Source of the DNA: Actinomycetota bacterium
Lineage (GTDB): Bacteria > Actinomycetota > UBA4738 > HRBIN12
Length of the DNA: 64,000 nucleotides
NCBI GenBank assembly: GCA_005884925.1
Contig: VAYU01000001.1
Location: forward strand, 20,237-84,236
Direction of reading: 5' to 3'
How positions within the stretch are numbered: position 1 is the first letter of the stretch; each line of letters begins with the position of its first letter. The notes under the pieces are model-generated. The model saw only the letters and a program-made list of their open reading frames with translations, did not search any database and was not told the DNA's origin. The translations under genes and the position numbers were made by a program. Positions 1 through 64,000 of this stretch are shown here, one piece after another.

Positions 1-2129
1 GGCTCTGCCTCGGGCGCCTCGACGGTCTTCTTCTTGTCCGCCGACAGCGGCTGCGCCACCTTGCAGTTATCACGGTAGATCGCGACCGCCTTGAGCCCGA
101 GCCGCCAGCTCTCCACGAAGAGCTCCTCGACCTCTTCGACCGTGGCCTCTTCGGGCATGTTCACGGTCTTGGAGATGGCGCCGGAGATGTACGGCTGCGC
201 CGCGGCCATCATCCGCACGTGGCCCATGTAGTGGATGGGCTGCTCCCCCATCGCCGTGTGGAACACCGGGTAGTGCTCGGTCTTGAGATGTGGCGCGTCG
301 GCGACGGAGTTGTGCTCCGCGATGTAAGCCACGATGTCGTCCGTCTGCGCCGCGTCGTACCCCAGCTTCGCGAGCGCGCGCGGGACGGTCTGGTTGACGA
401 ACTGCATCGTGCCGCCGCCGACGAGCTTCTTCGTCTTCACGAGCGCCAGCTCGGGTTCGATGCCGGTGGTGTCGCAGTCCATCATCAGCCCGATCGTGCC
501 GGTCGGAGCCAGCACGCTCGCCTGCGCGTTGCGGTACCCGTGCCGCTCGCCGAGGGCGATCGCCTCGTCCCACGACTGCTTGGCCGCGGAGAGCATCCCC
601 TCGGGCACGAGCTCCGCGTCGATCTGATCCGCCGCCGCGCGGTGCTTGCGCATGACCCGGAGCATCGCGTCGGCGTTGGACGCGTACCCGGCGAAGGGGC
701 CGGTCACCTCCGCGATCCGCGCGCTGGTGCGGTAGGCCCACCCCGTCATGATGGCCGTGATGGCTCCCGCCCAGGCGCGGCCCTGGTCGGAATCGTAAGG
801 GAGCCCGCGGGCCATCAGCAACGCGCCGAGGTTCGCGTAGCCGAGCCCCAGCTGGCGAAAGGCCCGAGCGTTCTCGCCGATCTTGTCGGTCGGATAGTCG
901 GACTCCCCGACCACGATCTCCTGGGCCGTGAAGACGATCTCGGTGGCGTGCCGGAAGCTCCGAACGTCGAAGTTGCCGTCGACGTCGAGGAACTTCATCA
1001 GGTTCAAGCTGGCCAGGTTGCAGGCGCTGTTGTCGAGGTGCATGTACTCGCTGCACGGATTGGAGGCGTTGATCCGGCCGCTCGCCGGGCACGTGTGCCA
1101 CTCGTTGATCGTGGTGTCGTACTGCATCCCGGGGTCCGCGCATTCCCACGCCGCGAGCGCGATGTCGCGCATCAGGTCACGGGCCCGCGTGGTCTCCAAG
1201 GCCTCCCCGGTGGTCACCGCCTTCAGCTTCCAATCGCGGTCCTCCAGGACGGCTTGCATGAACTCATCGGTGACGCGCACGGAGTTGTTGGCGTTCTGGT
1301 ACTGGATGGAGTAGCTGTCGCGGCCGTCCAGGTCCATGTCGAAGCCAGCATCGCGAAGCGCCCGAGCCTTCTTCTCCTCGGTCGCCTTGCACCAGATGAA
1401 GTCGCGAACGTCGGGATGGTCGGCGTCGAGGATGACCATCTTGGCCGCCCGACGCGTCTTGCCGCCCGACTTGATGGTCCCGGCCGAGGCGTCGGCACCC
1501 CGCATGAAGCTGACCGGACCGGAGGCCGTCCCGCCACCCGCGAGGCCCTCCTTCGACGACCGCAGCTTCGTCAGGTTGATGCCGGAGCCCGAGCCGCCCT
1601 TGAAGATGGTCCCCTCTTCCACGTACCAGTTGAGGATCGAGGACATGTGGTCGTCCACCGCGAGGATGAAGCACGCGCTGCACTGCTGCGGCGTGTCGGC
1701 GACGCCGACGTTGAACCACACGGGCGAGTTGAACGCGGCCATCTGGTTCACGAGGAGGTGCGTGAGCTCATCCGCGAAGACCTGTGCGTCGTGCTCGGAG
1801 GCGAAGTACGCGTTCTTGCGACCCCAGCCGGTGATCGTGTCGACCACGCGACCCACGAGCTGCCGTACCGAGGTCTCACGTTGAGGTGTGCCGAGGGTGC
1901 CGCGGAAGTACTTCTGAGCGACGATGTTCGTCGCGTTCTGTGACCACGAGCGGGGGAACTCGACGTCGCGCTGCTCGAAGGCGTTGCCACCCTCCTTGTA
2001 GTTAGGGATCACCGCATCCCTGGTCTCCCATTCGATCCGATCGAACGGATGCGCTCCCTCTTGGGTGAAGAACCGCTTGAAGGTGAGCCCCTCACGGATC
2101 ACCTCGACGTCTCCCTCGCGAGTCGCCAC
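1..2129 (-). CDS. nrdJ: Adenosylcobalamin-dependent (class II) ribonucleoside-diphosphate reductase NrdJ. Partial: the C-terminal part runs off the window start
   Basis: Not in the ORF table, which omits edge-truncated ORFs. My own reverse-complement translation from the GTG at 2129 gives VATREGDVEVIREGLTFKRFF...SPVWFNVG...CSACFILAVDD...GSGSGINLTKLRSSKEGLAGGG, a typical class II RNR N-terminus and active site. A GGAAGGAGGG ribosome-binding site lies 5 nt upstream. It sits directly downstream of nrdR, as in actinobacteria. Confidence 0.85.
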   Translation of the reverse strand, partial: MATREGDVEVIREGLTFKRFFTQEGAHPFDRIEWETRDAVIPNYKEGGNAFEQRDVEFPRSWSQNATNIVAQKYFRGTLGTPQRETSVRQLVGRVVDTITGWGRKNAYFASEHDAQVFADELTHLLVNQMAAFNSPVWFNVGVADTPQQCSACFILAVDDHMSSILNWYVEEGTIFKGGSGSGINLTKLRSSKEGLAGGGTASGPVSFMRGADASAGTIKSGGKTRRAAKMVILDADHPDVRDFIWCKATEEKKARALRDAGFDMDLDGRDSYSIQYQNANNSVRVTDEFMQAVLEDRDWKLKAVTTGEALETTRARDLMRDIALAAWECADPGMQYDTTINEWHTCPASGRINASNPCSEYMHLDNSACNLASLNLMKFLDVDGNFDVRSFRHATEIVFTAQEIVVGESDYPTDKIGENARAFRQLGLGYANLGALLMARGLPYDSDQGRAWAGAITAIMTGWAYRTSARIAEVTGPFAGYASNADAMLRVMRKHRAAADQIDAELVPEGMLSAAKQSWDEAIALGERHGYRNAQASVLAPTGTIGLMMDCDTTGIEPELALVKTKKLVGGGTMQFVNQTVPRALAKLGYDAAQTDDIVAYIAEHNSVADAPHLKTEHYPVFHTAMGEQPIHYMGHVRMMAAAQPYISGAISKTVNMPEEATVEEVEELFVESWRLGLKAVAIYRDNCKVAQPLSADKKKTVEAPEAE

Positions 2130-2139
2130 GTGTTCCCTC

Positions 2140-2172
2140 CTTCCACCGCGGATGAACCCTCAACGGTGTAGT
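2140..2172 (-). promoter_or_regulatory. Conserved motif, copy A (GTTACA-N2-CCTGTCATTCG-N1-GTCTG on the plus strand), in the nrdJ 5' region. It contains the near-palindrome ACAGgtCTGT
   Basis: Almost identical to a second copy at 14941-14970 upstream of recA; seen directly in the sequence. Confidence 0.4.
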
Positions 2173-2256
2173 TACAGACCTGTCATTCGCGTCTGGGCAT
2201 CATGGACCCGACTGCAGCCGACGTCAAGGGGTAGTGGACAGAATCCTTGACGACCG

Positions 2257-2272
2257 CTACATCTAGTATCTC
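2257..2272 (-). promoter_or_regulatory. Putative NrdR box in the nrdR-nrdJ intergenic region (gCTACATCTAGTATCt). A GTAGTGG half-site also lies at about 2232-2238
   Basis: Shares the CTACATCT core with the better box at 2812-2827. NrdR boxes are 16-bp AT-rich palindromes of consensus acaCwAtATaTwGtgt. Confidence 0.35.
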
Positions 2273-2325
2273 GCGGCGATCCCGATCCGACCAACGAACC
2301 GCCCCGGAGGGCCCGTCGGAGGTCC

Positions 2326-2802
2326 CTAGCGGGTCCGCTTCCTGGCCGGCTCCTTCTTCTCGAGCAGCATCCCGAGCTCCCGCTCGAAGTCTGCGGTCCC
2401 CTGGAAGTCCTTGTACACGCTTGCGTACCGGAGGTAGGCCACCTCGTCGACCTTCTGGAGCATGGCGAGGACCTCCCCGCCGACCTGTCGCGATGTCACG
2501 TCGGGTCCCTTGCGGCGCACCCGCGTCTCGATCCGGCCGACCATCTGCTCGATCTGCAACGGCGAGGTCGGTCGACCGGCGAAGGCCTTGCGGATCCCCG
2601 CAGCGAGCTTCTCCCGGTCGAAGGGCTCCGAGCTCCCGTCGCGTTTCGCGACGACCAACCCGACCTCCTCGATCCGCTCGAAGGTCGTGAACCTGCGTCC
2701 GCAGGCGGCGCACTCGCGGCGCCGGCGGATCGACCCGCCGTCGTCGGCCGGACGAGAGTCGACCACGCGGTCGTCGTCGGCCTGGCACCAGGGGCAGCGC
2801 AT
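2326..2802 (-). CDS. nrdR: Transcriptional repressor NrdR
   Basis: ORF 2326..2928 (-); the true start is the internal MRCPWCQADDDRVVDSRP... with the zinc-ribbon CxxC...CxxC and ATP-cone, 158 aa. Same synteny as M. tuberculosis Rv2718c. Confidence 0.9.
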   Translation of the reverse strand: MRCPWCQADDDRVVDSRPADDGGSIRRRRECAACGRRFTTFERIEEVGLVVAKRDGSSEPFDREKLAAGIRKAFAGRPTSPLQIEQMVGRIETRVRRKGPDVTSRQVGGEVLAMLQKVDEVAYLRYASVYKDFQGTADFERELGMLLEKKEPARKRTR

Positions 2803-2811
2803 GGGGATGGG

Positions 2812-2827
2812 CCACAAGATGTAGTGG
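2812..2827 (-). promoter_or_regulatory. Putative NrdR box CCACAAGATGTAGTGG, 10-25 nt upstream of the nrdR start
   Basis: Near-perfect 16-bp palindrome with CAC/GTG arms and an AT-rich centre, matching the NrdR box consensus. Confidence 0.45.
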
Positions 2828-2860
2828 CGGCGCGAACCGTACCCGCAGCATGGTGGAGCG

Positions 2861-3205
2861 TCAACCGCCAGCCGGGACCACGAGGACCTGCCCCGGAACG
2901 AGCGTCCCGGCATCGACCTGATTCGCATCGACGATCGCCTGGACGATCCTTCGGGGGTCGTTCCCGGGAGCGTGCCGGAGGGCGATGCTCCACAACGTGT
3001 CCCCGGGCTGGACGACGTACCGATCCGCGGCGCCCGTCCCGCGAGATGGACGACCGGTCACCGGGGCGGAGACGGCCGGCGCGGAGACCGAGAGCGCGAG
3101 GACCAACAGCCCACCCGCGCCGAGACGTCGGCGGCGTACACGCGTCCGGTTCACGACCTGACCTTGCCCGAACGTCTGTTCGGTGTCAAGGGCAGAATCG
3201 AACAT
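2861..3205 (-). CDS. LysM-domain membrane protein, ChiZ-like (M. tuberculosis Rv2719c-type DNA-damage-inducible cell-wall hydrolase and division inhibitor)
   Basis: ORF 2861..3310 (-); the likely start is [10 protein letters not shown] at 3205. It has an Arg-rich N-terminus, a TM segment ([20 protein letters not shown]) and a C-terminal LysM ([13 protein letters not shown]...IVDANQV). It is divergent from lexA with the SOS boxes in between, exactly the nrdR-chiZ-lexA arrangement of mycobacteria. Confidence 0.7.
3169..3182. promoter_or_regulatory. LexA (SOS) box CGAACGTCTGTTCG
   Basis: Perfect GAAC-N4-GTTC Gram-positive/mycobacterial SOS palindrome in the lexA/chiZ-like divergent region. Confidence 0.7.
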
Positions 3206-3212
3206 ATGTTTG
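3199..3212. promoter_or_regulatory. Second LexA-box-like site CGAACATATGTTTG
   Basis: GAAC-N4-GTTt. It overlaps the start codon of the ChiZ-like gene, about 55 nt upstream of the lexA GTG. Confidence 0.5.
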
Positions 3213-3266
3213 CGTCCCTCTGACCTCGGTGATACCGTCCTGGTCACGAAGAGGAGGGTAGCCACG

Positions 3267-3846
3267 GTGTCTGACATCACTCCCCGGCAGCAGCGGATCG
3301 TGGACTTCATCGCCGAGACCGTGCGCGAGCGCGGCTATCCACCCACCGTTCGCGAGATCGGGGAGGCCGTGGGTCTGACCTCGTCGTCGTCGGTCCACGC
3401 CCAGCTCGCCAACCTCGAACGCGCCGGATTGCTGAAGAAGCGCCGCGGATGCTCGGGTCGAGGCAACGGTCGTGCCCGTGCTCGGCCGCATCGCGGCCGG
3501 CCAGCCCACCCTCGCGAGCGAACATGTCGAGGATTACCTCTCGGTGCCCGCGGAGTTCGTGCGCGGCGGCGATCACTTCGCATTGCGCGTGAGCGGGACG
3601 TCCATGATCGGTGCCGGGATCCTCGACGGAGACGTCGTGGTCGTTCAGAGCCAGGGCTCGGCGAGCGACGGCGACATCGTGGCGGCGCTCCTTCCCGGCC
3701 CCGCCGAGGACGAGGCGACCGTGAAGCGGCTCGGGCACGATGGACCCCGGGTGATGCTGATCCCCGAGAATCTCTCGCTCGAGCCCTTCGAGATGAGCGA
3801 CGGAACGATCTTGGGCAAGGTCGTCGCCGTTCTCAGGCGCCTCTGA
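3267..3846 (+). pseudogene. lexA: LexA repressor, reading frame interrupted by an apparent +1 frameshift near 3440-3450 (authentic pseudogene or sequencing indel)
   Basis: The N-terminal wHTH domain ([60 protein letters not shown]) is in the frame of ORF 3183..4130. The S24 peptidase domain ([12 protein letters not shown]...[17 protein letters not shown]...[10 protein letters not shown]) is in the +1 frame (ORF 3472..3846). The likely true start is the GTG at 3267, preceded by GAGGAGG. Confidence 0.85.
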
Positions 3847-3889
3847 AGTCCGCTAGGCTCCCCGCACTGGATCCCGAGGAGTCTCCCCG

Positions 3890-4906
3890 ATGTCGCGATA
3901 CGCCACGGAGCTCGAACACCAGATCCGCTCGCAGCCCGAACAGCTCGAGCACGTCCTCACGTCCGGCTCCGTCAAGGCGCAGGTCCATGCCGCGGCCGAG
4001 GCCCTCCACCGCGTCCGGCGGATCTGGGTGGTCGGGACCGGCACTAGCCAGCACGCCGCCAACTTGGGGGCGGCGATGCTCCAAGACGCGGGGCGCTCGG
4101 CCCACTCCGTGTCCTCGATGCAGTTCGTGAAGAACGCGCCGATCGTCGGCCCGCAGGACGGGGTCGTGGTCATCACGCACACGGGCGAAACGGCGTACGC
4201 GCTCGCAGCACGCGCGCTCGCCTTCTCGGCGGGACTGCAGACCGTGACGATCTGCCGCGAAGGCTCGGCGTTCAATGACGCGATCCAAACGGTGCCGAAG
4301 GAAACCTCCGAGACCTACACCGTCAGCTACACGACGGCGCTGCTCGCACTCGGCATGCTCGCCTCGGCGATGGGCGCCGACACGATCACGGCCGACAAGC
4401 TCGCGCTCGTCCCCGGCAGCGTCCGGAACGCGATCGAGTCCAACGGAACGGAGTCGGTTCCGCTTCCCGGTCGGATCCTCTCGATCGTCGGGGCGGGGCA
4501 CACCTCGGTCACCGCGCGCGAGGGGGCGCTCAAGGTGCGCGAGGCGGCTCGGGTCCTGGCCGAGGGCTACGACGCGGAATTCTTCCTCCACGGGACGGCG
4601 GTTCCGCTGACCCGGCAGGACCATATCCTTGCCTTGACGACCCCCGACGACGACGGTCTGGTCGAGGGCGTCGCTCGAGCCGCGGAGGCCGAGGGTATCG
4701 GCGTGAGCCGGCTGCCGGAGCCTTCACCGCTCCCCGGGATCCTCGCGCAGATCCCGCTCGTCGCCCGGCTGCATCTCCTGGCGCTCCGCCTCGCGACCCA
4801 GCGCGGGCAGGACCCCGACAAGGTGATCACCGGTCATTGGGACGATCCCGTGCTCTGGTCGATCGGCTCCCCCATGTCGGACCGGCCCCCCGCCAGCGCA
4901 ACGTAG
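3890..4906 (+). CDS. SIS-domain sugar isomerase/deaminase family protein (AgaS/GlmS C-terminal-domain-like)
   Basis: ORF of 338 aa with [11 protein letters not shown] and other tandem SIS motifs. Its 3' end overlaps the convergent hflX by about 73 nt. Confidence 0.65.
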
Positions 4907-6204
4907 GCGCGGATCGCGGCCAGCTCGCGGAGTCCCACGCGGGCCCGCACGCGCGTGCCGTCCGGCTCGGCCTCGGCTTTCAGGACCTCCGCCTCGTCGT
5001 ACAGCATCGCGACCAGGTCTCCCCTCGGCCACGGGATCAGCACCTCGACCTCCACCGGGGGATCGGGCGTCGCCGTGCCGACCGCCTCGAGCAGTCCCTC
5101 CACGCCCTCGCCGGTGATGGCCGAGACCGACACGGTTCCCGGGAACCGGGTCGCGAGACGCGCTCGCTCGCTCCCCCGCAGGCGGTCGATCTTGTTGAGC
5201 GCCACGACCTCGGGCATGTTGGCCGCCCCGATCTCTTCCAACACCCGCCGGACCGCCTCGATCTGCCGCTCCAGCTCCGGCGAAGAACCGTCCGCGACGT
5301 GCAGGATCAGGTCCGAGAGGGTGACCTCTTCGAGCGTCGACCGGAACGCCTCGACCAGGTCGTGCGGCAGCTTCGAGACGAAGCCGACCGTGTCGCTGAT
5401 CGTCGCGTGACGGCCCCCGGGGAGGTCGATCCGACGGGTGGTCGGATCGAGCGTCGCGAAGAGCTGGTCGGCCACGATCACGTCGGCGCCGGTGAGTCGG
5501 CGCATCAGCGTCGACTTCCCGGCGTTCGTGTACCCCACGATCGCGATCTGCGGGAGGTTCGACTTCTGCCGGCGGGCCCGCTTGACGTCGCGCTCCTTGC
5601 GCAGGTCCTTCACGTCTCGGCGCAGCTTCGTGATCCGGCGACGGATGTGCTGGCGGTCGACCTCCAGCTTCGTCTCCCCCGGGCCTCGCGTCCCGATGCC
5701 GCCTCCGAGCCGGCTCATCGCCTCGCCCCAGCCCCGGAGCCGAGGGAGCAGGTAGTTGAGTTGGGCCAGCTCGACCTGCGCCTTCCCCTCCTTCGAGTTC
5801 GCGTGCAGGGCGAAGATGTCCAGGATCAGGGCGGTGCGGTCGACGACCTTGACCTTGAGCCGCGCCTCGAGGGAGCGCAGGGTGCCGGGGCCGAGCTCGT
5901 CATCGAAGATGACGAGCTCGGCCCCGGCCGCGTGGAGCAGACCGTGCAGGTCCTCGACCTTGCCCTTCCCGATCCAGTACTGGGGATCGGGCGCCGAACG
6001 GCTCTGGACCAGGCGCCCGATCGGCTCCGCGCCTGCCGAGTCGGCGAGGGCCGCCAGCTCGTCGAGGTCCCCTTCGTGGATCCCGGGTCCGACCCCGACG
6101 AGGACGGCGCGCTCGTGGGCGACAGAACGCCACGTCGCCGCGATCGGCGACTCGAGCATCCGGTCGGCCGGTCGCACCGGAGGTGTGGTTCCTGCGTCCG
6201 GCAT
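4834..6204 (-). CDS. hflX: GTPase HflX
   Basis: ORF 4834..6609 (-); N-terminal HflX domain, then G-domain motifs (GYTNAGKST, DTVGF, NKID). The start is the MPDAG ATG at 6204, overlapping the dapD stop (TGATG). Confidence 0.85.
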   Translation of the reverse strand: MPDAGTTPPVRPADRMLESPIAATWRSVAHERAVLVGVGPGIHEGDLDELAALADSAGAEPIGRLVQSRSAPDPQYWIGKGKVEDLHGLLHAAGAELVIFDDELGPGTLRSLEARLKVKVVDRTALILDIFALHANSKEGKAQVELAQLNYLLPRLRGWGEAMSRLGGGIGTRGPGETKLEVDRQHIRRRITKLRRDVKDLRKERDVKRARRQKSNLPQIAIVGYTNAGKSTLMRRLTGADVIVADQLFATLDPTTRRIDLPGGRHATISDTVGFVSKLPHDLVEAFRSTLEEVTLSDLILHVADGSSPELERQIEAVRRVLEEIGAANMPEVVALNKIDRLRGSERARLATRFPGTVSVSAITGEGVEGLLEAVGTATPDPPVEVEVLIPWPRGDLVAMLYDEAEVLKAEAEPDGTRVRARVGLRELAAIRAYVALAGGRSDMGEPIDQSTGSSQ

Positions 6205-7043
6205 CAGCTCATCGACGATCCCGCGTCGCGGAGCAGGTCGTTGAGACGGATCTTGTCGTCGGTCGCGTCGCTGCGGTCCCCGATCACGAGACCGCACGGC
6301 ATCGCGTACTCCCCGGCCGGGAACGAACGGGGACGGGTCCCTGGGACGACGATCGCACCGTCGGGGACGCGAGCGCGATGCTCCACCGGTTCCGGTCCGC
6401 GCGGATCGATCACCGGCGTGTTGCCGGTGAGCACTACGCCCGCTCCCAGGACCGCACCTCGCCCGATGTGCACGCCCTCGACCACGATGCACCGGGAGCC
6501 GATGAAAGCGTCGTCCTCGATCACGACCGGGACCGCCTGGAGCGGCTCGAGGATCCCGCCGATCCCGACGCCTCCGGACAGGTGGACGTTCGCACCGATC
6601 TGCGCGCACGACCCGACCGTCGCCCAGGTGTCGACCATCGTTCCCGCGCCCACGTACGCGCCGATGTTCACATAGCTCGGCATCAGCACGACGCCGGGCT
6701 CCAGGTGCGCGCCGAAACGAACCGTCGCCGGGGGGACGACCCGGACACCCTGAGCCTCGTAGCCGTGCTTCAGGGGGAGCTTGTCGTGGTACTCGAACGG
6801 CCCCACCTCGGACGTCTGGAGCCCGCGGACACGGAAGTACAGGAGGACCGCCTGTTTCGCCCAGGCGTTCACGCGCCAGGAGCCGTCCTGCGCCCCATCG
6901 GGCTCAGCGACCCGGACGGACCCCCGGTCGAGGAGCTCGATCGTTGCCTCAACCGCTGCCGCATCGATCGGAGCGGACGGGTCCTCGGAGACCTCGGCCC
7001 AGCTCCGCTCGATCCGCTCCTCGAGCTCCAGCACGTCGCTCAC
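6204..7043 (-). CDS. dapD: 2,3,4,5-tetrahydropyridine-2,6-dicarboxylate N-succinyltransferase DapD (E. coli type)
   Basis: VSDVLELEERIERSWAEV...WAKQAVLLYFRV...MPSYVNIGAYVGAGTMVDTWATVGSCAQIG with hexapeptide repeats. The GTG start overlaps the dapC stop (GTGA). Confidence 0.85.
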   Translation of the reverse strand: MSDVLELEERIERSWAEVSEDPSAPIDAAAVEATIELLDRGSVRVAEPDGAQDGSWRVNAWAKQAVLLYFRVRGLQTSEVGPFEYHDKLPLKHGYEAQGVRVVPPATVRFGAHLEPGVVLMPSYVNIGAYVGAGTMVDTWATVGSCAQIGANVHLSGGVGIGGILEPLQAVPVVIEDDAFIGSRCIVVEGVHIGRGAVLGAGVVLTGNTPVIDPRGPEPVEHRARVPDGAIVVPGTRPRSFPAGEYAMPCGLVIGDRSDATDDKIRLNDLLRDAGSSMS

Positions 7044-8218
7044 GTACGGACCTCGGCGAGGAGTTCGTCGAGCGTCGACGCGGCTCTCGCGCAGGCCTCC
7101 ATCGACGGCACCATCGCCATCCGGACGAACCCCTCCCCTTCGGGTCCGAAGAACGACCCAGGGGCGACGACGATGCCGCCACTGTTCAACAGATGCAGCG
7201 CCCACTCCAAGGAGGTCTCATCGGTGGGAACACGCACCCAGAGGTAGAACGTGGCCACGCTCCCCTCGACGTGGACCCCGTGCCGCTCGAACACGTCGAG
7301 AAGGAGGTCTCGCTTCCGTCGGTACCGCTCGCGGTTCTCCTCGACATGGACCTCGTCGCGCCACGCCGCGGCCGATGCCCGTTGGATGAACTCCTGCGGC
7401 GTGACGCCGGTCGCCGGGCGCAGCCGCTTGAGGTCCGTGATCAGACCGACGTCGCCCGCGACGAACCCGCTCCGGTATCCCGTCATCGACGAGCGCTTCG
7501 ACAAGGTGTTGATCGCGAGCACGTTCGTCCGATCCGGCAGCTGGAGCACACCGGGCGGAGGCTCCTCCCCGAACCACAGCTCGGAGTACGCCTCATCCGA
7601 GGCGAGCAGCACGTCATGCGTGCGACATCGCTGGGCGGCCTCCTCGAGGAACCCGAGCGGCGCGATCGCCCCGGTGGGGTTGTTGGGATAGTTGATCCAC
7701 AGGATCGCGGCGCGCGACCAGACCTCGCCGGGAACCCGGTCGAGTTCGGGAAGGAACCCTCGCTGCGCCACCAGCGGCGATCGGACGACGTCGCCGCCGA
7801 TGAAGTGAGCTCCTCGTTCGGGGATCGGGTAGCCGGGGGTCGTTGTGATCACCAGATCCTTGCCCCGTGCCGGGTCCAGCACGAGCTGTGCCAGCGAGAA
7901 CACGATCTCCTTCGATCCGAGCATCGGCAGGATCTCCGTGTCGGGGTCCGCCGTCGCCCCGAACCGTCGCTCGATCCATGCCGCGATGGCTTCGCGGAGC
8001 TCCGGGAGGCCGGCGGCGCGCGGGTAGCTCGACACCGGCTCGAGCGCGTCGATGAGGGCCTCTCGGATGAACCCGGGCGTCTCCTCGCGCGGGTCCCCGA
8101 CCCCGAAGTCGATCAGCTCGCGGCCGTCCGCCGCGGCCTTCGCGGCGCGTCGATCGAGCTCCTCGAAGGGGTACGGCGCAACGCCCCGGATCCCGGGTGA
8201 GCGCTGGATGCCCGTCAT
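7040..8218 (-). CDS. dapC: PLP-dependent class I aminotransferase, probably N-succinyldiaminopimelate aminotransferase DapC
   Basis: ORF 7040..8341 (-); start at MTGIQRSPGIRGVAPYPFE (8218). Aminotransferase motifs are present (IDFGVGDP, NPTG, SKRSSMTGYRSG). It is translationally coupled to dapD. Confidence 0.65.
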   Translation of the reverse strand: MTGIQRSPGIRGVAPYPFEELDRRAAKAAADGRELIDFGVGDPREETPGFIREALIDALEPVSSYPRAAGLPELREAIAAWIERRFGATADPDTEILPMLGSKEIVFSLAQLVLDPARGKDLVITTTPGYPIPERGAHFIGGDVVRSPLVAQRGFLPELDRVPGEVWSRAAILWINYPNNPTGAIAPLGFLEEAAQRCRTHDVLLASDEAYSELWFGEEPPPGVLQLPDRTNVLAINTLSKRSSMTGYRSGFVAGDVGLITDLKRLRPATGVTPQEFIQRASAAAWRDEVHVEENRERYRRKRDLLLDVFERHGVHVEGSVATFYLWVRVPTDETSLEWALHLLNSGGIVVAPGSFFGPEGEGFVRMAMVPSMEACARAASTLDELLAEVRT

Positions 8219-8315
8219 CTCCCTCGTCTCGTCGGTTCGATCGTCTGAGCGTACCGCGAGGCACCGGGGCGAGACCGAGCGCCGGACGGTGGGCGGGTCG
8301 ATCGCTCCGCAAAGC

Positions 8316-9170
8316 TCAACGAAGCTCGAGGGGATCGGCAACGCCGTCGTACACGTGAGCCACCGGACCCTCGAGCAAGACCCGCCCGTCCTCGCATCGC
8401 TCGACTCGGAGCGGACCCCCGCGGAAGGACACGATGGCCGTGGGCGGGATCAGCCCGGCCTCGTTGGTCGCGACCGCGACCGCGCAGGCCCCGGTCCCGC
8501 ATGCGAGCGTCTCGCCGACGCCGCGCTCCCATACGCGAACGCGAACGTCGCCGTCCGCGACCCGAACGAGCTCGACGTTGGTCCGCTCGGGGAAGAGCTC
8601 GTGATGCTCGAGCGCCGGTCCGATGTGCTCCAGGTGGTAGCGATCCGGATCCTCGTCCACGAACACGACCAGGTGGGGGTTGCCCATGCTCAACGCGGAA
8701 GCCGGGAACGTCAGCCCGCCGCCGATATCGAACGGCTGCTCCAAGAACGTCTCCCACGCCGGCCCGAACATCGGGATCGCCGCCTTCGTGAAGTTCGGCG
8801 TTCCCATCTCGACGGTCGCGCGGGTCACGCGCGCTCCGTCGAGATGCACGGTCACATGACGGAGACCCGCGGGCGTCTCGACGTCGACCTCGTCGACGTC
8901 GAGGCGCCCGCGCTCCCGGAGGTAGGCCGCCAGGCATCGCATCCCATTGCCCGACATCTCCGCGGATGAGCCATCGGCGTTCGTGAGATCGAAGCGGAAC
9001 GATGCCGCGGCACCGGGCCGTGCGCGGATCACACCGTCGGCGCCTGCGCCCACCCAGCGGTCGCACAACGCCGGGACGTCGACCTCGGGCGCCGGGCCCT
9101 CGAGTTCATCGATGATCACGAAATCGTTCCCCGACGCCTGATACTTGGAGAAACGCAGGGCGTCCGTCAC
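8316..9170 (-). CDS. dapF: Diaminopimelate epimerase DapF
   Basis: RFSKYQASGNDFVIID...SGNGMRC...ACGTGACA. The GTG start at 9170 overlaps the miaA stop (GTGA). Confidence 0.85.
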   Translation of the reverse strand: MTDALRFSKYQASGNDFVIIDELEGPAPEVDVPALCDRWVGAGADGVIRARPGAAASFRFDLTNADGSSAEMSGNGMRCLAAYLRERGRLDVDEVDVETPAGLRHVTVHLDGARVTRATVEMGTPNFTKAAIPMFGPAWETFLEQPFDIGGGLTFPASALSMGNPHLVVFVDEDPDRYHLEHIGPALEHHELFPERTNVELVRVADGDVRVRVWERGVGETLACGTGACAVAVATNEAGLIPPTAIVSFRGGPLRVERCEDGRVLLEGPVAHVYDGVADPLELR

Positions 9171-10069
9171 TCGGACCCCAGGTAGGCGCGGATCTCGTCC
9201 GCCACCTCGGAAGCACCGCCGGCACCGGCGTCGAACCAACGGATCCGTGGGTCGCGGAGGAACCAGGCCATCTGGCGGCGAGCGAGCTCCCTGGTCCGCT
9301 TCACGGTGCGCTCGGCGGCCTCATCGAGCGAGAGCCTACCCTCGAGGTGCTCCGCCAGTTCCGCGTACCCGATCGCCTGCGAGGCGGTGAGCCACGCGCC
9401 GAAGCCGCGATCCATCAACCCCCGGACCTCCTCGAGCCAGCCGTTGCGCAACATGGCGAACACCCGCTCGCCGATCCGCATCGTGTGCGCCTCTCGATCC
9501 ACCCGGACGCCCGCCGCACGTACCCGGTCGGCGTCGTAGCGATCCCATGCCGACGCGAAGGAGCTGAACGGCGCGCCGCTGATCGCCGTGACCTCGAGCG
9601 CTCGGATGATCCGACGGACGTTGCCGGGCTCGATGCGCGCGGCGGCCACGGGATCCATGTCGGCCAGCCGACGGTACAAGGCGTCCGCCCCCAGGTCGTC
9701 GGCTTCGGCCTCGAGCGACGCCCGCACGACGGGATCCTCCGGTGGAAAGGCGAGATCGTCGACCACGGCGCGGAGATAGAGACCGGAACCACCGACCAGC
9801 AGCGGGCAGGCCACCGATCGCACCGTGCTGCGTGCGAGGTCCTGATACCGCGCGACCGTGAAGCGCTCCGACGGCTCGGCAAGATCCACCAGGTGGTGAG
9901 GCACCGCGGCGCGCTGTTCGGCGGTGGGCTTCGCGGTGCCGACATCCATCCCCCGGTACACGAGCATCGAGTCCACCGAGACGATCTCGGCCCCGAGGCG
10001 CGGCGCGATCGCGAGAGCCGCCTCGGACTTGCCACTGGCGGTCGGCCCGACGAGGGCGAGCATCGCCAT
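9167..10069 (-). CDS. miaA: tRNA dimethylallyltransferase MiaA
   Basis: LVGPTASGKSEAALAIA...SVDSMLVYRGMDVGTAKP; 300 aa. Confidence 0.9.
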   Translation of the reverse strand: MAMLALVGPTASGKSEAALAIAPRLGAEIVSVDSMLVYRGMDVGTAKPTAEQRAAVPHHLVDLAEPSERFTVARYQDLARSTVRSVACPLLVGGSGLYLRAVVDDLAFPPEDPVVRASLEAEADDLGADALYRRLADMDPVAAARIEPGNVRRIIRALEVTAISGAPFSSFASAWDRYDADRVRAAGVRVDREAHTMRIGERVFAMLRNGWLEEVRGLMDRGFGAWLTASQAIGYAELAEHLEGRLSLDEAAERTVKRTRELARRQMAWFLRDPRIRWFDAGAGGASEVADEIRAYLGSE

Positions 10070-10075
10070 GGGTCC

Positions 10076-11419
10076 TCAGACGACGAGCGCTTCCTGCACG
10101 GAGACGACCTCTCCGGTCAGATGATGCGCGGAGGCGGCGGTCACGCGGACGTCGGCGAAGGTGCCTCGTTGCAGCGGAGCGGCCAGGTGCACGATCCGGT
10201 TGGTGCGCGTTCGCGCCTGGGTCGAGCCGTCCCGCTTCCCCTCACCCTCGACGAGCACCTCGAACGTCCGTCCCACCTGCGCGCGGTTCCTCTCCAGGGA
10301 CACGCGCTCTTGCAGCGTGAGGAGTCGGTCGAAGCGCTCCTGGACCACGTCCTTCGGGACCTGATCCTCCATCGTGGCCGCGCGTGTGCCGGGTCGGGGG
10401 GAGTATTGGAACGTGTAGGCGCTGTCGAAGGTCGCGCGTCCGACCACGTCGAGGGTGTCCTCGAAGTCCCGCTCGGTCTCACCGGGGAACCCCACGATGA
10501 TGTCCGTCGAAACGGCGACGCCGGGGATCGCGCTGCGGATGCGCGCGAGCCACTCCAGGTATCGCTCACGGCGGTAGGAGCGCCGCATCGCACGCAGGAC
10601 GCGGTCCGACCCCGACTGGAGCGGGAAATGGATGTGCTCGCAGACGTGCTCGCATCCCGCCATCGCATCGATCACGTCACTGGTGAAGTCGTGTGGGTGC
10701 GGCGACGTGAACCGGATCCTCCGGATCCCCGTCACACCGTCCACCTCCCGCAGGAGGCGAGCGAACAGCGGGCGTCGAGCCGAACCCGGAACCGTCAGGT
10801 CCCGGCCGTACGTGTTGACGTTCTGACCCAGCAGCGTGACCTCCGTCACGCCGCGGGAGGCCAGGTCCTGGACCTCGGCGAGGATCTCTCCGATCGATCG
10901 AGACCGTTGCGGCCCACGCACGAGCGGAACGATGCAGAACGTGCACGCGTTGTCACAGCCGACCGCGACGGAGACCCATGCCCGAACGTCGTCGGCCCGG
11001 GCAGCCGGCAACGCGCTCGGGAACGTCTCGGTGTACTCGCGAACGTCCATCTGCGGGCCCTCGATCTCGGCACGCCGAAGGAGCTCGAGCAGGTTCGGGA
11101 GCGCATGCGTCCCGATCACGACGTCGACCCACGGGGCCTTCCGCTGGATCAGCCCCTGATCCTTCTGCGCCAGGCAGCCCGCAACCACGATCTTCAGATC
11201 GGGCCGCCGGTCCTTCAGGGGCTTCAGGTGTCCCAGGTTGCCGTACAGCTTGTTGTCGGCGTTCTCACGGATCGCGCAGGTGTTGAGCACGATCACGCGC
11301 GCATCCGCCGCATCGTTCGTCGGCGACATGCCGTCGGACAGCAGCAGGCCGCCGATCCGCTCGGAATCGTGTTCGTTCATCTGGCACCCGAAGGTGCGGA
11401 TCAGGTACTTCTGCTCCAT
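10076..11419 (-). CDS. miaB: tRNA-2-methylthio-N6-dimethylallyladenosine synthase MiaB (radical SAM methylthiotransferase)
   Basis: YLIRTFGCQMNEHDSE..., radical-SAM CxxxCxxC (GCDNACTFC) and a TRAM domain; adjacent to miaA. Confidence 0.9.
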   Translation of the reverse strand: MEQKYLIRTFGCQMNEHDSERIGGLLLSDGMSPTNDAADARVIVLNTCAIRENADNKLYGNLGHLKPLKDRRPDLKIVVAGCLAQKDQGLIQRKAPWVDVVIGTHALPNLLELLRRAEIEGPQMDVREYTETFPSALPAARADDVRAWVSVAVGCDNACTFCIVPLVRGPQRSRSIGEILAEVQDLASRGVTEVTLLGQNVNTYGRDLTVPGSARRPLFARLLREVDGVTGIRRIRFTSPHPHDFTSDVIDAMAGCEHVCEHIHFPLQSGSDRVLRAMRRSYRRERYLEWLARIRSAIPGVAVSTDIIVGFPGETERDFEDTLDVVGRATFDSAYTFQYSPRPGTRAATMEDQVPKDVVQERFDRLLTLQERVSLERNRAQVGRTFEVLVEGEGKRDGSTQARTRTNRIVHLAAPLQRGTFADVRVTAASAHHLTGEVVSVQEALVV

Positions 11420-11438
11420 CGGACCTCAGGCTACCCGG

Positions 11439-12992
11439 CTACCGGGCGTACTCGGTCGCGCGGATCTCGCGGACCACCGTGATCTTGATCTGCCCCGGGT
11501 ACTGGAGCTCCTCCTCCACTTGCTTCGCGATGTCGCGCGCGATCACCTGTGCGGCGAGGTCGTCGATCGACTCCGGCTGGACCAACACCCTGACCTCGCG
11601 TCCCGCTTGCATCGCGTAGACCTTCTCGACCCCGGGGAACGAGTTGCAGATCTCTTCCAGGCGCTCTAGACGCTTGACGTACGTCTCGAGCGACTCGCGG
11701 CGAGCGCCCGGCCGACCACCGCTGATGCCGTCAGCGATCTGCGCGAGCACCGCGTGGATCGTCCGCTGCTCCACCTCGCCGTGATGCGATTCGATGCAAT
11801 GGACGACCTCAGGATCTTCCTTCATGCGCCGGGCGATCTCGGCCCCGATGATCGCGTGCGATCCTTCGACCTCGTGCGTCACGGCCTTGCCGATATCGTG
11901 CAGGAACGCACCACGCTTGGCGATGGTGGGATCGAGCCCGAGCTCCGCGGACAACGCTGAGGCGATGTGGGCGGACTCGACCAGATGCTTCAGCACGTTC
12001 TGGCCGTAGCTGGTGCGGTACTGGAGACGGCCGAGGAGTTTGATCATCTCCGGGTGGATGTCCGTGATCCCGACCTCTGCCACTGCGTCCTCACCGGCCC
12101 TGCGGATCCGCTCGTCGATCTCGACGAGCGACCGCTCATGCACCTCCTCGATCCGGGCCGGGTGGATCCTCCCATCCTGCACGAGCTTCTCGAGCGAGAG
12201 CCGGGCAGCCTCCCGTCGGACGGGATCGAAGCTGCTGAGGACGACGGCTTCGGGCGTGTCGTCGATGATCAGGTTCACGCCGGTCGTCGCCTCGAACGCC
12301 CGGATGTTGCGGCCTTCACGCCCGATGATCCGCCCCTTCATGTCCTCGCTCGGAAGGGTGAACACGCTGACGGTCGACTCGGCCGTCTGCTCGGATGCGA
12401 CGCGCTGGATGGCGATGGTCACGATCTTCCGGGCGCGCTCCTCCCCTTCCTCGCGCGCGAACTGCTCGATCTCGCGGACCTGCGCCATGGATGCGCGCTT
12501 CGCATCATCGATCAGCGCTGCGAGGAGCTGTTCGCGCGCTTCGGACGAGGTCATCCCCGCGACGCGTTCGAGTTGGATCCGATGCTGCTCGGCGGCCTTC
12601 TCGAGACGTGCGCGGACCTCCTGCAGCCGCTCGTCGCGTTCGGTGAGCTCCAGGACCCGTTCGTCCAGCTTGCGGGTCCGCGCTCGGAGCTCATCCTCGG
12701 TTTCGGAGATCCGACGCTCCAGCCGCGCGATCTCGTCCCGGCGCGCCTTGACGTCCTCCTCGGCGTCCCGTCGGATCTGTGAGGCATCGACCTTCGCGTC
12801 TTCGATCGCCCTGCGGAGGGTCTGGGCTGCATCCTCCTGCGCCGCGACGAGCTTCTGGTCGGCTTGAACGAGCTTCTGTTGGGCCTGTCCCTCGAGCGTG
12901 GTCGCGCTCGATCTGGCCATGTTGGTGCGGATCAGGAACCCGGCGCCGGCGCCCGCGATCAGGGCGACGACGCCGACGATGACGGCCGTCAT
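11439..12992 (-). CDS. rny: Ribonuclease Y
   Basis: N-terminal TM segment, a coiled-coil region, then KH and HD domains (GREGRNIRAFE...LHDIGKAV...HHG); 517 aa. Confidence 0.9.
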   Translation of the reverse strand: MTAVIVGVVALIAGAGAGFLIRTNMARSSATTLEGQAQQKLVQADQKLVAAQEDAAQTLRRAIEDAKVDASQIRRDAEEDVKARRDEIARLERRISETEDELRARTRKLDERVLELTERDERLQEVRARLEKAAEQHRIQLERVAGMTSSEAREQLLAALIDDAKRASMAQVREIEQFAREEGEERARKIVTIAIQRVASEQTAESTVSVFTLPSEDMKGRIIGREGRNIRAFEATTGVNLIIDDTPEAVVLSSFDPVRREAARLSLEKLVQDGRIHPARIEEVHERSLVEIDERIRRAGEDAVAEVGITDIHPEMIKLLGRLQYRTSYGQNVLKHLVESAHIASALSAELGLDPTIAKRGAFLHDIGKAVTHEVEGSHAIIGAEIARRMKEDPEVVHCIESHHGEVEQRTIHAVLAQIADGISGGRPGARRESLETYVKRLERLEEICNSFPGVEKVYAMQAGREVRVLVQPESIDDLAAQVIARDIAKQVEEELQYPGQIKITVVREIRATEYAR

Positions 12993-13247
12993 GGTTCCTC
13001 CCTGGTGTCAGGGAGAGGACCGTGCGGTTCCGCCGGACCCTGGGCGGACGGTGCGTGAGCACGCAGAACCGTCGTATCGACGCTACAGGGCCCCGTGCCC
13101 CTCGCGCGTGAGAACGATGTCGATCATTGGGGTTCTCGTGGTCACGATGTCGTGCCGTTCGGTGTACGTCGGGTAGCCGTTCGGTGGCCTCTCGGTGTGG
13201 TTATCGGTTCATCACACGATACGGCCGACCACCCACGGAGGCAAGGC

Positions 13248-13757
13248 TCAGTCCTCGAACGCCTCCACCGCAAGCGCCCTGCGAGCTGCCCGTCCCGCGA
13301 CGTCGGGCGCGTAGCCACGACGCGCGAGCATCCCGTAGAGGCGACGATAGGCAGCGTCGGGTTGGAGCGCTGACAGCGTGGCCGCCTTCGCAGCCGCGAG
13401 GGCGTCCGCCCGTTCTTCCTCACCCCCGACGACCTCATCCAGGACCGCCTCCGCGATGTCCTGGGCGATCCCCGCGGTCCTGAGCCGGCCCGCCACGACG
13501 CGACGCCCTTCTTTCCGGGTGGTGAAGGAATGCTCCGCCACCGCCCGGGCGAATGCCTCGTCGTCGATCAGGCCGACCTCGCCCAGCCGGTCCAGCTCCG
13601 CCCGGATCTCCTCGGAGTCGAACCCCGCCCGTCCCAACCGACGCTCGATCTCCCGTCGGCTCCGCTGGCGTACGGCCAGAAGCCCGAGGGCTCGCTCGTG
13701 TATGTCCTTGCGCGTTCCCGGCTTGCCACGGCCGCGGTCGTGCGACACAGGGCTCAC
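13248..13757 (-). CDS. recX: Recombination regulator RecX
   Basis: 169-aa ORF immediately downstream of recA. The GTG start overlaps the recA stop (GTGA). RecX-like helical repeats are present. Confidence 0.8.
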
Positions 13758-14844
13758 TCCTTGGCTGCGGCCGCCGCGGACTTCGTCTTCGTCTCGGACC
13801 CTTCGTCTTCCACGAGATCGGGGACGATCTGGATCGGCTGATCGTCGTCTTCGGAGAAGCCGGTGAGCCCCACCGCCTCGCGAACCTTCCGTTCGATCTC
13901 ATCGCGGAGATCGATGTGCTCCCCGAGGAACGCGCGCGCGTTCTCACGTCCCTGGCCGAGCTGCTCGCCCTCGTAGGTGAACCATGCGCCGGACTTCTTG
14001 ACGATCTCGAGATCGACGCGGTATCGAGGAGGGACCCTGCCTTCGAGATCCCCTTGCCGTACATGATGTCGAACTCACATTGACGGAAGGGGGGCGCGAC
14101 CTTGTTCTTCACGACCTTGACCCGGGTCCGCGAGCCCACGACGTCGGTCCCATCCTTGAGGTTCTCGATCTTGCGCACGTCCAGCCGGACCGACGAGTAG
14201 AACTTGAGCGCTCGTCCCCCGGGGGTGGTCTCGGGTGAGCCGAACATCACACCGATCTTCTCGCGCAACTGGTTGATGAAGATGGCCGTGGTTTCGAACT
14301 TGGAGAGCGACCCGGCGAGCTTCCGCATGGCCTGGGACATGAGGCGCGCCTGCAGGCCGACGTGGGTATCACCCATCTCTCCCTCGATCTCCGCCCGGGG
14401 CACGAGCGCCGCGACCGAGTCGATGACGACGAGATGCATCGCGCCCGAGCGCACCAGCATGTCCGCGATCTCGAGCGCCTGCTCGCCGGAATCGGGCTGA
14501 CTGACCAGGAGCTCGTCGATGTCGACCCCTAGCTCGCGCGCGTACGTCGGATCGAGTGCGTGCTCGGCGTCGATGAACGCCGCGATCCCGCCCTGGCGCT
14601 GTGCTTCCGCGATGATGTGCAGGCACACGGTGGTCTTGCCCGAGCCCTCCGGACCGAAGACCTCGACGATCCTGCCGCGAGGGATGCCGCCGACGCCGAG
14701 CGCGATGTCGAGCGCCAGCGACCCGGTCGGGATGGTGGTCATCCCCACGTTCATGGGGTGCTCGCCCAGTTTCATCACTGCGCCCTTGCCGTGCTGCTTC
14801 TCGATCTGCTGAAGCGTGACCTCCAGCATCTTCTCGCGGTCCAC
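13754..14844 (-). pseudogene. recA: Recombinase RecA, interrupted by an apparent 1-nt deletion near 14016-14020 (authentic pseudogene or sequencing indel)
   Basis: ORF 13435..14937 (-) reads as perfect RecA ([16 protein letters not shown]...[15 protein letters not shown]) and then becomes nonsense. The genuine C-terminus ([31 protein letters not shown]...AAAKE*) is in another frame and ends at 13754. The likely start is the GTG at 14844, preceded by GGAAGGGGGA. Confidence 0.85.
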
Positions 14845-14940
14845 GCGATCCCCCTTCCGACCCCGGCCCACCCCGGAGGAGGGGCGAGTGAGCGCACCAG
14901 ACGAACGTTCGAGGACGGTAGCGACTGGGTCTGACATAAG

Positions 14941-14970
14941 TTACACCCCTGTCATTCGACCTGTCTGCGG
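14941..14970 (-). promoter_or_regulatory. Conserved motif, copy B (GTTACA-N2-CCTGTCATTCG-N3-TGTCTG on the plus strand) in the recA 5' region
   Basis: Matches copy A at 2140-2172 upstream of nrdJ. Confidence 0.4.
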
Positions 14971-14985
14971 ACGGGCCGAGGCTAC

Positions 14986-15001
14986 TCGAACGCGTGTTCG
15001 A
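14986..15001. promoter_or_regulatory. LexA (SOS) box TCGAACGCGTGTTCGA upstream of recA
   Basis: Perfect 16-bp mycobacterial-type Cheo-box palindrome, about 140 nt upstream of the recA GTG. Confidence 0.65.
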
Positions 15002-15019
15002 GCGCAAGGACCGGGCCGG

Positions 15020-15604
15020 TCATCCGCTGAGCGCGAACGTCCCGATGGGCTCATAGCGAGGCGCGGGCCGGCGCAGGTGGCTCCGGAACAACACGATCTC
15101 GTCCACGCGGAAGCCGACCGGCCCGAGCGGCGTGCGCGAGGATCCCTGGTCGAGCTTCAACGGCGGGTCGCTCCGCGCCACCGTAAGGTGCGCTGAGAAG
15201 GCCCGGGCCTCAGGGGTGAACTCCTCCGCCAATGCCACATCCAATGCCCCCGCGAGCCGTGCGAACGCGCCCTCCGGGTCCTCGATCCCCGCCCAGAGGA
15301 CCCGCGCCCGAGTGGCCGACGGGAACGATCCGAACTCGGTCAACCGGGTGGCGATGGGACCGTGGACATCCGCCACCGCTTCGACCTGTTGGTGAACCCA
15401 CCCCTCGAGCCGTGGCCACGTCCGCCCGAGGAACTTCAGCGTGACGTGCATGTTCTCACGGGGCACCCACCGTGCCCTCGGGAACCGGCCGCGCCAAGGC
15501 TCGATCGCTCGATCGACTTCGTCGATCGCCGCATCGGCCACGACGAACGCCACGAACAGCCGCAACGCCTTCGCCTCGGGGCGGTTCGCGCGATCACGCG
15601 CCAT
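15020..15604 (-). CDS. thpR: RNA 2',3'-cyclic phosphodiesterase (2H phosphoesterase, LigT/ThpR family)
   Basis: Two H-x-T/S-x motifs (HVTLKFLG and HLTVAR); likely start at MARDRANRPEAKALRLFVAF. Confidence 0.7.
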   Translation of the reverse strand: MARDRANRPEAKALRLFVAFVVADAAIDEVDRAIEPWRGRFPRARWVPRENMHVTLKFLGRTWPRLEGWVHQQVEAVADVHGPIATRLTEFGSFPSATRARVLWAGIEDPEGAFARLAGALDVALAEEFTPEARAFSAHLTVARSDPPLKLDQGSSRTPLGPVGFRVDEIVLFRSHLRRPAPRYEPIGTFALSG

Positions 15605-15606
15605 GG

Positions 15607-16875
15607 TCAGACCGTGGGATCGGACGCGGGCAACGGCCGCCCTTCGAGATGCCGACGTACCAGGTCGAGAGCCCCCTGTTGTGACCACCGGATCACGCGG
15701 TCGCGCTCGCCCGAGACGCGGAACCCGCGCGCGTTGGTCCGCGATCCGGCGTCAAGGGCAACCCAGACGGTCCCGGGTTCCTTGCCCCCGTGAGGCTCCG
15801 GACCGGCAACTCCGGTCAGGGCCAGCCCCAGATCTGCCGCGAGGACGCGGCGCGCTCCCGCAGCCATCTCTTCCGCGCATGCCTCGCTCACGACACCCGG
15901 CCCGTCGATCGTTGCCTGCGATACGCCGAGCAGGTCACGCTTCGCCCGCTCTGTGTACGCGACGATGGCGCCGGCGAACGATGCCGAGGCTCCCGCGACG
16001 GCCGTGAGACGCGCGCTCACGCTTCCTCCGGTGAGCGACTCGGCGCACGCGAGCGTGAGACCGTGGCTCCGGAGGAGCCGAAGGACCGCCGCTTCCAGTG
16101 GCTCGTCTTCCACGCTGAACACGACGTCGCCGAGCCGTTCGACGACGACCCGGACGAGGGGCTCGAGCAGTTCGTCCGCCGCCGCGATCGACGCCGCCTT
16201 GGCCGTCAACCGGACCTTCACCTCTCCCATCGACGCGAGGTACGCGACCGTGGGGTTCGCCGAGCCGTCGAACAGATCCGTGAGCACCTCGCCCACCGCC
16301 GACTCGCCCATCCCGGTGATCCGGAGGTTCCGGGACGCGATCACGCCGCCGCGTGTTCGGGCCGAAAGTTCCGGCAGGATCGTACCCGTCATCATCTCAA
16401 TCATCTCGTCCGGCACGCCGGGGACGGCGTAGACCGTGACGTCCGTAGCGAGCTGGACGATGAGACCCGGTGCCGTTCCCCGATCGGGTGCGATCGTGCG
16501 AGCGCCCTCCGGGACGTCGGCCTGTCGGAGGTTGCTCGACGGCATCGGGTTGGAGGAGAAGGCGCGGAACTTCGCGCGGAGCATGTCTTCGAGCTCCGGA
16601 TGACGAACCATCGGCACCCCCGCGAACACGGCGATCGCGTCCCGCGTCAGGTCATCCTGGGTCGGTCCGAGTCCCCCGGTGACGAGGACGACGTCCGCAC
16701 GAGAAGCCCCGAGCCCGAGCGCTTCGACGATCCGTTCGACGTTGTCTCCGACGGTCTGGCGGTGCAGCACGTCGACCCCGATAGCCGCGAGCCGCTCCGA
16801 CATCCACCGGGCGTTCGTATCGGCGATCTGTCCGAGCAGGAGCTCGGTCCCCACCGAGAGGATCTCCACCTTCAC
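15607..16875 (-). CDS. cinA: Competence/damage-inducible protein CinA (MoCF-binding domain plus nicotinamide-nucleotide amidase)
   Basis: MKVEILSVGTELLLGQIADTN... and a C-terminal CinA domain; 422 aa. Confidence 0.85.
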   Translation of the reverse strand: MKVEILSVGTELLLGQIADTNARWMSERLAAIGVDVLHRQTVGDNVERIVEALGLGASRADVVLVTGGLGPTQDDLTRDAIAVFAGVPMVRHPELEDMLRAKFRAFSSNPMPSSNLRQADVPEGARTIAPDRGTAPGLIVQLATDVTVYAVPGVPDEMIEMMTGTILPELSARTRGGVIASRNLRITGMGESAVGEVLTDLFDGSANPTVAYLASMGEVKVRLTAKAASIAAADELLEPLVRVVVERLGDVVFSVEDEPLEAAVLRLLRSHGLTLACAESLTGGSVSARLTAVAGASASFAGAIVAYTERAKRDLLGVSQATIDGPGVVSEACAEEMAAGARRVLAADLGLALTGVAGPEPHGGKEPGTVWVALDAGSRTNARGFRVSGERDRVIRWSQQGALDLVRRHLEGRPLPASDPTV

Positions 16876-16885
16876 AGCGAAGGCC

Positions 16886-17620
16886 TCACGGAGACGGCTC
16901 GGGTGCGGTGCCCGACGGCACGAAGGTCTCCGACCATGGATGGCCGGCCTGGCCGGGCACGCCCAGGGTCCGACCGTCGACCACGATCCGGATCGCCCCG
17001 CCGTCGCTCGCGAAGACGGTCAGGTTGTCCACCGCGCTGTAGGAGATCGACTCACCGGGACCGAGCGGCGTCGTGGGTTGGCCGACCCCGTCGATCGTGG
17101 CCGTGACGTCCACGCCGGCGGTCGCGTTCACGGTGACGCCGACACCGGGACCGGGTGTCGGCGACACGAACGGCGTCGTCGCGGTGGGGATCGTTGCTGC
17201 CGGCGGCACGCCGCCTCGCGACACGATCCCCACCGCCACCGCCGCGACCAGCAGCACCGCGGCGGCGATGAGGAGGAACCGCTGGTTGTCCCGGATCCTC
17301 GCTGCCGCGAGCGCCTGCTCGACGCGACCCATCTTCGCCGGGGGGGATGGGAGCTCAGGCTCCTCCGCGTGCCTCGCGTACGCGCTCATGACCTTGTCCG
17401 GTTTGAGCCCGAGGTACTGCGCGTAGGTCCGCAGCATCGCGCGGACGTAGACCTCCTCACCGAGCAGCTCGAAGTCCTCGCGCTCCAGGGCGCCGATCTG
17501 GTCGGTCGTCAGTCTGGTGTCGCGAGCCGCCTCGTCCAGGGTGATCCCTGCGATCTCTCGCGCGCCCCGGAGAGCAGGCCCGACCCCGATCGAGGCCGGG
17601 CGAACGGAGTTCCCAGCCAT
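16886..17620 (-). CDS. Helix-turn-helix (XRE-like) domain protein with a TM segment and a DUF4115-like C-terminus (RodZ-like)
   Basis: N-terminal HTH (ITLDEAARDTRLTTDQIGALE), a hydrophobic segment LLIAAAVLLVAAVAVGIV, and a Pro/Thr-rich linker. Confidence 0.55.
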   Translation of the reverse strand: MAGNSVRPASIGVGPALRGAREIAGITLDEAARDTRLTTDQIGALEREDFELLGEEVYVRAMLRTYAQYLGLKPDKVMSAYARHAEEPELPSPPAKMGRVEQALAAARIRDNQRFLLIAAAVLLVAAVAVGIVSRGGVPPAATIPTATTPFVSPTPGPGVGVTVNATAGVDVTATIDGVGQPTTPLGPGESISYSAVDNLTVFASDGGAIRIVVDGRTLGVPGQAGHPWSETFVPSGTAPEPSP

Positions 17621-17665
17621 CGCGCGTGATGGTAGCGCCGGATCGCCTGGCTACACTTCGCTCGC

Positions 17666-18274
17666 GTGATGGTGACCACACCGCTGCGGCCGCGGCCGAC
17701 GCTCCGTCGGCTCACGCCCGGTGACCGCGGATCCTTCCTCCAGGCCGTCGCACGGAGCCGTGCGCTGCATCATCCCTGGGCGTATCCGCCCGACACCCCC
17801 GACGCCTTCGACGCTTACATCAAGTTCCATCCCGCCCGTCATACGCTCGCCGTCGTCGTCGATCACGAGGAGCCGCTCGTCGGTGTCTATGCCCTCTCGC
17901 AGATCCATCACGGGTCGTTCCGCAACGCGTACCTCGGGTACTACGCGTTCGTCCCGCACGCCGGCAACGGCTACATGCGCGAAGCGATGACGCTCGTGTT
18001 CCGGTACGCCTTCGGCGAGCTCCGGCTCCATCGCCTCCAGGCCAACGTCCAGCCGGGCAATGAGAGGTCGCTCGAGCTGCTCCGCGCGACCGGTTGGCGC
18101 GAGGAGGGATACGCGCGCCGCTACCTCAAGATCGGAGGGCGCTGGCGCGACCACGTGCTGTTCGCGATCCTCGCGGAGGACGTGCACGCCTCCGTTCCCG
18201 GGCGGCGCCCGGTCTACGACCGACGCCGCCCGGGAACGAGACCTTCGGACGCTGCCCAGCCTCCGGACGGGTGA
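17666..18274 (+). CDS. GNAT family N-acetyltransferase (RimJ/RimL-like)
   Basis: 202-aa ORF with an acetyltransferase fold signature (HARWLGT-like core ...GNGYMREAMTLVFRYAFGELRLHRLQANVQPGNERSLELLRATGW). Confidence 0.6.
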   Translation: MMVTTPLRPRPTLRRLTPGDRGSFLQAVARSRALHHPWAYPPDTPDAFDAYIKFHPARHTLAVVVDHEEPLVGVYALSQIHHGSFRNAYLGYYAFVPHAGNGYMREAMTLVFRYAFGELRLHRLQANVQPGNERSLELLRATGWREEGYARRYLKIGGRWRDHVLFAILAEDVHASVPGRRPVYDRRRPGTRPSDAAQPPDG

Positions 18275-18308
18275 CTACCATCAGCCCAGGGGGAGGGACG
18301 AGATCGCG

Positions 18309-18701
18309 ATGGAACCGGATGACCGACGCGTGGGGAGCGAAGAGCTGCTTCCGCTGGCCTCGATCCGGGACCCCATCACGGCACCCGACGCGCTCGCCGA
18401 GGGTCCGGTCCGGTTCCTGCTCGTCTCCGGCGACCTCGACGACGGCCGTTGGGGTTTGATCGGGGCGTTCTGGCTTTCGATCGACGGGTCGCGGGGCGGG
18501 TTCGTGGTCGCCCCGCAGGCCATCTGGCAAGGTTCAGAGATGGCACGGAGCTTCCGCGGGGCGTTGTCCCGTCACTGGCACGCCGAGGACGTCTACCGGT
18601 ACTGGCAGCGCCAGGTCGGCGCGGCGGGATCGATCATGATCGACCCCCAGCAGCATGCCGACACGTTGTTCCAGGTCGCGCGTCGCGTCGGCGCCCTGTA
18701 G
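18309..18701 (+). CDS. Hypothetical protein
   Basis: Internal start MEPDDRRVG within ORF 18060..18701. Composition is non-GC-biased (W, Y, F, I), unlike the neighbouring spurious ORFs. It abuts the convergent ftsK stop with zero spacing. Confidence 0.4.
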   Translation: MEPDDRRVGSEELLPLASIRDPITAPDALAEGPVRFLLVSGDLDDGRWGLIGAFWLSIDGSRGGFVVAPQAIWQGSEMARSFRGALSRHWHAEDVYRYWQRQVGAAGSIMIDPQQHADTLFQVARRVGAL

Positions 18702-21002
18702 TCAGGCGCTCGCGCGCTCTTCCCATTCTTCCCAGGTCACCAGGACGTCGCGCGCTTTCGAGCCTTGGCCGGGCCCGACGATCCCCTGATCCTCCATCAG
18801 GTCCATGAGGCGGCCCGCGCGCGCGAACCCCACCTTCAGCTTGCGTTGGAGCATCGACGTCGAGCCGAGCTGCGAGCGGATCACCAACTCGGCCGCCTGC
18901 TCCAAGAGGTCGTCGTCCGAACCGAGCCCGCGGTCCTCGCCGGACGTCTCCACCGGAGGCAGCCCGAGCCCCTCGACCGTTCGTTCGTACACCGCTTCCC
19001 GCTGGGCTCGGATGTAGTCGGCGACGTCGCGGATCTCCTGTTCGGTCACCCAGGCGCCCTGGAGCCGGACCGGCTTCGAGATGCTCGAGGGGGCGAAGAG
19101 CATGTCGCCGTGACCGACGAGCTTCTCGGCGCCGTTCATGTCCAAGATCACGCGGCTGTCCGCCTGCGAAGACGTCATCAATGCGATCCGGCTGGGGATG
19201 TTCGCCTTGATCAGGCCGGTCACGACGTCGACCGAGGGACGCTGCGTCGCGACCACCAGATGGATGCCCACCGCACGCGCCATCTGCGCGATCCGACAGA
19301 TCGCGTCCTCGACGTCGCGCGGCGCCACCATCATGAGATCGGCGAGCTCGTCGATCACGACCACGATGAACGGGAGATGGCCGAACCGATGCTCGAGACC
19401 GAGGGGCACGCGAAGGGTGCCGGCCCGCAATCCTTCTTCGTATCCGTCGATGTCGCGCACGGCCGCCGTGGCGAGCAGCTCATAGCGCTGCTCCATCTCG
19501 CGCACGATCCACCCGAGCGCCTCCGCGGCTCGCTTGGGATGAACGATCACCGGCGAGAGCAGGTGGGGCACGTCGGCGAAGTGACCGAGCTCGACGCGCT
19601 TGGGATCGACCAGCACGAGTCGGACGTCCTCCGGCGTGGTTCGGGCGAGGAGCGATGTGATGAACGAATTGACGAGGCTGGACTTACCCGCACCGGTCGC
19701 CCCGGCGATCAGCAGATGCGGCATGGTCGCCAGGTTGACCAACCGTGCCCGGCCGTGGATATCCTTGCCCAGCGCGACCTCGAGAGGATGCGTCGCATCC
19801 TTCGCCGCTTTCGACCGCAAGATGTCCCCGAGCATCACGAAATCTCGATGCTTGTTGGGAACCTCGATCCCGATCGCGGACTTGCCGGGGATGGGCGCCT
19901 GGATGCGCACGTCGGGGGTCGCGAGTGCGTACGCGATGTCGCTCGCCAATTGGAGGACCTTGTTCACCTTGGTGCCCGACGCGACCTCGACCTCGTACAT
20001 CGTGACGGTGGGCCCTCGGTGAGCGGCCGACACCCGAGCGTCGACGCCGAAGGTCTGCAGCGTGCGCTCCAGCGCGCTTTGCATGTCCTGCTCGTCGCGG
20101 GAATCGGCGTTCGACGGCGGCGCGCTCCGGAGCAGGTCGAGCGGCGGCAGCTGGTACGGACCGGTCGTCGTTTCGATCGTGCGGGTCCGACGCTCCGGCC
20201 GGGACGCCACGAGGGCTTCGGCCGGTTCGTCATCCTGATCCGGATCCGCAACGATCACGACGGCCTCGTCGTCCGGATCGAGCTCGAGGAGCCCGAACGC
20301 CTCCCGGAGCTTGGCGGCGCGGTGACGCTTGGGTTTCGGCTCTTCGTGCGGCACCGGTCGGACGGGCTCGGCTTCCTCCTCGATGTCGGCCGCGGTGAAG
20401 AAATCGCGGAGGCTGGCCGACGCGACCGCGATCGGCGTCCCGGTGAAGATCAGGAGTCCCACCGCGCCCATCCCGAGGCAAACGATGAAGGCGCCGAAGG
20501 AGGAGATCACGATCGTGAGCGGACGTGCCACGACCGCGCCGAGCACGCCACCGGCCGCGGAGACGGCGTCGTACCCGTCGCGCGGCCCTGGTTTCCCACC
20601 CAGCAGCGAGACGATGCCGAGCACACCGAGTCCCAGCACGGAGAAGCCGATGAACATCCTGACCCGGTCCTCCCGCGCCGTGTCCCGCAGGAGCATGATC
20701 CCCCAGTAGACGGCGACGACGGGGAACGCGACGGCGACGACGCCGAGCGAGGCGCGCAGCATCCACGTCAAGAGATCCCCGACCGGGCCGGCGGCGTCGA
20801 ACCAGACACCGAGCACCGCGAGGAGCGCGACGACGACCAGGACGATCCCGGAAGCGTCGCGAACGTGTGGGGAGAGGATCTGTCGTACGGACGTCTTGGG
20901 CGCCTTGGTCGGCGCCTTCCTCCTATGCCGCGAGCGGCGCGTGGCCGTGCTCCTCGAGCGACGCGACGACGACCGCCGCGCCGGGGAAGTCTTCGTTGCC
21001 AC
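18702..21002 (-). CDS. ftsK: DNA translocase FtsK
   Basis: N-terminal TM helices, a linker, the ATPase (GATGAGKS, VIDELADLMM) and the gamma domain; 766 aa. Confidence 0.9.
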   Translation of the reverse strand: MATKTSPARRSSSRRSRSTATRRSRHRRKAPTKAPKTSVRQILSPHVRDASGIVLVVVALLAVLGVWFDAAGPVGDLLTWMLRASLGVVAVAFPVVAVYWGIMLLRDTAREDRVRMFIGFSVLGLGVLGIVSLLGGKPGPRDGYDAVSAAGGVLGAVVARPLTIVISSFGAFIVCLGMGAVGLLIFTGTPIAVASASLRDFFTAADIEEEAEPVRPVPHEEPKPKRHRAAKLREAFGLLELDPDDEAVVIVADPDQDDEPAEALVASRPERRTRTIETTTGPYQLPPLDLLRSAPPSNADSRDEQDMQSALERTLQTFGVDARVSAAHRGPTVTMYEVEVASGTKVNKVLQLASDIAYALATPDVRIQAPIPGKSAIGIEVPNKHRDFVMLGDILRSKAAKDATHPLEVALGKDIHGRARLVNLATMPHLLIAGATGAGKSSLVNSFITSLLARTTPEDVRLVLVDPKRVELGHFADVPHLLSPVIVHPKRAAEALGWIVREMEQRYELLATAAVRDIDGYEEGLRAGTLRVPLGLEHRFGHLPFIVVVIDELADLMMVAPRDVEDAICRIAQMARAVGIHLVVATQRPSVDVVTGLIKANIPSRIALMTSSQADSRVILDMNGAEKLVGHGDMLFAPSSISKPVRLQGAWVTEQEIRDVADYIRAQREAVYERTVEGLGLPPVETSGEDRGLGSDDDLLEQAAELVIRSQLGSTSMLQRKLKVGFARAGRLMDLMEDQGIVGPGQGSKARDVLVTWEEWEERASA

Positions 21003-22664
21003 CTACACCTCCATGATCACCGGCAGGATCACGGGCTTCCGCTGCGTGACGTCGAAGAAGTAGCGCTTGAGCACCCTTCGAACGTTCTGTTGCAACGCAG
21101 ATGGGTCCGTGACGTGGGCCTCCGCGCTCTCTTCCATGGCAAGCATGACGCGTTTGCGAGCCTCTTCAAGGATGTCGGCCGAGGTCCCGTCGTGGACGAA
21201 TCCGCGGTTGACGACGTCGGGTCCGCTCACGACCTCTCCGGTCTGCATGTTGACGCCGACCACGACGACGACGACGCCGTCGCCGGCGAGCTTCCTCCTA
21301 TCGCGGAGGACCTCGCCGCCGACGTCTCCGATCCCGAGGCCGTCCACGAAGGTCATCCCGGCTCGGACGCGATCGACCTTCGTGACCGCGGGCCCGACGT
21401 CGATCACGTCGCCGTCCTCGCAGATCAGGATCCGCTCGTGCGGGATCCCGATCTCCTCCGCCAGGCGGGCGTGATGCTGCAGGTGCCTTCGCTCGCCGTG
21501 CACGGGGATGAACCAGCTGGGCTTGACGAGCGAGAGCAGGAGTCGGAGCTCTTCCTGCGCGGCGTGACCCGACGCGTGCACCGGGTCGGCCGGCATGTGA
21601 TACACGTCCGCGCCGCTCCGGTAGAGCGAGTCGACGACGCGGTGGATCGCCGGCTCGTTGCCCGGGATAAGGCTGGAAGAGAGCACGACGGTGTCCCCCT
21701 CGCTGAGCTTGACCCACTTGTGCTCGCGCGCGGCCATCAGGCTCAGCGCGCTGTAGGGCTCGCCCTGCGAACCCGTGCACGCGATCACCACCCGACCCGG
21801 GTCGAGGCTGTCCACCTCTTCGATGTCGATCACGTCTTGGTCGTGCACCCGCAGGATCCCGAGCTCGCGTGCGGCGCGGACCGAGTTCTGCATCGATCGC
21901 CCAAGGAAGCAGACGACCCGCTGGTCCGCGAGCGCGGCATCGATCACCTGCTGGATCCGGTGGATGTGGCTGGAGAAGCAGGCGACGACGACGATCTCGG
22001 GAGCTCGAGCGACGATGTCGCGAAGCACCGGGCCGACGCTGCGTTCGCTCGCGGTGTGTCCGGGGGTCTCCGCGTTGGTGGAGTCCGAAAGGAGCAGATG
22101 GACGCCGCGTCCCGATTCCTCCGCGATGCCGTGCAGATCGGTGGGTTGGCCGTCGATCGGTGTCTGGTCGAGTTTGAAGTCTCCCGTGTGCAGCACCGAA
22201 CCGTGTGGCGTGTCGACCGCGACGGCCATCCCGTCGGGGATCGAATGCGTCACGTGGAAGAAACGCATCCGGAACGGGCCGGCCTGGGCTCCGCCGCCGG
22301 GGACGGCCACGTTCGGCTCCACGAGATCGGTCACCTCGTGCTCCTCCAGCTTGCCCTTCAGGAGTTCGAGCGTGAACGCGGTCCCGTAGATCGGGACCCG
22401 GCGACCGAGGTCTCGCAAGAGGTACGGGAGCGCCCCCACATGATCCTCGTGCCCATGGGTGAGCACGATGGCCTCGACGTCATCCGCCCGATCACGCACA
22501 TACTCCATGTCGGGCAGGACGAGGTCGATCCCCGGCATGTCCGCCGATGGGAACGACAGGCCGACATCCAGGACCAGGAGCCTGCCGTCAAGCTCGAGAG
22601 CGGCCATGTTCCGACCGACCTCGCCGATACCTCCGAGGAAGACGAGCCGGCAGCTGTCAGGCAA
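21003..22664 (-). CDS. rnj: Ribonuclease J
   Basis: Metallo-beta-lactamase HxHxDH (THGHEDH) plus beta-CASP and C-terminal domains; 553 aa. Confidence 0.9.
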   Translation of the reverse strand: MPDSCRLVFLGGIGEVGRNMAALELDGRLLVLDVGLSFPSADMPGIDLVLPDMEYVRDRADDVEAIVLTHGHEDHVGALPYLLRDLGRRVPIYGTAFTLELLKGKLEEHEVTDLVEPNVAVPGGGAQAGPFRMRFFHVTHSIPDGMAVAVDTPHGSVLHTGDFKLDQTPIDGQPTDLHGIAEESGRGVHLLLSDSTNAETPGHTASERSVGPVLRDIVARAPEIVVVACFSSHIHRIQQVIDAALADQRVVCFLGRSMQNSVRAARELGILRVHDQDVIDIEEVDSLDPGRVVIACTGSQGEPYSALSLMAAREHKWVKLSEGDTVVLSSSLIPGNEPAIHRVVDSLYRSGADVYHMPADPVHASGHAAQEELRLLLSLVKPSWFIPVHGERRHLQHHARLAEEIGIPHERILICEDGDVIDVGPAVTKVDRVRAGMTFVDGLGIGDVGGEVLRDRRKLAGDGVVVVVVGVNMQTGEVVSGPDVVNRGFVHDGTSADILEEARKRVMLAMEESAEAHVTDPSALQQNVRRVLKRYFFDVTQRKPVILPVIMEV

Positions 22665-23544
22665 GGAGACCGGCGTCCTCCAGCGCCTTGCGGACGCGAG
22701 CCCGTTCGTCGCTCGTCGCCGGGACCAACGGCAGCCGAGGCTCGCCGCAAGGGCGGCCGACCATCTGGAGCGCCGCTTTGAGCGGGATCGGGTTGGACGT
22801 CACGAAGAGCGCGTTGAACAGGGGCGACAGCGTCTCGTGGATCTTCCGGGCCGCCGGCACGTCGCCCGTCTCGATGAGCTCGATCATCTGCCGGATCTGC
22901 GGCCCGACCAGGTGGCTCGCCACGCTCACGACCCCGACCGCGCCAAGGCACACGTATCCGAACGTCGCCCAGTCGTCGCCCGAGTAGACCTCGAAGCCAT
23001 CCGGTGCTTCCGCGATCAGTCGGGAGATGCCCTGGAAGTCGCCGGTCGAGTCTTTGACGGCGACGATGTTCGGGCGCTCGGCGAGCCGCAACAACGTGTC
23101 ATGCTCGATGCGCGTCGCCGTGCGGCCGGGGATGTTGTAGGCGATGATCGGAAGCTCCGTCGCGTCGGCGACGTGCTGGAAGTGTGCGATCAAGCCACGT
23201 TGCGGCGGCTTGTTGTAATAGGGAGTCACGACGAGGATCGCATCGGCGCCCGCGTCTTCAGCCGCCTGCGTGAGCGCGAGGGTCTCGGCCGTGGAGTACG
23301 TGCCCGTGCCACAGATCAGCTTGCCCGTGCCGCGGATCGCGTCGCCCACGGCGCGGAAGAGATCCGATTTCTCCTTGTGCGTGACCGTCGGCGATTCGCC
23401 CGTGGAACCGGCGACGACGACGGAATCGGAACCGTTCCCGACGAGCCAGGACGCGAGCTCCTGGGCACGGTCGAGGTCGAGCGCATGATCTTCGCGGAAC
23501 GGCGTCACCATCGCGGTGACGACGGAGCCGAACCTGCCGACCAT
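22657..23544 (-). CDS. dapA: 4-hydroxy-tetrahydrodipicolinate synthase DapA
   Basis: GSVVTAMVTPF...VAGSTGE...YNIPGRT; 295 aa. Confidence 0.9.
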   Translation of the reverse strand: MVGRFGSVVTAMVTPFREDHALDLDRAQELASWLVGNGSDSVVVAGSTGESPTVTHKEKSDLFRAVGDAIRGTGKLICGTGTYSTAETLALTQAAEDAGADAILVVTPYYNKPPQRGLIAHFQHVADATELPIIAYNIPGRTATRIEHDTLLRLAERPNIVAVKDSTGDFQGISRLIAEAPDGFEVYSGDDWATFGYVCLGAVGVVSVASHLVGPQIRQMIELIETGDVPAARKIHETLSPLFNALFVTSNPIPLKAALQMVGRPCGEPRLPLVPATSDERARVRKALEDAGLLA

Positions 23545-23605
23545 GGGCGTCGCCTCCTTCGTGGCGCCACGGGGACGGCGCCGGACCCGCCTATGCTAGC
23601 CGCCG

Positions 23606-24151
23606 ATGCCTCGCATCTACACGAAGACGGGGGACGACGGCACCACGGGGCTCCTGTACGGGGGGCGGGTTCCGAAGTCCGACCTGGTAACGGAGGCGTA
23701 CGGCACAACCGATGAAGCCGTCGCGATGCTGGGTCTCGCGAGGGCGCTCTGCGACGACGAGGCACTCGCCGCCGACCTGCTCACCCTCCAGCGCGAGTTG
23801 TTCGTGGTCGGCGCCGACCTGGCCTGCAATCCGAAGAAGCGGAAGAAGCTCGAGCCCGACGTCTCGTTGGTGTCCCCGAAGATGGTGGCGCGGCTGGAGC
23901 GGAGGATCGACGATGTCGTCAACGAGCGGCCCCTTCCCGAGACGTTCATCGTGCCCGGTGCGAACCCCGCCTCCGCGGCGTTGGACGTCGCACGCGCGGT
24001 GGTGCGGCGCGCCGAGCGGCAGGCCGTCGAGCTCGAAGCGGCCCAACGGATGGTCAACCCCGACGTCCGGCGGTACCTCAACCGGTTGAGCGATCTGCTG
24101 TTCGTGCTCGCGCGGTGGCAGGCAGGCGAGAGCGAGCCGGCCAGCAGATAG
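23606..24151 (+). CDS. Cob(I)yrinic acid a,c-diamide (cobalamin) adenosyltransferase, PduO type
   Basis: MPRIYTKTGDDGTTGL...TDEAVAMLGLARA...; 181 aa. Confidence 0.8.
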   Translation: MPRIYTKTGDDGTTGLLYGGRVPKSDLVTEAYGTTDEAVAMLGLARALCDDEALAADLLTLQRELFVVGADLACNPKKRKKLEPDVSLVSPKMVARLERRIDDVVNERPLPETFIVPGANPASAALDVARAVVRRAERQAVELEAAQRMVNPDVRRYLNRLSDLLFVLARWQAGESEPASR

Positions 24152-24184
24152 ACGGGTCACGACGCCGTTCGAGATGCTCAGGGC

Positions 24185-24661
24185 ATGAAGCAGCTCGAGC
24201 TTCGTCGCCACGCGCCGCGCGATCCCGCCGCAGATCGATTGTCGGAAGCCGGGCGAGCTCGCGCGATGGAGGTCGGCCGGGCGCATCAGGACGTCGCGTA
24301 CGTGGCCGTGTTCGTCTCACCGGCCGAACGTGCGGCGGAGACCGTGGCGTGGTTCCTTCGGGGAGCCGGGCAGCAGCTCCCCCAAGAGCACTCCGTCGTT
24401 CCTGGACTCGCGGGGAAGGATCAGACCGAAGGTTCCCCCGAGGGCATGGCGATCGGGATCCGCTCGTTGCTCGAGCAGCTCCCGGAGGGTGGACGCGGGC
24501 TCGCGATCAGCCACACCCCGTTCGTCGAGCGAGCGGCGCTCGGCCTGACCGGTCACGAGGTGGAACCGATGCGCGAGTGCGAGGGGCTGCTCATCACGCT
24601 GCGCGACGACGGTGACATCGAGATCGAGGAGCTGCGGCTGCCGGGATCCACGGCCGGATGA
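24185..24661 (+). CDS. Histidine-phosphatase-superfamily protein (SixA-like), putative
   Basis: An RHA/RHG-like motif near the N-terminus and an ISHTPF motif; 158 aa. Its stop overlaps the following start (ATGA). Confidence 0.45.
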   Translation: MKQLELRRHAPRDPAADRLSEAGRARAMEVGRAHQDVAYVAVFVSPAERAAETVAWFLRGAGQQLPQEHSVVPGLAGKDQTEGSPEGMAIGIRSLLEQLPEGGRGLAISHTPFVERAALGLTGHEVEPMRECEGLLITLRDDGDIEIEELRLPGSTAG

Positions 24662-25309
24662 GCATCGCGAGTGGCGCGATCGGGGCGGCGTTCGCGCTTG
24701 GCTTCGCGCTGGGCGCAGCCCCCGGGCCGGTGCAACTGTTGATCCTCTCGGAGACGGCGAAGCGCGGGCTCGAGGGCGGTCTGCGCGTGATGCTCGGCGG
24801 GAACCTGACCCTGTTCTGCATCCTGGTCGTCCTCGCGCTGGGGTTCGCGTCCCTCGACCCCGGGCCCGGCGTGATCAGGACGCTGCAGGTGGTGGGTGGC
24901 CTCTTTCCTCGTGTGGATCGGCGGGGCCGAGCTCCGATCGATCCGTCTCGAGGCCCGGCCCTCGGTGGGCGATCCGTCGCCGAGCGCCGGCGGGCGCCTC
25001 GGACCGACCGCGAAAGGCATCGCGTCGGTGCTGCTCAATCCCGGCGCATGGGTCTTCTTCGCGGCGACCGCTTCGGCAGTGATGGCGAAGGCGACCTCCG
25101 ACGGCGGCACGGGCGCGGCGCTCGCGGCCGCGCTCGCGATGGCCGTCGGCGTCAGCTGCTCGGATCTGGCCTTCACCGTCCTCGGGAGCGGTGGACGACG
25201 GTTGTTCGGCGACGGAGGGTTGCTCTGGATCCGGACGGGACTCGCCGTGCTCCTCGTCGTGATCGGCGCCGCGTTCGTGGTCCAGGGGATCGGCGGTCGA
25301 TCGCCGTGA
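24658..25309 (+). pseudogene. LysE/RhtB-family amino-acid exporter, interrupted by an apparent 1-nt insertion in a T-run near 24903-24908
   Basis: The N-terminus (MSIASGAIGAAFALGFALGAAPGPVQLLIL...QVVGGLF) is in frame 1 (ORF 24658..). The rest (LVWIGGAEL...LLNPGAWVFFAATA...) is in frame 2 (ORF 24896..25309). The junction is ctctttcctc. Confidence 0.65.
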
Positions 25310-25317
25310 GTCGGATC

Positions 25318-26082
25318 TCAGCCGTGCGCGAGCAGGGCGTCGAGCCCGACGGTGAGCCCGGGCCGGTTGGCGACCGTGCGGATCGCCAACAGGACCCCCG
25401 GGATGAACGCGCTCCGGTCGATCGTGTCGTGGCGGAGGATCAGGGTCTGGCCCGGGCCTCCGAAGATCACCTCCTGGTGAGCGAGGAGGCCCGGGAGCCG
25501 GATGCCGTGGACGCGGATCCCGTCGACGTCGGCGCCGCGCGCGCCGGGATGCGCGCCGTCGCCGCCGGGCGCTTCCCACACGCCCGCCCGCGCGGCGCCG
25601 ATCCGTTGCGCCGTCGTGATGGCGGTACCGCTCGGCGCATCCACCTTCCGATCGTGATGCAGCTCGATCACCTCGGCCGCATCGAAATGACGAGCGGCCT
25701 CCTCCGCGAACCGCATCAGCAGCGCGGCGCCGATGGCGAAGTTCGGCGCGACGATGGCGTTGGCCTTGCCGGACCCGGTCAGTCGGCCGATCTCCGCGAG
25801 CCCGTCCTCGCCGATCCCGGTCGTGCCGATCACCATGTGCATCCCGCGTTCGAGACACCACCGCGCGTTCTCGATCACGGACCCCGGAGCCGTGAAGTCC
25901 ACGGCCACATCAACGCCTTCGAGCGCGTCCGTGGACCCCGCGACGACGAGGTCGCCGAGCTCCGTCCCTTCGTGATGAGGATCGACCGCCGCGATCAAGC
26001 GGAGGTCGTCGGCGACGTCCACCGCCCGACAGACCTCGCGGCCCATGCGGCCGGCGGCGCCCAGCACGCCGACGCTCGTCAC
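25318..26082 (-). CDS. dapB: 4-hydroxy-tetrahydrodipicolinate reductase DapB
   Basis: VTSVGVLGAAGRMGREV...; 254 aa from the GTG at 26082, which overlaps the M16 peptidase stop (GTGA). The ORF extends spuriously upstream. Confidence 0.85.
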   Translation of the reverse strand: MTSVGVLGAAGRMGREVCRAVDVADDLRLIAAVDPHHEGTELGDLVVAGSTDALEGVDVAVDFTAPGSVIENARWCLERGMHMVIGTTGIGEDGLAEIGRLTGSGKANAIVAPNFAIGAALLMRFAEEAARHFDAAEVIELHHDRKVDAPSGTAITTAQRIGAARAGVWEAPGGDGAHPGARGADVDGIRVHGIRLPGLLAHQEVIFGGPGQTLILRHDTIDRSAFIPGVLLAIRTVANRPGLTVGLDALLAHG

Positions 26083-27341
26083 ACGAGCGCCCCCGCGAAC
26101 GAGGAAGGCTTCACCGGCCCGAGGACCGTCAGCGTCATCGGTTGCGACAGTACCTGGTGGGCGATGCGGCGGGCATCCTCGAGGGACACCCGCTCGACGC
26201 GACGGAGGATCTCGTCCACCGTGAGGATCTCGCCGTTCGCGATCTCGGACTTCCCCAGCCGCGACATCCGGCCGCCGGGGTCTTCCAACGACAGGACGGT
26301 CGAGCCCTTCACGTGACCCTTGGCGCGTTCGAATTCCTCCGCGCTGAGCTCGCCGTCGCGGATCGCTTCGATCTGCGCCCGCATCAACGCGATGACCTCG
26401 CGAGCCTTGCCCGGCGTCGTGCCGGCGTAGGCCGAGAACAGACCGACCTCCGCGAACTGTGAGTGGAAGCTGTACGCCGTGTACGCGAGCCCCCGCTTCT
26501 CGCGGATCTCCTGGAAGAGCCGCGAAGACATCCCGCCCCCGAGCGCCGTGTTGACGATGAGGAACGCGAACCGTTCCGGATCCGATCGCGCCAACCCGTT
26601 CGTCCCGACCACGATGTGCGCCTGCTCCGTCTTCTTCCGTTGCACGTGCTGGTCCCCCGACGGCTTCGGGGCTCGGGGCGTGTCGCGCAACCGCCACATC
26701 GAGCGGCCCCGGGCCGAGAGCTCGCGACCGGCATCCATGCGCTGGGTGAGCATCCGAACCAGATCATCGTGGCGGACGTTGCCGGCCGCCGCGACCACGA
26801 GGCGGCCGGGGACGTAGTGACGGCGATAGAACCCGCGAACGGATCCGCGCGTCGCCGCGCGGATCCGTTCGCGGGTCCCGAGGATCGGCCGCCCGAGCGG
26901 GTGGCCTGGCCACAGGGTCCGCGTGAAGAGATCGTGGACCACGTCTTCCGGAGAGTCGTCGTGCATGTCGATCTCGGACAGGATCACCTGGCTCTCGGCC
27001 GTGAGATCCTCGGTCCGGATCGTCGAGTGCTGCAGCATGTCAGCGAGATGATCGACGGCCAGCTCCAGATCACGGTCGAGCACGCGCGCGTAGTAGCACG
27101 TGTACTCCTTCGCCGTGAACGCGTTGACATCCCCGCCGACCGCATCGAACGCCTCGGCGATGCCGAGGGCCGTGCGCGTCGCGGTCCCCTTGAACAACAG
27201 ATGCTCGAGGAAGTGGCAATGGCCGCTGATCGCGGGACGTTCGTCGAGCACCCAGAAACCGATCGAGACGGAGCGGATGCTTGGCATCCGCTCCGTCACG
27301 ACGCGCAGCCCCGAGCTGAACTCGGTGCGCGAGATCGGCAT
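26079..27341 (-). CDS. M16 family zinc peptidase (PepR-like; Rv2782c-type, adjacent to pnp)
   Basis: HxxEH inverted zinc motif (HCHFLEHLLFKGT); 420 aa from MPISRTEFSSGLRVVTE. The upstream part of ORF 26079..28274 is Arg-rich noise. Confidence 0.8.
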   Translation of the reverse strand: MPISRTEFSSGLRVVTERMPSIRSVSIGFWVLDERPAISGHCHFLEHLLFKGTATRTALGIAEAFDAVGGDVNAFTAKEYTCYYARVLDRDLELAVDHLADMLQHSTIRTEDLTAESQVILSEIDMHDDSPEDVVHDLFTRTLWPGHPLGRPILGTRERIRAATRGSVRGFYRRHYVPGRLVVAAAGNVRHDDLVRMLTQRMDAGRELSARGRSMWRLRDTPRAPKPSGDQHVQRKKTEQAHIVVGTNGLARSDPERFAFLIVNTALGGGMSSRLFQEIREKRGLAYTAYSFHSQFAEVGLFSAYAGTTPGKAREVIALMRAQIEAIRDGELSAEEFERAKGHVKGSTVLSLEDPGGRMSRLGKSEIANGEILTVDEILRRVERVSLEDARRIAHQVLSQPMTLTVLGPVKPSSFAGALV

Positions 27342-27352
27342 GACTCGGGGGT

Positions 27353-29659
27353 TCAGCCGTCCTGGCGGGCACCGCCGCCGTCGCGGAACCGCCGACCGTG
27401 GCGGTCGCCTCGGTCGCCTCGGTCGCCACGCGGGCCGCGATCGCGTCCGCGATCGCCACCTCGATCGCGCCGCTCTCCGGTGGTCTCCACCTGGGTCCCC
27501 TCGGGCACCTCCCATTCGGGGCCGACCGGCTTCAGACTGATCTTGCCCTGCGGATCGACATCTTCGACCAAGACGGTCAGCCGGTCGCCCTCCTTGACCG
27601 CCTCCTCGACGCTCGCGAGCCGTTTCCCGCGCCCCAGCTTCGAGATATGGACGAGTCCATCCCGACCGGGCACGAGGTTCACGAACGCGCCGAACGTCGT
27701 GGTCTTCACCACGGTGCCTTCGTAGGTCTCCCCCACCAAGACCGGCCGCGGGTTGGCGATCTCCTCGATCATGCGGGCGGCCTCGTCGGTACCCTCGGCT
27801 TCGCGCGAGCCGATGAAGACCGTGCCGTCGTCCTCGATGTTGATGTCGGCACCCGTCATCGCGATGATCTCGTTGATCTTCTTCCCCTTCGGCCCGATCA
27901 CCTCGCCGATCTTGTCCACGGGGATCTGGATCGTGATGATCCGCGGTGCCTTGGAGCTGACCTCGTCGCGCGGTGCCGGAAGCGCGGCCAGCATGACCTC
28001 GAGGATCTGCAGCCGCGCCTCCCTCGCCTGCTGGAGCGCACCGGCCAGGACGTCGGCCGGCATCCCCGACACCTTCATGTCGAGCTGGATCGCAGTGACG
28101 AATCCGCTGGTCCCCGCCACCTTGAAGTCCATGTCCCCTAGCGCATCCTCGGCGCCGAGGATGTCGGTGAGCGTCACGAACTGCCCGTCGTCGGCGATCA
28201 TGCCCATCGCGATCCCCGCGACGGGCGCCTTGATCGGGACGCCGGCGTCCATCAACGACAGCGTCGATCCGCACACGCTCGCCATCGAGGTGGAACCGTT
28301 CGAGGCGAGTACGTCCGACACCAGGCGAAGCGCGTACGGGAACTCCTCTTCGCTGGGCACCACCGGGATCAACGCCCGCTCTGCGAGCGCCCCGTGGCCG
28401 ATCTCACGGCGGCGAGGCGAGCCGACCCGGCCCGTCTCGCCCGTCGAGAACGGCGGGAAGTTGTAGTGGTGCATGTAGCGCTTCGAATCCTCGGGGTCGA
28501 GCGTGTCGATCAGCTGCGTCATCCGCAACATGCCGAGCGTGGTGATGTTGAGCACCTGGGTCTCCCCACGCTCGAACAACGCCGAGCCGTGTGCCCGTGG
28601 GACCAGGCCGACCTCGGCCGAGAGCCGCCGGATGTCCTTCGGGCCGCGACCGTCGAGCCGGACGCCCTGGTCGATCACGCGTCGGCGCATGACCTTCTTC
28701 TGGAGGCTCTTCCACGCGGCCGAGAACTCCTGATCGCGCGCTTCGAACGGCGCACCCAGCACCGTGACGAGATGGAGCTTCGCTTCCTCCTTGACCGCAT
28801 CGAAGGCCGCGTCGCGGGCCTGCTTGTCCGGGACGATCGCGGCTTCGAGCTTGCCAGCGAAGTTGGCGTACAGCGTGTCCCAGATGTCCTGACCGTAGAG
28901 CGGTGACGGCGTGAACTCCATCGGCGTCACCCCATGCGCTCTGATGAACTCCTCCTGGAAGGCGACCAGGTGCCCGATCTCCGCCTTCGCGACCTCGAGC
29001 CCTTGCGCGACGATCTCCTCGGTGGGCGCGACGGCTCCCTGACCGGCGCCGAGCAGCGGCCAGATGTTCTCGGGAGCCTCCCCCTCGATCATGAGGATGT
29101 CGACCCCCGCCTGCGCGTTCTTGGCGCCGGCGACGACGATGTCGAAGGTCGCGTCCTCGAGCTCTTGGAAGGTCGGGTTCACGACCCACCCACCACCGAT
29201 CATCCCGAGCCGCACCGCGGCGACGGGTCCGTCGAACGGGAGCCCGGCGAGCCCCACGGCGCATGCCGCCGCGTTCATCGCGGGGATGTCGTAGGGGTTG
29301 GCCATATCCACGGACAAGATCGTGCAGATGACCTGGACCTCGTCGCGGAAGCCCTCCTTGAACGTGGGGCGTAAGGGCCGGTCGATCAAACGAGCCGTGA
29401 GGATCGCGGTCTCTCCCGGCCGGCCTTCCCGCCGGAAGAACGAGCCAGGGATCTTCCCGGCCGCGTACATCCGCTCCTCGACGTCGATCGTGAGCGGGAA
29501 GAAGTCGATCCCCTCTCGGGGCTTCGAGCGGACGCAGGTAGCGAGCACCTGGGTCTGCCCGTACGTAACGACGACGGCTCCGTCGGCGAGCTTCGCGAGC
29601 TTGCCGGCTTCGAACGTCATCTCGTGCGCGCCGACCTGGCGCGACATGGTTGTGACCAT
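27353..29659 (-). CDS. pnp: Polyribonucleotide nucleotidyltransferase (PNPase)
   Basis: Two RNase PH domains plus KH and S1 domains. The start is at MVTTMSRQVGAHEMTFEAGKLAK, preceded by GAGGAGG. Confidence 0.9.
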   Translation of the reverse strand: MVTTMSRQVGAHEMTFEAGKLAKLADGAVVVTYGQTQVLATCVRSKPREGIDFFPLTIDVEERMYAAGKIPGSFFRREGRPGETAILTARLIDRPLRPTFKEGFRDEVQVICTILSVDMANPYDIPAMNAAACAVGLAGLPFDGPVAAVRLGMIGGGWVVNPTFQELEDATFDIVVAGAKNAQAGVDILMIEGEAPENIWPLLGAGQGAVAPTEEIVAQGLEVAKAEIGHLVAFQEEFIRAHGVTPMEFTPSPLYGQDIWDTLYANFAGKLEAAIVPDKQARDAAFDAVKEEAKLHLVTVLGAPFEARDQEFSAAWKSLQKKVMRRRVIDQGVRLDGRGPKDIRRLSAEVGLVPRAHGSALFERGETQVLNITTLGMLRMTQLIDTLDPEDSKRYMHHYNFPPFSTGETGRVGSPRRREIGHGALAERALIPVVPSEEEFPYALRLVSDVLASNGSTSMASVCGSTLSLMDAGVPIKAPVAGIAMGMIADDGQFVTLTDILGAEDALGDMDFKVAGTSGFVTAIQLDMKVSGMPADVLAGALQQAREARLQILEVMLAALPAPRDEVSSKAPRIITIQIPVDKIGEVIGPKGKKINEIIAMTGADINIEDDGTVFIGSREAEGTDEAARMIEEIANPRPVLVGETYEGTVVKTTTFGAFVNLVPGRDGLVHISKLGRGKRLASVEEAVKEGDRLTVLVEDVDPQGKISLKPVGPEWEVPEGTQVETTGERRDRGGDRGRDRGPRGDRGDRGDRHGRRFRDGGGARQDG

Positions 29660-29848
29660 CCGGTCGATCTCCTCCTCGGAGTCAGGGCGCGCCTGTGTCG
29701 CGCCGCATGGTGGTGGAGGGTTCGGGCCGGTTGTCAGTGGTGAACCTCCGGGCGTCGCCGCTGCGGAAGCTCGCGACTGAGAACCGACCGCGCTTCGGGC
29801 CTTCCCTCCTGCGGCCACTCACGTGGTCGTTACGCATCACTCCTTCGG

Positions 29849-29878
29849 GCCGGAGCCGCCGGTGGGCGGCCTCCGGGC
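29849..29878 (-). promoter_or_regulatory. Imperfect GC-rich hairpin just downstream of rpsO, in the pnp leader
   Basis: Inverted repeat GCCCGGAGGCCGCC / GGCGGCTCCGGC on the transcribed strand. rpsO-pnp intergenic hairpins are classic RNase III/PNPase autoregulatory sites. Confidence 0.4.
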
Positions 29879-29883
29879 AGGAT

Positions 29884-30153
29884 CTATCGTCGGAGACCGA
29901 GCTTCGCGACGATCGCGCGATAGCGCTCGATGTCTTCGCGCTTGAGGTACTCCAGCAGCCTCCGCCGGCGCCCAACGAGCATCAAGAGGCCCCGCCGGCT
30001 GTGGTGGTCCTGCTTGTGCAACTTGAGATGCTCGGTGAGGTCGCCGATCCGCCTGGTCAGGACGGCGATCTGCACCTCGGCGGAGCCGGTGTCGCCCGTC
30101 GTGCGGGCATGCTCCTGGATGATCTCGGTCTTGGCTTCTTTGGTCAACGTCAT
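29884..30153 (-). CDS. rpsO: 30S ribosomal protein S15
   Basis: [36 protein letters not shown]...; 89 aa. Confidence 0.95.
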
Positions 30154-30205
30154 GGTCGAACGCCAAGGCTACCAGCGAAAACGGCCCTCCGACCTGCGGC
30201 GACGC

Positions 30206-31144
30206 TCAACCCAGCGCCGCGTCGGGGATCAGCTCACGGGTGCTCGTCACATCCCGCGCGATCGCCGACGCGAGCTCGTCCACGGAATCGTACCGGACCT
30301 CGTCACGCAAACGCGACCAGAACTCGATCGAAAGGGGCTCGCCGGGAAGCTCGCCGTCGAACTCCAGCAGGAACGACTCGACGTGCAGGGGCTCGATGCC
30401 GAAGGTCGGGTTCGTCCCGCAGTCGATCGCGGCTCGGTACCGGCGCGCTCCATGTTCGGCAACGCCGGCGTAGATCCCCTGGCCCGGAAGGAGCAGCCTT
30501 GGCCACGTGCGGAGGTTGGCCGTCGGGTACCCGAGACCTCGACCGCGACCGTGGCCGGTCACGACCTCGCCGTCGAGGACGAATCGGCGGCCGAGAGCGG
30601 CGAGCGGCCACTCGAGATCGCCCGATGCGAGCGCCTCGCGGATCGAGGTCGAGGAGACGACCCGGCCGCCGAGCTCCACGAGGGCGACCGTCTCCACGCC
30701 GAGCCCGTAGGGAGCGGCGAGGGTGGGGAGGGTCCGCATCGTCCCTTCCGCCTTGAACCCGAACGTGAAGTTGGTGCCCATCGCCGCGTGTATCGCATGG
30801 ACGCCGCGGACCAAGACGTCCCGAACGAAGTCCCTGGCGGCGATCAGCGAGAAGTCGCGATCGAAGGTGAGCACGACCAGGACGTCGACCCCCGAGGCGG
30901 CGATCAGCTCCGCCTTCCGTTCGACGGTGGTGAGCAGCCGTGGCTCGCTCCCGGGTGAGAGCACCTCGCGCGGATGCCGGTCGAAGGTGATCGCGACCGA
31001 CCGCACGCCTCGCTCGTCCGCCCGCCGGACGACCGTCCGGAGCACCGCCGCATGACCGAGGTGGACGCCGTCGAAGAACCCGACCGTTGCGACGGATGCC
31101 TCCTCGGCGAGCGGCAGCGAGCGGATCCCATGGACGATGTCCAC
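30206..31144 (-). CDS. ribF: Bifunctional riboflavin kinase/FAD synthetase RibF
   Basis: VDIVHGIRSL...VGFFDGVHLGH... and a C-terminal riboflavin kinase; 312 aa from the GTG at 31144. The ORF extends spuriously upstream. Confidence 0.85.
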   Translation of the reverse strand: MDIVHGIRSLPLAEEASVATVGFFDGVHLGHAAVLRTVVRRADERGVRSVAITFDRHPREVLSPGSEPRLLTTVERKAELIAASGVDVLVVLTFDRDFSLIAARDFVRDVLVRGVHAIHAAMGTNFTFGFKAEGTMRTLPTLAAPYGLGVETVALVELGGRVVSSTSIREALASGDLEWPLAALGRRFVLDGEVVTGHGRGRGLGYPTANLRTWPRLLLPGQGIYAGVAEHGARRYRAAIDCGTNPTFGIEPLHVESFLLEFDGELPGEPLSIEFWSRLRDEVRYDSVDELASAIARDVTSTRELIPDAALG

Positions 31145-31307
31145 GGCCGCAGAGCGTACCCTCCTTGCGTGCCTATCCCGGCCCGTGCCAACCTCGGGCC
31201 GACCGGCCGGGCGGAGGAGGCGTGAAGCGACGACCAGGAGGCGTGACGTTCGCCGAGTTCGACCAGACACTTTGCGGCGCCGACGCACCACCGTGCGAGA
31301 ACTCCGG

Positions 31308-32039
31308 ATGAGCGCGCAACCGCAGATGCTCGCCAACCACCGGCGGGCATTCCTCTGGTCGCTCGCCCTGCTGGCCGGCTGCGTCGCTGCGCTGTTCCTG
31401 GTTGGGCGCCACCCACCCGATGCCGCTCCACTGACGACCGTTCGCTTCGTCGGCAGGTTCGACACCACCACGTACGGCTGGATGGTCGACGTCCGGAACG
31501 CGTGGCTGACGTGGCTCTGCAAGGTGCTGAACGTGATCGGCGGGGGGGTCGTCACGATCCCGGTCCGGATCGCGGCCGTCCTCTTGCTCGCGCTCCGACG
31601 GCGCTGGGCCAGATGCGTTGCCTTCGCGCTAACCTGGGCCAGCAGCGAGATCGTTCTCAACGCGCTGAAGTCGTGGTTCCACCGCGGCCGGCCTCCGTCC
31701 CCCCTCGTGACGACGATCGGGTTCTCGTTCCCGTCCGGTCACGCGGTCGCGGGCGCGGCGACCGCCGTGGCTCTCGTGATCGCCTTCTTCCCCGCGGGCG
31801 AGCAACGCCGCCGGTGGGAGTGGTTGGCGGTCGCGTTCGCATTCGTCATGTCGATGTCGCGCGTCTACCTGGCGGCGCACTGGTTCTCCGACGTGGTGGC
31901 GGGCACGCTCCTCGGTGCGGGCATCGCGGTCTTCTGGGCGGCGACGATCACGGAGTGCCGCGACCTGATCCTCCGGGCCCGTGGGGAGCCGATACCCCGC
32001 GAGGAGGCGCCGGGCGCACCGGTTCAAGCGGGGAAGTAA
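31308..32039 (+). CDS. PAP2-family phosphatase (phosphatidic acid/undecaprenyl-diphosphate phosphatase-like)
   Basis: The three PAP2 motifs (KxxxxxxRP = LKSWFHRGRPP; PSGH = FPSGHAVAG; SRxxxxxHxxxD = SRVYLAAHWFSDV). Internal start MSAQPQMLANH. Confidence 0.7.
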   Translation: MSAQPQMLANHRRAFLWSLALLAGCVAALFLVGRHPPDAAPLTTVRFVGRFDTTTYGWMVDVRNAWLTWLCKVLNVIGGGVVTIPVRIAAVLLLALRRRWARCVAFALTWASSEIVLNALKSWFHRGRPPSPLVTTIGFSFPSGHAVAGAATAVALVIAFFPAGEQRRRWEWLAVAFAFVMSMSRVYLAAHWFSDVVAGTLLGAGIAVFWAATITECRDLILRARGEPIPREEAPGAPVQAGK

Positions 32040-33109
32040 CTCACCCGCTCCCGCTGCGCGGCGACATCGGCGGGGCGTCGCCAGTCCGACTTCACGCGCC
32101 AGATGACGTAGGTGAACCCGCCGATCGGGATCTGGATGCCGTACGTCAGGGCGCGGAACAGCAGCACCGCCGCGACGATCTGCGCCTTCTCGAGCGAATC
32201 GAACGCGGTCAGTCCACCGATGTACCCGAGGTCGATCAGGCCGACCCCACCCGGCGTGATCGGAACCGCCGACAACAACCGGGAGAACGCGAACACGGCG
32301 AACGCCTCCGCGGTCGACACCTCGTGTTCGGAGACCCCCATGTGCCGGAGCGAGAGCAACAGCACGAAGAAGAGCGCCAGCTGGCTCAGCACCGTGAACA
32401 ACGTCAACCGGATCCATCGGTACCGAACCAGGGCGATCGTGTCTCGGCGGAACCGAGCCGCACCCTCGCCCCAGCCCGTGACGGGGGGTTTGCGGAAGAG
32501 GGCACGGAGTCTGGAGACAACACGTGCAAGCGCGTTGCCGATCCGGATCGCGAACGTCTCGCTCCGGAAGAGGAGCGCGAACAGCACCACCGCGGCGCCG
32601 AGGAACGCGAGACCGACGACGGCAGCCACGATGTACGCTGGGGTCAGGTGCCCGCTGAGCGCGAGGAACACCAGCGCGAGCATCGGCAGCCCGAGCTTCG
32701 TGAAGATGTTCCAGATGCCGGTCACGCCGACGTACAGCGCGACGTTCGTCCCGGTGAACCCCCACGAGTCCAGGATCGAGTACGTCAGCCCGATCGCGAT
32801 CGCACCGCCGGCGGGGAGCGTGTTCGCGACCGACGTCGTCGTCTGCGTGAGGACCGCGGCCTTGCCGATGCCCATGCCCGGCAGGGCCGCCTGGTTCGCC
32901 CACCAGTAGGTCACGAGGTTGAAGATCGTCGCGGCGACCAGCGACCAGAACTCGAGCGGCGTCAGCGTCCCGATCGCGGAGGCGACGTCGTGGTAATCGG
33001 CGTACTTCGGGATCGCCCAGGCGAAGATCGCGACCACGATGGCGACGGAGATGACGTAGCCGACGATCCGCTTCCAGGTCAGACGGGTGCGAGGCTTCGG
33101 TTCGGGCAT
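32024..33109 (-). CDS. Flippase-like (UPF0104/MprF C-terminal-like) integral membrane protein
   Basis: Multi-TM protein. Internal start MPEPKPRTRLTWKRIVGYVISVAIVV. Its 3' end overlaps the convergent PAP2 gene by 16 nt. Confidence 0.55.
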   Translation of the reverse strand: MPEPKPRTRLTWKRIVGYVISVAIVVAIFAWAIPKYADYHDVASAIGTLTPLEFWSLVAATIFNLVTYWWANQAALPGMGIGKAAVLTQTTTSVANTLPAGGAIAIGLTYSILDSWGFTGTNVALYVGVTGIWNIFTKLGLPMLALVFLALSGHLTPAYIVAAVVGLAFLGAAVVLFALLFRSETFAIRIGNALARVVSRLRALFRKPPVTGWGEGAARFRRDTIALVRYRWIRLTLFTVLSQLALFFVLLLSLRHMGVSEHEVSTAEAFAVFAFSRLLSAVPITPGGVGLIDLGYIGGLTAFDSLEKAQIVAAVLLFRALTYGIQIPIGGFTYVIWRVKSDWRRPADVAAQRERVSYFPA

Positions 33110-33120
33110 GGCTGCTGAGC

Positions 33121-33978
33121 CTACCCCAGCCGGGCGAGCACCATCTCCGGGCGGGCCTTGGGCCCGTCGTCGCGATAGATGGCGACCAAGGATCCGTCCG
33201 GATCGAACACCCCGTAGGGCCCCTCGATCCCGGCCGGCCCCAGGATGCTCCCGTGTCGCGCGACCCGCGCCTCCTCGGGCTCGAGCTCGAAGCGGGGAAG
33301 GTGCGCGACGGCCCGCTCGATCGGGAGGAGATCTCCGGCCTCGTCCGGGGGCTTCGCGTCGTCGACGGCGAACGAACCGATCGCGGTCCGTCGCAGGCTT
33401 GTGAGGTGCGCACCGCACCCGAGCGCGGACCCGACGTCGGCGGCGAGGACGCGGACGTACGTGCCGCCGCTCACCATGGCGACGAAATCGACGTCCACGC
33501 CGTTCCGTGCGAGCAAGTCGAATCGGTCGACCCGGACCGTGCGTGGCGCCGCGCGGAGCTCTTCGCCCCGCCGCGCCGCGTCGTACAGCTTGCGGCCGCC
33601 AACCTTCGCCGCACTGAACGCCGGCGGCGCCTGCAGCGACTCGCCGAGCTTGGCCGCCATCGCCCGCGCGACGTCGGCGTCCGTCGCAGCGACCGGCGAC
33701 TCCCGCGTGATATCTCCCTCCGCGTCGAGCGTGTCCGTCTCCACCCCGAGCCGGAAGGTCCCTTCATAGGTCTTCGGGAGGTCGCCGAGGAACCGGAGCA
33801 GCCGGGTGGCTCGACCCAATCCGAGGACCAGGAGCCCGGTCGCCATGGGGTCGAGCGTCCCCGCGTGGCCGACCTTCTTTGCCCGGGTGGTCCGTCGGAC
33901 GATGGCGACGGCATCGTGCGACGTGATCCCCGCCGGTTTGTCGATCAACAGCAGGCCTTCGGCCGGCGGCGGGCTCAC
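33121..33978 (-). CDS. truB: tRNA pseudouridine(55) synthase TruB
   Basis: LLLIDKPAGITSHD...GHAGTLDPMATGLL; 285 aa. Confidence 0.9.
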   Translation of the reverse strand: MSPPPAEGLLLIDKPAGITSHDAVAIVRRTTRAKKVGHAGTLDPMATGLLVLGLGRATRLLRFLGDLPKTYEGTFRLGVETDTLDAEGDITRESPVAATDADVARAMAAKLGESLQAPPAFSAAKVGGRKLYDAARRGEELRAAPRTVRVDRFDLLARNGVDVDFVAMVSGGTYVRVLAADVGSALGCGAHLTSLRRTAIGSFAVDDAKPPDEAGDLLPIERAVAHLPRFELEPEEARVARHGSILGPAGIEGPYGVFDPDGSLVAIYRDDGPKARPEMVLARLG

Positions 33979-34958
33979 GACGAGACCGGGAGCCCGCGAA
34001 GGACCTGCACGAGACGCTCGATCGTCCCGGCGGGACCGTGCTCGCTGGTGTAGCCCGCGGCCAGGCGGTGGCCGCCGCCGCCGAAGGCGGCCGCGGCCAC
34101 CGCCAGATCGTGCCCACCGCGCGAGCGCACGCTCACCTTGAACCGCCCGTCTCGCTGCTGCTTGAGGAGGGCGGCAACGTCCGCCTCACGGGCGGTTCGG
34201 AGCACGTCGATCAGGTCGTCGGTATCCCCTGGGCCCACCCCGGCCTCCGCCAGATCGGCCTGGGTCAGGTACGTCCACACCAGCTCCGCCTCCGGGACCT
34301 CTTGGAGCCGGCTCAACGCTCGGCCGACCAGCCGGAGGTAGGCCGCTCCGTTGTCCTCGTAGAACACCTGGGAGAGCCGGGCATGGTCGAAGTCGTGCTC
34401 GCGGAGACGAGACGCGAGGCGGAGCGTCTGGGAGGTGACGGCTTCGTACTGGAACCGGCCCGTGTCCGTCACGAGGCCGGCGTACAGGCACAGCGCCGAC
34501 TCGCGTGTCATCTCTCCACCGATCTCGTCGATCAACCTCGCCACCAGCTCGCACGTCGATGACGCGTCGGGGTCCACCAACCGGATCGTTCCGCTGCCGT
34601 CGTTCGATCGATGGTGATCGATCCAGATCAGCTCCTTCGCCGCCGTCGCGGACGGCTCGAGCATCCCCAACCGATCGAACGACGCGCAGTCGCAGGTCAC
34701 CATCACTGCCGGCGATCGTGGGAACCGGTTGGGCGACACCAGCAGTTCGAGCCCGGGAAGCATGTCGGCCCAGCGCGGGAGGTTCGGGGGGTTGTTGGGG
34801 AACGAACAGACGACCTCGGTTCCTCGCGCCACGAGATGGTGCGCGAGCCCGAGCATCGATCCGAGGGCGTCGGCGTCGGGGTTCACGTGGCATGCCATCG
34901 CGACGCCGTCGGCATCGCGCAGGACGTCGGCGGCCCGGGAAAGGTCTTCAGGCGTCAT
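33975..34958 (-). CDS. nrnA: DHH/DHHA1 phosphoesterase (NrnA-like bifunctional oligoribonuclease/pAp phosphatase)
   Basis: DHH motifs (CHVNPDADALGS, DHH) and DHHA1 (GGGH). The stop overlaps the truB start (ATGA). Confidence 0.75.
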   Translation of the reverse strand: MTPEDLSRAADVLRDADGVAMACHVNPDADALGSMLGLAHHLVARGTEVVCSFPNNPPNLPRWADMLPGLELLVSPNRFPRSPAVMVTCDCASFDRLGMLEPSATAAKELIWIDHHRSNDGSGTIRLVDPDASSTCELVARLIDEIGGEMTRESALCLYAGLVTDTGRFQYEAVTSQTLRLASRLREHDFDHARLSQVFYEDNGAAYLRLVGRALSRLQEVPEAELVWTYLTQADLAEAGVGPGDTDDLIDVLRTAREADVAALLKQQRDGRFKVSVRSRGGHDLAVAAAAFGGGGHRLAAGYTSEHGPAGTIERLVQVLRGLPVSS

Positions 34959-35313
34959 GCGAAGCCCCTTCCTCGTGATGCAACTGATCGAGGATCCGGT
35001 CGATCCGCTGGCCGGTCGCGAGCGTGTCGTCCTCCTCGAACCGAAGCTCGGGGACGACCTTGAGTCGGATCTGCCGCCCCAACTCGTGCCGGAGGTGGGG
35101 CGTCGCGGACCGTAGCGCCGCCCGGGAGCCGGCTTTGGCCGCGGCGTCGCCGAACACCGTGAAGTAGACCCACGCGACCCGCAGATCGTGGGACACCTTG
35201 ACGCCCGTGATCGTGACGAACCCGATCCTCGGGTCCTTCAGCTTCTGGATCGCCTCGGCGAGGATCTCTCGGAACCCCTCGCCGACCCGTTCCGCTCGGG
35301 GTCCTTGCGGCAT
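34948..35313 (-). CDS. rbfA: Ribosome-binding factor A
   Basis: 121 aa; KH-like RbfA signature. Sits in the conserved nusA-infB-rbfA-truB cluster. Confidence 0.9.
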   Translation of the reverse strand: MPQGPRAERVGEGFREILAEAIQKLKDPRIGFVTITGVKVSHDLRVAWVYFTVFGDAAAKAGSRAALRSATPHLRHELGRQIRLKVVPELRFEEDDTLATGQRIDRILDQLHHEEGASHDA

Positions 35314-35336
35314 GGGACCAGCGTACCCGGCGTCTC

Positions 35337-35630
35337 TCAGTCCTCAGGCCACACGAGCTGGAGCTCGGCGTTCAACACTTCGGTCCCGTCCCACCGTTCC
35401 ACGAGCTTCTCGACCTCGTGCATCACCCGGCGGAGGTGATGCTGGTCGGAACCGACCGCGGCGACCGCGATCGCCGACCGCTGCCAGAGGTCCTGATGCT
35501 CGACCTCGGCGACGCTCACGGGGAACCGCTGCCGGAGCGTGACGGTGAGGGTCGCCAGGACGTGACGCTTCTCCTTCAGGGATCGGCATCCGGGGATCCG
35601 CAGATCGAAGCGCTCGAGTGCGACCAGCAC
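35337..35630 (-). CDS. DUF503 family protein (YlxP-like)
   Basis: 97-aa ORF between infB and rbfA, as in many Gram-positives. Confidence 0.65.
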   Translation of the reverse strand: MLVALERFDLRIPGCRSLKEKRHVLATLTVTLRQRFPVSVAEVEHQDLWQRSAIAVAAVGSDQHHLRRVMHEVEKLVERWDGTEVLNAELQLVWPED

Positions 35631-35637
35631 GGCCGGC

Positions 35638-37752
35638 TCAGATGGTTCGGGCGAACTCTTCGACCTCGTAGGCCTCGATGATGTCGCCCTCCTTGACGTC
35701 CTGATAGTTCTCGAGGCCGATGCCGCACTCGAACCCCTCGCGGACCTCGGCGGCGTCGTCCTTGAAGCGGCGCAGGGACCCGATCTTGCCGTCGTAGACG
35801 ATCACGCCGTCACGCACCAGCCGGACGGAGGCGTTCCGACGGATCACGCCGCTGCGCACGTAGGAACCCGCCACGACCCCGAGCCTCGGCACCCGGAAGG
35901 TCTGGCGAACCTCCGCTTCCCCGAGGATGCGTTCGCGTTGCTCCGGCTTCAACAGACCAGAGAGCGCGGCCTTGATGTCGTCGATCGCGTCGTAGATCAC
36001 CTTGTACGTCCGGATGTCGACGCCCTCAGCCTCGGCGAGCTCGCGCGCCCCCGCGGACGGCCGGACGTTGAACCCGACGATGATCGCGTCGGACGCCATC
36101 GCGAGCGTGACATCGTTCTCCGTGATGCCGCCGGCACCGGCTCGAACGATGTTCACCCTGACCTCTTCCTGCGGAAGCTTGAGCAAGGAGTCCTCGAGCG
36201 CCTGCACGGACCCCTGGACATCGGCCTTCACGATCAGGTTGAGATCGATCACCTCTGCGCGTCCGGTCTCGCGCATCAGGTCCTCGAGCGTCTTGCGCTT
36301 GGCGGTGACGAGCTCCGCCTGGCGGGTCTTGGCTTCGCGCTCCTCCGCCAGGTGACGAGCCTCACGCTCGTCGTCAACCTCACGGAAGTCGTCGCCGGCG
36401 CTCGGCACGTGACTCCAACCGAGGATCTGCACCGGCTTGGACGGGCCCGCGAGCTCCACGGGGCGCCCGTTCTCATCTTGCATCGCGCGGATCCGGCAAT
36501 ACGCGGTTCCCGCGATCAATGCGTCGCCGACCTCGATCGTGCCCTTCTGCACGAGCACGGTCGCGACCGGTCCGCGACCCTTGTCGAGGTGAGCCTCGAG
36601 GACGGTCCCGCGGGCCCGCCCGGTCGGATCGCCCTTCAGCTCCTCGAGATCGGCGACCACGAGGATCGTGTCGAGCAACGCATCGAGATTGATGTTCGCC
36701 TTCGCGGAGACGTCGACGAACTCGTAGTCGCCGCCCCACTCGGAGGGGACGACGCCGCGTTCGACCATCTGCGTCCGGACGCGGTTGGGGTCCGCGTCGT
36801 CCTTGTCGATCTTGTTGACGGCCACGATGATCGGAACGTTCGCCGCTTTCGCGTGGTCGAGCGCTTCCACCGTCTGCGGCATGACGCCGTCGTCGGCGGC
36901 GACCACCAACACCACGATGTCGGTCACCCCCGCACCGCGAGCTCGCATCGCCGTGAACGCCTCGTGGCCCGGGGTGTCGATGAAGGTGATCTCGCGGTCG
37001 CCCGCGTGCGCTTGGTACGCGCCGATGTGCTGCGTGATCCCCCCGAACTCACCCGCCACCACGTCGGTGGACCGGATCGCGTCGAGGAGCTTCGTCTTCC
37101 CGTGGTCGACGTGGCCCATGATGGTCACGACCGGAGCACGCGGCACGAGTGCTCCCTGATCGGTCGCCTCCTCCTGCTGCTCTTCGAGCTTGAGCTCGTC
37201 CTCGATCCCGACGATGTCAGCCATGTAGCCGAGCTCATCCGCGATCACCCGGATCGCGTCATCGGTCAGCGACGTCGTCGCGGTGGCCATCTCACCCGCC
37301 ATGAACAGGATCTTCACGATCTCGGCCGGTGAGCGGTCCAGCTTCTCGGCGATCACCTGGGGCGTCGCGCCGTGCACGACCTGCAGGACCGGACCCGACG
37401 GGGCGAGCGGCTCCACCGGCTTCTCGGCCACGCGCTTGCGCGCCGGCGGGCGGGCCGGGGCCGGCGTCTCAGCGGCGGCCGGCGCCGGTGCGGGTGCAGG
37501 GACCGCTGCGACCGGCTTGGCCGCTGCAGCACGCTTGGACTTCGCCCGCCGCGGCTGCGGCGGCGGCTCCAAGACCTCGCGCGATCTGGGCGGAGCCCCG
37601 GTCGCCTTGCCGCCGGACGCGCGCAGACGAGGAACGATGTCCTCAGGCACGCTGGACGACGCCGACTTGCCGCTCACCCCCATCTGTTCGAGCGTCTCCA
37701 GCAGTTCCTTGCTGGTGACGCCGAGCTCTTTGGCCAGTTCGTGAACCCTCAT
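35638..37752 (-). CDS. infB: Translation initiation factor IF-2
   Basis: [18 protein letters not shown]..., an Ala/Pro-rich linker and a GTPase ([17 protein letters not shown]); 704 aa. Confidence 0.95.
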
Positions 37753-38027
37753 CCGTTCCCTTGCATCCTTTCGACGACCTCTCGTAGCTTACGTGCTTCC
37801 TCCGGACCGACGCCCGAGCGGAGCGACCGCGCGATCGACCCTCGACGGATCGCCTGCTCCACGCACACCGACGTTCGGTGGACGTACGCGCCGCGACCCG
37901 GGAGGCGGCCCGACGGATCGGCCAGGACCACCCCGCCCGGACCGAGCGCGATGCGAAGGAGCGCCGACCTTCCCGACGCTCGGCCGCAGCCGACGCACGA
38001 GCGCTGCGGCTCGCGACGCCGATCCAC
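37749..38027 (-). CDS. YlxR family (DUF448) RNA-binding protein
   Basis: 92 aa; a CVGC motif; lies between nusA and infB. The stop overlaps the infB start. Confidence 0.75.
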   Translation of the reverse strand: MDRRREPQRSCVGCGRASGRSALLRIALGPGGVVLADPSGRLPGRGAYVHRTSVCVEQAIRRGSIARSLRSGVGPEEARKLREVVERMQGNG

Positions 38028-38031
38028 CGGC

Positions 38032-39084
38032 TCAGGCTCCCGCGGGAGCCTCCGGGACGGCCGTCGCCTGCGTCTCCGACTTGATGTCGATCCGCCATCC
38101 GGTGAGGCGGGCCGCGAGGCGAGCGTTCTGACCCTCTTTCCCGATCGCGAGCGAGAGCTGGTAGTCGGGCACGATCACCTGCGCCGTCTGCGTGTCCGGG
38201 TCCACCCGGACCTCGCGGACCTTCGCCGGTTGGAGCGCGTTCGCCACGAACTCGCTCGGGTTCTCCGACCAGGGGACCACATCGATCTTCTCGCCCCGAA
38301 GCTCCGTCACGACGTTGCGTACCCTCGAGCCCTTGGGCCCCACGCACGCACCCACCGGGTCGACCGCGGGTTCGTTGGACCACACCGCGATCTTCGACCG
38401 ATGACCCGGTTCGCGGGCCACCGCCTTGATCTCGACGACCCCGTCCGCGATCTCGGGCACCTCCAGCTCGAACAGCTTCTTCAGCAGCCCGGGATGGGTG
38501 CGGCTGACGACGATCTGTGGTCCTTTGGCTCCCCGGCGAACCTCGGTGATATAGGCCTTGAGTCGCTCGCCGCTGCGGTACGGCTCCGACGGCACCTGCT
38601 CCGCCTGCGGGACGAGCGCCTCCACCTTCCCCAGATCCAGCAACGTGTAGCGTCGCTCGGACTGCTGGACGATCCCCGTGACGATGTCGCCTTCCCGCCC
38701 GGCGAACTCCTCGTACGTCATCTCACGCTCGGCGTCACGCAGCTTCTGGAAGATCACCTGCTTCGCCGTCTGGGCACCGATCCGGCCCTTGAAATCGTCG
38801 GTGACCGTGACCTCTTCCTCGGAGAGGACCTTCATCACGAGGGTCTCACCGTCTTCGGCTTCGACCTCCTCGAGCTGCTGCTGGAACATCCGCATCTCAC
38901 CCGTCTCGGGGTCGATCTCCGCGCGGAACCCGACGAAGTCGTCGTCCGCGTCCGGATGTTCCGTCTTCCACGCCGACTTGTACGCAGCGGCCATCGCCTC
39001 CTCCAGACCCTGGAGGATCGTGTCGAAGGCGATGCCCTTCTCGCGCTCCAACTCGCGGAGCGCCGCGATCATCTCGGCGTTCAA
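38032..39084 (-). CDS. nusA: Transcription termination/antitermination factor NusA
   Basis: ORF 38032..39282 (-). The likely start is the TTG at 39084 (LNAEMIAALRELEREKG, compare Mtb MNIDMAALHAIE), with an AAGGGA ribosome-binding site. It overlaps the rimP stop. S1 and two KH domains are present. Confidence 0.9.
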   Translation of the reverse strand: MNAEMIAALRELEREKGIAFDTILQGLEEAMAAAYKSAWKTEHPDADDDFVGFRAEIDPETGEMRMFQQQLEEVEAEDGETLVMKVLSEEEVTVTDDFKGRIGAQTAKQVIFQKLRDAEREMTYEEFAGREGDIVTGIVQQSERRYTLLDLGKVEALVPQAEQVPSEPYRSGERLKAYITEVRRGAKGPQIVVSRTHPGLLKKLFELEVPEIADGVVEIKAVAREPGHRSKIAVWSNEPAVDPVGACVGPKGSRVRNVVTELRGEKIDVVPWSENPSEFVANALQPAKVREVRVDPDTQTAQVIVPDYQLSLAIGKEGQNARLAARLTGWRIDIKSETQATAVPEAPAGA

Positions 39085-39548
39085 GCGTGCGTTCCCTTCA
39101 GCTCTGCGGCCCAGTCCACGACCGTGCGCGCGGATGCGACCTGGCGGTGCCCGATGCGTCGTACGACCCCATCGACCTCGACGTCGATCGCCCGGTCGTC
39201 GGCAGCTACCAGGGTTCCGACGTGCACCGATGAGCCTCCGACGGGCTCGACGGTCCTGACCTCCACCTGCCGTCCGACGCATCGCGCGAACTGCGCCGGT
39301 GCCCGAAGCGGCCGTTCCAGGCCGGGTGAGCTGACCTCGAGCCGGTAGGACCCCTCACCGAAATCCTCGAGGTCCAGCCGCCGCGCGAGCTTCTCCGAGA
39401 TCGTGGCGATCGTCTCCAGATCGACGCCGCCCTCACGGTCGACGGTGATCCGCAGGATGCGATGAGCGCGAGGGCCGTGATACGACACCTCGACCAGCTC
39501 CAGCCCAGCTCCTTCCACGACGGGGCGCACCAGCGCTTCCGCGTCCAC
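39081..39548 (-). CDS. rimP: Ribosome maturation factor RimP
   Basis: 155 aa, immediately upstream of nusA. Confidence 0.85.
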   Translation of the reverse strand: MDAEALVRPVVEGAGLELVEVSYHGPRAHRILRITVDREGGVDLETIATISEKLARRLDLEDFGEGSYRLEVSSPGLERPLRAPAQFARCVGRQVEVRTVEPVGGSSVHVGTLVAADDRAIDVEVDGVVRRIGHRQVASARTVVDWAAELKGTHA

Positions 39549-39572
39549 CCGACCATCCCCCTACAAACGAAA

Positions 39573-39590
39573 GGTGGGCGCGCGCCCACC
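39573..39590. repeat. Perfect 18-bp palindrome GGTGGGCGCGCGCCCACC in the rimP/trpE divergent intergenic region
   Basis: Seen directly in the sequence; a candidate operator or bidirectional hairpin. Confidence 0.5.
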
Positions 39591-39704
39591 TCCGGCTCGT
39601 GCAACGGCTCCTCGACGGAACGAGTATAGCCGCCACCTCGTCCGATGGATCGGACCTGCGCGGTCGCGTTGACGCCCGTACCGTGCCCGTGCGACCATCG
39701 CGCG

Positions 39705-39727
39705 CCCCGGACCGATGCGGTCCGGGG
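39705..39727 (+). promoter_or_regulatory. Strong hairpin (10-bp stem CCCCGGACCG/CGGTCCGGGG, 3-nt loop) in the trpE leader, 14 nt upstream of the GGAGGAG ribosome-binding site
   Basis: Seen directly in the sequence; a possible attenuator, terminator or RNA regulatory element for trpE. Confidence 0.45.
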
Positions 39728-39752
39728 TTCCGCATCTTCCGGAGGAGCATCG

Positions 39753-41243
39753 TTGGACCACCCGCTGGTGGTACGGCCCGATCGGGACGTCTTCGACCGG
39801 CTGGCGGCGGACTGGCCCCTCGTGCCGGTGTGGGCGGAACTCCTCGCGGATGTCGCCACGCCCGTCTCGGTGTTCCCCGCCGTTGCCGGGGACGGGCCGG
39901 GGATCTTGCTCGAGTCGGTCGAACGATCCGAGCGGTGGGGTCGGTACTCCTTCGTCGCAGGCGATCCCGCCGCGATCATCGTGGTCGACGACGGCGGGCT
40001 CCATCTGCGCGACATCGCGCGGGAGCTCCCCACCGGGGAACCCTCGCGCCGCCTGACGCCGCGTGAGGCCCTCCGCGCCGCGGTGCACCGGCTGCGGGCG
40101 CCACGGGTCGACGGCCTGCCCCCCATCACTGGCGGGCTGATGGGGTACGCGTCGTACGAGGCCGCAACCCTGCTCGACGGGCATCCGGTGCCGCACCCCG
40201 ACGAGGCGCCGTGCCCACCGATCGGGTTCCTCCTGATCGATCGGGCAGCCGTCTTCGACCATTGGCGGCAACGGCTCGTGCTCGTCGCACACGTCCCCGC
40301 CGGCCGCTACGACGACGGCATCCGGGCGCTCGAGGAGCTGGCCGATAAGCTCGCCGGCGCTTCAGGCCTCTCGCTGATGAGCGCCGGGAGCGTCGGCGAG
40401 GCCGACGGCGAGGCAAACATGGACGACGACCGGTACCGCCGGATCGTGTCGGCCTTCAAGGAGCACATCCTCGCGGGAGACATCTACCAGGCGGTCCCGT
40501 CCCGGCGGGTCGCCTTCGACGCGCCCGACGGTGGGCTGCCGATCTACCGACGTCTGCGCGTCTCCAACCCGGCGCCCTACATGTTCTACCTTCGCATGCT
40601 CGGGATGGAGCTCGCAGGGTCCTCGCCCGAGCCGCTCGTTCGCGTCGAGGGGCGGCGCGTCACGGCGCGCCCGATCGCGGGAACCCGGCCCCGAGGCCGG
40701 TCCGACGCCAGCGACCGCCTCCTCGAGCACGAGCTCCTCGCCGACCCCAAGGAGCGCGCCGAGCACGCGATGCTGGTCGACCTCGCGCGCAACGACCTCG
40801 GGCGCGTCTGCGAGCCGGGCACCGTCCGCCCGACCGAGCTCATGCAGGTGGAGCGGTTCTCTCGCGTGATGCACATCGTCTCGACGGTGGAGGGGGACCT
40901 GCGCCACGACATGGAACCCTTCGACGCGCTCGCCGTCACGTTCCCGGCCGGGACCGTGACCGGTGCGCCGAAACGCCGGGCGATGGAGCTGATCGCCGAG
41001 CACGAACCCGACGCTCGCGGCGCCTACGCGGGCGCGGTCGGATACCTAACCTTCGCCGGAGACCTCGACTTCTGCATCACGATCAGGACCGTCGTCGTCA
41101 CGGACGGGATCGCGAGCGTCCAGACGGGTGCGGGTGTCGTGTCCGACTCCGATCCCGAGACCGAGCTCCTCGAAACGAAGGCGAAGGCATCGGCATTGAT
41201 CCCGGCCGTGGCCCCCGCCCCTTCAGGTGACGGCGGGACCTGA
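39753..41243 (+). CDS. trpE: Anthranilate synthase component I TrpE
   Basis: ORF 39645..41243. The likely start is the TTG at 39753 (LDHPLVVRPDRDVF...), 5 nt after GGAGGAG. The chorismate-binding domain is present (LARNDLGRV...GAYAGAVGY). Confidence 0.85.
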   Translation: MDHPLVVRPDRDVFDRLAADWPLVPVWAELLADVATPVSVFPAVAGDGPGILLESVERSERWGRYSFVAGDPAAIIVVDDGGLHLRDIARELPTGEPSRRLTPREALRAAVHRLRAPRVDGLPPITGGLMGYASYEAATLLDGHPVPHPDEAPCPPIGFLLIDRAAVFDHWRQRLVLVAHVPAGRYDDGIRALEELADKLAGASGLSLMSAGSVGEADGEANMDDDRYRRIVSAFKEHILAGDIYQAVPSRRVAFDAPDGGLPIYRRLRVSNPAPYMFYLRMLGMELAGSSPEPLVRVEGRRVTARPIAGTRPRGRSDASDRLLEHELLADPKERAEHAMLVDLARNDLGRVCEPGTVRPTELMQVERFSRVMHIVSTVEGDLRHDMEPFDALAVTFPAGTVTGAPKRRAMELIAEHEPDARGAYAGAVGYLTFAGDLDFCITIRTVVVTDGIASVQTGAGVVSDSDPETELLETKAKASALIPAVAPAPSGDGGT

Positions 41244-42527
41244 GGCAAGCGGGGCGACGCGGGCCGAGAAGATCATCTCGGACCCGCCGACGTACCGGAG
41301 GTACTCGATCGAAAGGCCGAGCGCCTCCAGGTCGCCCTGCAATCCGCGACGCGTGTACCGGTTGACGTGCTCCTTGACGTACCCGTTCGGGAACACCTTG
41401 CCGTAGAGCCATTCCAGGAACAACCATCGCTTCCGGCCGTAGTCGGGCGTTCCCAGGATCAATCGACCGCCGTGCGCGATCACGCGAACGAGCTCATCCA
41501 GATGGACCTGCTCCCTCGGGATGTGCTCGATCACCTCGGAGCAGATCACGGTCTCGAAGGCGCCGTCGGCGAACGGGAGGCGTGTCAGCGAGCCCTGGAC
41601 CAGGTGGCGGCCGGGCGCGCGGAGCCAACGGAGCTTGTGGATCCCCAGATCCATGCCGACCACGCCGGGCAGGGTCTGCACGATCCGGCTCGAACCGCAA
41701 CCGATGTCCAGGGTGGAGCGACTCGCCTCGGGTCCCATGAACGAGTGGACCACCTCGAACCGGCGGCGTTGCCAACTGCGCTGGAGCGGGATCCAGGAGT
41801 CGAAGGCGCGGTTGTCGTAATCCGCCGCGCGGACGGAGTTCCTGAGGCTCAGCAGTCGTCCGAGCGTCTCGAGATAGGCGAGCCCGAACTGCACCATGCG
41901 AACCCGGTTCCACGGCTCCGCGCCCCGGTACCAGAAGGGCACCTCGATCACCCGCCAGCCCTGGCATTGCGCTTTCACGATGATCTCGGGGAGGATGTCC
42001 AACCCGTGCGCCTCGAGCGGCTGGATATCGAGGAGCACGCGGCGACGGTAGAGGCGGAAGCCGCTCGATAGGTCGCGGAAGGGGATCGAGAGCCCGAAAC
42101 GGTAGACCCAGTTGAGCAACCGGCTCGCGGTCCGACGGCTGAAACCCATCTCGGCGACGGCGCCCCGGACATACCTCGACCCGATGACGACTTCGGCCTC
42201 GTCGCGATGCGCCCACATGATGGGCACGAAGTCGGCCGCGTACGCGAGATCCGCGTCCATCGTGATGATCAGATCACCTTGCGCCGCCTCGATGCCGGTC
42301 CGCAGGATCTCGCCGTACGCGGCTCCCTTGGACTCGACGAACACGGCCGATGCTCCTTCGACGATCCGGTGCAGCGACGGGTCGGCCGCGCAGACGAGGA
42401 TCTCGGAGCGAGGCTCGACGCTCCCGAGCGCCCGTTGCAACGCGGGAAGCAGGTGGGGCAGATCGTGGCGTTCGCCCCAGACGGGTACCACGATCGAGAG
42501 CACCGTCCTCTCGGCGTTCCGGATCAT
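41223..42527 (-). CDS. Bifunctional fusion: N-terminal GT2-family glycosyltransferase (dolichol-phosphate mannosyltransferase-like) plus C-terminal class I SAM-dependent methyltransferase
   Basis: ORF 41223..42863; start at MIRNAERTVLSIVVP (42527). GT2 DxD (ITMDADL) and the methyltransferase motif I (LDIGCGSS) with Methyltransf_11-like core. The portion upstream of 42527 is antisense to trpG and rejected. Confidence 0.7.
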   Translation of the reverse strand: MIRNAERTVLSIVVPVWGERHDLPHLLPALQRALGSVEPRSEILVCAADPSLHRIVEGASAVFVESKGAAYGEILRTGIEAAQGDLIITMDADLAYAADFVPIMWAHRDEAEVVIGSRYVRGAVAEMGFSRRTASRLLNWVYRFGLSIPFRDLSSGFRLYRRRVLLDIQPLEAHGLDILPEIIVKAQCQGWRVIEVPFWYRGAEPWNRVRMVQFGLAYLETLGRLLSLRNSVRAADYDNRAFDSWIPLQRSWQRRRFEVVHSFMGPEASRSTLDIGCGSSRIVQTLPGVVGMDLGIHKLRWLRAPGRHLVQGSLTRLPFADGAFETVICSEVIEHIPREQVHLDELVRVIAHGGRLILGTPDYGRKRWLFLEWLYGKVFPNGYVKEHVNRYTRRGLQGDLEALGLSIEYLRYVGGSEMIFSARVAPLASGPAVT

Positions 42528-42617
42528 CCGCCCGCATCCTCTCGCCGCATCCCGCCCGCTCCGTGGGCGCGGCGTCAAGGGTCCGGCCCGAGCAGGCCGC
42601 ATGATACCGTCCGCCGC

Positions 42618-43181
42618 ATGATCCTCGTGGTGGATCACTACGACAGCTTCACCTTCAACCTTGTCCAGCTGATCGAGAGCCTCGGCCGAGAGACCCGTGT
42701 CGTGAAGTCCGACGAGCGCTCGGCCGAGGAACTGCTCGCGATGCGCCCCGAAGCCGTGGTGCTCTCCCCGGGACCAGGACATCCGCGCGACGCCGGGGTC
42801 TTCACGGAGCTGCTGGCCGAGCTCCCCGCCGAGACACCGATCCTCGGGGTGTGCCTCGGCCACCAGGCGCTAGGGATCGGATCAGGAGGCACCGTGGACC
42901 GTACCGAGCCCGTCCACGGCAAGGCATCCCTCGTGTACCACGAGGGGCGAGGCATCCTCGCGGGCGTCCCGGTGCCCTTCGAAGCGGGTCGATACCACTC
43001 CCTGGTCGTCGAGCGATCGCTCCCCCCGGCGCTCGAGCTCACCGCGTGGACCGAGGAGGGGCTGGTCATGGGTGCCCAGCACCGCGACCTACCCCGCTAC
43101 GGCGTGCAGTTCCATCCCGAATCGATCCTCACGCCCGAGGGACCGCGGATCGTCGAGAATTTCCTCGGATCACGCCCCTGA
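42618..43181 (+). CDS. trpG: Glutamine amidotransferase: anthranilate synthase component II / aminodeoxychorismate synthase component II (TrpG/PabA)
   Basis: MILVVDHYDSFTFNLVQ...GVCLGHQ...HPES; 187 aa from the internal start of ORF 42207..43181. Confidence 0.8.
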   Translation: MILVVDHYDSFTFNLVQLIESLGRETRVVKSDERSAEELLAMRPEAVVLSPGPGHPRDAGVFTELLAELPAETPILGVCLGHQALGIGSGGTVDRTEPVHGKASLVYHEGRGILAGVPVPFEAGRYHSLVVERSLPPALELTAWTEEGLVMGAQHRDLPRYGVQFHPESILTPEGPRIVENFLGSRP

Positions 43182-44158
43182 CGAGGGTGCCGGGCAACCG
43201 GGCCCGTAGGCGAACGCCGCCGACCCGCTCCGGACCCTGCACGCGCGTTCGTCGACGGCGACGAACGCGCTCGCCGGGATCCGCTTCAGCTGATCGATGA
43301 AGCGATAGCTCCAGCGCGGGTCGACCGCACCCTGGAAGTACCAGTCGCTCCCGTTGTCCGCGACGATCAGTCCGTACCGTTTCATCGCCCGGAGGACCAC
43401 ACGCACTTTGGGGCCGAACCGGCCGATGGCGAATGAGGAGCGCAGCCGGAACCGGGCTTCCCTCGGCGGACACCGGCGATCGGTCGTTCCCGCTGCATGT
43501 CGTGCCGCCCAGAGGTAGACGTCGTGCGCGCATCCGACCGTCATCCGGATCGCGTGATCGACCGAGCCGGCCATCACCTCTTCGTAGCGCAGCAGCCCGG
43601 CGAAGATCGGGAGTCCGGCGGCATCGGCGCTCGTCCACCCTGCCGGTCGCAGCCGGTTGGCCCTCGAACCCGTCAGATGGAAGACCGCGCCGCTTCCGGC
43701 CGTTGGGTTGCCACCGTTCCACCTGGCCGCGAACAGCTCGTACAGCGTGCAGTCGCCGCGGTCGATGACGACCGCGTGCCGATCCGAACCGCCCTCGATC
43801 GGGGTGTCGGGGCCGAACGGGTAGGGACCCGGATCGCTCTCGCTCGCGTACGTGAAGCTCACCGACACCTTCGCGTGTCCGGCACTGACCGCGGCTACGG
43901 GATGCCGTACGAGGGTGGTCCGAGATCGGGATGCAAGAACGTCGATCCCGCGTGGGTCGCGCGCTTCCATATGGATGACCCCGCGTTCGCGGGAAGCGCG
44001 GACACGTTCATGTGCCATACGTTGTTGCGCGGGAAGACCGGGCACGTCGTCCCCGGAACCGATCCAGCGGCCGGCGACCCTGGAGCCACCAGCAGGGACG
44101 CGAGCACGCTCGCGACCCCCATCCATGCCGCCCCGCCCCCGCGCATCGTTCTCGTCAT
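43170..44158 (-). pseudogene. Secreted hypothetical protein (Sec signal peptide), apparently frameshifted near 43895-43910
   Basis: ORF 43895..44158 (-) encodes the signal peptide MTRTMRGGGAAWMGVASVLASLLVAPGSPAAG plus about 55 aa and then stops. The protein-like sequence continues in another frame (ORF 43170..44126: ...AAVSAGHAKVSVSFTYASESDPGPYPFGPDTPIEGG...VIDRGDCTLYELFAARWNGG...). Confidence 0.4.
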
Positions 44159-44188
44159 CGGCTCAGGTGACCGCTACGGTTGAGGGCC

Positions 44189-45367
44189 ATGTCCGATGAG
44201 CCCTCGGCTGTGCGCGCGATCGCGTCCAGCCGGACGACCGTGCCGAGCCTGCTGGTGGTGGTTCGGATCCTGGTACTCGCGCTCGTCGTCCTCGGTGCAG
44301 GTCGGCATCCCGTGACCGACGTCCACGTCTTGCACGCCGAGCGGATCGCGACGTCGCCCGCGACCCCGTATCGGAACTTCCCCGTCGCCACGATGCCGTT
44401 GGAGACCGCGACCGATCGCACGATCGGAGGGGCTGGGGCGGCCGCGACCGCCGTCCGGATCGCCATCCTCGCCTTCCTCGCGGACCTCGCCACCGCGGCC
44501 GCGCTCGCGTGGGGATGGGGCCGGCGCCCCGCGATCGTCTACCTGGTGCTCGGACTACCGCTCCTGTCGTTCATCTACCTCCGGTTCGATCTGGTCTCGG
44601 TGGCCCTGGCGGCGTGGGCCGTCGCCTGGACGAGGCATCGGGGAGAGGCCCTGGGCGGAGCGGCCCTGGGCGTCGCCGTGATGGCGAAGCTCTGGCCGTT
44701 GGTGCTCGCGCCGATCCTGTGGACGCGCCGGGCCTGGCGCCCCGCCGCCGCCGGCTTCGCGGTCGTCGTGTTCGTGCTCGGAGCCTGGTGGTACCTCACG
44801 GGGGGCCCCAAGGGTCCCTTCCAGGTGCTGTCCTCCGCCGACGTCCGCGGTTGGCATGTCCAAAGCGTCGTCGGCTCGGTGCTCTGGATCGCTGGTCGCG
44901 GCATCCCGGTCCCCGAGGCAGACGCGCTCCGGATCGGCTTCGCCGCCATATGGATGAAGGCCGTCCTGTTCCTCGGGCTGCTCGGGTGCGAGGTCGCGAT
45001 CTGGCGCCGTGCCGCCGGACCGGATCACGATCCGGCCGGCGGCACGGCGCTTGCCGCCGTCGTCGCGCTCGTCGTCTTCTCCCCGCAGTTCTCGATGCAA
45101 TACGCCGCGTGGTTCCTGCCATGGACGGCCCTCGCCTTCGAAGGGGACGAAGGCGATGGGCGCACCGCGACGATCGCGGCCGTCGTGGCGGTGCTCACGG
45201 GACTGATCGCCCTCGCATGGCCCGACCAGGTGGCCGCACCGACCGGCTGGGTGAAGCTCCTCGTCCTGGCGCGGAACGTCGCGACGATCGGGGTCGTGAT
45301 CAGCTGGTTCGCGACTGCGCGTGTGCCTTCGCCGAGCGAGCGGAGCGGTGCGCGCGTGTCAGCCTGA
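44189..45367 (+). CDS. Polytopic membrane protein, DUF2029/GT87-like (polyprenol-phosphate-sugar-dependent glycosyltransferase-like)
   Basis: 392 aa; 9-10 predicted TM helices; W-rich periplasmic loops. Confidence 0.5.
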   Translation: MSDEPSAVRAIASSRTTVPSLLVVVRILVLALVVLGAGRHPVTDVHVLHAERIATSPATPYRNFPVATMPLETATDRTIGGAGAAATAVRIAILAFLADLATAAALAWGWGRRPAIVYLVLGLPLLSFIYLRFDLVSVALAAWAVAWTRHRGEALGGAALGVAVMAKLWPLVLAPILWTRRAWRPAAAGFAVVVFVLGAWWYLTGGPKGPFQVLSSADVRGWHVQSVVGSVLWIAGRGIPVPEADALRIGFAAIWMKAVLFLGLLGCEVAIWRRAAGPDHDPAGGTALAAVVALVVFSPQFSMQYAAWFLPWTALAFEGDEGDGRTATIAAVVAVLTGLIALAWPDQVAAPTGWVKLLVLARNVATIGVVISWFATARVPSPSERSGARVSA

Positions 45368-45373
45368 GAGGGG

Positions 45374-46465
45374 TCACGCCTCGGCGCCCGCTTCGGCCTT
45401 CTCGGCCGCCACCTTCCTCGCTTCGACCAGGAGCGCATCCACGAGCCGGTCCTCGCCGACCTTCGCGACGACCTCCCCCTGGCGGATGATGAAGCCGAGT
45501 CCGTTGCCGCTCGCGATGCCGACATCGGCTTCGCGTGCTTCGCCGGGCCCGTTCACGACGCACCCCATCACGGCGACCCGGATGGGGACGCCGAACTTCT
45601 CCTTCTCGATGGCCGCCTCGACCCGCTTCGTCAGCGCGAGCACGTCGATCTCGGCTCGCCCGCACGAGGGGCATGCGACCAGGTCGAGGCCCCGCTTCCG
45701 AAGTCCGAGCGACTGCAGGATCGCGTTACCGACCTTGACCTCTTCGACGGGGTCATCGGTGAGTGACACGCGGATCGTGTCCCCGATCCCGTCCGCGAGC
45801 AACGTCCCGATCCCGACCGCACTCTTGACCCCGCCCATCGGCATGGGACCGGCCTCGGTCACCCCGAGATGCAGGGGGTAGTCGCACGCCTCGGCCAGCA
45901 TGCGGTAGGCCTCGATCATCACCTGCGGGCTCGAGTGCTTCACGCTGATCTTGATGTCCCCGAACCCCTCGTCCTCGAGGATCCGCGCTTCCTCCAGCGC
46001 CGAGGCGACGAGCGCCTCGGACGTCGGGCTCCCGTACGCCGCCAGGAGATCCTTCTGCAGCGATCCCGCATTGACGCCGATGCGGATCGGCACCCCGCGT
46101 CCCTTGGCCTCCCGCGCGATCAGCCGAACCTTGTCCTGGTACTTGATGTTGCCCGGGTTGATGCGGAGCCCCTGAACCCCTGCCTCCAGCGCGGCCATCG
46201 CGTACTTCCACTGGAAGTGGATGTCGGCGACGACCGGGACCGTCGACTTCGCCGCGATCGCGACGAGCGCCTCGGCATCCTCCCAGTGCGGCACGGCGAC
46301 GCGGACGATATCGACCCCGGCGGCGACGAGCGAAGCGATCTGTTGCAGCGTGGCGTCGATGTCGGCGGTCTTCGTCGTCGTCATCGACTGGACGCTGACG
46401 GGTGCATCGCCGCCGATCGCAACGCTCCCAAGCTGGATCTGCCGGGTCTTCCGCCGCTCGACCAT
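45374..46465 (-). CDS. ispG: 4-hydroxy-3-methylbut-2-en-1-yl diphosphate synthase IspG (GcpE)
   Basis: ...[13 protein letters not shown]...[10 protein letters not shown]; 363 aa. Confidence 0.95.
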
Positions 46466-46491
46466 GCCGATCGCCAGTGTCTCAGCCCGCG

Positions 46492-46941
46492 TCAGGAACC
46501 GAACACGTGGAACGTGACGGTCCGGTCCTTGGGCTCGTCCATCTCGAAGAAGATCAACCGCTGCCAGCGGCCGAAGCTCGGCTCTCCGGCGATCACGGGG
46601 ATCGCGTGCGACGTCGCCGACAGGAGCATCGCCTTGACATGCGCGTGGCCGTTCTTCCGTTCGTCCTGGTGCATGTTCTGGGTCCGCACGTCGAAGTCGT
46701 CGTGGGCGTAGTAGACGCCGTCATGGGGAACCATCCGTGTGACGTGCCGCCGGAAGTCCTCCAGCGCTCCGTCCTCCCACTCGTTGATCAGGAGGGCGCA
46801 GGTCGTATGGGCACAGAAGGCCACCACGGCGCCGTCGGTAACACCGGAGTCCTTGATCGCCCGTCGAAGGTCGTCCGTCAGGTCGAGGTAGTCGTAGCGG
46901 TTGGGGGTGGACACGATGACGCTCGAGGTCGCGGACTTCAC
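46492..46941 (-). CDS. YjbQ/UPF0047 family protein (secondary thiamine-phosphate synthase-like)
   Basis: 149 aa; conserved [10 protein letters not shown]...GHAHVKA motifs. Confidence 0.8.
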
Positions 46942-48308
46942 CTGACCCTCCTGTCGTTGGCCGCAACGGCGGCTTCCACCGCCGGCAGGTCGAACGTGAA
47001 CGCACTGCCGTGGCCCGGGTCGCTCTTCGCCACGATCCGACCGCCGTGGGCCTCCACGATGGATCGCGCGATCGCGAGACCGATGCCGGTCCCTCCGTCA
47101 TCCCGGGACCGAGCGGGATCGACGCGATAGAAGCGTTCGAAGACCCGAGGGAGATGCTCAGGCTGGATCCCGACGCCCGTGTCGACCACGCTGACCTGGA
47201 CGCGGGTGCCGTCGGGTCGAGCGGTCACCCGGATCTCGCCGCCGGGCGGCGTGAACCGCACCGCGTTGTCGACGAGGTTGAACAGCACTTGGTGGATCCG
47301 CTCGGCGTCGGCCTCAGCTGCCAAGTGGGTCGGGATGTCGTGCTCGATCCGGACGTCCGCGACGGAGCGACCCATGGAGATCTCGGAGATCACGCGGGAG
47401 ACGAGCGGCGCGAGCGGGACGACCTCGACCCGGAACGGAACCTCGCCCGACTCCAGCCGGGAGAGGTCGAGCAGTTGGTCGACCAGCCGCCCGAGCCGCT
47501 CGGTCTGGGACAACATCAGCTGGAGCGTCCTCGGGTCCGCGACTTCGACCCCGTCGGCCAGGTTCTCGAGGTGGGCGCGGATCGCGGTGATCGGCGTCTT
47601 CAGCTCATGCGAGACGTTGGCGACCAGATCTCGCCGGCTGCGCTCGAGATCTTCGAGCTCGGCGGTCATCCGGTTGAAGGCCGCGGCGAGCTGGCCGACC
47701 TCATCGCGGCTCCGCGCATGCACCCGCACGCTGTAATCCCCCACTTCCATCCGTCGCGCGGCCGCCGCCATGTCCCGCAACGGTTGGGTCATCCCGCGCG
47801 CTAGCCAGCGAGCCAGCAGCAGCGAGATGAGCCCAGCCACCGTGCCTGCGAGGAGGAACTGCCACCAGGAGCTTTGGAGGAACCCGAACGTCGCCGAGAT
47901 CCGCCCCAGCGAGCCTCGGGACGGTGACGGGCGGAGCACGGTCACCCAGCCACCGTCGGCCGTGGGCACGGCCGCATACGTGATCCGTCCCGTGACGCCC
48001 CAGTGCGGGACGCCGTCGTCGAACGTCGGGACCTGCAGATGGAGGTCGGCGCCCTGGATCGTGACGTTCCCGTCCGCGCTCCGGGTGACGACCATGGTGT
48101 TACCCGGGATCCGATCCAGCGAGCCGAGAGCCGCCCGGCTCGCGAGCCCGAGGGCTGCGATCTCCTCGGTATCGCGAGGCGAATTCCGAAGGTAGAACGC
48201 GATCAGCACATAGCTAACGAGCAGCGTGACGGCGACCGCGAGGACGATCACCGAGCCGAGCTTCGCGCGGATGGTCGGCAGCTTCTCGAGGGGACGCATC
48301 GCCATCAC
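46938..48308 (-). CDS. Two-component sensor histidine kinase
   Basis: Two TM segments plus HAMP, then HisKA (SHELKTP) and HATPase_c (DNAVRFT, DTGVGI, GGTGIGLAI). Confidence 0.85.
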   Translation of the reverse strand: MMAMRPLEKLPTIRAKLGSVIVLAVAVTLLVSYVLIAFYLRNSPRDTEEIAALGLASRAALGSLDRIPGNTMVVTRSADGNVTIQGADLHLQVPTFDDGVPHWGVTGRITYAAVPTADGGWVTVLRPSPSRGSLGRISATFGFLQSSWWQFLLAGTVAGLISLLLARWLARGMTQPLRDMAAAARRMEVGDYSVRVHARSRDEVGQLAAAFNRMTAELEDLERSRRDLVANVSHELKTPITAIRAHLENLADGVEVADPRTLQLMLSQTERLGRLVDQLLDLSRLESGEVPFRVEVVPLAPLVSRVISEISMGRSVADVRIEHDIPTHLAAEADAERIHQVLFNLVDNAVRFTPPGGEIRVTARPDGTRVQVSVVDTGVGIQPEHLPRVFERFYRVDPARSRDDGGTGIGLAIARSIVEAHGGRIVAKSDPGHGSAFTFDLPAVEAAVAANDRRVR

Positions 48309-48311
48309 GCG

Positions 48312-49007
48312 TCACTCCTTGAAGGCGTAGCCGACACCATGGACGGTCCGGATGAAACGAGGGTCGTTACCGTCCTCGCCGAGCTTCCGTCGGATCCGCG
48401 CGACGTGCGAATCCACCACGCGGCCGCCGGCGTAGTCGCGGTAGCCCCAGACGCGGTCCATCAGCTGATCACGGCTCAAGACCACGCCGGGCTCCCGAGC
48501 GAGCGCGAGCAGGATCTCGAACTCGAGCGGGGTGAGCGCGATCTCCTCTTCGTCGACCTCCACGCGTCGCCGAGCGGGGTCGAGGATGAGGCCATGCAGT
48601 TCGATCGGACCCGTCTCGTGATCCTGCACCCCCTTGATCCGTTCGACCCTCCTGAGGATCGCGCGGACCCGGATGGTCAGCTCGCGGAGGCTGAACGGCT
48701 TCGTGAGGTAATCGTCGGCGCCCACCGCGAACCCCGCGACCTTGTCGGCTTCCTCGGTCTTCGCCGTCAGCATGAGGACCGGGGTCCATCGATCCCGCTG
48801 GATCTGCTTACAGACCTCCAGGCCGTCCATGCCCGGGAGCATGAGGTCGAGCACGACGAGATCGGGCTGGTGCTCGAGGTGCGCCTCGATCGCCTCCGGG
48901 CCGTCGAGCGCGACGACCACCCGGTAGCCCTCGCTCTCGAGTCGAGCTCGGACCGCCTCCGCGATCGCCTCCTCATCATCGACGACCAACACGGTTTGCT
49001 CGCTCAC
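48312..49007 (-). CDS. OmpR/PhoB-family response regulator
   Basis: Receiver domain (VLVVDDEE...DLVVLDLMLPGMDG) plus a winged-helix DNA-binding domain. Confidence 0.9.
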   Translation of the reverse strand: MSEQTVLVVDDEEAIAEAVRARLESEGYRVVVALDGPEAIEAHLEHQPDLVVLDLMLPGMDGLEVCKQIQRDRWTPVLMLTAKTEEADKVAGFAVGADDYLTKPFSLRELTIRVRAILRRVERIKGVQDHETGPIELHGLILDPARRRVEVDEEEIALTPLEFEILLALAREPGVVLSRDQLMDRVWGYRDYAGGRVVDSHVARIRRKLGEDGNDPRFIRTVHGVGYAFKE

Positions 49008-49092
49008 GGGGCCAATCGTACGCGGGCGCTGTGGAGGGCGGGGTGTCCGGGCGATGGAGAAATCGTGATGGGCCAGCGGTCGTTCCCGCTGG

Positions 49093-50214
49093 TCAGGGAC
49101 CGATCGGCACGCGCTTCCAGATGTCGAGCACCATCGTGGAGATCACGAAGAACCCGAGGAAGAACAACACCGCGGCTGACACGGGCACGACCTTGCGCAT
49201 GTCGATCTTCTTCCTACGAACCTTCTCGATCAGCAGGATCGCGAGGTGGCCACCATCGAAGGGCGGCAAGGGGATCAGGTTGATGATGCCGATGAACAGC
49301 GTCACGTAGGCGAACACCCACAGGAGCGCCGCCCAGTTCCCGCTCGCGCCGATCACCCCAACCTGTTGGCCGACACCGATCACGGAGGCGACATCCTGTT
49401 GGTTCCGCGGCGCGCCCTCGAACAGCAATCGCAAGACCCGGACGACACCTTGGGGGCCGAAGGCATGGCCGATCTGCACGATGGACACCCTGGTGTACTT
49501 CCCCACGTCGGCCACGCCGCCGGCGATCGCGGGGAAGAACCCGAGGGGTTGCGGCCCGATCTCGATCCCGAGCCTCACGGTCTGTTGGTCGGTGCCCGGG
49601 TGGAGCACGATCGGGGTGACGGTCAGGGTCAAGACCTGGTCTCCACGCTGGACCTGCACCGGGATCGCCTCGTGCGCGTGCTGCGAGACGTACGGACCGA
49701 TCTGCGGGGGGGTCGGTGCGACCAGATCTCCGATGCGGGTGATGATGTCCCCGGGCTGCAGGCCCGCGACCGCCGCGGGGGAAGGCTGGTGGTCCAGCCT
49801 CGCGGGCACGTCCGCGATCACGGACACCCTGGTCCGGTCGGTCTCCCCGGTCGTCATGAGCAGGACGGAGAAGATGAGGGCCGCGACCAGGAAGTGCGAG
49901 AACGGGCCCGCCAAGATGACGAGCGCTCGTTGCCACACGGGCTTCGCTCCGTAGGCTCGGTCCTCGTCGCCGGGAGGGATGTCGTTCTCGAAGGGGTTCA
50001 TCCCCGCGATCTTCACGTAGCCGCCGGCCGGGATCGCTTTCAGGCCGTACTCGATCTCCCCACGACGGAACGACCACAGCTTCGGTCCGAACCCGACGAA
50101 GTACTCCAGGACCCGGAACCCGAACCTCCGGGCAACCAAGTAGTGCCCGAACTCGTGGATCAGGATGATCGCGAGGAGGGCGACGAAGAACGCGACGATG
50201 GCGAGGACACTCAC
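49093..50214 (-). CDS. M50 family site-2 zinc metalloprotease (RseP/Rip1-like)
   Basis: HExxH in TM1 (LIHEFGHYLVAR), a PDZ domain and LDG-like C-terminal motifs; 373 aa from the GTG at 50214. The upstream part of ORF 49093..50832 is spurious. Confidence 0.8.
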   Translation of the reverse strand: MSVLAIVAFFVALLAIILIHEFGHYLVARRFGFRVLEYFVGFGPKLWSFRRGEIEYGLKAIPAGGYVKIAGMNPFENDIPPGDEDRAYGAKPVWQRALVILAGPFSHFLVAALIFSVLLMTTGETDRTRVSVIADVPARLDHQPSPAAVAGLQPGDIITRIGDLVAPTPPQIGPYVSQHAHEAIPVQVQRGDQVLTLTVTPIVLHPGTDQQTVRLGIEIGPQPLGFFPAIAGGVADVGKYTRVSIVQIGHAFGPQGVVRVLRLLFEGAPRNQQDVASVIGVGQQVGVIGASGNWAALLWVFAYVTLFIGIINLIPLPPFDGGHLAILLIEKVRRKKIDMRKVVPVSAAVLFFLGFFVISTMVLDIWKRVPIGP

Positions 50215-50219
50215 GAGAG

Positions 50220-51377
50220 CTACCGTTCCTCGATGATCTCGACCGCGCGCTGGCGGGCCCAATGGTCCGCGCGCTCGATGCTCACGATCGAGACGACCGA
50301 GGCGGGGTCGTGCTCGTCGACCACCGACTGCACGATCTCGACGATCCGGGTCAGCGGGATCTTCCCTTCCAGGAAGGCCATCACCGCGACCTCGTTCGCT
50401 GCGTTCATCACCGCGGGGAACGTCAGTCCGAGCCCCCCGACGCGGTAGGCGAGATCCACCGCGGGGAAGGCTTCGCGGTCGATCGGCTCGAAGGTGAGCG
50501 GGCGATCGGTGAGCGGCACCGGTCCTACCCCATCCGGCAGCCGCTCCGGCCACGCGAGGGCGAGCTGGATCGGCAGCCGCATGTCGGCGGTCGCCAACTC
50601 GGCGCGGAGGCTGCCATCGCGGAACTCGGCGAGCGCGTGCACCTGCCCCTCGGGATGGATCAGGACGTGGATCTGCGAGTACTCCAGATCGAACAGGTGG
50701 TGCGCCTCGATCACCTCCAGGCCCTTGTTCATCAGGGTCGCGGAGTCGATCGTGATCTTCGGACCCATCGACCAGACGGGGTGTTGGAGGGCTTCCTTGA
50801 CCGATGCCCGGCCGAGCTCGCTCCTGGTCCAACCACGGAACGGTCCGCCCGACCCTGTGATCACGACCCGCTTGAGATCCTCCCGGCGTTCGTGACGGAG
50901 CGCCATCGCCAGGGCCGCATGCTCCGAGTCCACCGGGAGCAGGCGCTCGGGCTCGCCCTTCACGAGATCCATCACGAGCTCGCCACCGACCACCAACGAT
51001 TCCTTGTTGGCGAGCGCAACCGTCTTCCCTGCCTGGAGCGCTGCCAGCGTCGGAGCAAGACCGGCCGACCCGACCAGACCGTTCAGGACGAAATCGGCGT
51101 CGGTCTTCGCCGCGATGATCTCCGCAGCGTCGGGGCCGATGATCAACTCGACCCCCTTCACCTGTCCGAGCTTGGCCTTGATGTCGGCAGCGGCGTTCTC
51201 GTCCGCGATGGCGATGAAGGGGGGAAGGAACTCTCGAGCCTGGCCGACCAGGAGCTCCTGGTTCATCCCGGCCGCCGACAACCCCACGATCTTGAACCGC
51301 TCCGGGTGCCGCCGCACGACGTCGAGCGCTTGGGTCCCGATCGACCCGGTCGAGCCGAGGATGGTGATCGACCGCAT
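50220..51377 (-). CDS. dxr: 1-deoxy-D-xylulose 5-phosphate reductoisomerase Dxr
   Basis: ITILGSTGSIGTQAL...; 385 aa. Confidence 0.95.
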   Translation of the reverse strand: MRSITILGSTGSIGTQALDVVRRHPERFKIVGLSAAGMNQELLVGQAREFLPPFIAIADENAAADIKAKLGQVKGVELIIGPDAAEIIAAKTDADFVLNGLVGSAGLAPTLAALQAGKTVALANKESLVVGGELVMDLVKGEPERLLPVDSEHAALAMALRHERREDLKRVVITGSGGPFRGWTRSELGRASVKEALQHPVWSMGPKITIDSATLMNKGLEVIEAHHLFDLEYSQIHVLIHPEGQVHALAEFRDGSLRAELATADMRLPIQLALAWPERLPDGVGPVPLTDRPLTFEPIDREAFPAVDLAYRVGGLGLTFPAVMNAANEVAVMAFLEGKIPLTRIVEIVQSVVDEHDPASVVSIVSIERADHWARQRAVEIIEER

Positions 51378-51423
51378 GGCGACGAGCTTACTCCGGCCCT
51401 GTCCGAACGCTACGAACCGGACG

Positions 51424-52977
51424 TTACGTGAAGATCACGCGGAAGAGCAGGAAGGTGGCCGGAGCCACGAACAGGAGAGAATCGATCCGGTCGAGGACCC
51501 CGCCGTGACCCGGGAGCACCGTTCCCATGTCCTTCACACCGACATCCCGCTTCACGATGGACTCGGCGAGATCGCCCAGCGTGGCCGCGATCGCCACCAC
51601 AAGGCCGAGCAGCAGTGCATCGATCCGCCGGTTCTCGAACGGGGCCACGAAGGATGTGACGAACGCGCCGGACGCCACGACGGTTGCGAACGTGCCACCC
51701 AGCAAGCCTTCCCACGACTTCTTCGGACTCACGTTCGGGGCGAGCGGGCGCTGGAACCAGCCGCCGCCGGATACCGATCCGATCAAGAAGGCAGCTGTGT
51801 CGAACAGGAACGTGAGCAGGATGATCGCGAACACGAGGGCCTTGCCATCGTCCAGCTTCAGGGTGGCGATCAGGTATCCGCCGAGCAGGGGGATCCAGGC
51901 CATGTTCAGCACCGTCATGCCGATGTTCCGGGTGACGTTCGTCCGATGTTCCGCGGGGACGGTCATGAACCACAGGAAGGTGGCCATCACACCGAGCGCG
52001 AACATCGCGGGGGTCGCCGCCTCGCCGCGGAAGTACGCCCCCGCCATCATCAGCACCCCTGCGACGAGCCCGACGAGGGTCGCGGGCTGGTTGTGCGCCT
52101 TCACCATGACGCCGAACAGCTCGCCCTGCGCGACCAGCACGGCGATGCCGGCCACGACGGCGAACGCCGCTGGGCCCGCCCACAACGCGGCGAGCGCGAC
52201 GCCCGCGAGGAGCACCCCGGTCATGAACGCGGCCGGCACGTCCCGTTCACCGCTCTGCGGGCCGCGGCGGTCGAGGTCGGCCCCGACCTCGACCGCCGCA
52301 GGCTCCTGCCAGCTCGGACCACTGATGCCCTCGCCGCCGACGACCACGGTCCTCGGCAGCCCGTCGGGGTCCCGGAGGTCCGAGAGCAGATCCGCCTCGA
52401 CGTCCTCGGACGAAGCAGACGCGGGGGCACCCAGATCGGAGAGGAGATCACCGACCTCGCTTCCGCCGAGCGCATCCACCGGTTCCGTCGCGTAGGAGCC
52501 TTCGCCGGCCATCGAACCGGAGAAATGCGCCGCGGCGGCTTCGAGATCTTCCTCGGACGGCTCACCCTCGAGGGGTGAGGCCTCGTCCGACTCGAACACG
52601 TCGGGTTCCGTCCCGCCGGCACCTGCCACGTCGGCGAGCTCGGCCCCGTCGATCACGACGACCTCCTGCCCGGCGCCAGCCTCGGCGGCCGGCTCGCCCA
52701 GGATGTCGTCGATGGGCTCGAGCGCGCCCGAATCTTCCCACGCGTCGTCCGGTTCGCCCTCGGGTGTCGCCTCGTCGGTCTCCGCCGAGGTCACGTCCGT
52801 CATCCGTACTTCCTGGGTCGCCTCCGGTGACTCCTCCGAACGCACCTCCACGTGGGACTCCTGCGGCGTGCGTTCGGGGCTCTCCTCAGGTTCGTCCCAA
52901 TCGACGTCGCGGATCGGTGCGAAGAACTTATCCAGGTCTTCGAAGAGATCTTCGCCGTCGCCCTTGTCGTTGGCCAT
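51424..52977 (-). CDS. cdsA: Phosphatidate cytidylyltransferase CdsA with a ~230-aa acidic, low-complexity N-terminal extension
   Basis: The C-terminal ~285 aa form a canonical CdsA membrane domain (...SWEGLLGGTFATVV...GDLAESIVKRDVGVKDMGTVLPGHGGVLDRIDSLLF). The N-terminal part is D/E-rich (MANDKGDGEDLFEDLDKFFAPIRDVDWDEPEE...) and in frame, starting right after the frr stop. Confidence 0.75.
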   Translation of the reverse strand: MANDKGDGEDLFEDLDKFFAPIRDVDWDEPEESPERTPQESHVEVRSEESPEATQEVRMTDVTSAETDEATPEGEPDDAWEDSGALEPIDDILGEPAAEAGAGQEVVVIDGAELADVAGAGGTEPDVFESDEASPLEGEPSEEDLEAAAAHFSGSMAGEGSYATEPVDALGGSEVGDLLSDLGAPASASSEDVEADLLSDLRDPDGLPRTVVVGGEGISGPSWQEPAAVEVGADLDRRGPQSGERDVPAAFMTGVLLAGVALAALWAGPAAFAVVAGIAVLVAQGELFGVMVKAHNQPATLVGLVAGVLMMAGAYFRGEAATPAMFALGVMATFLWFMTVPAEHRTNVTRNIGMTVLNMAWIPLLGGYLIATLKLDDGKALVFAIILLTFLFDTAAFLIGSVSGGGWFQRPLAPNVSPKKSWEGLLGGTFATVVASGAFVTSFVAPFENRRIDALLLGLVVAIAATLGDLAESIVKRDVGVKDMGTVLPGHGGVLDRIDSLLFVAPATFLLFRVIFT

Positions 52978-53538
52978 CTAGACCTCCATCAGCTCCTGCT
53001 CCTTGTGACCCTGGATCTCGTCGACCTCGGTCACGAAGCGGTCGGTAAGCTTCTGCAGCTCCTTCTCGGCCCTGATCAGGTCATCTTGGGAGATGGCGCC
53101 TCCGTGCTCAAGCTTCTCCATCTCCTCCTTGGCATGTCGCCGGACGTTTCGGACGGCAACCCTGGCCTCCTCGGCTCGATGGTGGACCTGTTTGACGAGC
53201 TCCTTCCTGCGTTCCTCGGTCAGTGGCGGGAAGGCGAGACGGATCACGTTACCGTCGTTGCTGGGCGTGATACCAAGGTCGCTCTGCATGATCGCGCGTT
53301 CGATCGAGGAGATCGCGCTCTTGTCGAACGGTTGGATCAGCAGGAGCCGTGGCTCGGGGACGGACACACCGGCGAGCTGGTTGAGCGGGACCGGCGTCCC
53401 GTAGTACTCGACCTTCACGCGGTTGATGACGGCCGGCGCCGCGCGCCCCGTCCGGATCCCGGCCAGGTCGTCCTTCAGATGGGCGACCGCCTGCTCCATC
53501 TTGTGGGTGGCGTCCTTGGATGCGGTTTCGATCGTCAT
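52978..53538 (-). CDS. frr: Ribosome recycling factor
   Basis: 186 aa; typical Frr. Confidence 0.95.
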   Translation of the reverse strand: MTIETASKDATHKMEQAVAHLKDDLAGIRTGRAAPAVINRVKVEYYGTPVPLNQLAGVSVPEPRLLLIQPFDKSAISSIERAIMQSDLGITPSNDGNVIRLAFPPLTEERRKELVKQVHHRAEEARVAVRNVRRHAKEEMEKLEHGGAISQDDLIRAEKELQKLTDRFVTEVDEIQGHKEQELMEV

Positions 53539-53544
53539 GGGTCC

Positions 53545-54288
53545 TCAGTGCACGAGGGTGCCGATCGGTTCTCCCGTCACGACCCGTCGGATGTTCCCCT
53601 CCTCGCGGAGATCGAACACGATGATCGGGAGCTTGTTCTCCATCGACAGGGACACCGCGGTCGCGTCCATGACACCGTAGCCCTCGCGGAGGAAATCACC
53701 GTACGCGAGCAGGTCGAGCCGCTCGGCCGATGGGTCGAGCTGCGGGTCGGCAGTGTAGACCCCGTCGACCTTCGTCCCTTTGAGCAGCGCATCGGCATGG
53801 ATCTCAAGCGCGCGTTGGGCGGCGCACGTGTCGGTGGAGAAGTACGGGACGCCGAGACCGGCCGCGAAGATCACGACGCGGCCCTTCTCCAGATGGCGGA
53901 TCGCGCGGAGCGGGACGAACGGCTCGGCGACCTGGCTCATGGTGATCGCCGTCTGCACCCGCGTGGCGACGTGGATCTTCTCCAACGCGTCCTGGAGCGC
54001 GAGCGCGTTCATCACCGTCGCCAGCATCCCCATGTAATCCGCGCGGTTCCGATCGATCCCAGGCGCCTGACGACCACGCCAGATGTTGCCGCCCCCCACG
54101 ACCACCGCCGGCTGGATGCCGAGATCCACCACCTCTGCGAGCTGTCGGGCGACGAGCGCGGTCGCGCCGTCCGAGATCCCGGAACCCGAGTCGTGTGCGA
54201 ACGCCTCGCCGGAGAGCTTCAGCAGGACCCGATGGTACGTGGGTCGTGCGTCTCCGCCGTCGCTCATGCGCCTGGTCGTCCCCTCCAC
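53545..54288 (-). CDS. pyrH: UMP kinase PyrH
   Basis: [13 protein letters not shown]...GGGNIWRG...; alternative start at 54267 (MSDGG). Confidence 0.9.
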
Positions 54289-54324
54289 TGGTCGGCGGCA
54301 CTCGGTCGGGGCCAGCTTACCCGC

Positions 54325-54933
54325 CTACTCCAGGTCCTCGCCCAGCCGGTACCGGGTGAACCGTCTCACGGCCACCTTCTCGCCCGTCTTGGCACCGACC
54401 TCGTCCAGAAGGCTCTGGATCGTTTTCGTGTCGTCCTTGACGAACGGTTGGTCCAGCAAGACGTTGTCCTTGAAGAACGCCTCGAGTTTCCCTTCGACGA
54501 TCCGGGGGATCACCTGATCGGCCTTCCCCAGATCGATCGCTTGCTTCTCGAAGATCTTCCGCTCGTGCTCGAGGGTCGCGGCCGGCACGTCGTCGCGGCT
54601 GAGCCAGTGCGGCGCCGCGGGACTGGCGATATGCAGCGCGAGATCCTTCACGAGCGCACGGAACTCATCGGTGTTCGCCACGAAATCCGTCTCGCAGTTC
54701 ACCTCGATCAGCACGCCGACCGTGTTGTTGAAATGGATGTAGGCATCGATCAGGCCCTGGTTGGCGCTCCGACCGGCGCGCTTCGCCTGGCTGGCCAGAC
54801 CCTTCTCGCGGAGGATCTCGGTGGCGCGCTCGGCATCGCCGTCGGCCTCGATCAGCGCACGCTTGCAATCCATCATGCCGGCGCCGGTCGCTTCGCGAAG
54901 CGCCTTCACCATGGCAGCCGTGATGTCCGGCAT
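54325..54933 (-). CDS. tsf: Elongation factor Ts, short form (202 aa, Thermus-like length)
   Basis: [27 protein letters not shown]... UBA-like N-terminus plus a single dimerisation/core domain. Confidence 0.9.
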
Positions 54934-55838
54934 CTCAGGTTTCCTCCGCGTCGCTTCCCACCGGTGCGTTCCTCGGTGGGTTCGGCCACGATCTCGGGCT
55001 CGGCCACGTCGGGCTCGAAGACGGTCGTCGCCGCGATCGCGGCGGCTTCCTCCGCAGAAGGCGTCTCATCGACGGCGGCCGGCGCGGCTTGGGGCCGGGG
55101 ACCGGACGGGACGGGCGGAGCCTGGGCGGTGGATCGTTCGATGACGTCGTCCTTCGCCATCCCGTACCCCTCAGCGAGGGCATCGGCGAGCACGCGGGTC
55201 ACCAAGCTCACGGCGCGGATCGCGTCGTCGTTGCCGGGGATGACGTAGTCGACCTCGTCGGGGTCGCAGTTGGTGTCCACGATCGCGATCACGGGGATGT
55301 TGAGCTTCCGAGCCTCGGTGACCGCGATGTGCTCCTTCTTCGTGTCGATCACGAAGATGGCGTCGGGCAGCCGCTCGAGGTTCTGGATCCCTCCGAGGTT
55401 CCGTTCGAGCTTCTCTCGCTCATGACGCAGGCGGATCGCCTCTTTCTTGGGAAGGCGTTCCATGGCCCCGGTCTCCTCCATCTCCCCGAGCTCCCGAAGA
55501 CGCAACAGCCGGCCCCGGATCGTGCTGAAGTTCGTCAGCATGCCGCCCAGCCATCGGTTGTTGACGAACGGCATGTTGATCCGGGTCGCGTAGCCCGAGA
55601 CGACCTCCTGGGCCTGCTTCTTCGTCCCGATGAACAGGACGATCCCGCGACGACGGCCGAGCCCCTGGACGAAGGCGTGCGCTTCCTCGAGCCCGGACAA
55701 CGATTGCTCGAGGTCGATGATGTAGATTCCGGAACGCTCCCCGAAGAGGTACCGCTGCATCTTCGGGTTCCACCGTCGCGTCTGGTGGCCGAAGTGCACG
55801 CCCGCCTCGAGGAGCTCCCGCCGGGTGACGACCGGCAT
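54906..55838 (-). CDS. rpsB: 30S ribosomal protein S2, with an A/E/P-rich C-terminal tail
   Basis: Start at [27 protein letters not shown] within ORF 54906..55913. The 3' end overlaps the tsf start by 28 nt. Confidence 0.9.
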
Positions 55839-55985
55839 GTGCTGCTCCTTTCGGTTGTTCCTCCGCTCGGATCGGCCCGATGACGGCCCGCAGATCCTGC
55901 GGGACCCCGGCATGCGGTTCCCGAGCGTGTGTGCTCGGCGCGAGGATGCGCCGGCAACGGCAGTCTATCAGCGACGATGCAACGG

Positions 55986-56813
55986 TCAGCCGCGCCGGCC
56001 GGCCCTCGGCGGAGGCGCGTCGGCCACGTGCGCGCCGATCGCCAGGTAGCGGAACGCGAACATCGCGACGGCCGCCATCTGCAGCACATTGATCAGGATC
56101 GAGGCAGCCCACGCGCCGACCGACGGGTTGACCCCGATCAGGCTGCCAGGAAGCGGCGCGAGCAAGAGGGCGAACGACGGGACCGCGTAGAGCACCGCGA
56201 GCGTGAGGTTGTTCGACCCGGGCAGCCGCGCAGCCCGGACCGCCTTGGACATCGTGACCGGCAGGGAGAGGTCCTCATCGGCCGAGATCGCTGGAGCGAA
56301 GGCGAAGAGGTAGACACCGGCGACCAGGAGCGCCACGGCGAGGATGAACCCGATCCCCCCACCGAGGAGTTGAACGAAGTTCGCGACGATCAGCACCCCG
56401 AGGTTGACCACGGCGACCGCTATCGCCACCGGCAAAACGTGGATCGCTCGACGGAAGGTCCAGGCGGAGACCGATCCGGTTCGCATCCGCTCCACCGCGA
56501 CGGTGGTCACGAGCGCCTGGAGGGCCGCGTGGAGCACCAGGAACGCGGTGATGCCGCCGAGTGGCGCGAGCGCCGCTCCCGGACCGGTCGCTCCGACCGC
56601 GGAGAAGATGTTCGAGGCGAGCGAGACGTCGGTGGAGGTCGAGAGGGGCGGGATCGCGAACGCCGCTCCCAGGATCGTGAACGGCCCTTGGAAACCGAAG
56701 GCCAGAAGGACGAGCCACTCGATCATGATCACGACGGGCACGGCCGCGACGAGCGCCGGCGTCGCGAGGATCGTGGCGAGCCCCCGCGTGATCGAGGTGC
56801 GGATCTTGGGCAT
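55986..56813 (-). CDS. Hypothetical polytopic membrane protein
   Basis: ORF 55986..57038 (-). The hydrophobic body starts at MPKIRTSITRGLATILATPALVAAV (56813). It is unclear whether the Arg/Pro-rich upstream region, including the PAPR x3 repeat, is translated. Confidence 0.45.
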   Translation of the reverse strand: MPKIRTSITRGLATILATPALVAAVPVVIMIEWLVLLAFGFQGPFTILGAAFAIPPLSTSTDVSLASNIFSAVGATGPGAALAPLGGITAFLVLHAALQALVTTVAVERMRTGSVSAWTFRRAIHVLPVAIAVAVVNLGVLIVANFVQLLGGGIGFILAVALLVAGVYLFAFAPAISADEDLSLPVTMSKAVRAARLPGSNNLTLAVLYAVPSFALLLAPLPGSLIGVNPSVGAWAASILINVLQMAAVAMFAFRYLAIGAHVADAPPPRAGRRG

Positions 56814-56864
56814 GGGCACCGCGCTCGGGCCACGGGGAGCGAAGATCGAGTCGAGGAAGCCCTT

Positions 56865-56912
56865 CCGAGGCGCCGGCCGAGGCGCCGGCCGAGGCGCCGG
56901 CCGGAGAGCGGG
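56865..56912. repeat. Tandem 12-bp repeat (CGAGGCGCCGGC x3 plus a degenerate fourth unit)
   Basis: Seen directly in the sequence. On the minus strand it would encode (PAPR)x3 if translated. Confidence 0.6.
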
Positions 56913-56994
56913 CGCGCGCGCCGCCGGCGCACGGTACGAGGGAGGGGGCCGGCGTTGCTGCTTCTTGCGACGGTTGCTCACGACGATCGCCCCA

Positions 56995-58479
56995 TCAGTC
57001 CGGCCCCTCGTCGTCTCCCCAGTCATCGGCCCCCGCACCGATGACGGCTGTCAGGTCCTCATGCTCGAAGTCCGGCGGTCCGAGACGCACGATCAGGAAC
57101 CGACCCGCGAGGATGAGGATCACCGTCAGCGGGACCGTTGCGAGCGCCCAATCCAGGGCCAGGGATCCCGGTACCACGATGGTCGGACTCCGCTCGTCGA
57201 TCAGGACGCCGTTCGGGTCCGCCGCGAGACCGACCAATCCCGCGGACGCTCCTGTCCTGGCGACCACGACGGCGCGGGGCGCGACGGCGATCGTGAGGAG
57301 CGGTCCGACACCCAAGCTCTGGCGCCAGATCCGGTCTCCGGTCCCGCGATCGAGCGCGCTCAACTCGCCCGACCCGCCAGCGATCAACACGGCGGAGCCG
57401 GTGATGACGGCGGGACCGTACACGGGGGTGTTCAGCGCGAAGTCCCAACGGCGTGCACCCGTGGCGGGATCGATCCGATAGACCTCGCCCCGCGTGTCCA
57501 CCACCACGACCGCATCATCGGATACGGCCGGTGCCCCACCGGCGGCGACGGTGTTGAGCCTCGAAGCCCACCGTTCGATGCCCGTGTCAGCCGCGACCGC
57601 GCGGACCGTTCCATCCGAGAGCGTCACGTACACCGTTCCGCTCAGCACGGTCGGAGCGCCGGCGACGAGCCCCGACGTGTTCGGCGTGTACCGCCACGCC
57701 TCGGCACCATCGGCCTCTCGGAGGGCGACGACCGATGGACGCTGCCTGCTGTTCGAATGCACGGAGGCGTAGACGACCTGGGCGTCGGCGGCGATCGGCG
57801 TGTCGACGACATCGCCGAGATCCCGATGCCACCTGATCTTCCCCGACGCCAGATCGAACGCCGTGACCGTGCCGTCATCGGTGCCGACCACCGCGAGACC
57901 GCCGTCGACGGTGGGTCCGGTCGTGCTCACGTCGGTCAGTTGCTGGCGCCAGAGCTGGTGCCGAGATGCCTCGTCGATCGCGACCAGGGTCGACCGGGCG
58001 ATGGCCGTCCCCGGCCTGGCGCTTCCTGACGGCGTGGGAGCCGGCGTCGGCGAGCCGCTCCCCGACGAGGAGCGGTCCCCGCCGCCTTCGGTGTACAGCA
58101 CCATGGTGCGGCCGCCGTCGCCAACGGCGACGGCGGCCGGAGCGCTCGGCCCGAGTTGGCGTGGCACCGTCCACGACGTGGTCCCGCTCACGATGTCGAT
58201 CGCGGTGACGTCCTGGCGGTCGACGATGATCGCATCGCCGTCCGCGATCACGGGCGCCGGAAGTCCGGAGATGTGGGTCTCGTCGCCGATCCCCGTCGCC
58301 GTCCGCCACTCGGGTCGCAACGGGGGAGCCGGCGAGACCGACACGGAGCCGCCGTGTTGAGGGCCGCCTTGGTACTGCGTCCACGCGCCCGCCTGTTGCG
58401 CAGATGCCCCTGCCGCGGAAGCGATCCCAGCCACCAGGATGGCGGCTGGGATCGACCGGATGATCGGACGAGGGCGCAA
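56995..58479 (-). CDS. PQQ-like beta-propeller repeat protein (BamB-like), secreted, with a C-terminal TM anchor
   Basis: Signal peptide MRPRPIIRSIPAAILVAGIASAAGASA. Repeated ...DG.VYA/.DG.L.A.D..TG..RW motifs, a C-terminal hydrophobic segment and an acidic tail. Confidence 0.6.
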   Translation of the reverse strand: MRPRPIIRSIPAAILVAGIASAAGASAQQAGAWTQYQGGPQHGGSVSVSPAPPLRPEWRTATGIGDETHISGLPAPVIADGDAIIVDRQDVTAIDIVSGTTSWTVPRQLGPSAPAAVAVGDGGRTMVLYTEGGGDRSSSGSGSPTPAPTPSGSARPGTAIARSTLVAIDEASRHQLWRQQLTDVSTTGPTVDGGLAVVGTDDGTVTAFDLASGKIRWHRDLGDVVDTPIAADAQVVYASVHSNSRQRPSVVALREADGAEAWRYTPNTSGLVAGAPTVLSGTVYVTLSDGTVRAVAADTGIERWASRLNTVAAGGAPAVSDDAVVVVDTRGEVYRIDPATGARRWDFALNTPVYGPAVITGSAVLIAGGSGELSALDRGTGDRIWRQSLGVGPLLTIAVAPRAVVVARTGASAGLVGLAADPNGVLIDERSPTIVVPGSLALDWALATVPLTVILILAGRFLIVRLGPPDFEHEDLTAVIGAGADDWGDDEGPD

Positions 58480-58536
58480 GGTCCGTCATCCTACCGGGGC
58501 CACCCCCTGCATCGGTTCCGGTGCAGACGCGGGAAC

Positions 58537-59055
58537 TCAGGGGAAGGGTGCGAGCCGGACGAACGACGCGAGCGAGATGGGACCGAGGTACGAGAGCGGA
58601 TCGACGTACGACCCATCGAGCTTCACTCCGAGATGCAGATGCGGGATGGGCGCGGCGGGGTGGCCCCATCCCGTCAGTCCGATCGGCTGGTCGCGCAGCA
58701 CATGGTCGCCCTTCCTGACGAGCTTCGCGGAGAGCCACGAGTACGTGGAAGAGAGACCTCCGCCGTGGTCGACGGTGATGAAGAGATACCCGCCGACGGG
58801 ACCGGCGAACGTGACGGTCCCGTCGGCGGGCGCCACGACGGTCGTCCCGAACGAGGCCGCGATGTCGATCCCTCGGTGCCCGCTTCCATAGGGGGTGTCC
58901 GGCGGATCGAACGCCTGGATGACCGGGCCGACGACCGGCCACGTCCAGCCTCCTGTCGTCGAGGCCGTCGCCGCCGTCGCGGTCGAGACACGCCCGACCG
59001 AGATCGCCGGTGCCAGGATGGCCAGAGCCACGATGATCCACGGACCGCGTCGCAT
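58537..59055 (-). CDS. M23 family metallopeptidase (peptidoglycan DD-endopeptidase-like), secreted
   Basis: Signal peptide, HxxxD (GSGHRGIDIAA) and HxH (HLHLGV) LytM motifs; 172 aa. Confidence 0.8.
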   Translation of the reverse strand: MRRGPWIIVALAILAPAISVGRVSTATAATASTTGGWTWPVVGPVIQAFDPPDTPYGSGHRGIDIAASFGTTVVAPADGTVTFAGPVGGYLFITVDHGGGLSSTYSWLSAKLVRKGDHVLRDQPIGLTGWGHPAAPIPHLHLGVKLDGSYVDPLSYLGPISLASFVRLAPFP

Positions 59056-59119
59056 CGAGGGAGCACGCTAGGCGCTGTGCCGGTCGTGCACCGTGATCGA
59101 CGTCACGGCTAGGGCTGGG

Positions 59120-60001
59120 TCAGTCCACTTCGGACAGCTGACCGCGAAGGACGCCCACGGCCTTGGTGTGGATCTGACACACACGCGACTCCGTGACGCC
59201 GAGGATCTCGCCGATCTCCGCGAGGGTGAGCCCCTCGAAGTAGTACAGGGTCACGACGATCTTCTCGCGTTCGGAGAGCGAGTTGATCGCCGCTGCGAGC
59301 AGCCCCCGGGTCTCCTGTGATTCCACGCCCGTGCTGGGATCGAACGCCTTGTCGGCGAGCGTGTCGATCAACGACACGCTTTCCCCACGGTCCTGACCGA
59401 CGTTGACGGTCTCATCGAGCGCGAGCACAGAGACGAACGAGATCTGCGTGACGACCTGATGGAGTTCGGTTCGCGAGATCCCCAGACGTCCGGCGAGCTC
59501 GCTCTCGGTGGGTTGCCGCTTGAGCATCGACTCGAGGTCCGCGAGCGCCTTCTCGATCTCGCGCTGCTTGAAGCGGACCGAACGCGGCACCCAATCCATC
59601 GCGCGGAGTTCATCGATGATGGCGCCCTTGATCCGTGGGATCGCGTACGTCTCGAACTTGTTCCCGCGCCCCGGTTCGAACTTCTCGAGCGCGTCGATCA
59701 GCCCGAACATCCCATAGGAGACCAGGTCGGCCTGTTCGACGCTTGCGGGAAGACCCGTCGCGACGCGGCTGGCCACGTACTTGACGAGCGGGGCGTAATG
59801 GAGGATCAGCTTCTCCCGGGCCGCGACCGCCGAGCTCCCCTTGAAGGCGTGCCAGACCTCCCCGAGCTCATCGTCCACGTGGGGAGGGATCGTGACCGGC
59901 GCCGGTTCGGCCTTCGTCCGGACCTTGGTCTTGGTCGCGGTCTTCGTCGCGAGCTTGGTCGCGACCTTCGCCGGCGCTTTCTTCGTCGTCGCCACGGTCA
60001 T
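59120..60001 (-). CDS. whiG: FliA/WhiG-family RNA polymerase sigma factor (sigma-28 type) with a Lys/Ala/Thr-rich N-terminal tail
   Basis: Regions 2, 3 and 4 are conserved (...LVKYVASRVATG...; ...TLAEIGEILGVTESRVCQIHTKAV). The N-terminal tail is TVATTKKAPAKVATKLATKTATKTKVRTKAEPAP. Confidence 0.8.
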   Translation of the reverse strand: MTVATTKKAPAKVATKLATKTATKTKVRTKAEPAPVTIPPHVDDELGEVWHAFKGSSAVAAREKLILHYAPLVKYVASRVATGLPASVEQADLVSYGMFGLIDALEKFEPGRGNKFETYAIPRIKGAIIDELRAMDWVPRSVRFKQREIEKALADLESMLKRQPTESELAGRLGISRTELHQVVTQISFVSVLALDETVNVGQDRGESVSLIDTLADKAFDPSTGVESQETRGLLAAAINSLSEREKIVVTLYYFEGLTLAEIGEILGVTESRVCQIHTKAVGVLRGQLSEVD

Positions 60002-60942
60002 GCCCTGGGGTGGGAGCGCTCGTAGGCCTCGAAGAGCCGCGTCCGCGATACGTGCGTGTAGCGCTGGGTGGTCGCAACGGTCGCGTGCCCCAGCAGCTCT
60101 TGCACGGCGCGGATGTCGGCTCCTCCTTCCAGCAGGTGCGTCGCGTACGAATGTCGCAACGTGTGCGGCGTGACCCGACGCCCCGGCAGTAGGCGTCCCG
60201 AATATCCTTCCACAAGCGCTCGGATATCACGTGGCCCGATCGGGCGGCCCTTCCGGTTGAAGAAGAGTGACGGCGGATCCGTCGCCAACCTGCCCCGTCC
60301 CTCCGACAACCACTGCCGTACGGCGTCGACCGCCGGGTCGGACATCGGAACCTCGCGTTCCTTCGAGCCCTTCCCCATCACGAGGACCCGTCCTCGCGCG
60401 AGATCGACGCTCTCGATGGTGAGTCCCGCGACCTCGCTCACGCGAAGGCCGGAGCCATACAGAAGCTCGAGCACGGCGCGGTCGCGGAGCGCGATCGCGC
60501 GGGAGGCCCCGCGCGCGTCATCCGACCCGCCGTCGGGCCCCTCGAGGGGAGGCGCTTCGACCAACGCCTGCGCTTCGCTCGGCCGCAGGACCGTCGGGAG
60601 CCGGTTGACGACCTTCGGTCTCCCCAACGAAGCAGAGGGATCGCCTGGAAGCCGGCCGTCGGCCACCGCCCACCGGTAGAAGGTGTGGATCGCCCCGACC
60701 CGCCGTGCGATCGATGCTCGCGCGTAGCCGAGCGTGTGTTGCTGGGCGAGGAACCGGCGGAGCGTGGCGCGATCTGCGTCCTCGAGCGACGACCCGCTCC
60801 GGCGCAGGAAGCCCGCGAGGTGGACCAGATCCCGCTGATACGCCGCCACGGTATGCGTCGAGAGGTGGCGTTCCAACCGAAGGTGATCGGCGAACGCGCG
60901 CACGAGGTGGAGCTGCGACGGGGGAAGGGCGTCTTGTTCCAC
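59998..60942 (-). CDS. xerC: Tyrosine recombinase XerC
   Basis: Catalytic R...HxxR...Y (TPHTLRHSYATHLLEGGADIRAVQELLGHATVATTQRYTHV); 314 aa. The stop overlaps the whiG start. Confidence 0.9.
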   Translation of the reverse strand: MEQDALPPSQLHLVRAFADHLRLERHLSTHTVAAYQRDLVHLAGFLRRSGSSLEDADRATLRRFLAQQHTLGYARASIARRVGAIHTFYRWAVADGRLPGDPSASLGRPKVVNRLPTVLRPSEAQALVEAPPLEGPDGGSDDARGASRAIALRDRAVLELLYGSGLRVSEVAGLTIESVDLARGRVLVMGKGSKEREVPMSDPAVDAVRQWLSEGRGRLATDPPSLFFNRKGRPIGPRDIRALVEGYSGRLLPGRRVTPHTLRHSYATHLLEGGADIRAVQELLGHATVATTQRYTHVSRTRLFEAYERSHPRA

Positions 60943-61062
60943 GAGGTCTCTCTCCGGGCCCGCCGGGGGATAGCCGGCGCAGGTACCTCATATCGTCCCA
61001 GCGCCCCGGACCACGCGCAATCACCCAGACGGGGGTCCGCCGCCGTCCGATTCCGGTGTGGT

Positions 61063-62196
61063 TCAGCCCACCGGCTGAGAGGCGGCTGCCTTGAACGTCC
61101 GCTCGAACCGGCCGCCGATACCGCGTACGAGCCCACGGATCTCGAGGGCGATCAAGACCGTCAACGTGTCCGCGACCGGCATCCCGGCGGCTCTGGCGAC
61201 GGCGCTCGGGAGCATCGACGTGACCAGCGACGCGAGGACCCTGCGCTCGTCGTCGGACAATCCCCGTGGCACGCCCCGCTCTCCGGATCTCCCTCCGGCG
61301 AATCCGAGGTCCTCCAGGAGATCGGCCGTCCCACGGATCATGGTGGCACCGTCGCGGATCAGCCCGAGCGGCGTCTCGGCGAGTGGGCTCGTCACCGGCC
61401 CCGGAACGGCGAAGACATCGAGGCCCAGGTCGACGGCATGTTCGGCGGTGATCCGCGTACCGCTCTTCGCCGCACCCTCGACCACGACGACCCCTCGGCT
61501 GAGCGCCGCGATCAAACGGTTCCGGGCCGGGAAGCGGAACGGCTCGGCCGAGATCCCGGGCGGGTACTCGCTCATCAGCGTTCCCGACGCTTCGATCTGC
61601 TCGAACAGCGCTCGGTTGCTGGCAGGGTGCGAAACGTCGATCCCGCATCCCAGGACGGCGACCGTGACACCGCCAGCGTCGAGCGCCCCTCGATGTGCGG
61701 CGGCATCGATCCCGACCGCACCGCCGCTCACCGTGACGACACCGGCCACGGCCAATCCCCGGCCGAGGTCCGCCGCGACCTCCATCCCCGTGCTCGTCGG
61801 GCGTCGTGACCCGACGACCGCGACGCGGTCATCCCCGTGGTCGAGCACTCGCCCCCGCGCGAAGACGGCGACCGGCGGATCTGCGAGACGCAGGAAGGCC
61901 GGGGCATAATCGGGATCTCCGGGCGCCGCGAACCTGGCGCCCGCGCGATCGAGGCCGCGGCGGATCGCGCCGACATCCGCGTCCTGAAGGAACGCCCGGT
62001 CGTTGTCCGACCCGGCGCCGCCGGTCCGGATGCGGGCCAGAGCACGGGAGGCGCTTCCGGTTGTCCAGATGAGCGCATGCAGGGAACGCGGTGTCGGTCC
62101 GAGCAAGCAGCGGAGGAGCAGGAGTGCATCGGTCTCCCCCGGGCCGCGGCCGAATCCGTCGGGGAACCCGGCGGGCACCGGCGTCTCAGCCGGCAC
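61063..62196 (-). CDS. dprA: DNA-processing protein DprA
   Basis: Rossmann-fold DprA core (VAVVGSRRPTSTGMEVAADLGRGLA...VSGGAVGIDAAAHRGAL) and a C-terminal wHTH. The start is uncertain: GTG about 62196, or the ATG at 62277 which would overlap comM by 92 nt. Confidence 0.75.
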   Translation of the reverse strand: MPAETPVPAGFPDGFGRGPGETDALLLLRCLLGPTPRSLHALIWTTGSASRALARIRTGGAGSDNDRAFLQDADVGAIRRGLDRAGARFAAPGDPDYAPAFLRLADPPVAVFARGRVLDHGDDRVAVVGSRRPTSTGMEVAADLGRGLAVAGVVTVSGGAVGIDAAAHRGALDAGGVTVAVLGCGIDVSHPASNRALFEQIEASGTLMSEYPPGISAEPFRFPARNRLIAALSRGVVVVEGAAKSGTRITAEHAVDLGLDVFAVPGPVTSPLAETPLGLIRDGATMIRGTADLLEDLGFAGGRSGERGVPRGLSDDERRVLASLVTSMLPSAVARAAGMPVADTLTVLIALEIRGLVRGIGGRFERTFKAAASQPVG

Positions 62197-63724
62197 GCGC
62201 CAGCCCCGCGTCCTGCTCGAACGCGGTCCGATAGGACAGTGCCTCTGCCACGTGGCGTTCGGAGACCCGATCGGCACCCGCCAGATCGGCGACCGTCCGC
62301 GCGACCTTGATCACCCGATCGAAACCACGCCCGGTGAGCGCCATGTGGTCGACCGCTCTACCGAGCAATCGTTCGGCATCCGTGCACAGCTGGGCCTCGC
62401 GGCGCGCGATCGGCCCGGGGAGGTGGGCGTTGCAGGTGATCCCGAGGGCCGCGTAGCGCCGCTGCTGCCGATCGCGCGCCGCGATCACCCGATCGCGGAC
62501 GATCGCCGAGGGCTCGCCGGCGGATGCGCCGAGCAACTCGTCCTTGGTGAGACGCGGGATCGTCAGCCGAAGGTCTATCCGGTCGAGCAACGGTCCGGAG
62601 AGTTTCTGTCGGTACCGGTCCACTTGATCGGGGCGACAGCGACACGACCGTTGTGGGTCAGCCCAGAACCCGCACGGACACGGGTTGGCCGCGGCCACGA
62701 GGGTGAATCGAGCTGGGAACGAGACCGATCCGCCGGCGCGCGTGACGACGATCCGTCCATCCTCGAGGGGTTGGCGGAGCGCCTCGATGGCGTCGCGTCG
62801 GAACTCGGTCAGCTCATCCAGGAACAGCACTCCCCGGTGCGCCAGGCTGGCTTCCCCCGGCCGAAGCACCGTGGAACCACCGCCGAGGAGACCCGCGGTG
62901 GACACCGAGTGGTGTGGCGCGCGGAACGGCCGCTCGCGGAGGAGTCCACGCCCGGCGAGCAGCCCCGCCACCGAGTGCAACTGGGTGGCCTCGAGCGCCT
63001 CCTCTCGGGTGAGATCCGGGAGGATCGTCGGGAGGCGCCGGGCGAGCATGGTCTTGCCGGCTCCGGGTGAGCCGACCATCAGGAGGTTGTGGCCGCCGGC
63101 CGCCGCGACCTCTAGCGCCCGTCGCGCCTCGTCCTGACCGCGCACCTCCGACAGATCCGCAGAGCCCGACGGCACCGGATCGGTGGTCAACGTTCCGATC
63201 TCCGGCGGACGCCAGGTACCGCGCAGGAACCCCACGACCTCGTGGATGGTTGCAACCCCCGTCACGGCGAGGCTGTCCACCTGCGCGGCCTCGACGGCGT
63301 TCGCCGCAGGGACGATGACGCCGCGGAGCCCGCGGCGCGCGGCCGCGATCGCCACCGAGATCACGCCCGGGGTCGGAAGGACCTCCCCCCTGAGCGAGAC
63401 CTCGCCGAAGAAGACATGTCCGGCGGCGGCCTTCGCCGGTACCTGTCGGGTCGCCACCAAGACGCTCACGGCGATGGGGAGGTCGAGACCCGCGCCTTCC
63501 TTCCGAAGGTTGCCGGGGGCGAGGTTGACGACCACCCGGCGGAGCGGCCACTCGAGCTCTGCGTGTTCGACCGCCGGTCTGATCCGATCGCGAGCGTCCT
63601 GGACCGCGGCGCCGGGAAGGCCTGTCACCGTCAACGACGGGAGGCCCCGACCGACGAACGCCTCGACCGTGACCGGGTGACCGCCGACCCCGAGCACGGT
63701 CACACCGATGACCCGTCCGTACAT
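62186..63724 (-). CDS. YifB/ComM-family Mg-chelatase-like AAA+ ATPase
   Basis: Lon-like N-terminal domain, Walker A (GSPGAGKTMLARR), Walker B/sensor regions and a C-terminal domain; 512 aa. Confidence 0.9.
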   Translation of the reverse strand: MYGRVIGVTVLGVGGHPVTVEAFVGRGLPSLTVTGLPGAAVQDARDRIRPAVEHAELEWPLRRVVVNLAPGNLRKEGAGLDLPIAVSVLVATRQVPAKAAAGHVFFGEVSLRGEVLPTPGVISVAIAAARRGLRGVIVPAANAVEAAQVDSLAVTGVATIHEVVGFLRGTWRPPEIGTLTTDPVPSGSADLSEVRGQDEARRALEVAAAGGHNLLMVGSPGAGKTMLARRLPTILPDLTREEALEATQLHSVAGLLAGRGLLRERPFRAPHHSVSTAGLLGGGSTVLRPGEASLAHRGVLFLDELTEFRRDAIEALRQPLEDGRIVVTRAGGSVSFPARFTLVAAANPCPCGFWADPQRSCRCRPDQVDRYRQKLSGPLLDRIDLRLTIPRLTKDELLGASAGEPSAIVRDRVIAARDRQQRRYAALGITCNAHLPGPIARREAQLCTDAERLLGRAVDHMALTGRGFDRVIKVARTVADLAGADRVSERHVAEALSYRTAFEQDAGLARAG

Positions 63725-63790
63725 GCGGCGACGCTACGGCCGAGCGCCGACGCGAACCGTGACGACGATCACACGCCGGTAGCATCGCAG

Positions 63791-64000
63791 CGTGACACCA
63801 GACGGCTTCCCGGTCCCCGACCCCGAACTCCTGGACATCCGTGACGCCGACCGTTCCCGAGCGAGCCTCGAGCGGTTCGGGGCTGCGATCTGGACCGAAG
63901 CCCTCGACTGGCTCTACCACGAGGCGATGGTTCGCCCGATCCAGCGCGAGAGCTATCCGGATTCCCGGGGGCGCTTCTTCGGTCCCTCGAACGAACCCGC
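63791..64000 (+). CDS. Hypothetical protein. Partial: it runs off the window end
   Basis: My own translation from the GTG at about 63791 gives VTPDGFPVPDPELLDIRDADRSRASLERFGAAIWTEALDWLYHEAMVRPIQRESYPDSRGRFFGPSNEP. Composition is non-GC-biased (W, Y, F, I). It is not in the ORF table, which omits edge-truncated ORFs. Confidence 0.3.

What the first reader, a model, noticed from the sequence alone, without database searches (positions are those of the whole stretch)
1..64000. Four independent 1-nt frameshifts in 64 kb: assembly-quality issue or ongoing gene decay
The frameshifted genes are lexA (about 3445), recA (about 14017), a LysE-family exporter (about 24905, a T-run ctctttcctc) and a secreted hypothetical protein (about 43900). 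All sit in otherwise well-conserved ORFs, and three are at short homopolymer or GC runs. A rate of about one per 15 kb is far above that of finished genomes and is typical of uncorrected long-read or low-coverage metagenome assemblies. Alternatively the organism is undergoing pseudogenisation, which fits its extremely compact gene packing. Any annotation of this contig should be frameshift-aware.
Basis: partly seen in the sequence, partly recalled or inferred. Interest (0 to 1): 0.55.

Follow-up and report, generated by a model that had tools for sequence, protein, structure and literature searches.

The report
Four broken genes, two origins
Four genes in this soil actinobacterial contig really are broken: two breaks (an exporter and a secreted protein) recur in every independent assembly of the same population and are ordinary pseudogenes, while the breaks in lexA and recA occur only in this contig and need the original reads to be told apart from assembly errors.

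Summary
All four disrupted genes are at the stated coordinates, and I found no others among about 63 genes. They are not one phenomenon, and they are not all 1-nt changes.

- **LysE:** a +1 T insertion (TTC to TTT-C). Six independent near-identical short-read contigs carry the same allele.
- **Secreted protein:** a 1-nt deletion in a Tyr codon that creates TAG. Two contigs and one read-level protein assembly carry the same allele. These two lesions are real and fixed in the population. Sister lineages (87-88% protein identity) have intact genes.
- **lexA:** a 29-nt deletion, not 1 nt. Six of six other contigs are intact.
- **recA:** loss of one G from an invariant GGC codon, plus a private Glu-to-Ala change 20 nt away. 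Three of three spanning contigs are intact. No public protein carries either out-of-frame tail.

Elsewhere the window matches short-read contigs over 48.9 kb with no other private frameshifting indel. No lesion lies in a base run longer than 3. The "uncorrected long-read or low-coverage" reading is therefore not supported. General genome decay is not supported either: population SNPs are 75% synonymous and coding density is about 96%.

Whether the lexA and recA lesions are a real strain without a working SOS (DNA-damage) response or local assembly defects cannot be settled without reads.

The parts
3267..3846 (+). lexA, disrupted by a 29-nt deletion at junction 3440|3441. The N-fragment holds the DNA-binding domain and then reads out of frame to 4130. 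The C-fragment (3472-3846) holds a complete S24 peptidase domain.
   Evidence: Six of six near-identical contigs (L001, L088-L092) carry the extra 29 nt and an intact 202-aa LexA.
3170..3181 (.). GAAC-N4-GTTC box (SOS/Cheo-box type) 86 nt upstream of lexA.
   Evidence: It is one of only two exact matches in 64 kb. That count alone is not above chance (29 of 100 shuffles had at least 2 matches). The positions at the two SOS gene promoters are what is informative.
13757..14937 (-). recA. One G is lost from the invariant Gly codon GGC (ACC GGC GTC becomes ACC GC GTC) at 14019/14020. A private Glu-to-Ala substitution lies at 14039. The C-terminal domain is thrown out of frame.
   Evidence: (GGN codon in all 39 relatives). 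L093-L095 are intact. L001 and L096 both end at 14018.
14988..14999 (.). GAAC-N4-GTTC box upstream of recA.
24658..25309 (+). LysE-family exporter gene with a +1 T insertion in the run at 24904-24906 (ancestral CTC TTC CTC GTG becomes CTC TTT CCT CGT). The allele is shared by the whole sampled population.
   Evidence: no gap at this site in L097-L102, and each calls only the 137-aa C-fragment; relatives L178-L180 are intact.
43170..44242 (-). Gene for a secreted protein of a large uncharacterised family. A 1-nt deletion in a Tyr codon (CCG TAY GCN becomes CCG TAG CC) lies between 43896 and 43895 and creates TAG at 43897-43895. The allele is shared by the population.
   Evidence: P0006, P0241, P0242; L085 and L086 align without gaps; four of four SNPs in the C-terminal part are nonsynonymous.

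Best explanation
The four lesions fall into two classes.

**Class 1: LysE and the secreted protein.** These are genuine single-base frameshift mutations. They arose after this lineage split from relatives with 87-88% protein identity in these two genes, and before the present strains (97.8% nucleotide identity or more) diversified. They are ordinary fixed pseudogenes in non-essential accessory genes. This part is shown.

**Class 2: the lexA 29-nt deletion, and the recA 1-nt deletion with a neighbouring Glu-to-Ala change.** These exist only in this contig. The contig is otherwise base-for-base concordant with short-read assemblies. A 29-nt deletion with no flanking repeat cannot be invented by k-mer graph traversal. 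I therefore judge them slightly more likely to be true sequence of the sampled strain or subpopulation. That would be a strain with both parts of the SOS circuit inactivated: RecA without its C-terminal domain, and LexA split between its DNA-binding and cleavage/dimerisation domains. This part is inferred, not shown.

My confidence that class 1 is real is about 0.95. My confidence that class 2 is real rather than artefact is about 0.5. The confidence given below is for the whole statement.
For: **Class 1**
- LysE: the window aligns to L097-L102 with no gap at 24905. These six contigs come from six separate assemblies in one JGI and five ENA datasets. L101 is 4054/4054 identical.
- Prodigal-type gene calls on all six contigs give only the 137-aa C-fragment.
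- Intact 216-aa orthologues have CTC TTC CTC at the site.
- Secreted gene: P0006 and P0241 begin with the same 24 out-of-frame residues as the window. P0242, from a read-level protein assembly of SRR5439155, carries the same out-of-frame stretch within a longer out-of-frame lead.
- L085 and L086 align to the window without gaps.
- L086 carries four SNPs in the C-terminal part of the secreted gene, all nonsynonymous. The intact orthologue has CCG TAT GCG.
- If the CRIT18-1 contig names follow SPIRE's convention (my inference), those contigs are per-sample Illumina/MEGAHIT assemblies (PMC10767986).

**Class 2**
- No other private frameshifting indel occurs in 48.9 kb, and all 68 long homopolymers counted in the covered part are concordant.
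- The window carries other clearly genuine private variation: a tract at 26979-27244 with 17 synonymous and 6 nonsynonymous SNPs. It is therefore a distinct strain.
- There is no microhomology at the lexA deletion.
- The only two private frameshifts hit the two partners of a single circuit. Each has the only GAAC-N4-GTTC boxes in the window upstream of it. By my own post hoc calculation, random placement of two lesions over the roughly 39 kb then covered gives about 0.001.
Against: **Against class 2 being real**
- Both lesions are absent from every other assembly: 6/6 for lexA and 3/3 for recA.
- No protein in a collection of about 15 billion sequences carries either out-of-frame tail.
- recA is under strong purifying selection in this population: 21 synonymous changes against 1 nonsynonymous, and that one is the window's own.
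- The recA lesion is a cluster of two rare changes within 21 nt. It sits 1-2 nt from the point where two other assemblies' contigs end (L001 and L096 at 14018). All six contigs that reach recA break inside it. That pattern fits a hard-to-assemble spot.
- The source assembly method and reads are unknown.

**Against class 1 being dead genes**
- SNPs in the LysE C-terminal part are 6 synonymous to 1 nonsynonymous. Five of the six synonymous changes sit in one 66-nt tract of one contig.
Confidence: 0.5

Rival explanations
1. LysE and the secreted gene are real pseudogenes, but the lexA and recA lesions are local assembly, consensus or gap-closing defects. They would have arisen where closely related strains and species share sequence in conserved genes. 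The organism would then have an intact SOS system.
For: - Both lesions are private to this contig.
- recA is a recurrent assembly breakpoint, with contig ends at 14018 (twice), 14090, 14293, 14762 and 14905.
- The deletion and a private substitution at an invariant Glu lie within 21 nt of that shared break.
- The window runs for at least 64 kb through places where short-read contigs fragment. This suggests an extra joining step or a different technology.
- Alignments to more distant relatives often begin at 3454-3475, next to the lexA deletion. That is a boundary between variable and conserved sequence.
Against: - No other private indel occurs anywhere in 48.9 kb, including homopolymers and intergenic DNA.
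- A 29-nt deletion with no flanking repeat is not something a de Bruijn assembler produces.
- None of six other assemblies breaks at lexA.
- Two random defects both falling in the SOS pair has a probability of about 0.001 by my post hoc estimate.
- Sequence motifs around the recA site recur 10-600 times in the covered region without error.
Confidence: 0.4
2. All four frameshifts are sequencing or assembly errors of an uncorrected long-read or low-coverage assembly.
For: - Four frame breaks in 64 kb is high for a finished genome.
- Relatives assembled from long reads do show many such breaks.
Against: - The LysE and secreted-gene alleles are identical in 6 and 3 independent assemblies made with different pipelines.
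- The window has no excess of indels against short-read contigs.
- No lesion is in a long homopolymer.
Confidence: 0.03
3. The organism is undergoing genome-wide reductive pseudogenisation.
For: - Two fixed pseudogenes are present.
- The lysM gene shows a frameshift in two strains and 8 nonsynonymous to 0 synonymous SNPs.
- The four secreted-gene SNPs in its C-terminal part are all nonsynonymous.
Against: - About 59 of 63 genes are intact with full-length domains.
- Population SNPs are 266 synonymous to 89 nonsynonymous.
- Coding density is about 96% with 19 gene overlaps. Decaying genomes show the opposite.
- Two of 63 genes (3%) is within the usual pseudogene fraction of free-living bacteria. 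That comparison rests on my own knowledge and was not tested here.
Confidence: 0.05
4. The LysE break is a programmed +1 ribosomal frameshift. P-site tRNA-Phe would slip from UUU to UUC at CUC UUU CCU, with the rare codon CCU in the A site, so the full-length exporter would still be made.
For: - The site reads CTC TTT CCT C, and a +1 slip restores exactly the conserved ...GGLFLVWIGG... sequence.
- The allele is fixed in all strains.
- SNPs in the C-terminal part are mostly synonymous in the shifted frame, 6 to 1.
Against: - Orthologues with 88% protein identity are single intact ORFs, so the shift is not conserved.
- There is no 0-frame stop for about 470 codons after the site (one search lists ORF 24658..26316).
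- Five of the six synonymous SNPs lie in one short tract of one contig, which looks like a recombination import.
- No stimulatory element was tested.
Confidence: 0.03

Closest known systems
Ordinary bacterial frameshift pseudogenes, as flagged 'frameshifted' by genome annotation pipelines
   Same: A single-base indel breaks an otherwise conserved ORF. Intact orthologues exist in sister lineages. The lesion is inherited by all descendants. In the secreted gene there are signs of relaxed constraint (four of four SNPs nonsynonymous).
   Different: Nothing unusual for LysE and the secreted gene. For lexA and recA, inheritance by other strains is not seen.
Indel artefacts of uncorrected long-read or low-coverage assemblies
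   Same: Genes are split by 1-nt indels, and the lexA and recA lesions are absent from short-read assemblies.
   Different: There is no homopolymer bias and no general excess of indels over 48.9 kb. One lesion is 29 nt long. Two lesions are reproduced by short-read assemblies. Contigs L164 and L187 show what the real artefact looks like, with indels every 100-500 nt.
lexA(Def) recA double mutants of Escherichia coli laboratory strains (named from my own knowledge, not tested here)
   Same: The SOS repressor and its co-protease/recombinase are inactivated together, and LexA boxes lie upstream of both genes.
   Different: Those strains are laboratory constructs. Here the state is inferred from one metagenomic contig, without reads, phenotype or any second observation.
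prfB-type or Ty1-type +1 programmed frameshifting
   Same: The LysE site is a shift-prone XXU-UUY context followed by a rare codon.
   Different: The shift is not conserved in orthologues, no nearby 0-frame stop exists, and no stimulator was shown.

Membership tests
Genuine (inherited) pseudogene | The ORF is disrupted relative to intact orthologues. | tested here: met
   All four genes.
Genuine (inherited) pseudogene | The same lesion is present in independent assemblies or samples of the lineage. | tested here: met
   This row covers LysE and the secreted gene only; lexA and recA have their own row below. LysE: 6 of 6 contigs. Secreted gene: 2 contigs plus 1 read-level protein assembly.
Genuine (inherited) pseudogene | The same lesion is present in independent assemblies (applied to lexA and recA). 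| tested here: not met
   0 of 6 contigs for lexA and 0 of 3 for recA. No out-of-frame tail was found in the protein collection.
Genuine (inherited) pseudogene | Selection is relaxed after inactivation. | tested here: inconclusive
   Secreted gene: four of four SNPs in the C-terminal part are nonsynonymous. LysE: 6 synonymous to 2 nonsynonymous, but the SNPs are not independent. Counts are small.
Long-read or low-coverage indel artefact | Indels are concentrated in homopolymers. | tested here: not met
   There are 112 runs of 5 nt or more, and no lesion lies in a run longer than 3.
Long-read or low-coverage indel artefact | The contig as a whole has an excess of small indels against short-read assemblies of the same strain. 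| tested here: not met
   Over 48.9 kb compared, the only private indels are the two lesions and one in-frame 12-nt indel. Compare L164 and L187.
Long-read or low-coverage indel artefact | The lesion disappears when reads are used to polish the sequence. | not testable with these tools
   Reads and the source record are not available. The source contig was not found in any searched collection.
Programmed ribosomal frameshift | The frameshift is conserved across orthologues. | tested here: not met
   Orthologues of all four genes are single ORFs.
LexA/RecA SOS circuit | LexA has a winged-helix DNA-binding domain and an S24 domain. RecA has its core. LexA boxes lie upstream of both genes. | tested here: met
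   Pfam domains (intact LexA). GAAC-N4-GTTC is found only at 3170-3181 and 14988-14999. Binding itself was not tested.

The most novel reading that the evidence does not exclude
The contig records a natural soil actinobacterial strain in which both parts of the SOS circuit have been knocked out. recA is hit by a frameshift plus a substitution at an invariant Glu. lexA is hit by a 29-bp deletion without microhomology, of the kind left by end-joining repair. This could be lexA loss compensating for a recA defect, or selection against SOS induction.
Probability: 0.35. Interest if true: 0.45.

Novelty: already known. Interest (0 to 1): 0.3.

Why it matters
The practical lesson is that a cluster of frameshifts in one metagenomic contig should not be read as a single phenomenon. 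Cheap comparison with independent assemblies of the same population separated two inherited pseudogenes from two contig-private lesions. It also showed that the contig is not generally error-prone. Annotators should mark the LysE and secreted-protein genes as real pseudogenes. They should treat lexA and recA as "disrupted, unverified".

If the private pair is real, it would be a rare natural example of joint loss of RecA and LexA in a free-living soil bacterium. That has consequences for recombination, mutagenesis and prophage control. A single contig does not establish it.

Tried and rejected
- **Simple GC3 argmax frame plot.** It was too noisy, so I replaced it with a 7-state coding HMM. The HMM mislabelled several real genes as non-coding: dprA, the 5' (low-coordinate) part of the comM-like gene, the M23 peptidase gene, ylxR and the secreted-protein gene. 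Pfam resolved all of these except the secreted-protein gene, which has no Pfam match and was confirmed as a gene by its homologues.
- **Search for the source contig.** Exact look-up of RNase Y found only shorter contigs. CdsA was not on record. The JGI scan gave only relatives at 88-92%. The source is unidentified.
- **Search with the out-of-frame tails of recA and lexA.** No carrier of the same alleles was found. The top hits P0244 and P0246 looked like a recurrent frameshift at the same recA codon, which would have hinted at a systematic error. I rejected this. The query design selects for exactly such cases among many frameshifted RecA sequences. P0244 also comes from a contig riddled with split genes (L187).
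- **Systematic error tied to a methylation or sequence motif at GGCGTCGA, GATC, CCGG or CTCGAG.** Rejected, because 10-670 further copies in the validated region carry no error.
- **Exact mechanics of why L001 and L096 end at 14018.** The end is 1 nt short of what a simple bubble between the window allele and the intact allele would predict. I could not resolve this.
- **A quasi-palindrome template-switch explanation for the recA cluster.** I looked for one by eye and found no supporting complementarity.


Full report
**What the window is.** The window is 69% G+C. It carries a conserved actinobacterial core region, in this order: nrdJ, nrdR, lysM, lexA, SIS, hflX, dapD, an aminotransferase, dapF, miaA, miaB, rny, recX, recA, ligT, cinA..., ftsK, rnj, dapA..., LysE, dapB, an M16 peptidase, pnp, rpsO, ribF..., truB, nrnA, rbfA, infB, ylxR, nusA, rimP, trpE..., trpG, the secreted protein, GT87, ispG..., dxr, cdsA, frr, pyrH, tsf, rpsB..., a sigma factor, xerC, dprA, comM (Pfam; gene calls on matching contigs). 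I count about 63 genes, a coding density of about 96% and 19 gene overlaps. The closest species representatives in GTDB are uncultured Actinomycetota genomes assembled from metagenomes, at about 88% nucleotide identity (L016 and L045).

**Checking the observation.** Six-frame translation and a frame-aware coding HMM show frame switches without a stop or start codon at the four stated places and nowhere else. Every other ORF has full-length Pfam domains.

Comparison with relatives fixes the exact lesions:
- **lexA:** 29 nt are missing between 3440 and 3441 (GATCCGACGAAGCCACGCGCGATGACGCT, encoding the conserved hinge DPTKPRAMT). There is no microhomology at the ends. The claim of a 1-nt frameshift is therefore wrong for this gene.
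- **recA:** one G is missing from a Gly codon that is GGN in all 39 aligned relatives (ACC GGC GTC becomes ACC GC GTC). The complete Pfam RecA core remains in frame and the C-terminal domain is lost.
- **LysE:** a T is inserted (CTC TTC CTC GTG becomes CTC TTT CCT CGT).
- **Secreted protein:** the third base of a Tyr codon is lost (CCG TAT GCG in the relative, CCG TAG CC here). This creates an immediate TAG.

None of the four lies in a base run longer than 3, although the window holds 112 runs of 5 nt or more.

**Independent assemblies of the same population.** Exact-protein look-ups retrieved 26 contigs at 97.5-100% nucleotide identity to the window. They come from at least nine separate assemblies:
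- ENA: ERZ27315254, ERZ27315255, ERZ27293280, ERZ28573530, ERZ28573540 and ERZ28573580.
- JGI: 3300009137 and 3300009012.
- One protein assembled directly from the reads of SRR5439155.

The k141 contig names indicate MEGAHIT. If the CRIT18-1_SAMN... names follow SPIRE's convention (my inference), those contigs are per-sample Illumina/MEGAHIT assemblies with Prodigal gene calls (PMC10767986). Together the contigs cover 48,942 of the 64,000 bases, and 39,510 bases are covered at least twice.

**Class 1: lesions shared by everyone.**
- At LysE, all six covering contigs (L097-L102) align to the window without a gap. All six have only the 137-aa C-terminal fragment called. L101 is identical over 4,054 nt.
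- At the secreted gene, L085 and L086 align without gaps.
- Proteins P0006 and P0241 begin with the same 24 out-of-frame residues as the window (MEARDPRGIDVLASRSRTTLVRHP) before joining the conserved sequence. P0242 carries that same stretch within a longer out-of-frame lead.
- These strains differ from one another by SNPs, so they are not copies of one assembly.
- Intact orthologues exist in sister lineages (P0121, 216 aa, 88% protein identity; P0001, 321 aa, 87%).

Both lesions are therefore real mutations. They arose after the split from those lineages and before the present strains diversified. In L086 the four SNPs in the C-terminal part of the secreted gene are all nonsynonymous, which fits decay. 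For LysE the SNPs are 6 synonymous to 2 nonsynonymous, but five of them sit in one 66-nt tract of one contig. I do not read this as evidence of continued function. A +1 recoding event at CUC UUU CCU is mechanistically conceivable, but it is unsupported because orthologues are unshifted.

**Class 2: lesions private to this contig.**
- All six contigs that cover lexA carry the extra 29 nt and encode an intact 202-aa LexA.
- All three contigs that span the recA site (L093-L095) have GGC. They also have GAA (Glu, invariant in the relatives) where the window has GCA at 14039.
- A search with the out-of-frame tails of both genes found no carrier in a collection of about 15 billion proteins.
- Two further contigs from different samples (L001 and L096) both end at window position 14018, which is 1-2 nt from the deletion. 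All six contigs that reach recA break inside it. recA is clearly a hard spot to assemble in this community.

**Weighing artefact against real mutation for class 2.**

For an artefact:
- The lesions are private to this contig.
- recA is under strong purifying selection in the population (21 synonymous SNPs against 1 nonsynonymous, the latter being the window's own).
- Two rare changes cluster within 21 nt at a recurrent breakpoint.

For real sequence:
- Over 48.9 kb the window has no other private frameshifting indel. The only other private differences are four isolated SNPs and one clearly genuine recombination tract (26979-27244: 17 synonymous and 6 nonsynonymous SNPs plus an in-frame 12-nt indel).
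- All 68 long homopolymers counted in the covered part agree with the short-read contigs.
- Sequence motifs around the recA site recur many times without error.
- A 29-nt deletion without flanking repeats is not a product of k-mer graph traversal.
- The only two private frameshifts fall in the two partners of the SOS circuit. By my own post hoc estimate this has a probability of about 0.001 under random placement. Each gene is preceded by one of the only two GAAC-N4-GTTC boxes in the window.

I cannot separate these without reads. I put real at about 0.5 and local assembly defect at about 0.4.

**What it is not.**
- It is not the signature of an uncorrected long-read assembly. Contigs of relatives that are of that kind show about 10 gap openings per 1.1 kb of recA (L164), or have miaA, miaB and dapF called only as short fragments (L187).
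- It is not genome-wide decay. Population SNPs in intact genes are 266 synonymous to 89 nonsynonymous, and the gene packing is tight.
- Two fixed pseudogenes in about 63 genes is an ordinary fraction for a free-living bacterium. That comparison rests on my own knowledge and was not tested here.

**Verdict.** Two lesions are ordinary inherited pseudogenes. Two are unverified contig-private lesions in lexA and recA, and they deserve a read-level check. Nothing here is a new kind of system.

Noticed in passing
window 2861-3205 (lysM gene); L089 and L090: Population SNPs in this small LysM-domain gene are 8 nonsynonymous to 0 synonymous. Two strains (L089, L090) have a 1-nt deletion at window position 3192 near its start, and the gene is not called there. 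It may be a third decaying or fast-evolving gene in the population.
   Followed up: partly
window 26979-27244 (M16 peptidase gene): This is a window-private divergent tract: 23 SNPs (17 synonymous) plus a 12-nt in-frame deletion against all four covering contigs. It looks like a homologous-recombination import, and it shows that the window is a distinct strain.
   Followed up: partly
window 3170-3181 and 14988-14999: The only two exact GAAC-N4-GTTC boxes in 64 kb lie upstream of lexA and recA. They are presumed LexA operators. The count alone is not above chance (29 of 100 shuffles had at least 2 matches); the positions are what is informative.
   Followed up: partly
window 14018-14905 (recA): Every short-read contig that reaches recA ends inside it: 14018 twice, then 14090, 14293, 14762 and 14905. 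recA is a recurrent assembly breakpoint, probably because co-occurring strains and species share parts of it.
   Followed up: partly
L086, matching window 40664-40841 (trpE): L086 carries a cluster of 21 SNPs in 180 nt against the window, while the flanks are nearly identical. This looks like another recombination tract.
   Followed up: no
L164 (ERZ1370068 contig-7242) and L187 (ERZ25039494 contig_51959): These public contigs of relatives are riddled with 1-nt indels. L164 has about 10 gap openings in its recA, and in L187 miaA, miaB and dapF are called only as short fragments. They are a useful picture of what uncorrected long-read assemblies look like. Many frameshifted RecA and LexA proteins in the public protein collection probably come from such assemblies.
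   Followed up: partly
L016 9891-11442 (GTDB representative MFD09126.bin.1.74): The match to RNase Y spans 1,552 nt, which is not a multiple of three. This suggests a frameshift in rny in that long-read-derived genome.
   Followed up: no
window 43170-44242: The secreted protein belongs to a very large family (7,995 of the 8,000 scored candidates had E of 1e-20 or below) with conserved motifs such as FLHPDFGPPSYGIPY and ESDPGPYP. It has no Pfam or NCBIfam model, so it is a widespread uncharacterised family.
   Followed up: partly
window 14002-14015 (recA, minus strand): A 14-nt perfect palindrome, CGATCTCGAGATCG, lies immediately downstream of the recA deletion. A direct copy of GATCTCGA lies about 38 nt upstream. 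I found no link to the lesion.
   Followed up: partly

Follow-up and report, generated by a model that had tools for sequence, protein, structure and literature searches.

The 64-kb stretch of DNA considered here, which we call the window, carries lexA divergent from a LysM gene and nrdR, with two SOS boxes in the promoter between them and a gene for a SIS-domain protein (3890-4906) downstream. The lexA coding sequence is split between two reading frames (Table 1). Codons 1-58 follow directly from the start codon, residues 69-202 lie in another frame, and a tblastn search of the window with an intact LexA query places the break exactly at 3440/3442. The 5′ and 3′ parts share 100% and 99% identity with residues 1-58 and 69-202 of intact LexA, respectively. 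The Pfam model PF01726 (LexA_DNA_bind) matches the 5′ piece at residues 2-61, which correspond to positions 2-61 of the 65 in the model (E 4.6e-20), and PF00717 (Peptidase_S24) is complete in the 3′ piece (positions 1-116 of 116, E 7.5e-29). The two pieces, when joined artificially, score 187 bits as LexA against a TIGR00498 cutoff of 111, and the best matches of the window LexA to solved structures are LexA proteins. A tblastn search found no second copy of lexA within the 64-kb window.

Translation from the lexA start codon yields 58 native residues fused to approximately 230 out-of-frame residues. This product of GTG 3267 begins VSDITPRQQ and later becomes arginine-rich; its frame remains open to 4130 and thereby enters the downstream SIS-domain gene by 240 nt. 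No Pfam domain is recognized past residue 61. A residual ORF of 124 codons with a GTG start lies within the 3′ part and is a candidate for a free S24 domain. An exact look-up of its product in the assembly collection returned nothing.

An earlier note on this DNA had described lexA as split between frames at about 3440 with both domains intact, and the translations, Pfam matches and tblastn alignment bear out the split. The S24 domain is indeed complete, but the wHTH domain is without its last 10 residues and the terminal 'RR' quoted for it is an out-of-frame reading of downstream DNA. The note attributed the break to a +1, single-base event in a GC run, such that removal of one base would give a normal LexA in an ORF of 230 aa. 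The lesion is instead a 29-bp deletion with respect to all relatives, without microhomology; a one-base repair gives a protein of approximately 193 aa that lacks DPTKPRAMTL, and the intact ORF is 202 aa.

Table 1. Features and small differences discussed in the text, with positions in the window.
Feature	Position	Strand	Description	Basis
lexA 5′ part	3267..3440	+	GTG start, codons 1-58, wHTH helices to ...AGLLKK	Translation, Pfam, tblastn
Deletion junction	3440..3441	+	29 nt GATCCGACGAAGCCACGCGCGATGACGCT of all relatives absent between both bases; lexA coding, frameshift	
lexA 3′ part	3442..3846	+	Frame +1; A69-L202 (3442-3843) and stop (3844-3846); linker, cleavage site, catalytic residues	Translation, Pfam, tblastn
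Arg-rich out-of-frame tail	3441..4130	+	Now read from the lexA start	ORF 3183-4130, translation
Residual 124-aa ORF	3472..3846	+	GTG start, GAGG 8 nt upstream; candidate free S24 domain	ORF list, sequence
Distal SOS box	3169..3182	.	CGAACGTCTGTTCG; upstream of lexA; perfect CGAACN4GTTCG	
Proximal SOS box	3199..3212	.	CGAACATATGTTTG; upstream of lexA; one mismatch to palindromic consensus	
recA SOS box	14987..15000	.	CGAACGCGTGTTCG; upstream of recA; perfect CGAACN4GTTCG	
recA, frameshifted	13754..14844	-	Start GTG 14844, stop 13754-13756	ORF list, three-frame translations, Pfam
recA 1-nt deletion	14018..14020	-	GG to G at ~14019; ACCGGCGTC in relatives, ACCGCGTC in window; coding, frameshift	Alignment and blastn against L096, L097, L098
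LysE-family transporter gene	24658-25309	+	Split by +1 insertion (extra T at ~24905, CTCTTTCC)	Frame scan, relatives, Pfam
Indel	~27240		12 nt; coding, in frame	
Indel	~3190		1 nt; intergenic	
Indel	~23588		1 nt; intergenic	
Indel	~29880		1 nt; intergenic	
Indel	~54950		1 nt (compensating pair); intergenic	

The earlier note had both nearby SOS boxes perfectly conserved. This applies to the distal box; the proximal box carries one mismatch to the consensus. Perfect CGAACN4GTTCG sequences occur at two places only in the 64-kb window, the distal box and the box upstream of recA. A perfect box is found at the same distance from lexA (-98/-99) in the five closest metagenome-assembled genomes (MAGs), and two to three boxes lie upstream of lexA in 79 of the 80 related MAGs described below. 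The proximal 14-mer, mismatch included, is identical in 12 of 12 related MAGs among the matches listed, and judged by these matches the mismatch is the conserved native form. One attribute of a functional LexA, control of its own expression by way of SOS boxes, is therefore represented at the sequence level by predicted operators. Intact boxes are uninformative as to whether the lesion is authentic because the event is so recent.

The 29-nucleotide deletion

An exact search with the proteins encoded on either side of lexA, NrdR and the SIS protein, returned near-identical metagenome contigs from several studies. Nine near-identical contigs, from seven samples, share approximately 92-99.9% nucleotide identity with the window over the aligned stretches. 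Alignments with six of them (L001, L002, L003, L004, L005 and L006) show that the window is without exactly 29 nt, and blastn against L014 and L015 reveals the same gap; L009 carries a match to the intact form in a gapped pattern scan. A complete lexA of 202 aa is called on L001, L002, L004, L005, L006 and L014, and the 29 nt are also present in L003, L009 and L015. These close relatives have a single lexA in a conserved nrdR-LysM-lexA-SIS context. Outside the gap the window lexA is identical to that of L006 and the flanks of the deletion show no decay; if the event is biological at all, it must have happened extremely recently.

The gap cannot be moved to the left or to the right, which means that there is no microhomology and that the breakpoints are uniquely placed. 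In the window AAGAAG is followed directly by CGCCGC, within the junction 30-mer GATTGCTGAAGAAGCGCCGCGGATGCTCGG; the form with the 29 nt contains GAAGAAGGATCCGACGAAGCC. Since 29 = 3n+2 the change of frame appears as '+1'. Replication slippage or repeat collapse was rejected as the origin of the junction, since the breakpoints are fixed in position and share no microhomology. A deletion or PCR jump mediated by a hairpin was likewise set aside, as the DNA at this site and at the recA site described below folds, on both strands, no more stably than shuffled sequence (z +0.1 to +1.5). We note that the left breakpoint coincides with the cleavage position of GGATCC in L001 (AAG^GATCC; BamHI-type, also ^GATC). 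The right breakpoint has no matching site; a restriction-site origin of the junction was rejected for that reason and the coincidence is probably fortuitous.

The earlier note had also asked whether close relatives have an intact lexA, and they do, not only in the nine contigs. A scan of species-representative genomes gave 247 stretches encoding a LexA relative, of which the best 80 were used; all are MAGs, nearly all labelled Actinomycetota or Actinomycetes. In all 80 lexA is intact, with no frameshift. When MAG loci and contigs are taken together, tblastn gives a single full-length alignment at 89 of 94 loci. Of the other five, two are copies of a single contig that is truncated at its end, and three are MAG loci that align from residue 5. 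One MAG, MFD02242.bin.2.325, has lexA on two large contigs, L041 and L043 (CAWFJH010000001.1 and CAWFJH010000005.1), either as two copies or as the result of a mixed bin.

The 29-nt gap was seen in the window alone among the sequences compared. A gapped pattern able to match either allele had no match in GTDB genomes; in JGI metagenomes it matched two alleles, both intact, with no example of the deletion form. A protein search with intact LexA returned only full-length two-domain proteins among the best 120 listed.

What would be expected of a functional LexA, and how does the window compare? Is the N-terminal winged-helix DNA-binding domain complete? Do this domain and the S24 domain occur in one polypeptide? 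Are the Ala-Gly cleavage site and the Ser/Lys dyad present? The DNA-binding domain is incomplete; the match to PF01726 stops at position 61 of 65, and the deletion removes D59-L68 (DPTKPRAMTL) as well as shifting the frame. D59, K62, P63, R64 and L68 are conserved in all of the best 80 of the 247 relatives, and A65 in 79 of these 80. The lost segment aligns to residues 59-68 of Escherichia coli LexA, which we take to be the turn or tip and the second strand of the wing in the winged helix (structures 1LEA and 3JSO). The two domains are in frames 0 and +1, not in one polypeptide. The cleavage site and dyad are retained, but solely in the orphaned 3′ frame, where RIAAGQP, VSGTSM and ATVKRL align to E. 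coli A84-G85, S119 and K156, that is the cleavage site, catalytic serine and lysine. Their preservation is as expected for a very recent event. As the lesion is a 29-bp deletion with uniquely placed breakpoints that also removes ten nearly invariant residues, a homopolymer-type sequencing error is unlikely and no simple correction of the frame restores function. With intact orthologues in close relatives and a private disabling lesion, the window lexA has the attributes of a pseudogene.

A frameshift in recA and the quality of the window

A second lesion lies 10.6 kb away on the same contiguous sequence. The start of recA is fixed by the gene call in a relative, and the ATPase core and RecA_C domain of the window gene occur in different frames (Pfam RecA 1-262 of 262 in the N-terminal part, RecA_C in the C-terminal part). 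Three near-identical contigs, L096, L097 and L098, are intact at the site, where the window has lost one of two G residues; the forms set against each other are ACCGCGTCGATC and ACCGGCGTCGATC. Approximately 20 nt upstream within the gene there is a private A-to-C SNP at 14039, changing glutamate to alanine. The site consists of GGC and then a perfect 14-nt palindrome, CGATCTCGAGATCG, with CCGGCG direct repeats flanking. Two further contigs, L010 and L099, terminate exactly at window position 14018. A SNP and an indel within about 20 nt, at a place where two assemblies break, could mark a technically difficult site.

No copy of the frameshifted recA allele of the window was found. An exact look-up of the 469-aa frameshifted RecA returned nothing, and in a protein search no match covers the aberrant tail. 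That search did turn up P0011, a 442-aa RecA without RecA_C encoded on contig L106 (JGI 3300028811, Ga0307292_10004647; 2069-3397). Here recA has a frameshifting 35-nt deletion, equivalent to approximately 13984-14019 of the window, with the junction GATACCGTGGTTCACC; its left breakpoint, GATACCG^, is the same as that of the 1-nt deletion. L106 represents a slightly different strain from a different metagenome. From these sequences the region near 14019 may be prone to deletion, may be polymorphic or may present technical difficulties. Elsewhere, several related MAGs have 'RecA-RecX' fusion calls of 544-606 aa (P0022, P0074, P0105 and P0108) on contigs of 158 kb to 1 Mb, and in P0022 a change of frame near the 3′ end of recA runs into recX. 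These fusions have the appearance of frameshifts that arose when long-read MAGs were assembled.

For 40.3 kb of the window (1-27344, 29607-39612 and 51983-54959) independent contigs of at least 97% identity were available for comparison. Over this length there are only two private frame-breaking differences, in lexA and recA. The other four sites of single-base indels are all intergenic, and the sole other coding indel is of 12 nt and in frame. Since approximately 90% of the DNA is coding, random consensus errors would mostly strike genes; small indels that avoid genes are, on this sequence comparison, the signature of real polymorphism filtered by selection and not of random consensus error. 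The suggestion that the window is simply error-ridden was rejected over the 40.3 kb compared, and the frame scan of the remainder gives it no support.

This codon-usage Viterbi scan, over all 64 kb, flags lexA, recA and a LysE-family gene only. The LysE frameshift is common to two independent assemblies, L100 and L101, both of which call only a 137-aa C-terminal piece; the repaired protein matches Pfam LysE at positions 3-192 of 193. On the strength of the shared sequence we regard this frameshift as a genuine, population-level pseudogene, and real pseudogenes therefore exist in this population. The 12-nt in-frame deletion is in an ORF on the minus strand (26080-27357) and was seen with respect to L100 (GGGACGCTCGTCCCGCGATCCCGCGAGC against GGGACGTTCGTCGAGC), the one relative that covers the site. 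In L004 (CRIT18-1 scaffold_48265) there is a discontinuity of about 100 nt at approximately 2744-2845, inside hflX, with respect to the window; the hflX call is 294 aa and not 456. A gap in the scaffold or a local misassembly of that contig may be the cause.

Loss of the SOS regulators or a local artefact

Neither LexA nor RecA is encoded in intact form by the window sequence. On balance we think it probable, with modest confidence in a reading of sequence, that this represents a very recent and genuine loss of both SOS regulators, the lexA of the window being a loss-of-function allele. In the sequence, the 29-bp deletion removes ten residues and shifts the frame, leaving the S24 dimerization and autoprotease domain without an evident translation start of its own, and the 1-nt deletion cuts recA between the ATPase core and the C-terminal domain. 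Because both the DNA-binding fold and its link to the dimerization domain are lost, there would be no functional LexA repressor; with no LexA bound to the intact SOS boxes at lexA, recA and elsewhere, the LexA regulon would in consequence be expressed constitutively. The cell would further be deprived of recombination and co-protease signalling that depend on RecA, and the RecA-LexA switch would thus be dismantled, not just locked on. The earlier note was right to ask whether the lesion is an artefact or real, but it had missed the recA frameshift, and the constitutive SOS phenotype it proposed is replaced here by a dismantled SOS circuit.

The two lesions might be functionally linked, in that loss of one regulator could make loss of the other neutral or beneficial. 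Repair genes might, for example, be derepressed in a cell without recA, or constitutive SOS might be made less costly. The chance that a second private lesion falls in recA, which accounts for approximately 1.1 kb of the ~40 kb compared, is about 0.03, and this low figure suggests epistasis between loss of lexA and of recA with the caveat that it is a post-hoc estimate. Deletion of lexA or recA is tolerated by Streptomyces venezuelae, though at the cost of severe growth and sporulation defects (PMC9380542), and in mycobacteria a PafBC damage-response pathway independent of LexA and RecA is described (PMC8151990, PMC6789036). By analogy the viability of an SOS-less cell is plausible; it would depend on the RecA/LexA-independent damage responses known in Actinobacteria.

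Could the gaps instead have arisen during assembly, polishing, binning or the making of a consensus from a strain-mixed metagenome, with lexA and recA intact in the organism, or could rare chimeric or PCR-jump molecules have been chosen as the consensus path? We consider a local artefact of this kind rather unlikely, though it has a substantial claim to attention. The lexA deletion was seen in no other assembly searched, no record was found of the proteins expected from the two broken genes, the window alone among near-identical contigs has the allele and no decay surrounds it. At the recA site, beside the palindrome, two contigs end and L106 has a different deletion, and the frameshift-type RecA-RecX fusion P0022, together with others that are similarly over-long, indicates that assembly frameshifts do occur in the clade. 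Against this, a de Bruijn assembler cannot create the lexA junction by repeat collapse, since a 29-nt gap with zero microhomology cannot arise from the collapse of k-mers, and 29 missing nucleotides are not a homopolymer-type error. We know of no systematic error of short-read or long-read consensus that would produce such a gap. Neither the 40.3 kb compared nor the frame scan contains random coding frameshifts elsewhere, and single-base indels are otherwise confined to intergenic DNA. Hairpins that make a polymerase jump are an unlikely cause, as the folds at both sites are no more stable than those of shuffles, and it would be coincidental for two errors to strike both genes of a single circuit (the estimate of ~0.03 given above). 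The independent recA frameshift of L106, with its shared left breakpoint in a different strain and metagenome, supports a real loss.

It is also conceivable, though improbable in our judgement, that the deletion exists in nature only as a minority or hitchhiking allele, or that the lost function is supplied elsewhere, such that the organism is not SOS-deficient. The two lesions might then come from separate cells in a mixed population, or another, intact lexA or recA might lie outside the window. A metagenome consensus can mix strains, MFD02242.bin.2.325 does show lexA on two contigs and our view is limited to 64 kb of the genome; but tblastn found no second lexA in the window, close relatives have a single lexA in the same gene context, and both lesions are on one contiguous sequence. 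We attach almost no probability to the idea that lexA is normal apart from a single-base sequencing indel at 3440-3450 or a programmed +1 frameshift. The two frames do differ by one position, but relatives show that 29 bases are missing and not one, which led us to reject both. The one-base 'repair' lacks the ten nearly invariant residues, and coverage of the DNA-binding model by Pfam still stops before the model ends. As for programmed ribosomal frameshifting, none of the 80 relatives uses it at this place and the shifted product would still be without the ten residues.

A broader form of the preferred reading, a genuine loss, is that this uncultured soil actinobacterium repeatedly discards the RecA-LexA switch in its natural populations, with a recA deletion hotspot at GATACCG^G, where the sequences for the core and the C-terminal domain adjoin, loss of lexA before or after, and selection as the driver in place of error or drift. 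We regard this extension as doubtful. The hotspot would be represented by the 1-nt deletion of the window, the 35-nt deletion of L106 and the contig breaks in two more samples. Repeated loss could give rise to SOS-less ecotypes that use other damage responses, the selection being, for example, against prophage induction or the costs of SOS mutagenesis.

The gene resembles canonical LexA (TIGR00498; E. coli LexA, PDB codes 3JSO and 1JHH; Thermotoga LexA, 3K2Z) in gene, context and operators, including the LexA_DNA_bind region, Ala-Gly site, Ser/Lys S24 domain and autoregulatory SOS boxes. It differs in the broken frame and in missing the residues equivalent to E. coli 59-68, and for these reasons cannot act as a functional LexA. 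The predicted outcome, no repressor and a constitutively derepressed LexA regulon, is that of E. coli lexA(Def) and the S. venezuelae lexA deletion. Those alleles are engineered or selected, whereas the window allele is a spontaneous 29-bp deletion in an environmental sequence, accompanied by a recA frameshift and known from sequence alone. Ordinary small-deletion pseudogenes likewise have intact orthologues in close relatives, a single disabling lesion and no further decay. Here, in contrast, the targets are two master regulators of one pathway in an apparently free-living soil bacterium, and a different strain carries an independent recA deletion that starts at this same nucleotide. Loss-of-function alleles of well-studied genes are familiar; what is unusual is the double lesion on one circuit and the recurrent site of deletion in recA.

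In either case the one-base picture of this locus is replaced by a precise 29-bp junction. If the lesions are artefacts they serve as a warning that behind a 'frameshift' seen in just one consensus there can be a deletion of greater length, and that near-identical assemblies should be compared before physiology is inferred. If both are real and in one cell, the window represents a soil actinobacterium caught just after losing both SOS master regulators. It would then offer a natural test of the dispensability of RecA-LexA where alternative damage responses exist, and would direct attention to a possible hotspot for deletions in recA among populations in the wild.

Follow-up and report, generated by a model that had tools for sequence, protein, structure and literature searches.

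The spacer between the divergent genes rimP and trpE in an uncultured Actinomycetota genome holds two conspicuous inverted repeats, a perfect 18-mer palindrome and a hairpin close to the trpE start, and the question it raises is which gene each repeat serves and how. In the window, by which we mean the whole 64-kb stretch of DNA analyzed here, the pattern GTGGGC-N3-7-GCCCAC of the palindrome and the pattern of the hairpin each have one match, versus 0.05 expected; what speaks decisively against chance is that both are conserved in relatives, as set out below. The first-pass annotation had located them correctly: the palindrome GGTGGGCGCGCGCCCACC at 39573-39590, the hairpin CCCCGGACCG-ATG-CGGTCCGGGG at 39705-39727, and a spacer of 204 nt that runs from the rimP GTG at 39548 (minus strand) to the trpE TTG at 39753 (plus strand). 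It was also right in placing the hairpin ahead of GGAGGAG, with 13 nt between the two. The answer that we reach, with good confidence, is that the spacer consists of two back-to-back predicted promoters and two unrelated 5′ leaders carried by different transcripts, namely a rimP-leader and a beheaded Trp attenuator.

The Locus and Its Relatives

The genes on both sides and their translation signals are as follows.

39081-39548, minus strand: rimP coding sequence with a GTG start at 39548, the first gene of rimP-nusA-rnpM/ylxR-infB (NCBIfam matches to RimP, NusA, RnpM and IF-2).
39753-41243, plus strand: trpE, encoding an anthranilate synthase component I-like protein of 496 aa (NCBIfam TrpE models, E ~1e-144).
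39741-39755, plus strand: trpE Shine-Dalgarno sequence GGAGGAG (39741-39747) and TTG start (39753), assigned from the sequence, the NCBIfam profile and the ATG in relatives.
39556-39562, minus strand: rimP Shine-Dalgarno sequence AGGGGGA, 7 nt before the GTG, where a G-rich block is conserved in alignment A1 (described below).

For comparison, a scan with the TrpE protein, keeping one genome per species, gave 80 related loci (L-numbers), all from metagenome-assembled genomes of uncultured Actinomycetota, whose TrpE is 68-94% identical to that of the window. By tblastn, a divergent rimP-nusA lies upstream of trpE in 49 of the 80 loci, with a gap between rimP and trpE of either 184-332 nt or ~1.5-3.8 kb (extremes 184 and 3762 nt), and this variable distance means that the palindrome and the trpE hairpin can be separated. 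The 1.9-kb insert between the two genes in L007 contains ORFs that have no Pfam match. Three alignments were used: A1, comprising 41 distinct rimP leaders; A2, comprising entire rimP-trpE spacers, from the window and from 12 relatives that have rimP next to trpE; and A4, comprising 43 trpE leaders, in which attenuator helices were scored by pair counts.

The start of rimP agrees with tblastn alignments in relatives, which begin at residue 1. At the aligned position of the trpE TTG, the four closest relatives (L001-L004) have ATG, and residue 6 of the window protein aligns to position 6 of the NCBIfam TrpE profile. An in-frame ATG at 39645 was considered as an alternative trpE start and rejected: L002 does not preserve its frame, the position of the TTG is occupied by ATG in relatives, and the match to the TrpE profile begins at residue 6. 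The protein scores under the NCBIfam equivalog cut-offs despite its E value. Its translation includes LLESVERSERWGRYS and keeps the LLES-X10-S motif, which we take to be a mark of Trp-feedback-sensitive anthranilate synthases.

The Palindrome as a rimP-Leader Hairpin

Three features mark the predicted promoter and 5′ leader of rimP.

39623-39631, minus strand: predicted −10 element of the rimP promoter, GGC-TATACT (TATACT at 39623-39628), from which transcription would start near 39616.
39570-39593, minus strand: rimP-leader hairpin GGAGGUGGGC-GCGC-GCCCACCUUU, of which the 18-mer palindrome (39573-39590) is the core, assigned from pairing, covariation and a covariance-model match.
39563-39572, minus strand: U-rich tract TTTCGTTTGT after the hairpin, with a T-rich tail in all 41 aligned leaders.

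On the minus strand, the rimP −10 element precedes the palindrome, and ~80 nt separate the palindrome from the trpE −35 element, which lies downstream of it on the plus strand; the palindrome is therefore within the rimP 5′ UTR and not between the promoters. The first-pass annotation had counted it as part of the trpE leader; it belongs to the other strand, on which its hairpin lies 14-45 nt upstream of the rimP GTG, and the hairpin is found upstream of rimP in all 49 rimP-holding loci, whatever the distance to trpE (184 to 3762 nt). Indeed, every rimP-holding relative has the same order of elements on the rimP strand: GC-TATACT, ~38 nt, CCGGAGGTGGGC-loop-GCCCACCTTTCGTTT, a G-rich Shine-Dalgarno sequence and the start codon. 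Throughout the 41 leaders of A1, the −10 TATACT is invariant and the preceding GC nearly so, ~38 nt upstream of the hairpin, and 99% of the cells in the 10-bp stem are paired. One pair of this stem covaries (GC in 30 leaders, AU in 10, CG in 1), the GTGGGC/GCCCAC core does not vary at all, and the loop, of 4 to 6 nt, has neither a fixed sequence nor a fixed length. The T-rich tail is present on the rimP strand only (41/41), being in the window an interrupted tract with 7 T in 10 positions, and RNAalifold on the same 41 leaders gave the terminator helix and no other conserved helix. With its variable loop, covarying pair and one-strand U tract, and by travelling with rimP and not with trpE, the palindrome behaves in these alignments as an RNA hairpin.

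The first-pass annotation had also proposed that the palindrome, lying between divergent promoters, is a protein operator. In that case, a dimeric repressor would bind it as DNA and act on both rimP and trpE; the palindrome is perfect, and its half-sites GTGGGC/GCCCAC are invariant in the 41 leaders beyond what pairing needs. However, the interval between the promoters does not contain it, its half-sites are 4-6 nt apart, which would shift the phasing of an operator, and the compensatory change from GC to AU preserves pairing. The T tract follows on the rimP strand only, the palindrome accompanies rimP even where trpE lies as much as 3.7 kb away, and rimP genes of Firmicutes, Cyanobacteria and Proteobacteria are preceded by the same motif. 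We regard a DNA operator as extremely unlikely. The invariance of the core nevertheless shows selection on its sequence beyond pairing, and a sequence-specific binder is possible on RNA and, in principle, on DNA.

As an RNA hairpin, the element has a published counterpart. The rimP-leader, found upstream of rimP-nusA-infB, is a terminator with an unusual conserved GGGc...gCCC stem and a U stretch (Naville and Gautheret, 2010, Genome Biol 11:R97, PMC2965389); the family was defined as premature terminators, has no visible antiterminator, and NusA was proposed as its likely regulator (PMC2965389). Its published members include GGAAGTGGGTTAATGCCCACTTTTTTT of Nostoc and GAAAGTGGGCCGCGGTCGCCCACTTTTTC of Anaeromyxobacter (PMC2965389), to which the core of the window clade is nearly identical. 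The window element shares with the family its location in the 5′ UTR of rimP-nusA-infB, on the coding strand and a short distance from the rimP start, as well as a stem whose 5′ arm is rich in G and whose 3′ arm is rich in C, with the GGGc...gCCC core (GUGGGC...GCCCAC in the window), followed by a U-rich tract. In the 41 leaders of its clade, RNAalifold gives no conserved antiterminator. In Firmicute entries (PMC2965389), 35-45 nt separate the hairpin from a TATAAT-like box upstream, and a −10 element occupies the same interval in the window clade. Unlike the published members, the window element comes from a clade of uncultured Actinomycetota, a phylum for which the 2010 lists consulted here (PMC2965389) give only a Rubrobacter leader and one weak Rhodococcus region. 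Its flanks are GC-rich, its U tract is interrupted (UUUCGUUUGU), and its loop GCGC happens to be self-complementary, which makes the 18-mer perfect. In L004, a loop GCGCGC extends the palindrome to a 20-mer.

A covariance model, R1, was made from 31 published non-actinobacterial rimP-leaders, aligned, and the window was searched with it with filters off. Its only site in the 64 kb is 39563-39598 on the minus strand, a full-length match of 16.2 bits with an E value of 0.15, which is marginal alone; the plus-strand reading of the palindrome gives a weaker and partial match. Applied to the 49 related loci (422 kb), R1 found one site per locus, just upstream of rimP, at 14-29.5 bits, and none elsewhere. 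Judged from sequence and position, the palindrome is the already described rimP-leader of rimP-nusA-infB. The family is thus extended to a clade of uncultured soil Actinomycetota, in which the GUGGGC/GCCCAC core is invariant though RimP is only 50-60% identical, and such a core sharpens the 16-year-old question of the factor that reads the rimP-leader sequence.

Transcription from GC-TATACT (39631-39623) would yield a rimP leader of ~68 nt, in which GGAGGUGGGC-GCGC-GCCCACCUUU and then UCGUUUGU would fold, immediately ahead of the rimP ribosome-binding site, into a hairpin resembling an intrinsic terminator. A fraction of the transcripts would most likely be aborted ahead of rimP-nusA-infB; its size would depend on a trans factor, with NusA in negative feedback as the most probable one. 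For E. coli, feedback by NusA on this operon is documented (references 42 and 43 of PMC2965389), and NusA-dependent negative feedback is reported at the promoter region of B. subtilis ylxS (rimP) (Mondal 2016, as cited in PMC6200986); by extrapolation from these two species, we infer the same feedback for the window clade. The efficiency of termination may be low, in view of the interrupted U tracts of both the rimP and the trpE elements.

The rimP-leader hairpin might instead not terminate at all, and act as an element of RNA processing or stability, or on translation by way of the neighboring Shine-Dalgarno sequence, from which the end of the hairpin is 1 nt away. Its U tract is interrupted, its conserved stem sequence suggests specific recognition, and a scan of 39000-40200 for consensus promoters and terminators called nothing, the hairpins being missed by the terminator scan because their extended stems eat into the T tract. 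Against this stand the GC-rich stem, short loop and immediate T-rich tail of all 41 leaders, which are the signature of an intrinsic terminator, the definition of the family (PMC2965389) and the NusA feedback documented for E. coli and B. subtilis in the sources cited above. A non-terminating hairpin seems to us rather unlikely, and premature termination is the preferred reading of the rimP-leader.

The trpE Hairpin and the Trp Attenuator of Relatives

On the plus strand, the predicted promoter of trpE and 5′ end of its transcript comprise the following.

39669-39698, plus strand: predicted trpE promoter with −35 TTGACG (39669-39674), an 18-nt spacer and −10 GACCAT (39693-39698), a motif found in relatives and aligned in A2; transcription would start at 39704-39706.
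39705-39727, plus strand: 5′-terminal hairpin CCCCGGACCG-AUG-CGGUCCGGGG of trpE, homologous to the terminator (segments 3:4) in the Trp attenuator of relatives.
39728-39740, plus strand: weak U-containing tail UUCCGCAUCUUCC after the hairpin, with comparable tails in relatives that keep the leader ORF.

The predicted transcription start coincides with the first base of the hairpin, and the predicted 5′ UTR is ~49 nt long. When this 5′ end is folded, the hairpin forms alone and the Shine-Dalgarno sequence is unpaired; the tail has just two U adjoining the stem, and its tract is interrupted. The first-pass annotation had suggested that the hairpin sequesters the ribosome-binding site or terminates ahead of it. 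A terminator-type structure in the 5′ UTR is borne out by its orthology to the terminator of relatives, and sequestration is not, the Shine-Dalgarno sequence being free in the predicted mRNA. Pairing of that sequence with 39637-39644, seen in one fold, was dismissed for the same reason and because the segment lies upstream of the predicted transcription start. An inverted repeat around the trpE −35 element, perfect in L004, was rejected as a general operator, since it is absent at that register in the window and most loci.

The window spacer has no Trp leader ORF on the plus strand, as had been noted at first pass: it holds only two TGG triplets, and its sole closed ORF containing Trp has one such codon and starts upstream of the trpE promoter. 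An ORF that opens at the ATG of the hairpin loop (39715-40056, 113 aa, with RWTTRWW) was also discarded; it runs out of frame inside trpE, a 2-nt loop indel breaks its frame in L002, and the loop of L001 has no ATG.

The relatives are different in this respect. The hairpin is present in most of the 80, and the promoter motif TTGACG-N17/18-[GC]A[CGA][CA]AT in 70 of 81 sequences. At the aligned position upstream of the hairpin, 67 of the 80 relatives have a short ORF whose product contains W-x-W or WWW, and the function that the first-pass annotation had left as unknown can therefore be replaced by a remnant of classical attenuation. Among the 60 relatives in which this ORF could be delimited, it has 13-27 codons, usually 22, with 2-4 Trp codons, a typical leader peptide being MTTRQAWWWREGSWSPAPSRA. 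Its ATG or GTG follows the −10 hexamer by 6-10 nt and coincides with the predicted transcription start or is no more than about 3 nt away from it, which implies that the ORF is leaderless or nearly so. Leaderless ORFs are a known habit of Actinobacteria, and mycobacteria are known to have attenuators built on leaderless short ORFs (bioRxiv 10.1101/834739; PMC4633059).

On the 3′ side of the ORF in relatives come CCACGAG, the hairpin GAGCCCCGGACC-loop-GGTCCGGGGCTC and a short U-containing tail. By pair counts in the 43 leaders of A4, pairing reaches 95% in the terminator helix, where 17 cells have changed on both sides, and 91% in a local hairpin within the leader ORF. The antiterminator, in which GGGCTCGTGG within the ORF pairs with CCACGAGCCC, is 75% paired versus at most 48% in slid controls, and 5 of its pairs covary (e.g., CTCGCGG/CCGCGAG and CTTGCGG/CCGCAAG). 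These counts replaced alignment-free duplex energies of the antiterminator, which are uninformative in GC-rich sequence (median z −1.3).

Classical trp attenuators have been predicted in Corynebacterium and Streptomyces (Seliverstov et al., 2005, PMC1262725). Like these and E. coli trpL, the leaders of the relatives lie immediately ahead of trpE and combine a short ORF containing 2-4 UGG codons with an antiterminator and a GC-rich terminator that exclude each other; unlike them, their leader ORF is leaderless and not driven by a Shine-Dalgarno sequence. In the window, the hairpin and its tail are the orthologous terminator, equally upstream of trpE, whereas the leader ORF and the antiterminator are missing. 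The relatives, and not the window, can also be compared with the Cys-rich uORF attenuators of mycobacteria (bioRxiv 10.1101/834739; Shell et al., 2015, PMC4633059), with which they share a short ORF at the 5′ end of the transcript, whose codons report on one amino acid to a biosynthetic gene, and from which they differ in using Trp instead of Cys and in having a clear intrinsic-terminator hairpin. A large family of Trp leader peptides at or near the 5′ end of transcripts, upstream of trpE, is thereby documented in the relatives of the window.

Loss of the Attenuator in the Window Lineage

In A2, the rimP-leader is conserved throughout, and the trpE promoter and hairpin are present in all sequences but L005/L006. 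Between the conserved promoter and hairpin, the window and L002-L004 have a gap of ~85 nt, a deletion through which leader ORF, antiterminator and spacer are lost and GACCATCGCGCG comes to adjoin CCCCGGACCG directly. The ancestral trpE leader was a classical, ribosome-mediated Trp attenuator. Its promoter, TTGACG-N18-GACCAT, was followed by an ORF of ~22 codons, 2-4 of them for Trp, that was leaderless or nearly so; an antiterminator in which GGGCUCGUGG pairs with CCACGAGCCC and the terminator GAGCCCCGGACC...GGUCCGGGGCUC completed it. The deletion fused the promoter to the terminator hairpin, now at about +1 of the trpE mRNA. By comparison of the aligned leaders, what survives as the window hairpin is the terminator from a classical Trp attenuator, whose Trp-codon leader peptide has been deleted in this lineage. 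Since the ORF and the antiterminator are gone, Trp sensing by ribosome stalling is impossible in the window genome. Both elements of the spacer are of known kinds, a rimP-leader and a decapitated classical trp attenuator, and no new control system of trpE is present. A false lead, that of a new trpE operator or riboregulator at this spacer, is thus removed.

Elsewhere among the relatives, the Trp ORF has been lost along other routes. L075 has a promoter-hairpin fusion with another junction, and L025/L035 have a leaderless ORF that lacks Trp codons, reads through the hairpin and ends with a stop codon overlapping the trpE start. The hairpin has shrunk to 4 bp (CCTC-TGG-GAGG) in L005/L006, and L071 has none. 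The clade offers a natural deletion series, from the full attenuator through promoter and terminator only to no hairpin, as a test of a terminator hairpin without its sensor.

The trpE hairpin could still be a Trp-responsive switch if the ribosome had been replaced by another sensor, such as a protein, a tRNA in the manner of a T-box, or a riboswitch, and the selection on its stem after the loss of the leader ORF (see below) would be in keeping with this. However, the predicted 5′ UTR has ~49 nt, of which only the hairpin, the tail and the Shine-Dalgarno sequence are conserved, and the deletion has left no alternative partner for pairing of the stem. Rfam gave no match in the whole window at the gathering threshold, and with E up to 10 on 39400-39900 it gave chance-level matches only, none of them to a T-box, riboswitch or other relevant cis-regulatory RNA. 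Another Trp sensor is, in our estimation, very unlikely, and the hairpin is better read as the orphan terminator of the lost attenuator.

Selection on and Possible Role of the Orphan Hairpin

All 20 stem positions of the hairpin are invariant in the window and L001-L004, compared with 43% of four-fold sites in trpE (naive P ~4e-8), a comparison to be read with care, as four-fold sites are an imperfect neutral standard and the whole spacer is ~90% identical in the five closest genomes, so that conservation is not unique to the stem. A scan of metagenomes with the 18-mer spanning the junction gave mostly unrelated GC-rich matches, and 16 loci were usable after filtering for a TTGACG context. Among the 15 distinct variants, the stem is kept while the loop changes (ATG, ATACA, ATGCG, ATGCA and ACGCA), and the one substitution in the stem, a C-to-T change in L191, leaves a G-U pair in plus-strand RNA. 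From these substitution patterns, we conclude that the trpE stem is maintained as an RNA structure by purifying selection. Two further variants, L098 and L150, have an indel of one base in the 5′ arm, which may reflect sequencing errors.

The hairpin might also be a neutral relic that has no present function and awaits decay. The sensor parts of the attenuator have gone already, the hairpin is reduced in the next clade, L005/L006, and L071 lacks it. A relic is hardly expected, however, to keep an invariant stem in five genomes whose four-fold sites vary, or to tolerate changes of the loop and, in the stem, only one that is compatible with G-U pairing, and promoter and hairpin have become fused, by way of different junctions, in no fewer than three lineages (the window clade, L025/L035 and L075). 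We judge neutral decay to be improbable, and selective retention of the orphan hairpin is the reading followed here.

Having lost every conditional partner, the hairpin would probably act constitutively. It may do so as a leaky terminator that lowers the output of trpE, as a 5′ stem-loop against 5′-end-dependent decay, or as both. A leaky terminator is conceivable because the tail resembles those of functional attenuators. Any remaining Trp feedback would rest on allosteric inhibition of TrpE, and the LLES-X10-S motif of the protein makes this enzyme-level feedback the likely remaining control.

5′-terminal stem-loops can stabilize bacterial mRNAs, as in the case of E. coli ompA. The window hairpin resembles stem-loops of the ompA type in that it is stable and starts at the predicted 5′ end of the trpE mRNA or 1-2 nt from it, and differs from them in being derived from a terminator and in that it may still terminate. 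It is a tentative suggestion, which we think more doubtful than probable, that the orphan terminator hairpin has been recurrently exapted, independently in the same three or more lineages, either as a protective stem-loop at the 5′ end or as a throttle responsive to NusG or NusA. Beside the extension of the rimP-leader and the family of Trp uORFs, this recurrent retention of an orphan terminator hairpin is a residue of mild interest.

Indications of recurrent loss of the Trp leader ORF

The short Trp-codon ORF that lies between the trpE promoter and the terminator hairpin in most relatives, and that is deleted in the window, appears to have been lost elsewhere by other routes. At the related locus L075, ~85 nt 5′ of trpE, the promoter is fused to the terminator hairpin at a junction, GACCATCGCGCGCGTGAGCCCCGGG, which is unlike that of the window; this difference indicates an independent event and, with it, recurrent loss of the leader ORF. 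At two further related loci, L025 and L035, ~98 nt 5′ of trpE, the promoter leads into a leaderless ORF of 21 codons, none of which encodes Trp; this ORF runs through the terminator hairpin, and its TGA stop overlaps the GTG start of trpE (GTGA). This arrangement suggests that read-through at these loci is coupled to translation, in place of Trp sensing.

A Trp-containing reading frame can also be drawn from the hairpin of the window itself:

39715-40056, plus strand: ORF from the ATG in the hairpin loop, encoding ...RWTTRWW..., with TGGTGG at 39766-39771

This ORF lies inside trpE, out of frame; among the closest relatives, its frame is lost in L002 and the loop of L001 has no ATG. It was therefore judged to have arisen by chance.

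Inverted repeats in the rimP-trpE spacer

The first-pass annotation had proposed the 18-mer palindrome (39573-39590) as a possible protein operator. The spacer holds another inverted repeat:

39640-39655: inverted repeat GTCCGAT-GG-ATCGGAC (7+2+7), between the -10 elements of rimP and trpE and over the rimP -35 zone

When the closest relatives are compared with the window, its core, CGATGGATCG, is conserved in L001 and L004 and partially in L002 and L003. If the spacer were to hold a DNA operator, this repeat would be a better candidate than the 18-mer. Separately, L004 carries at 3895-3940 a perfect palindrome (20+6+20) centred on the trpE -35 element TTGACG; its counterpart in L002 and L003 is 72-78% complementary, and no such palindrome was found at the same register in the window or in most other loci.

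Related loci and gene models

In many relatives (L007-L009, L011, L014 and others), an insert of 1.5-3.8 kb separates rimP from the trpE leader; candidate ORFs in the L007 insert gave no match when searched against Pfam. A comparison of the window with the metagenome contig Ga0066710_100009383 (L130) covered 104 nt, spanning the trpE -35 through the first trpE codons, and showed complete identity; the contig probably represents the same population as the source of the window.

The TrpE-like protein of the window (39753-41243) scores under both equivalog cut-offs of the NCBIfam TrpE models (482 versus 693 and 480 versus 517.7). Its gene looks monocistronic, since the next ORF on its 3′ side is a convergent one on the minus strand (41223..42863) that overlaps the trpE 3′ end. 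The longest nusA ORF (38032-39282, minus strand) overlaps rimP by ~200 nt, and the NusA profile starts at its residue 70; judging from these features, the true nusA start probably lies a good way 3′ of the first start codon in that ORF.
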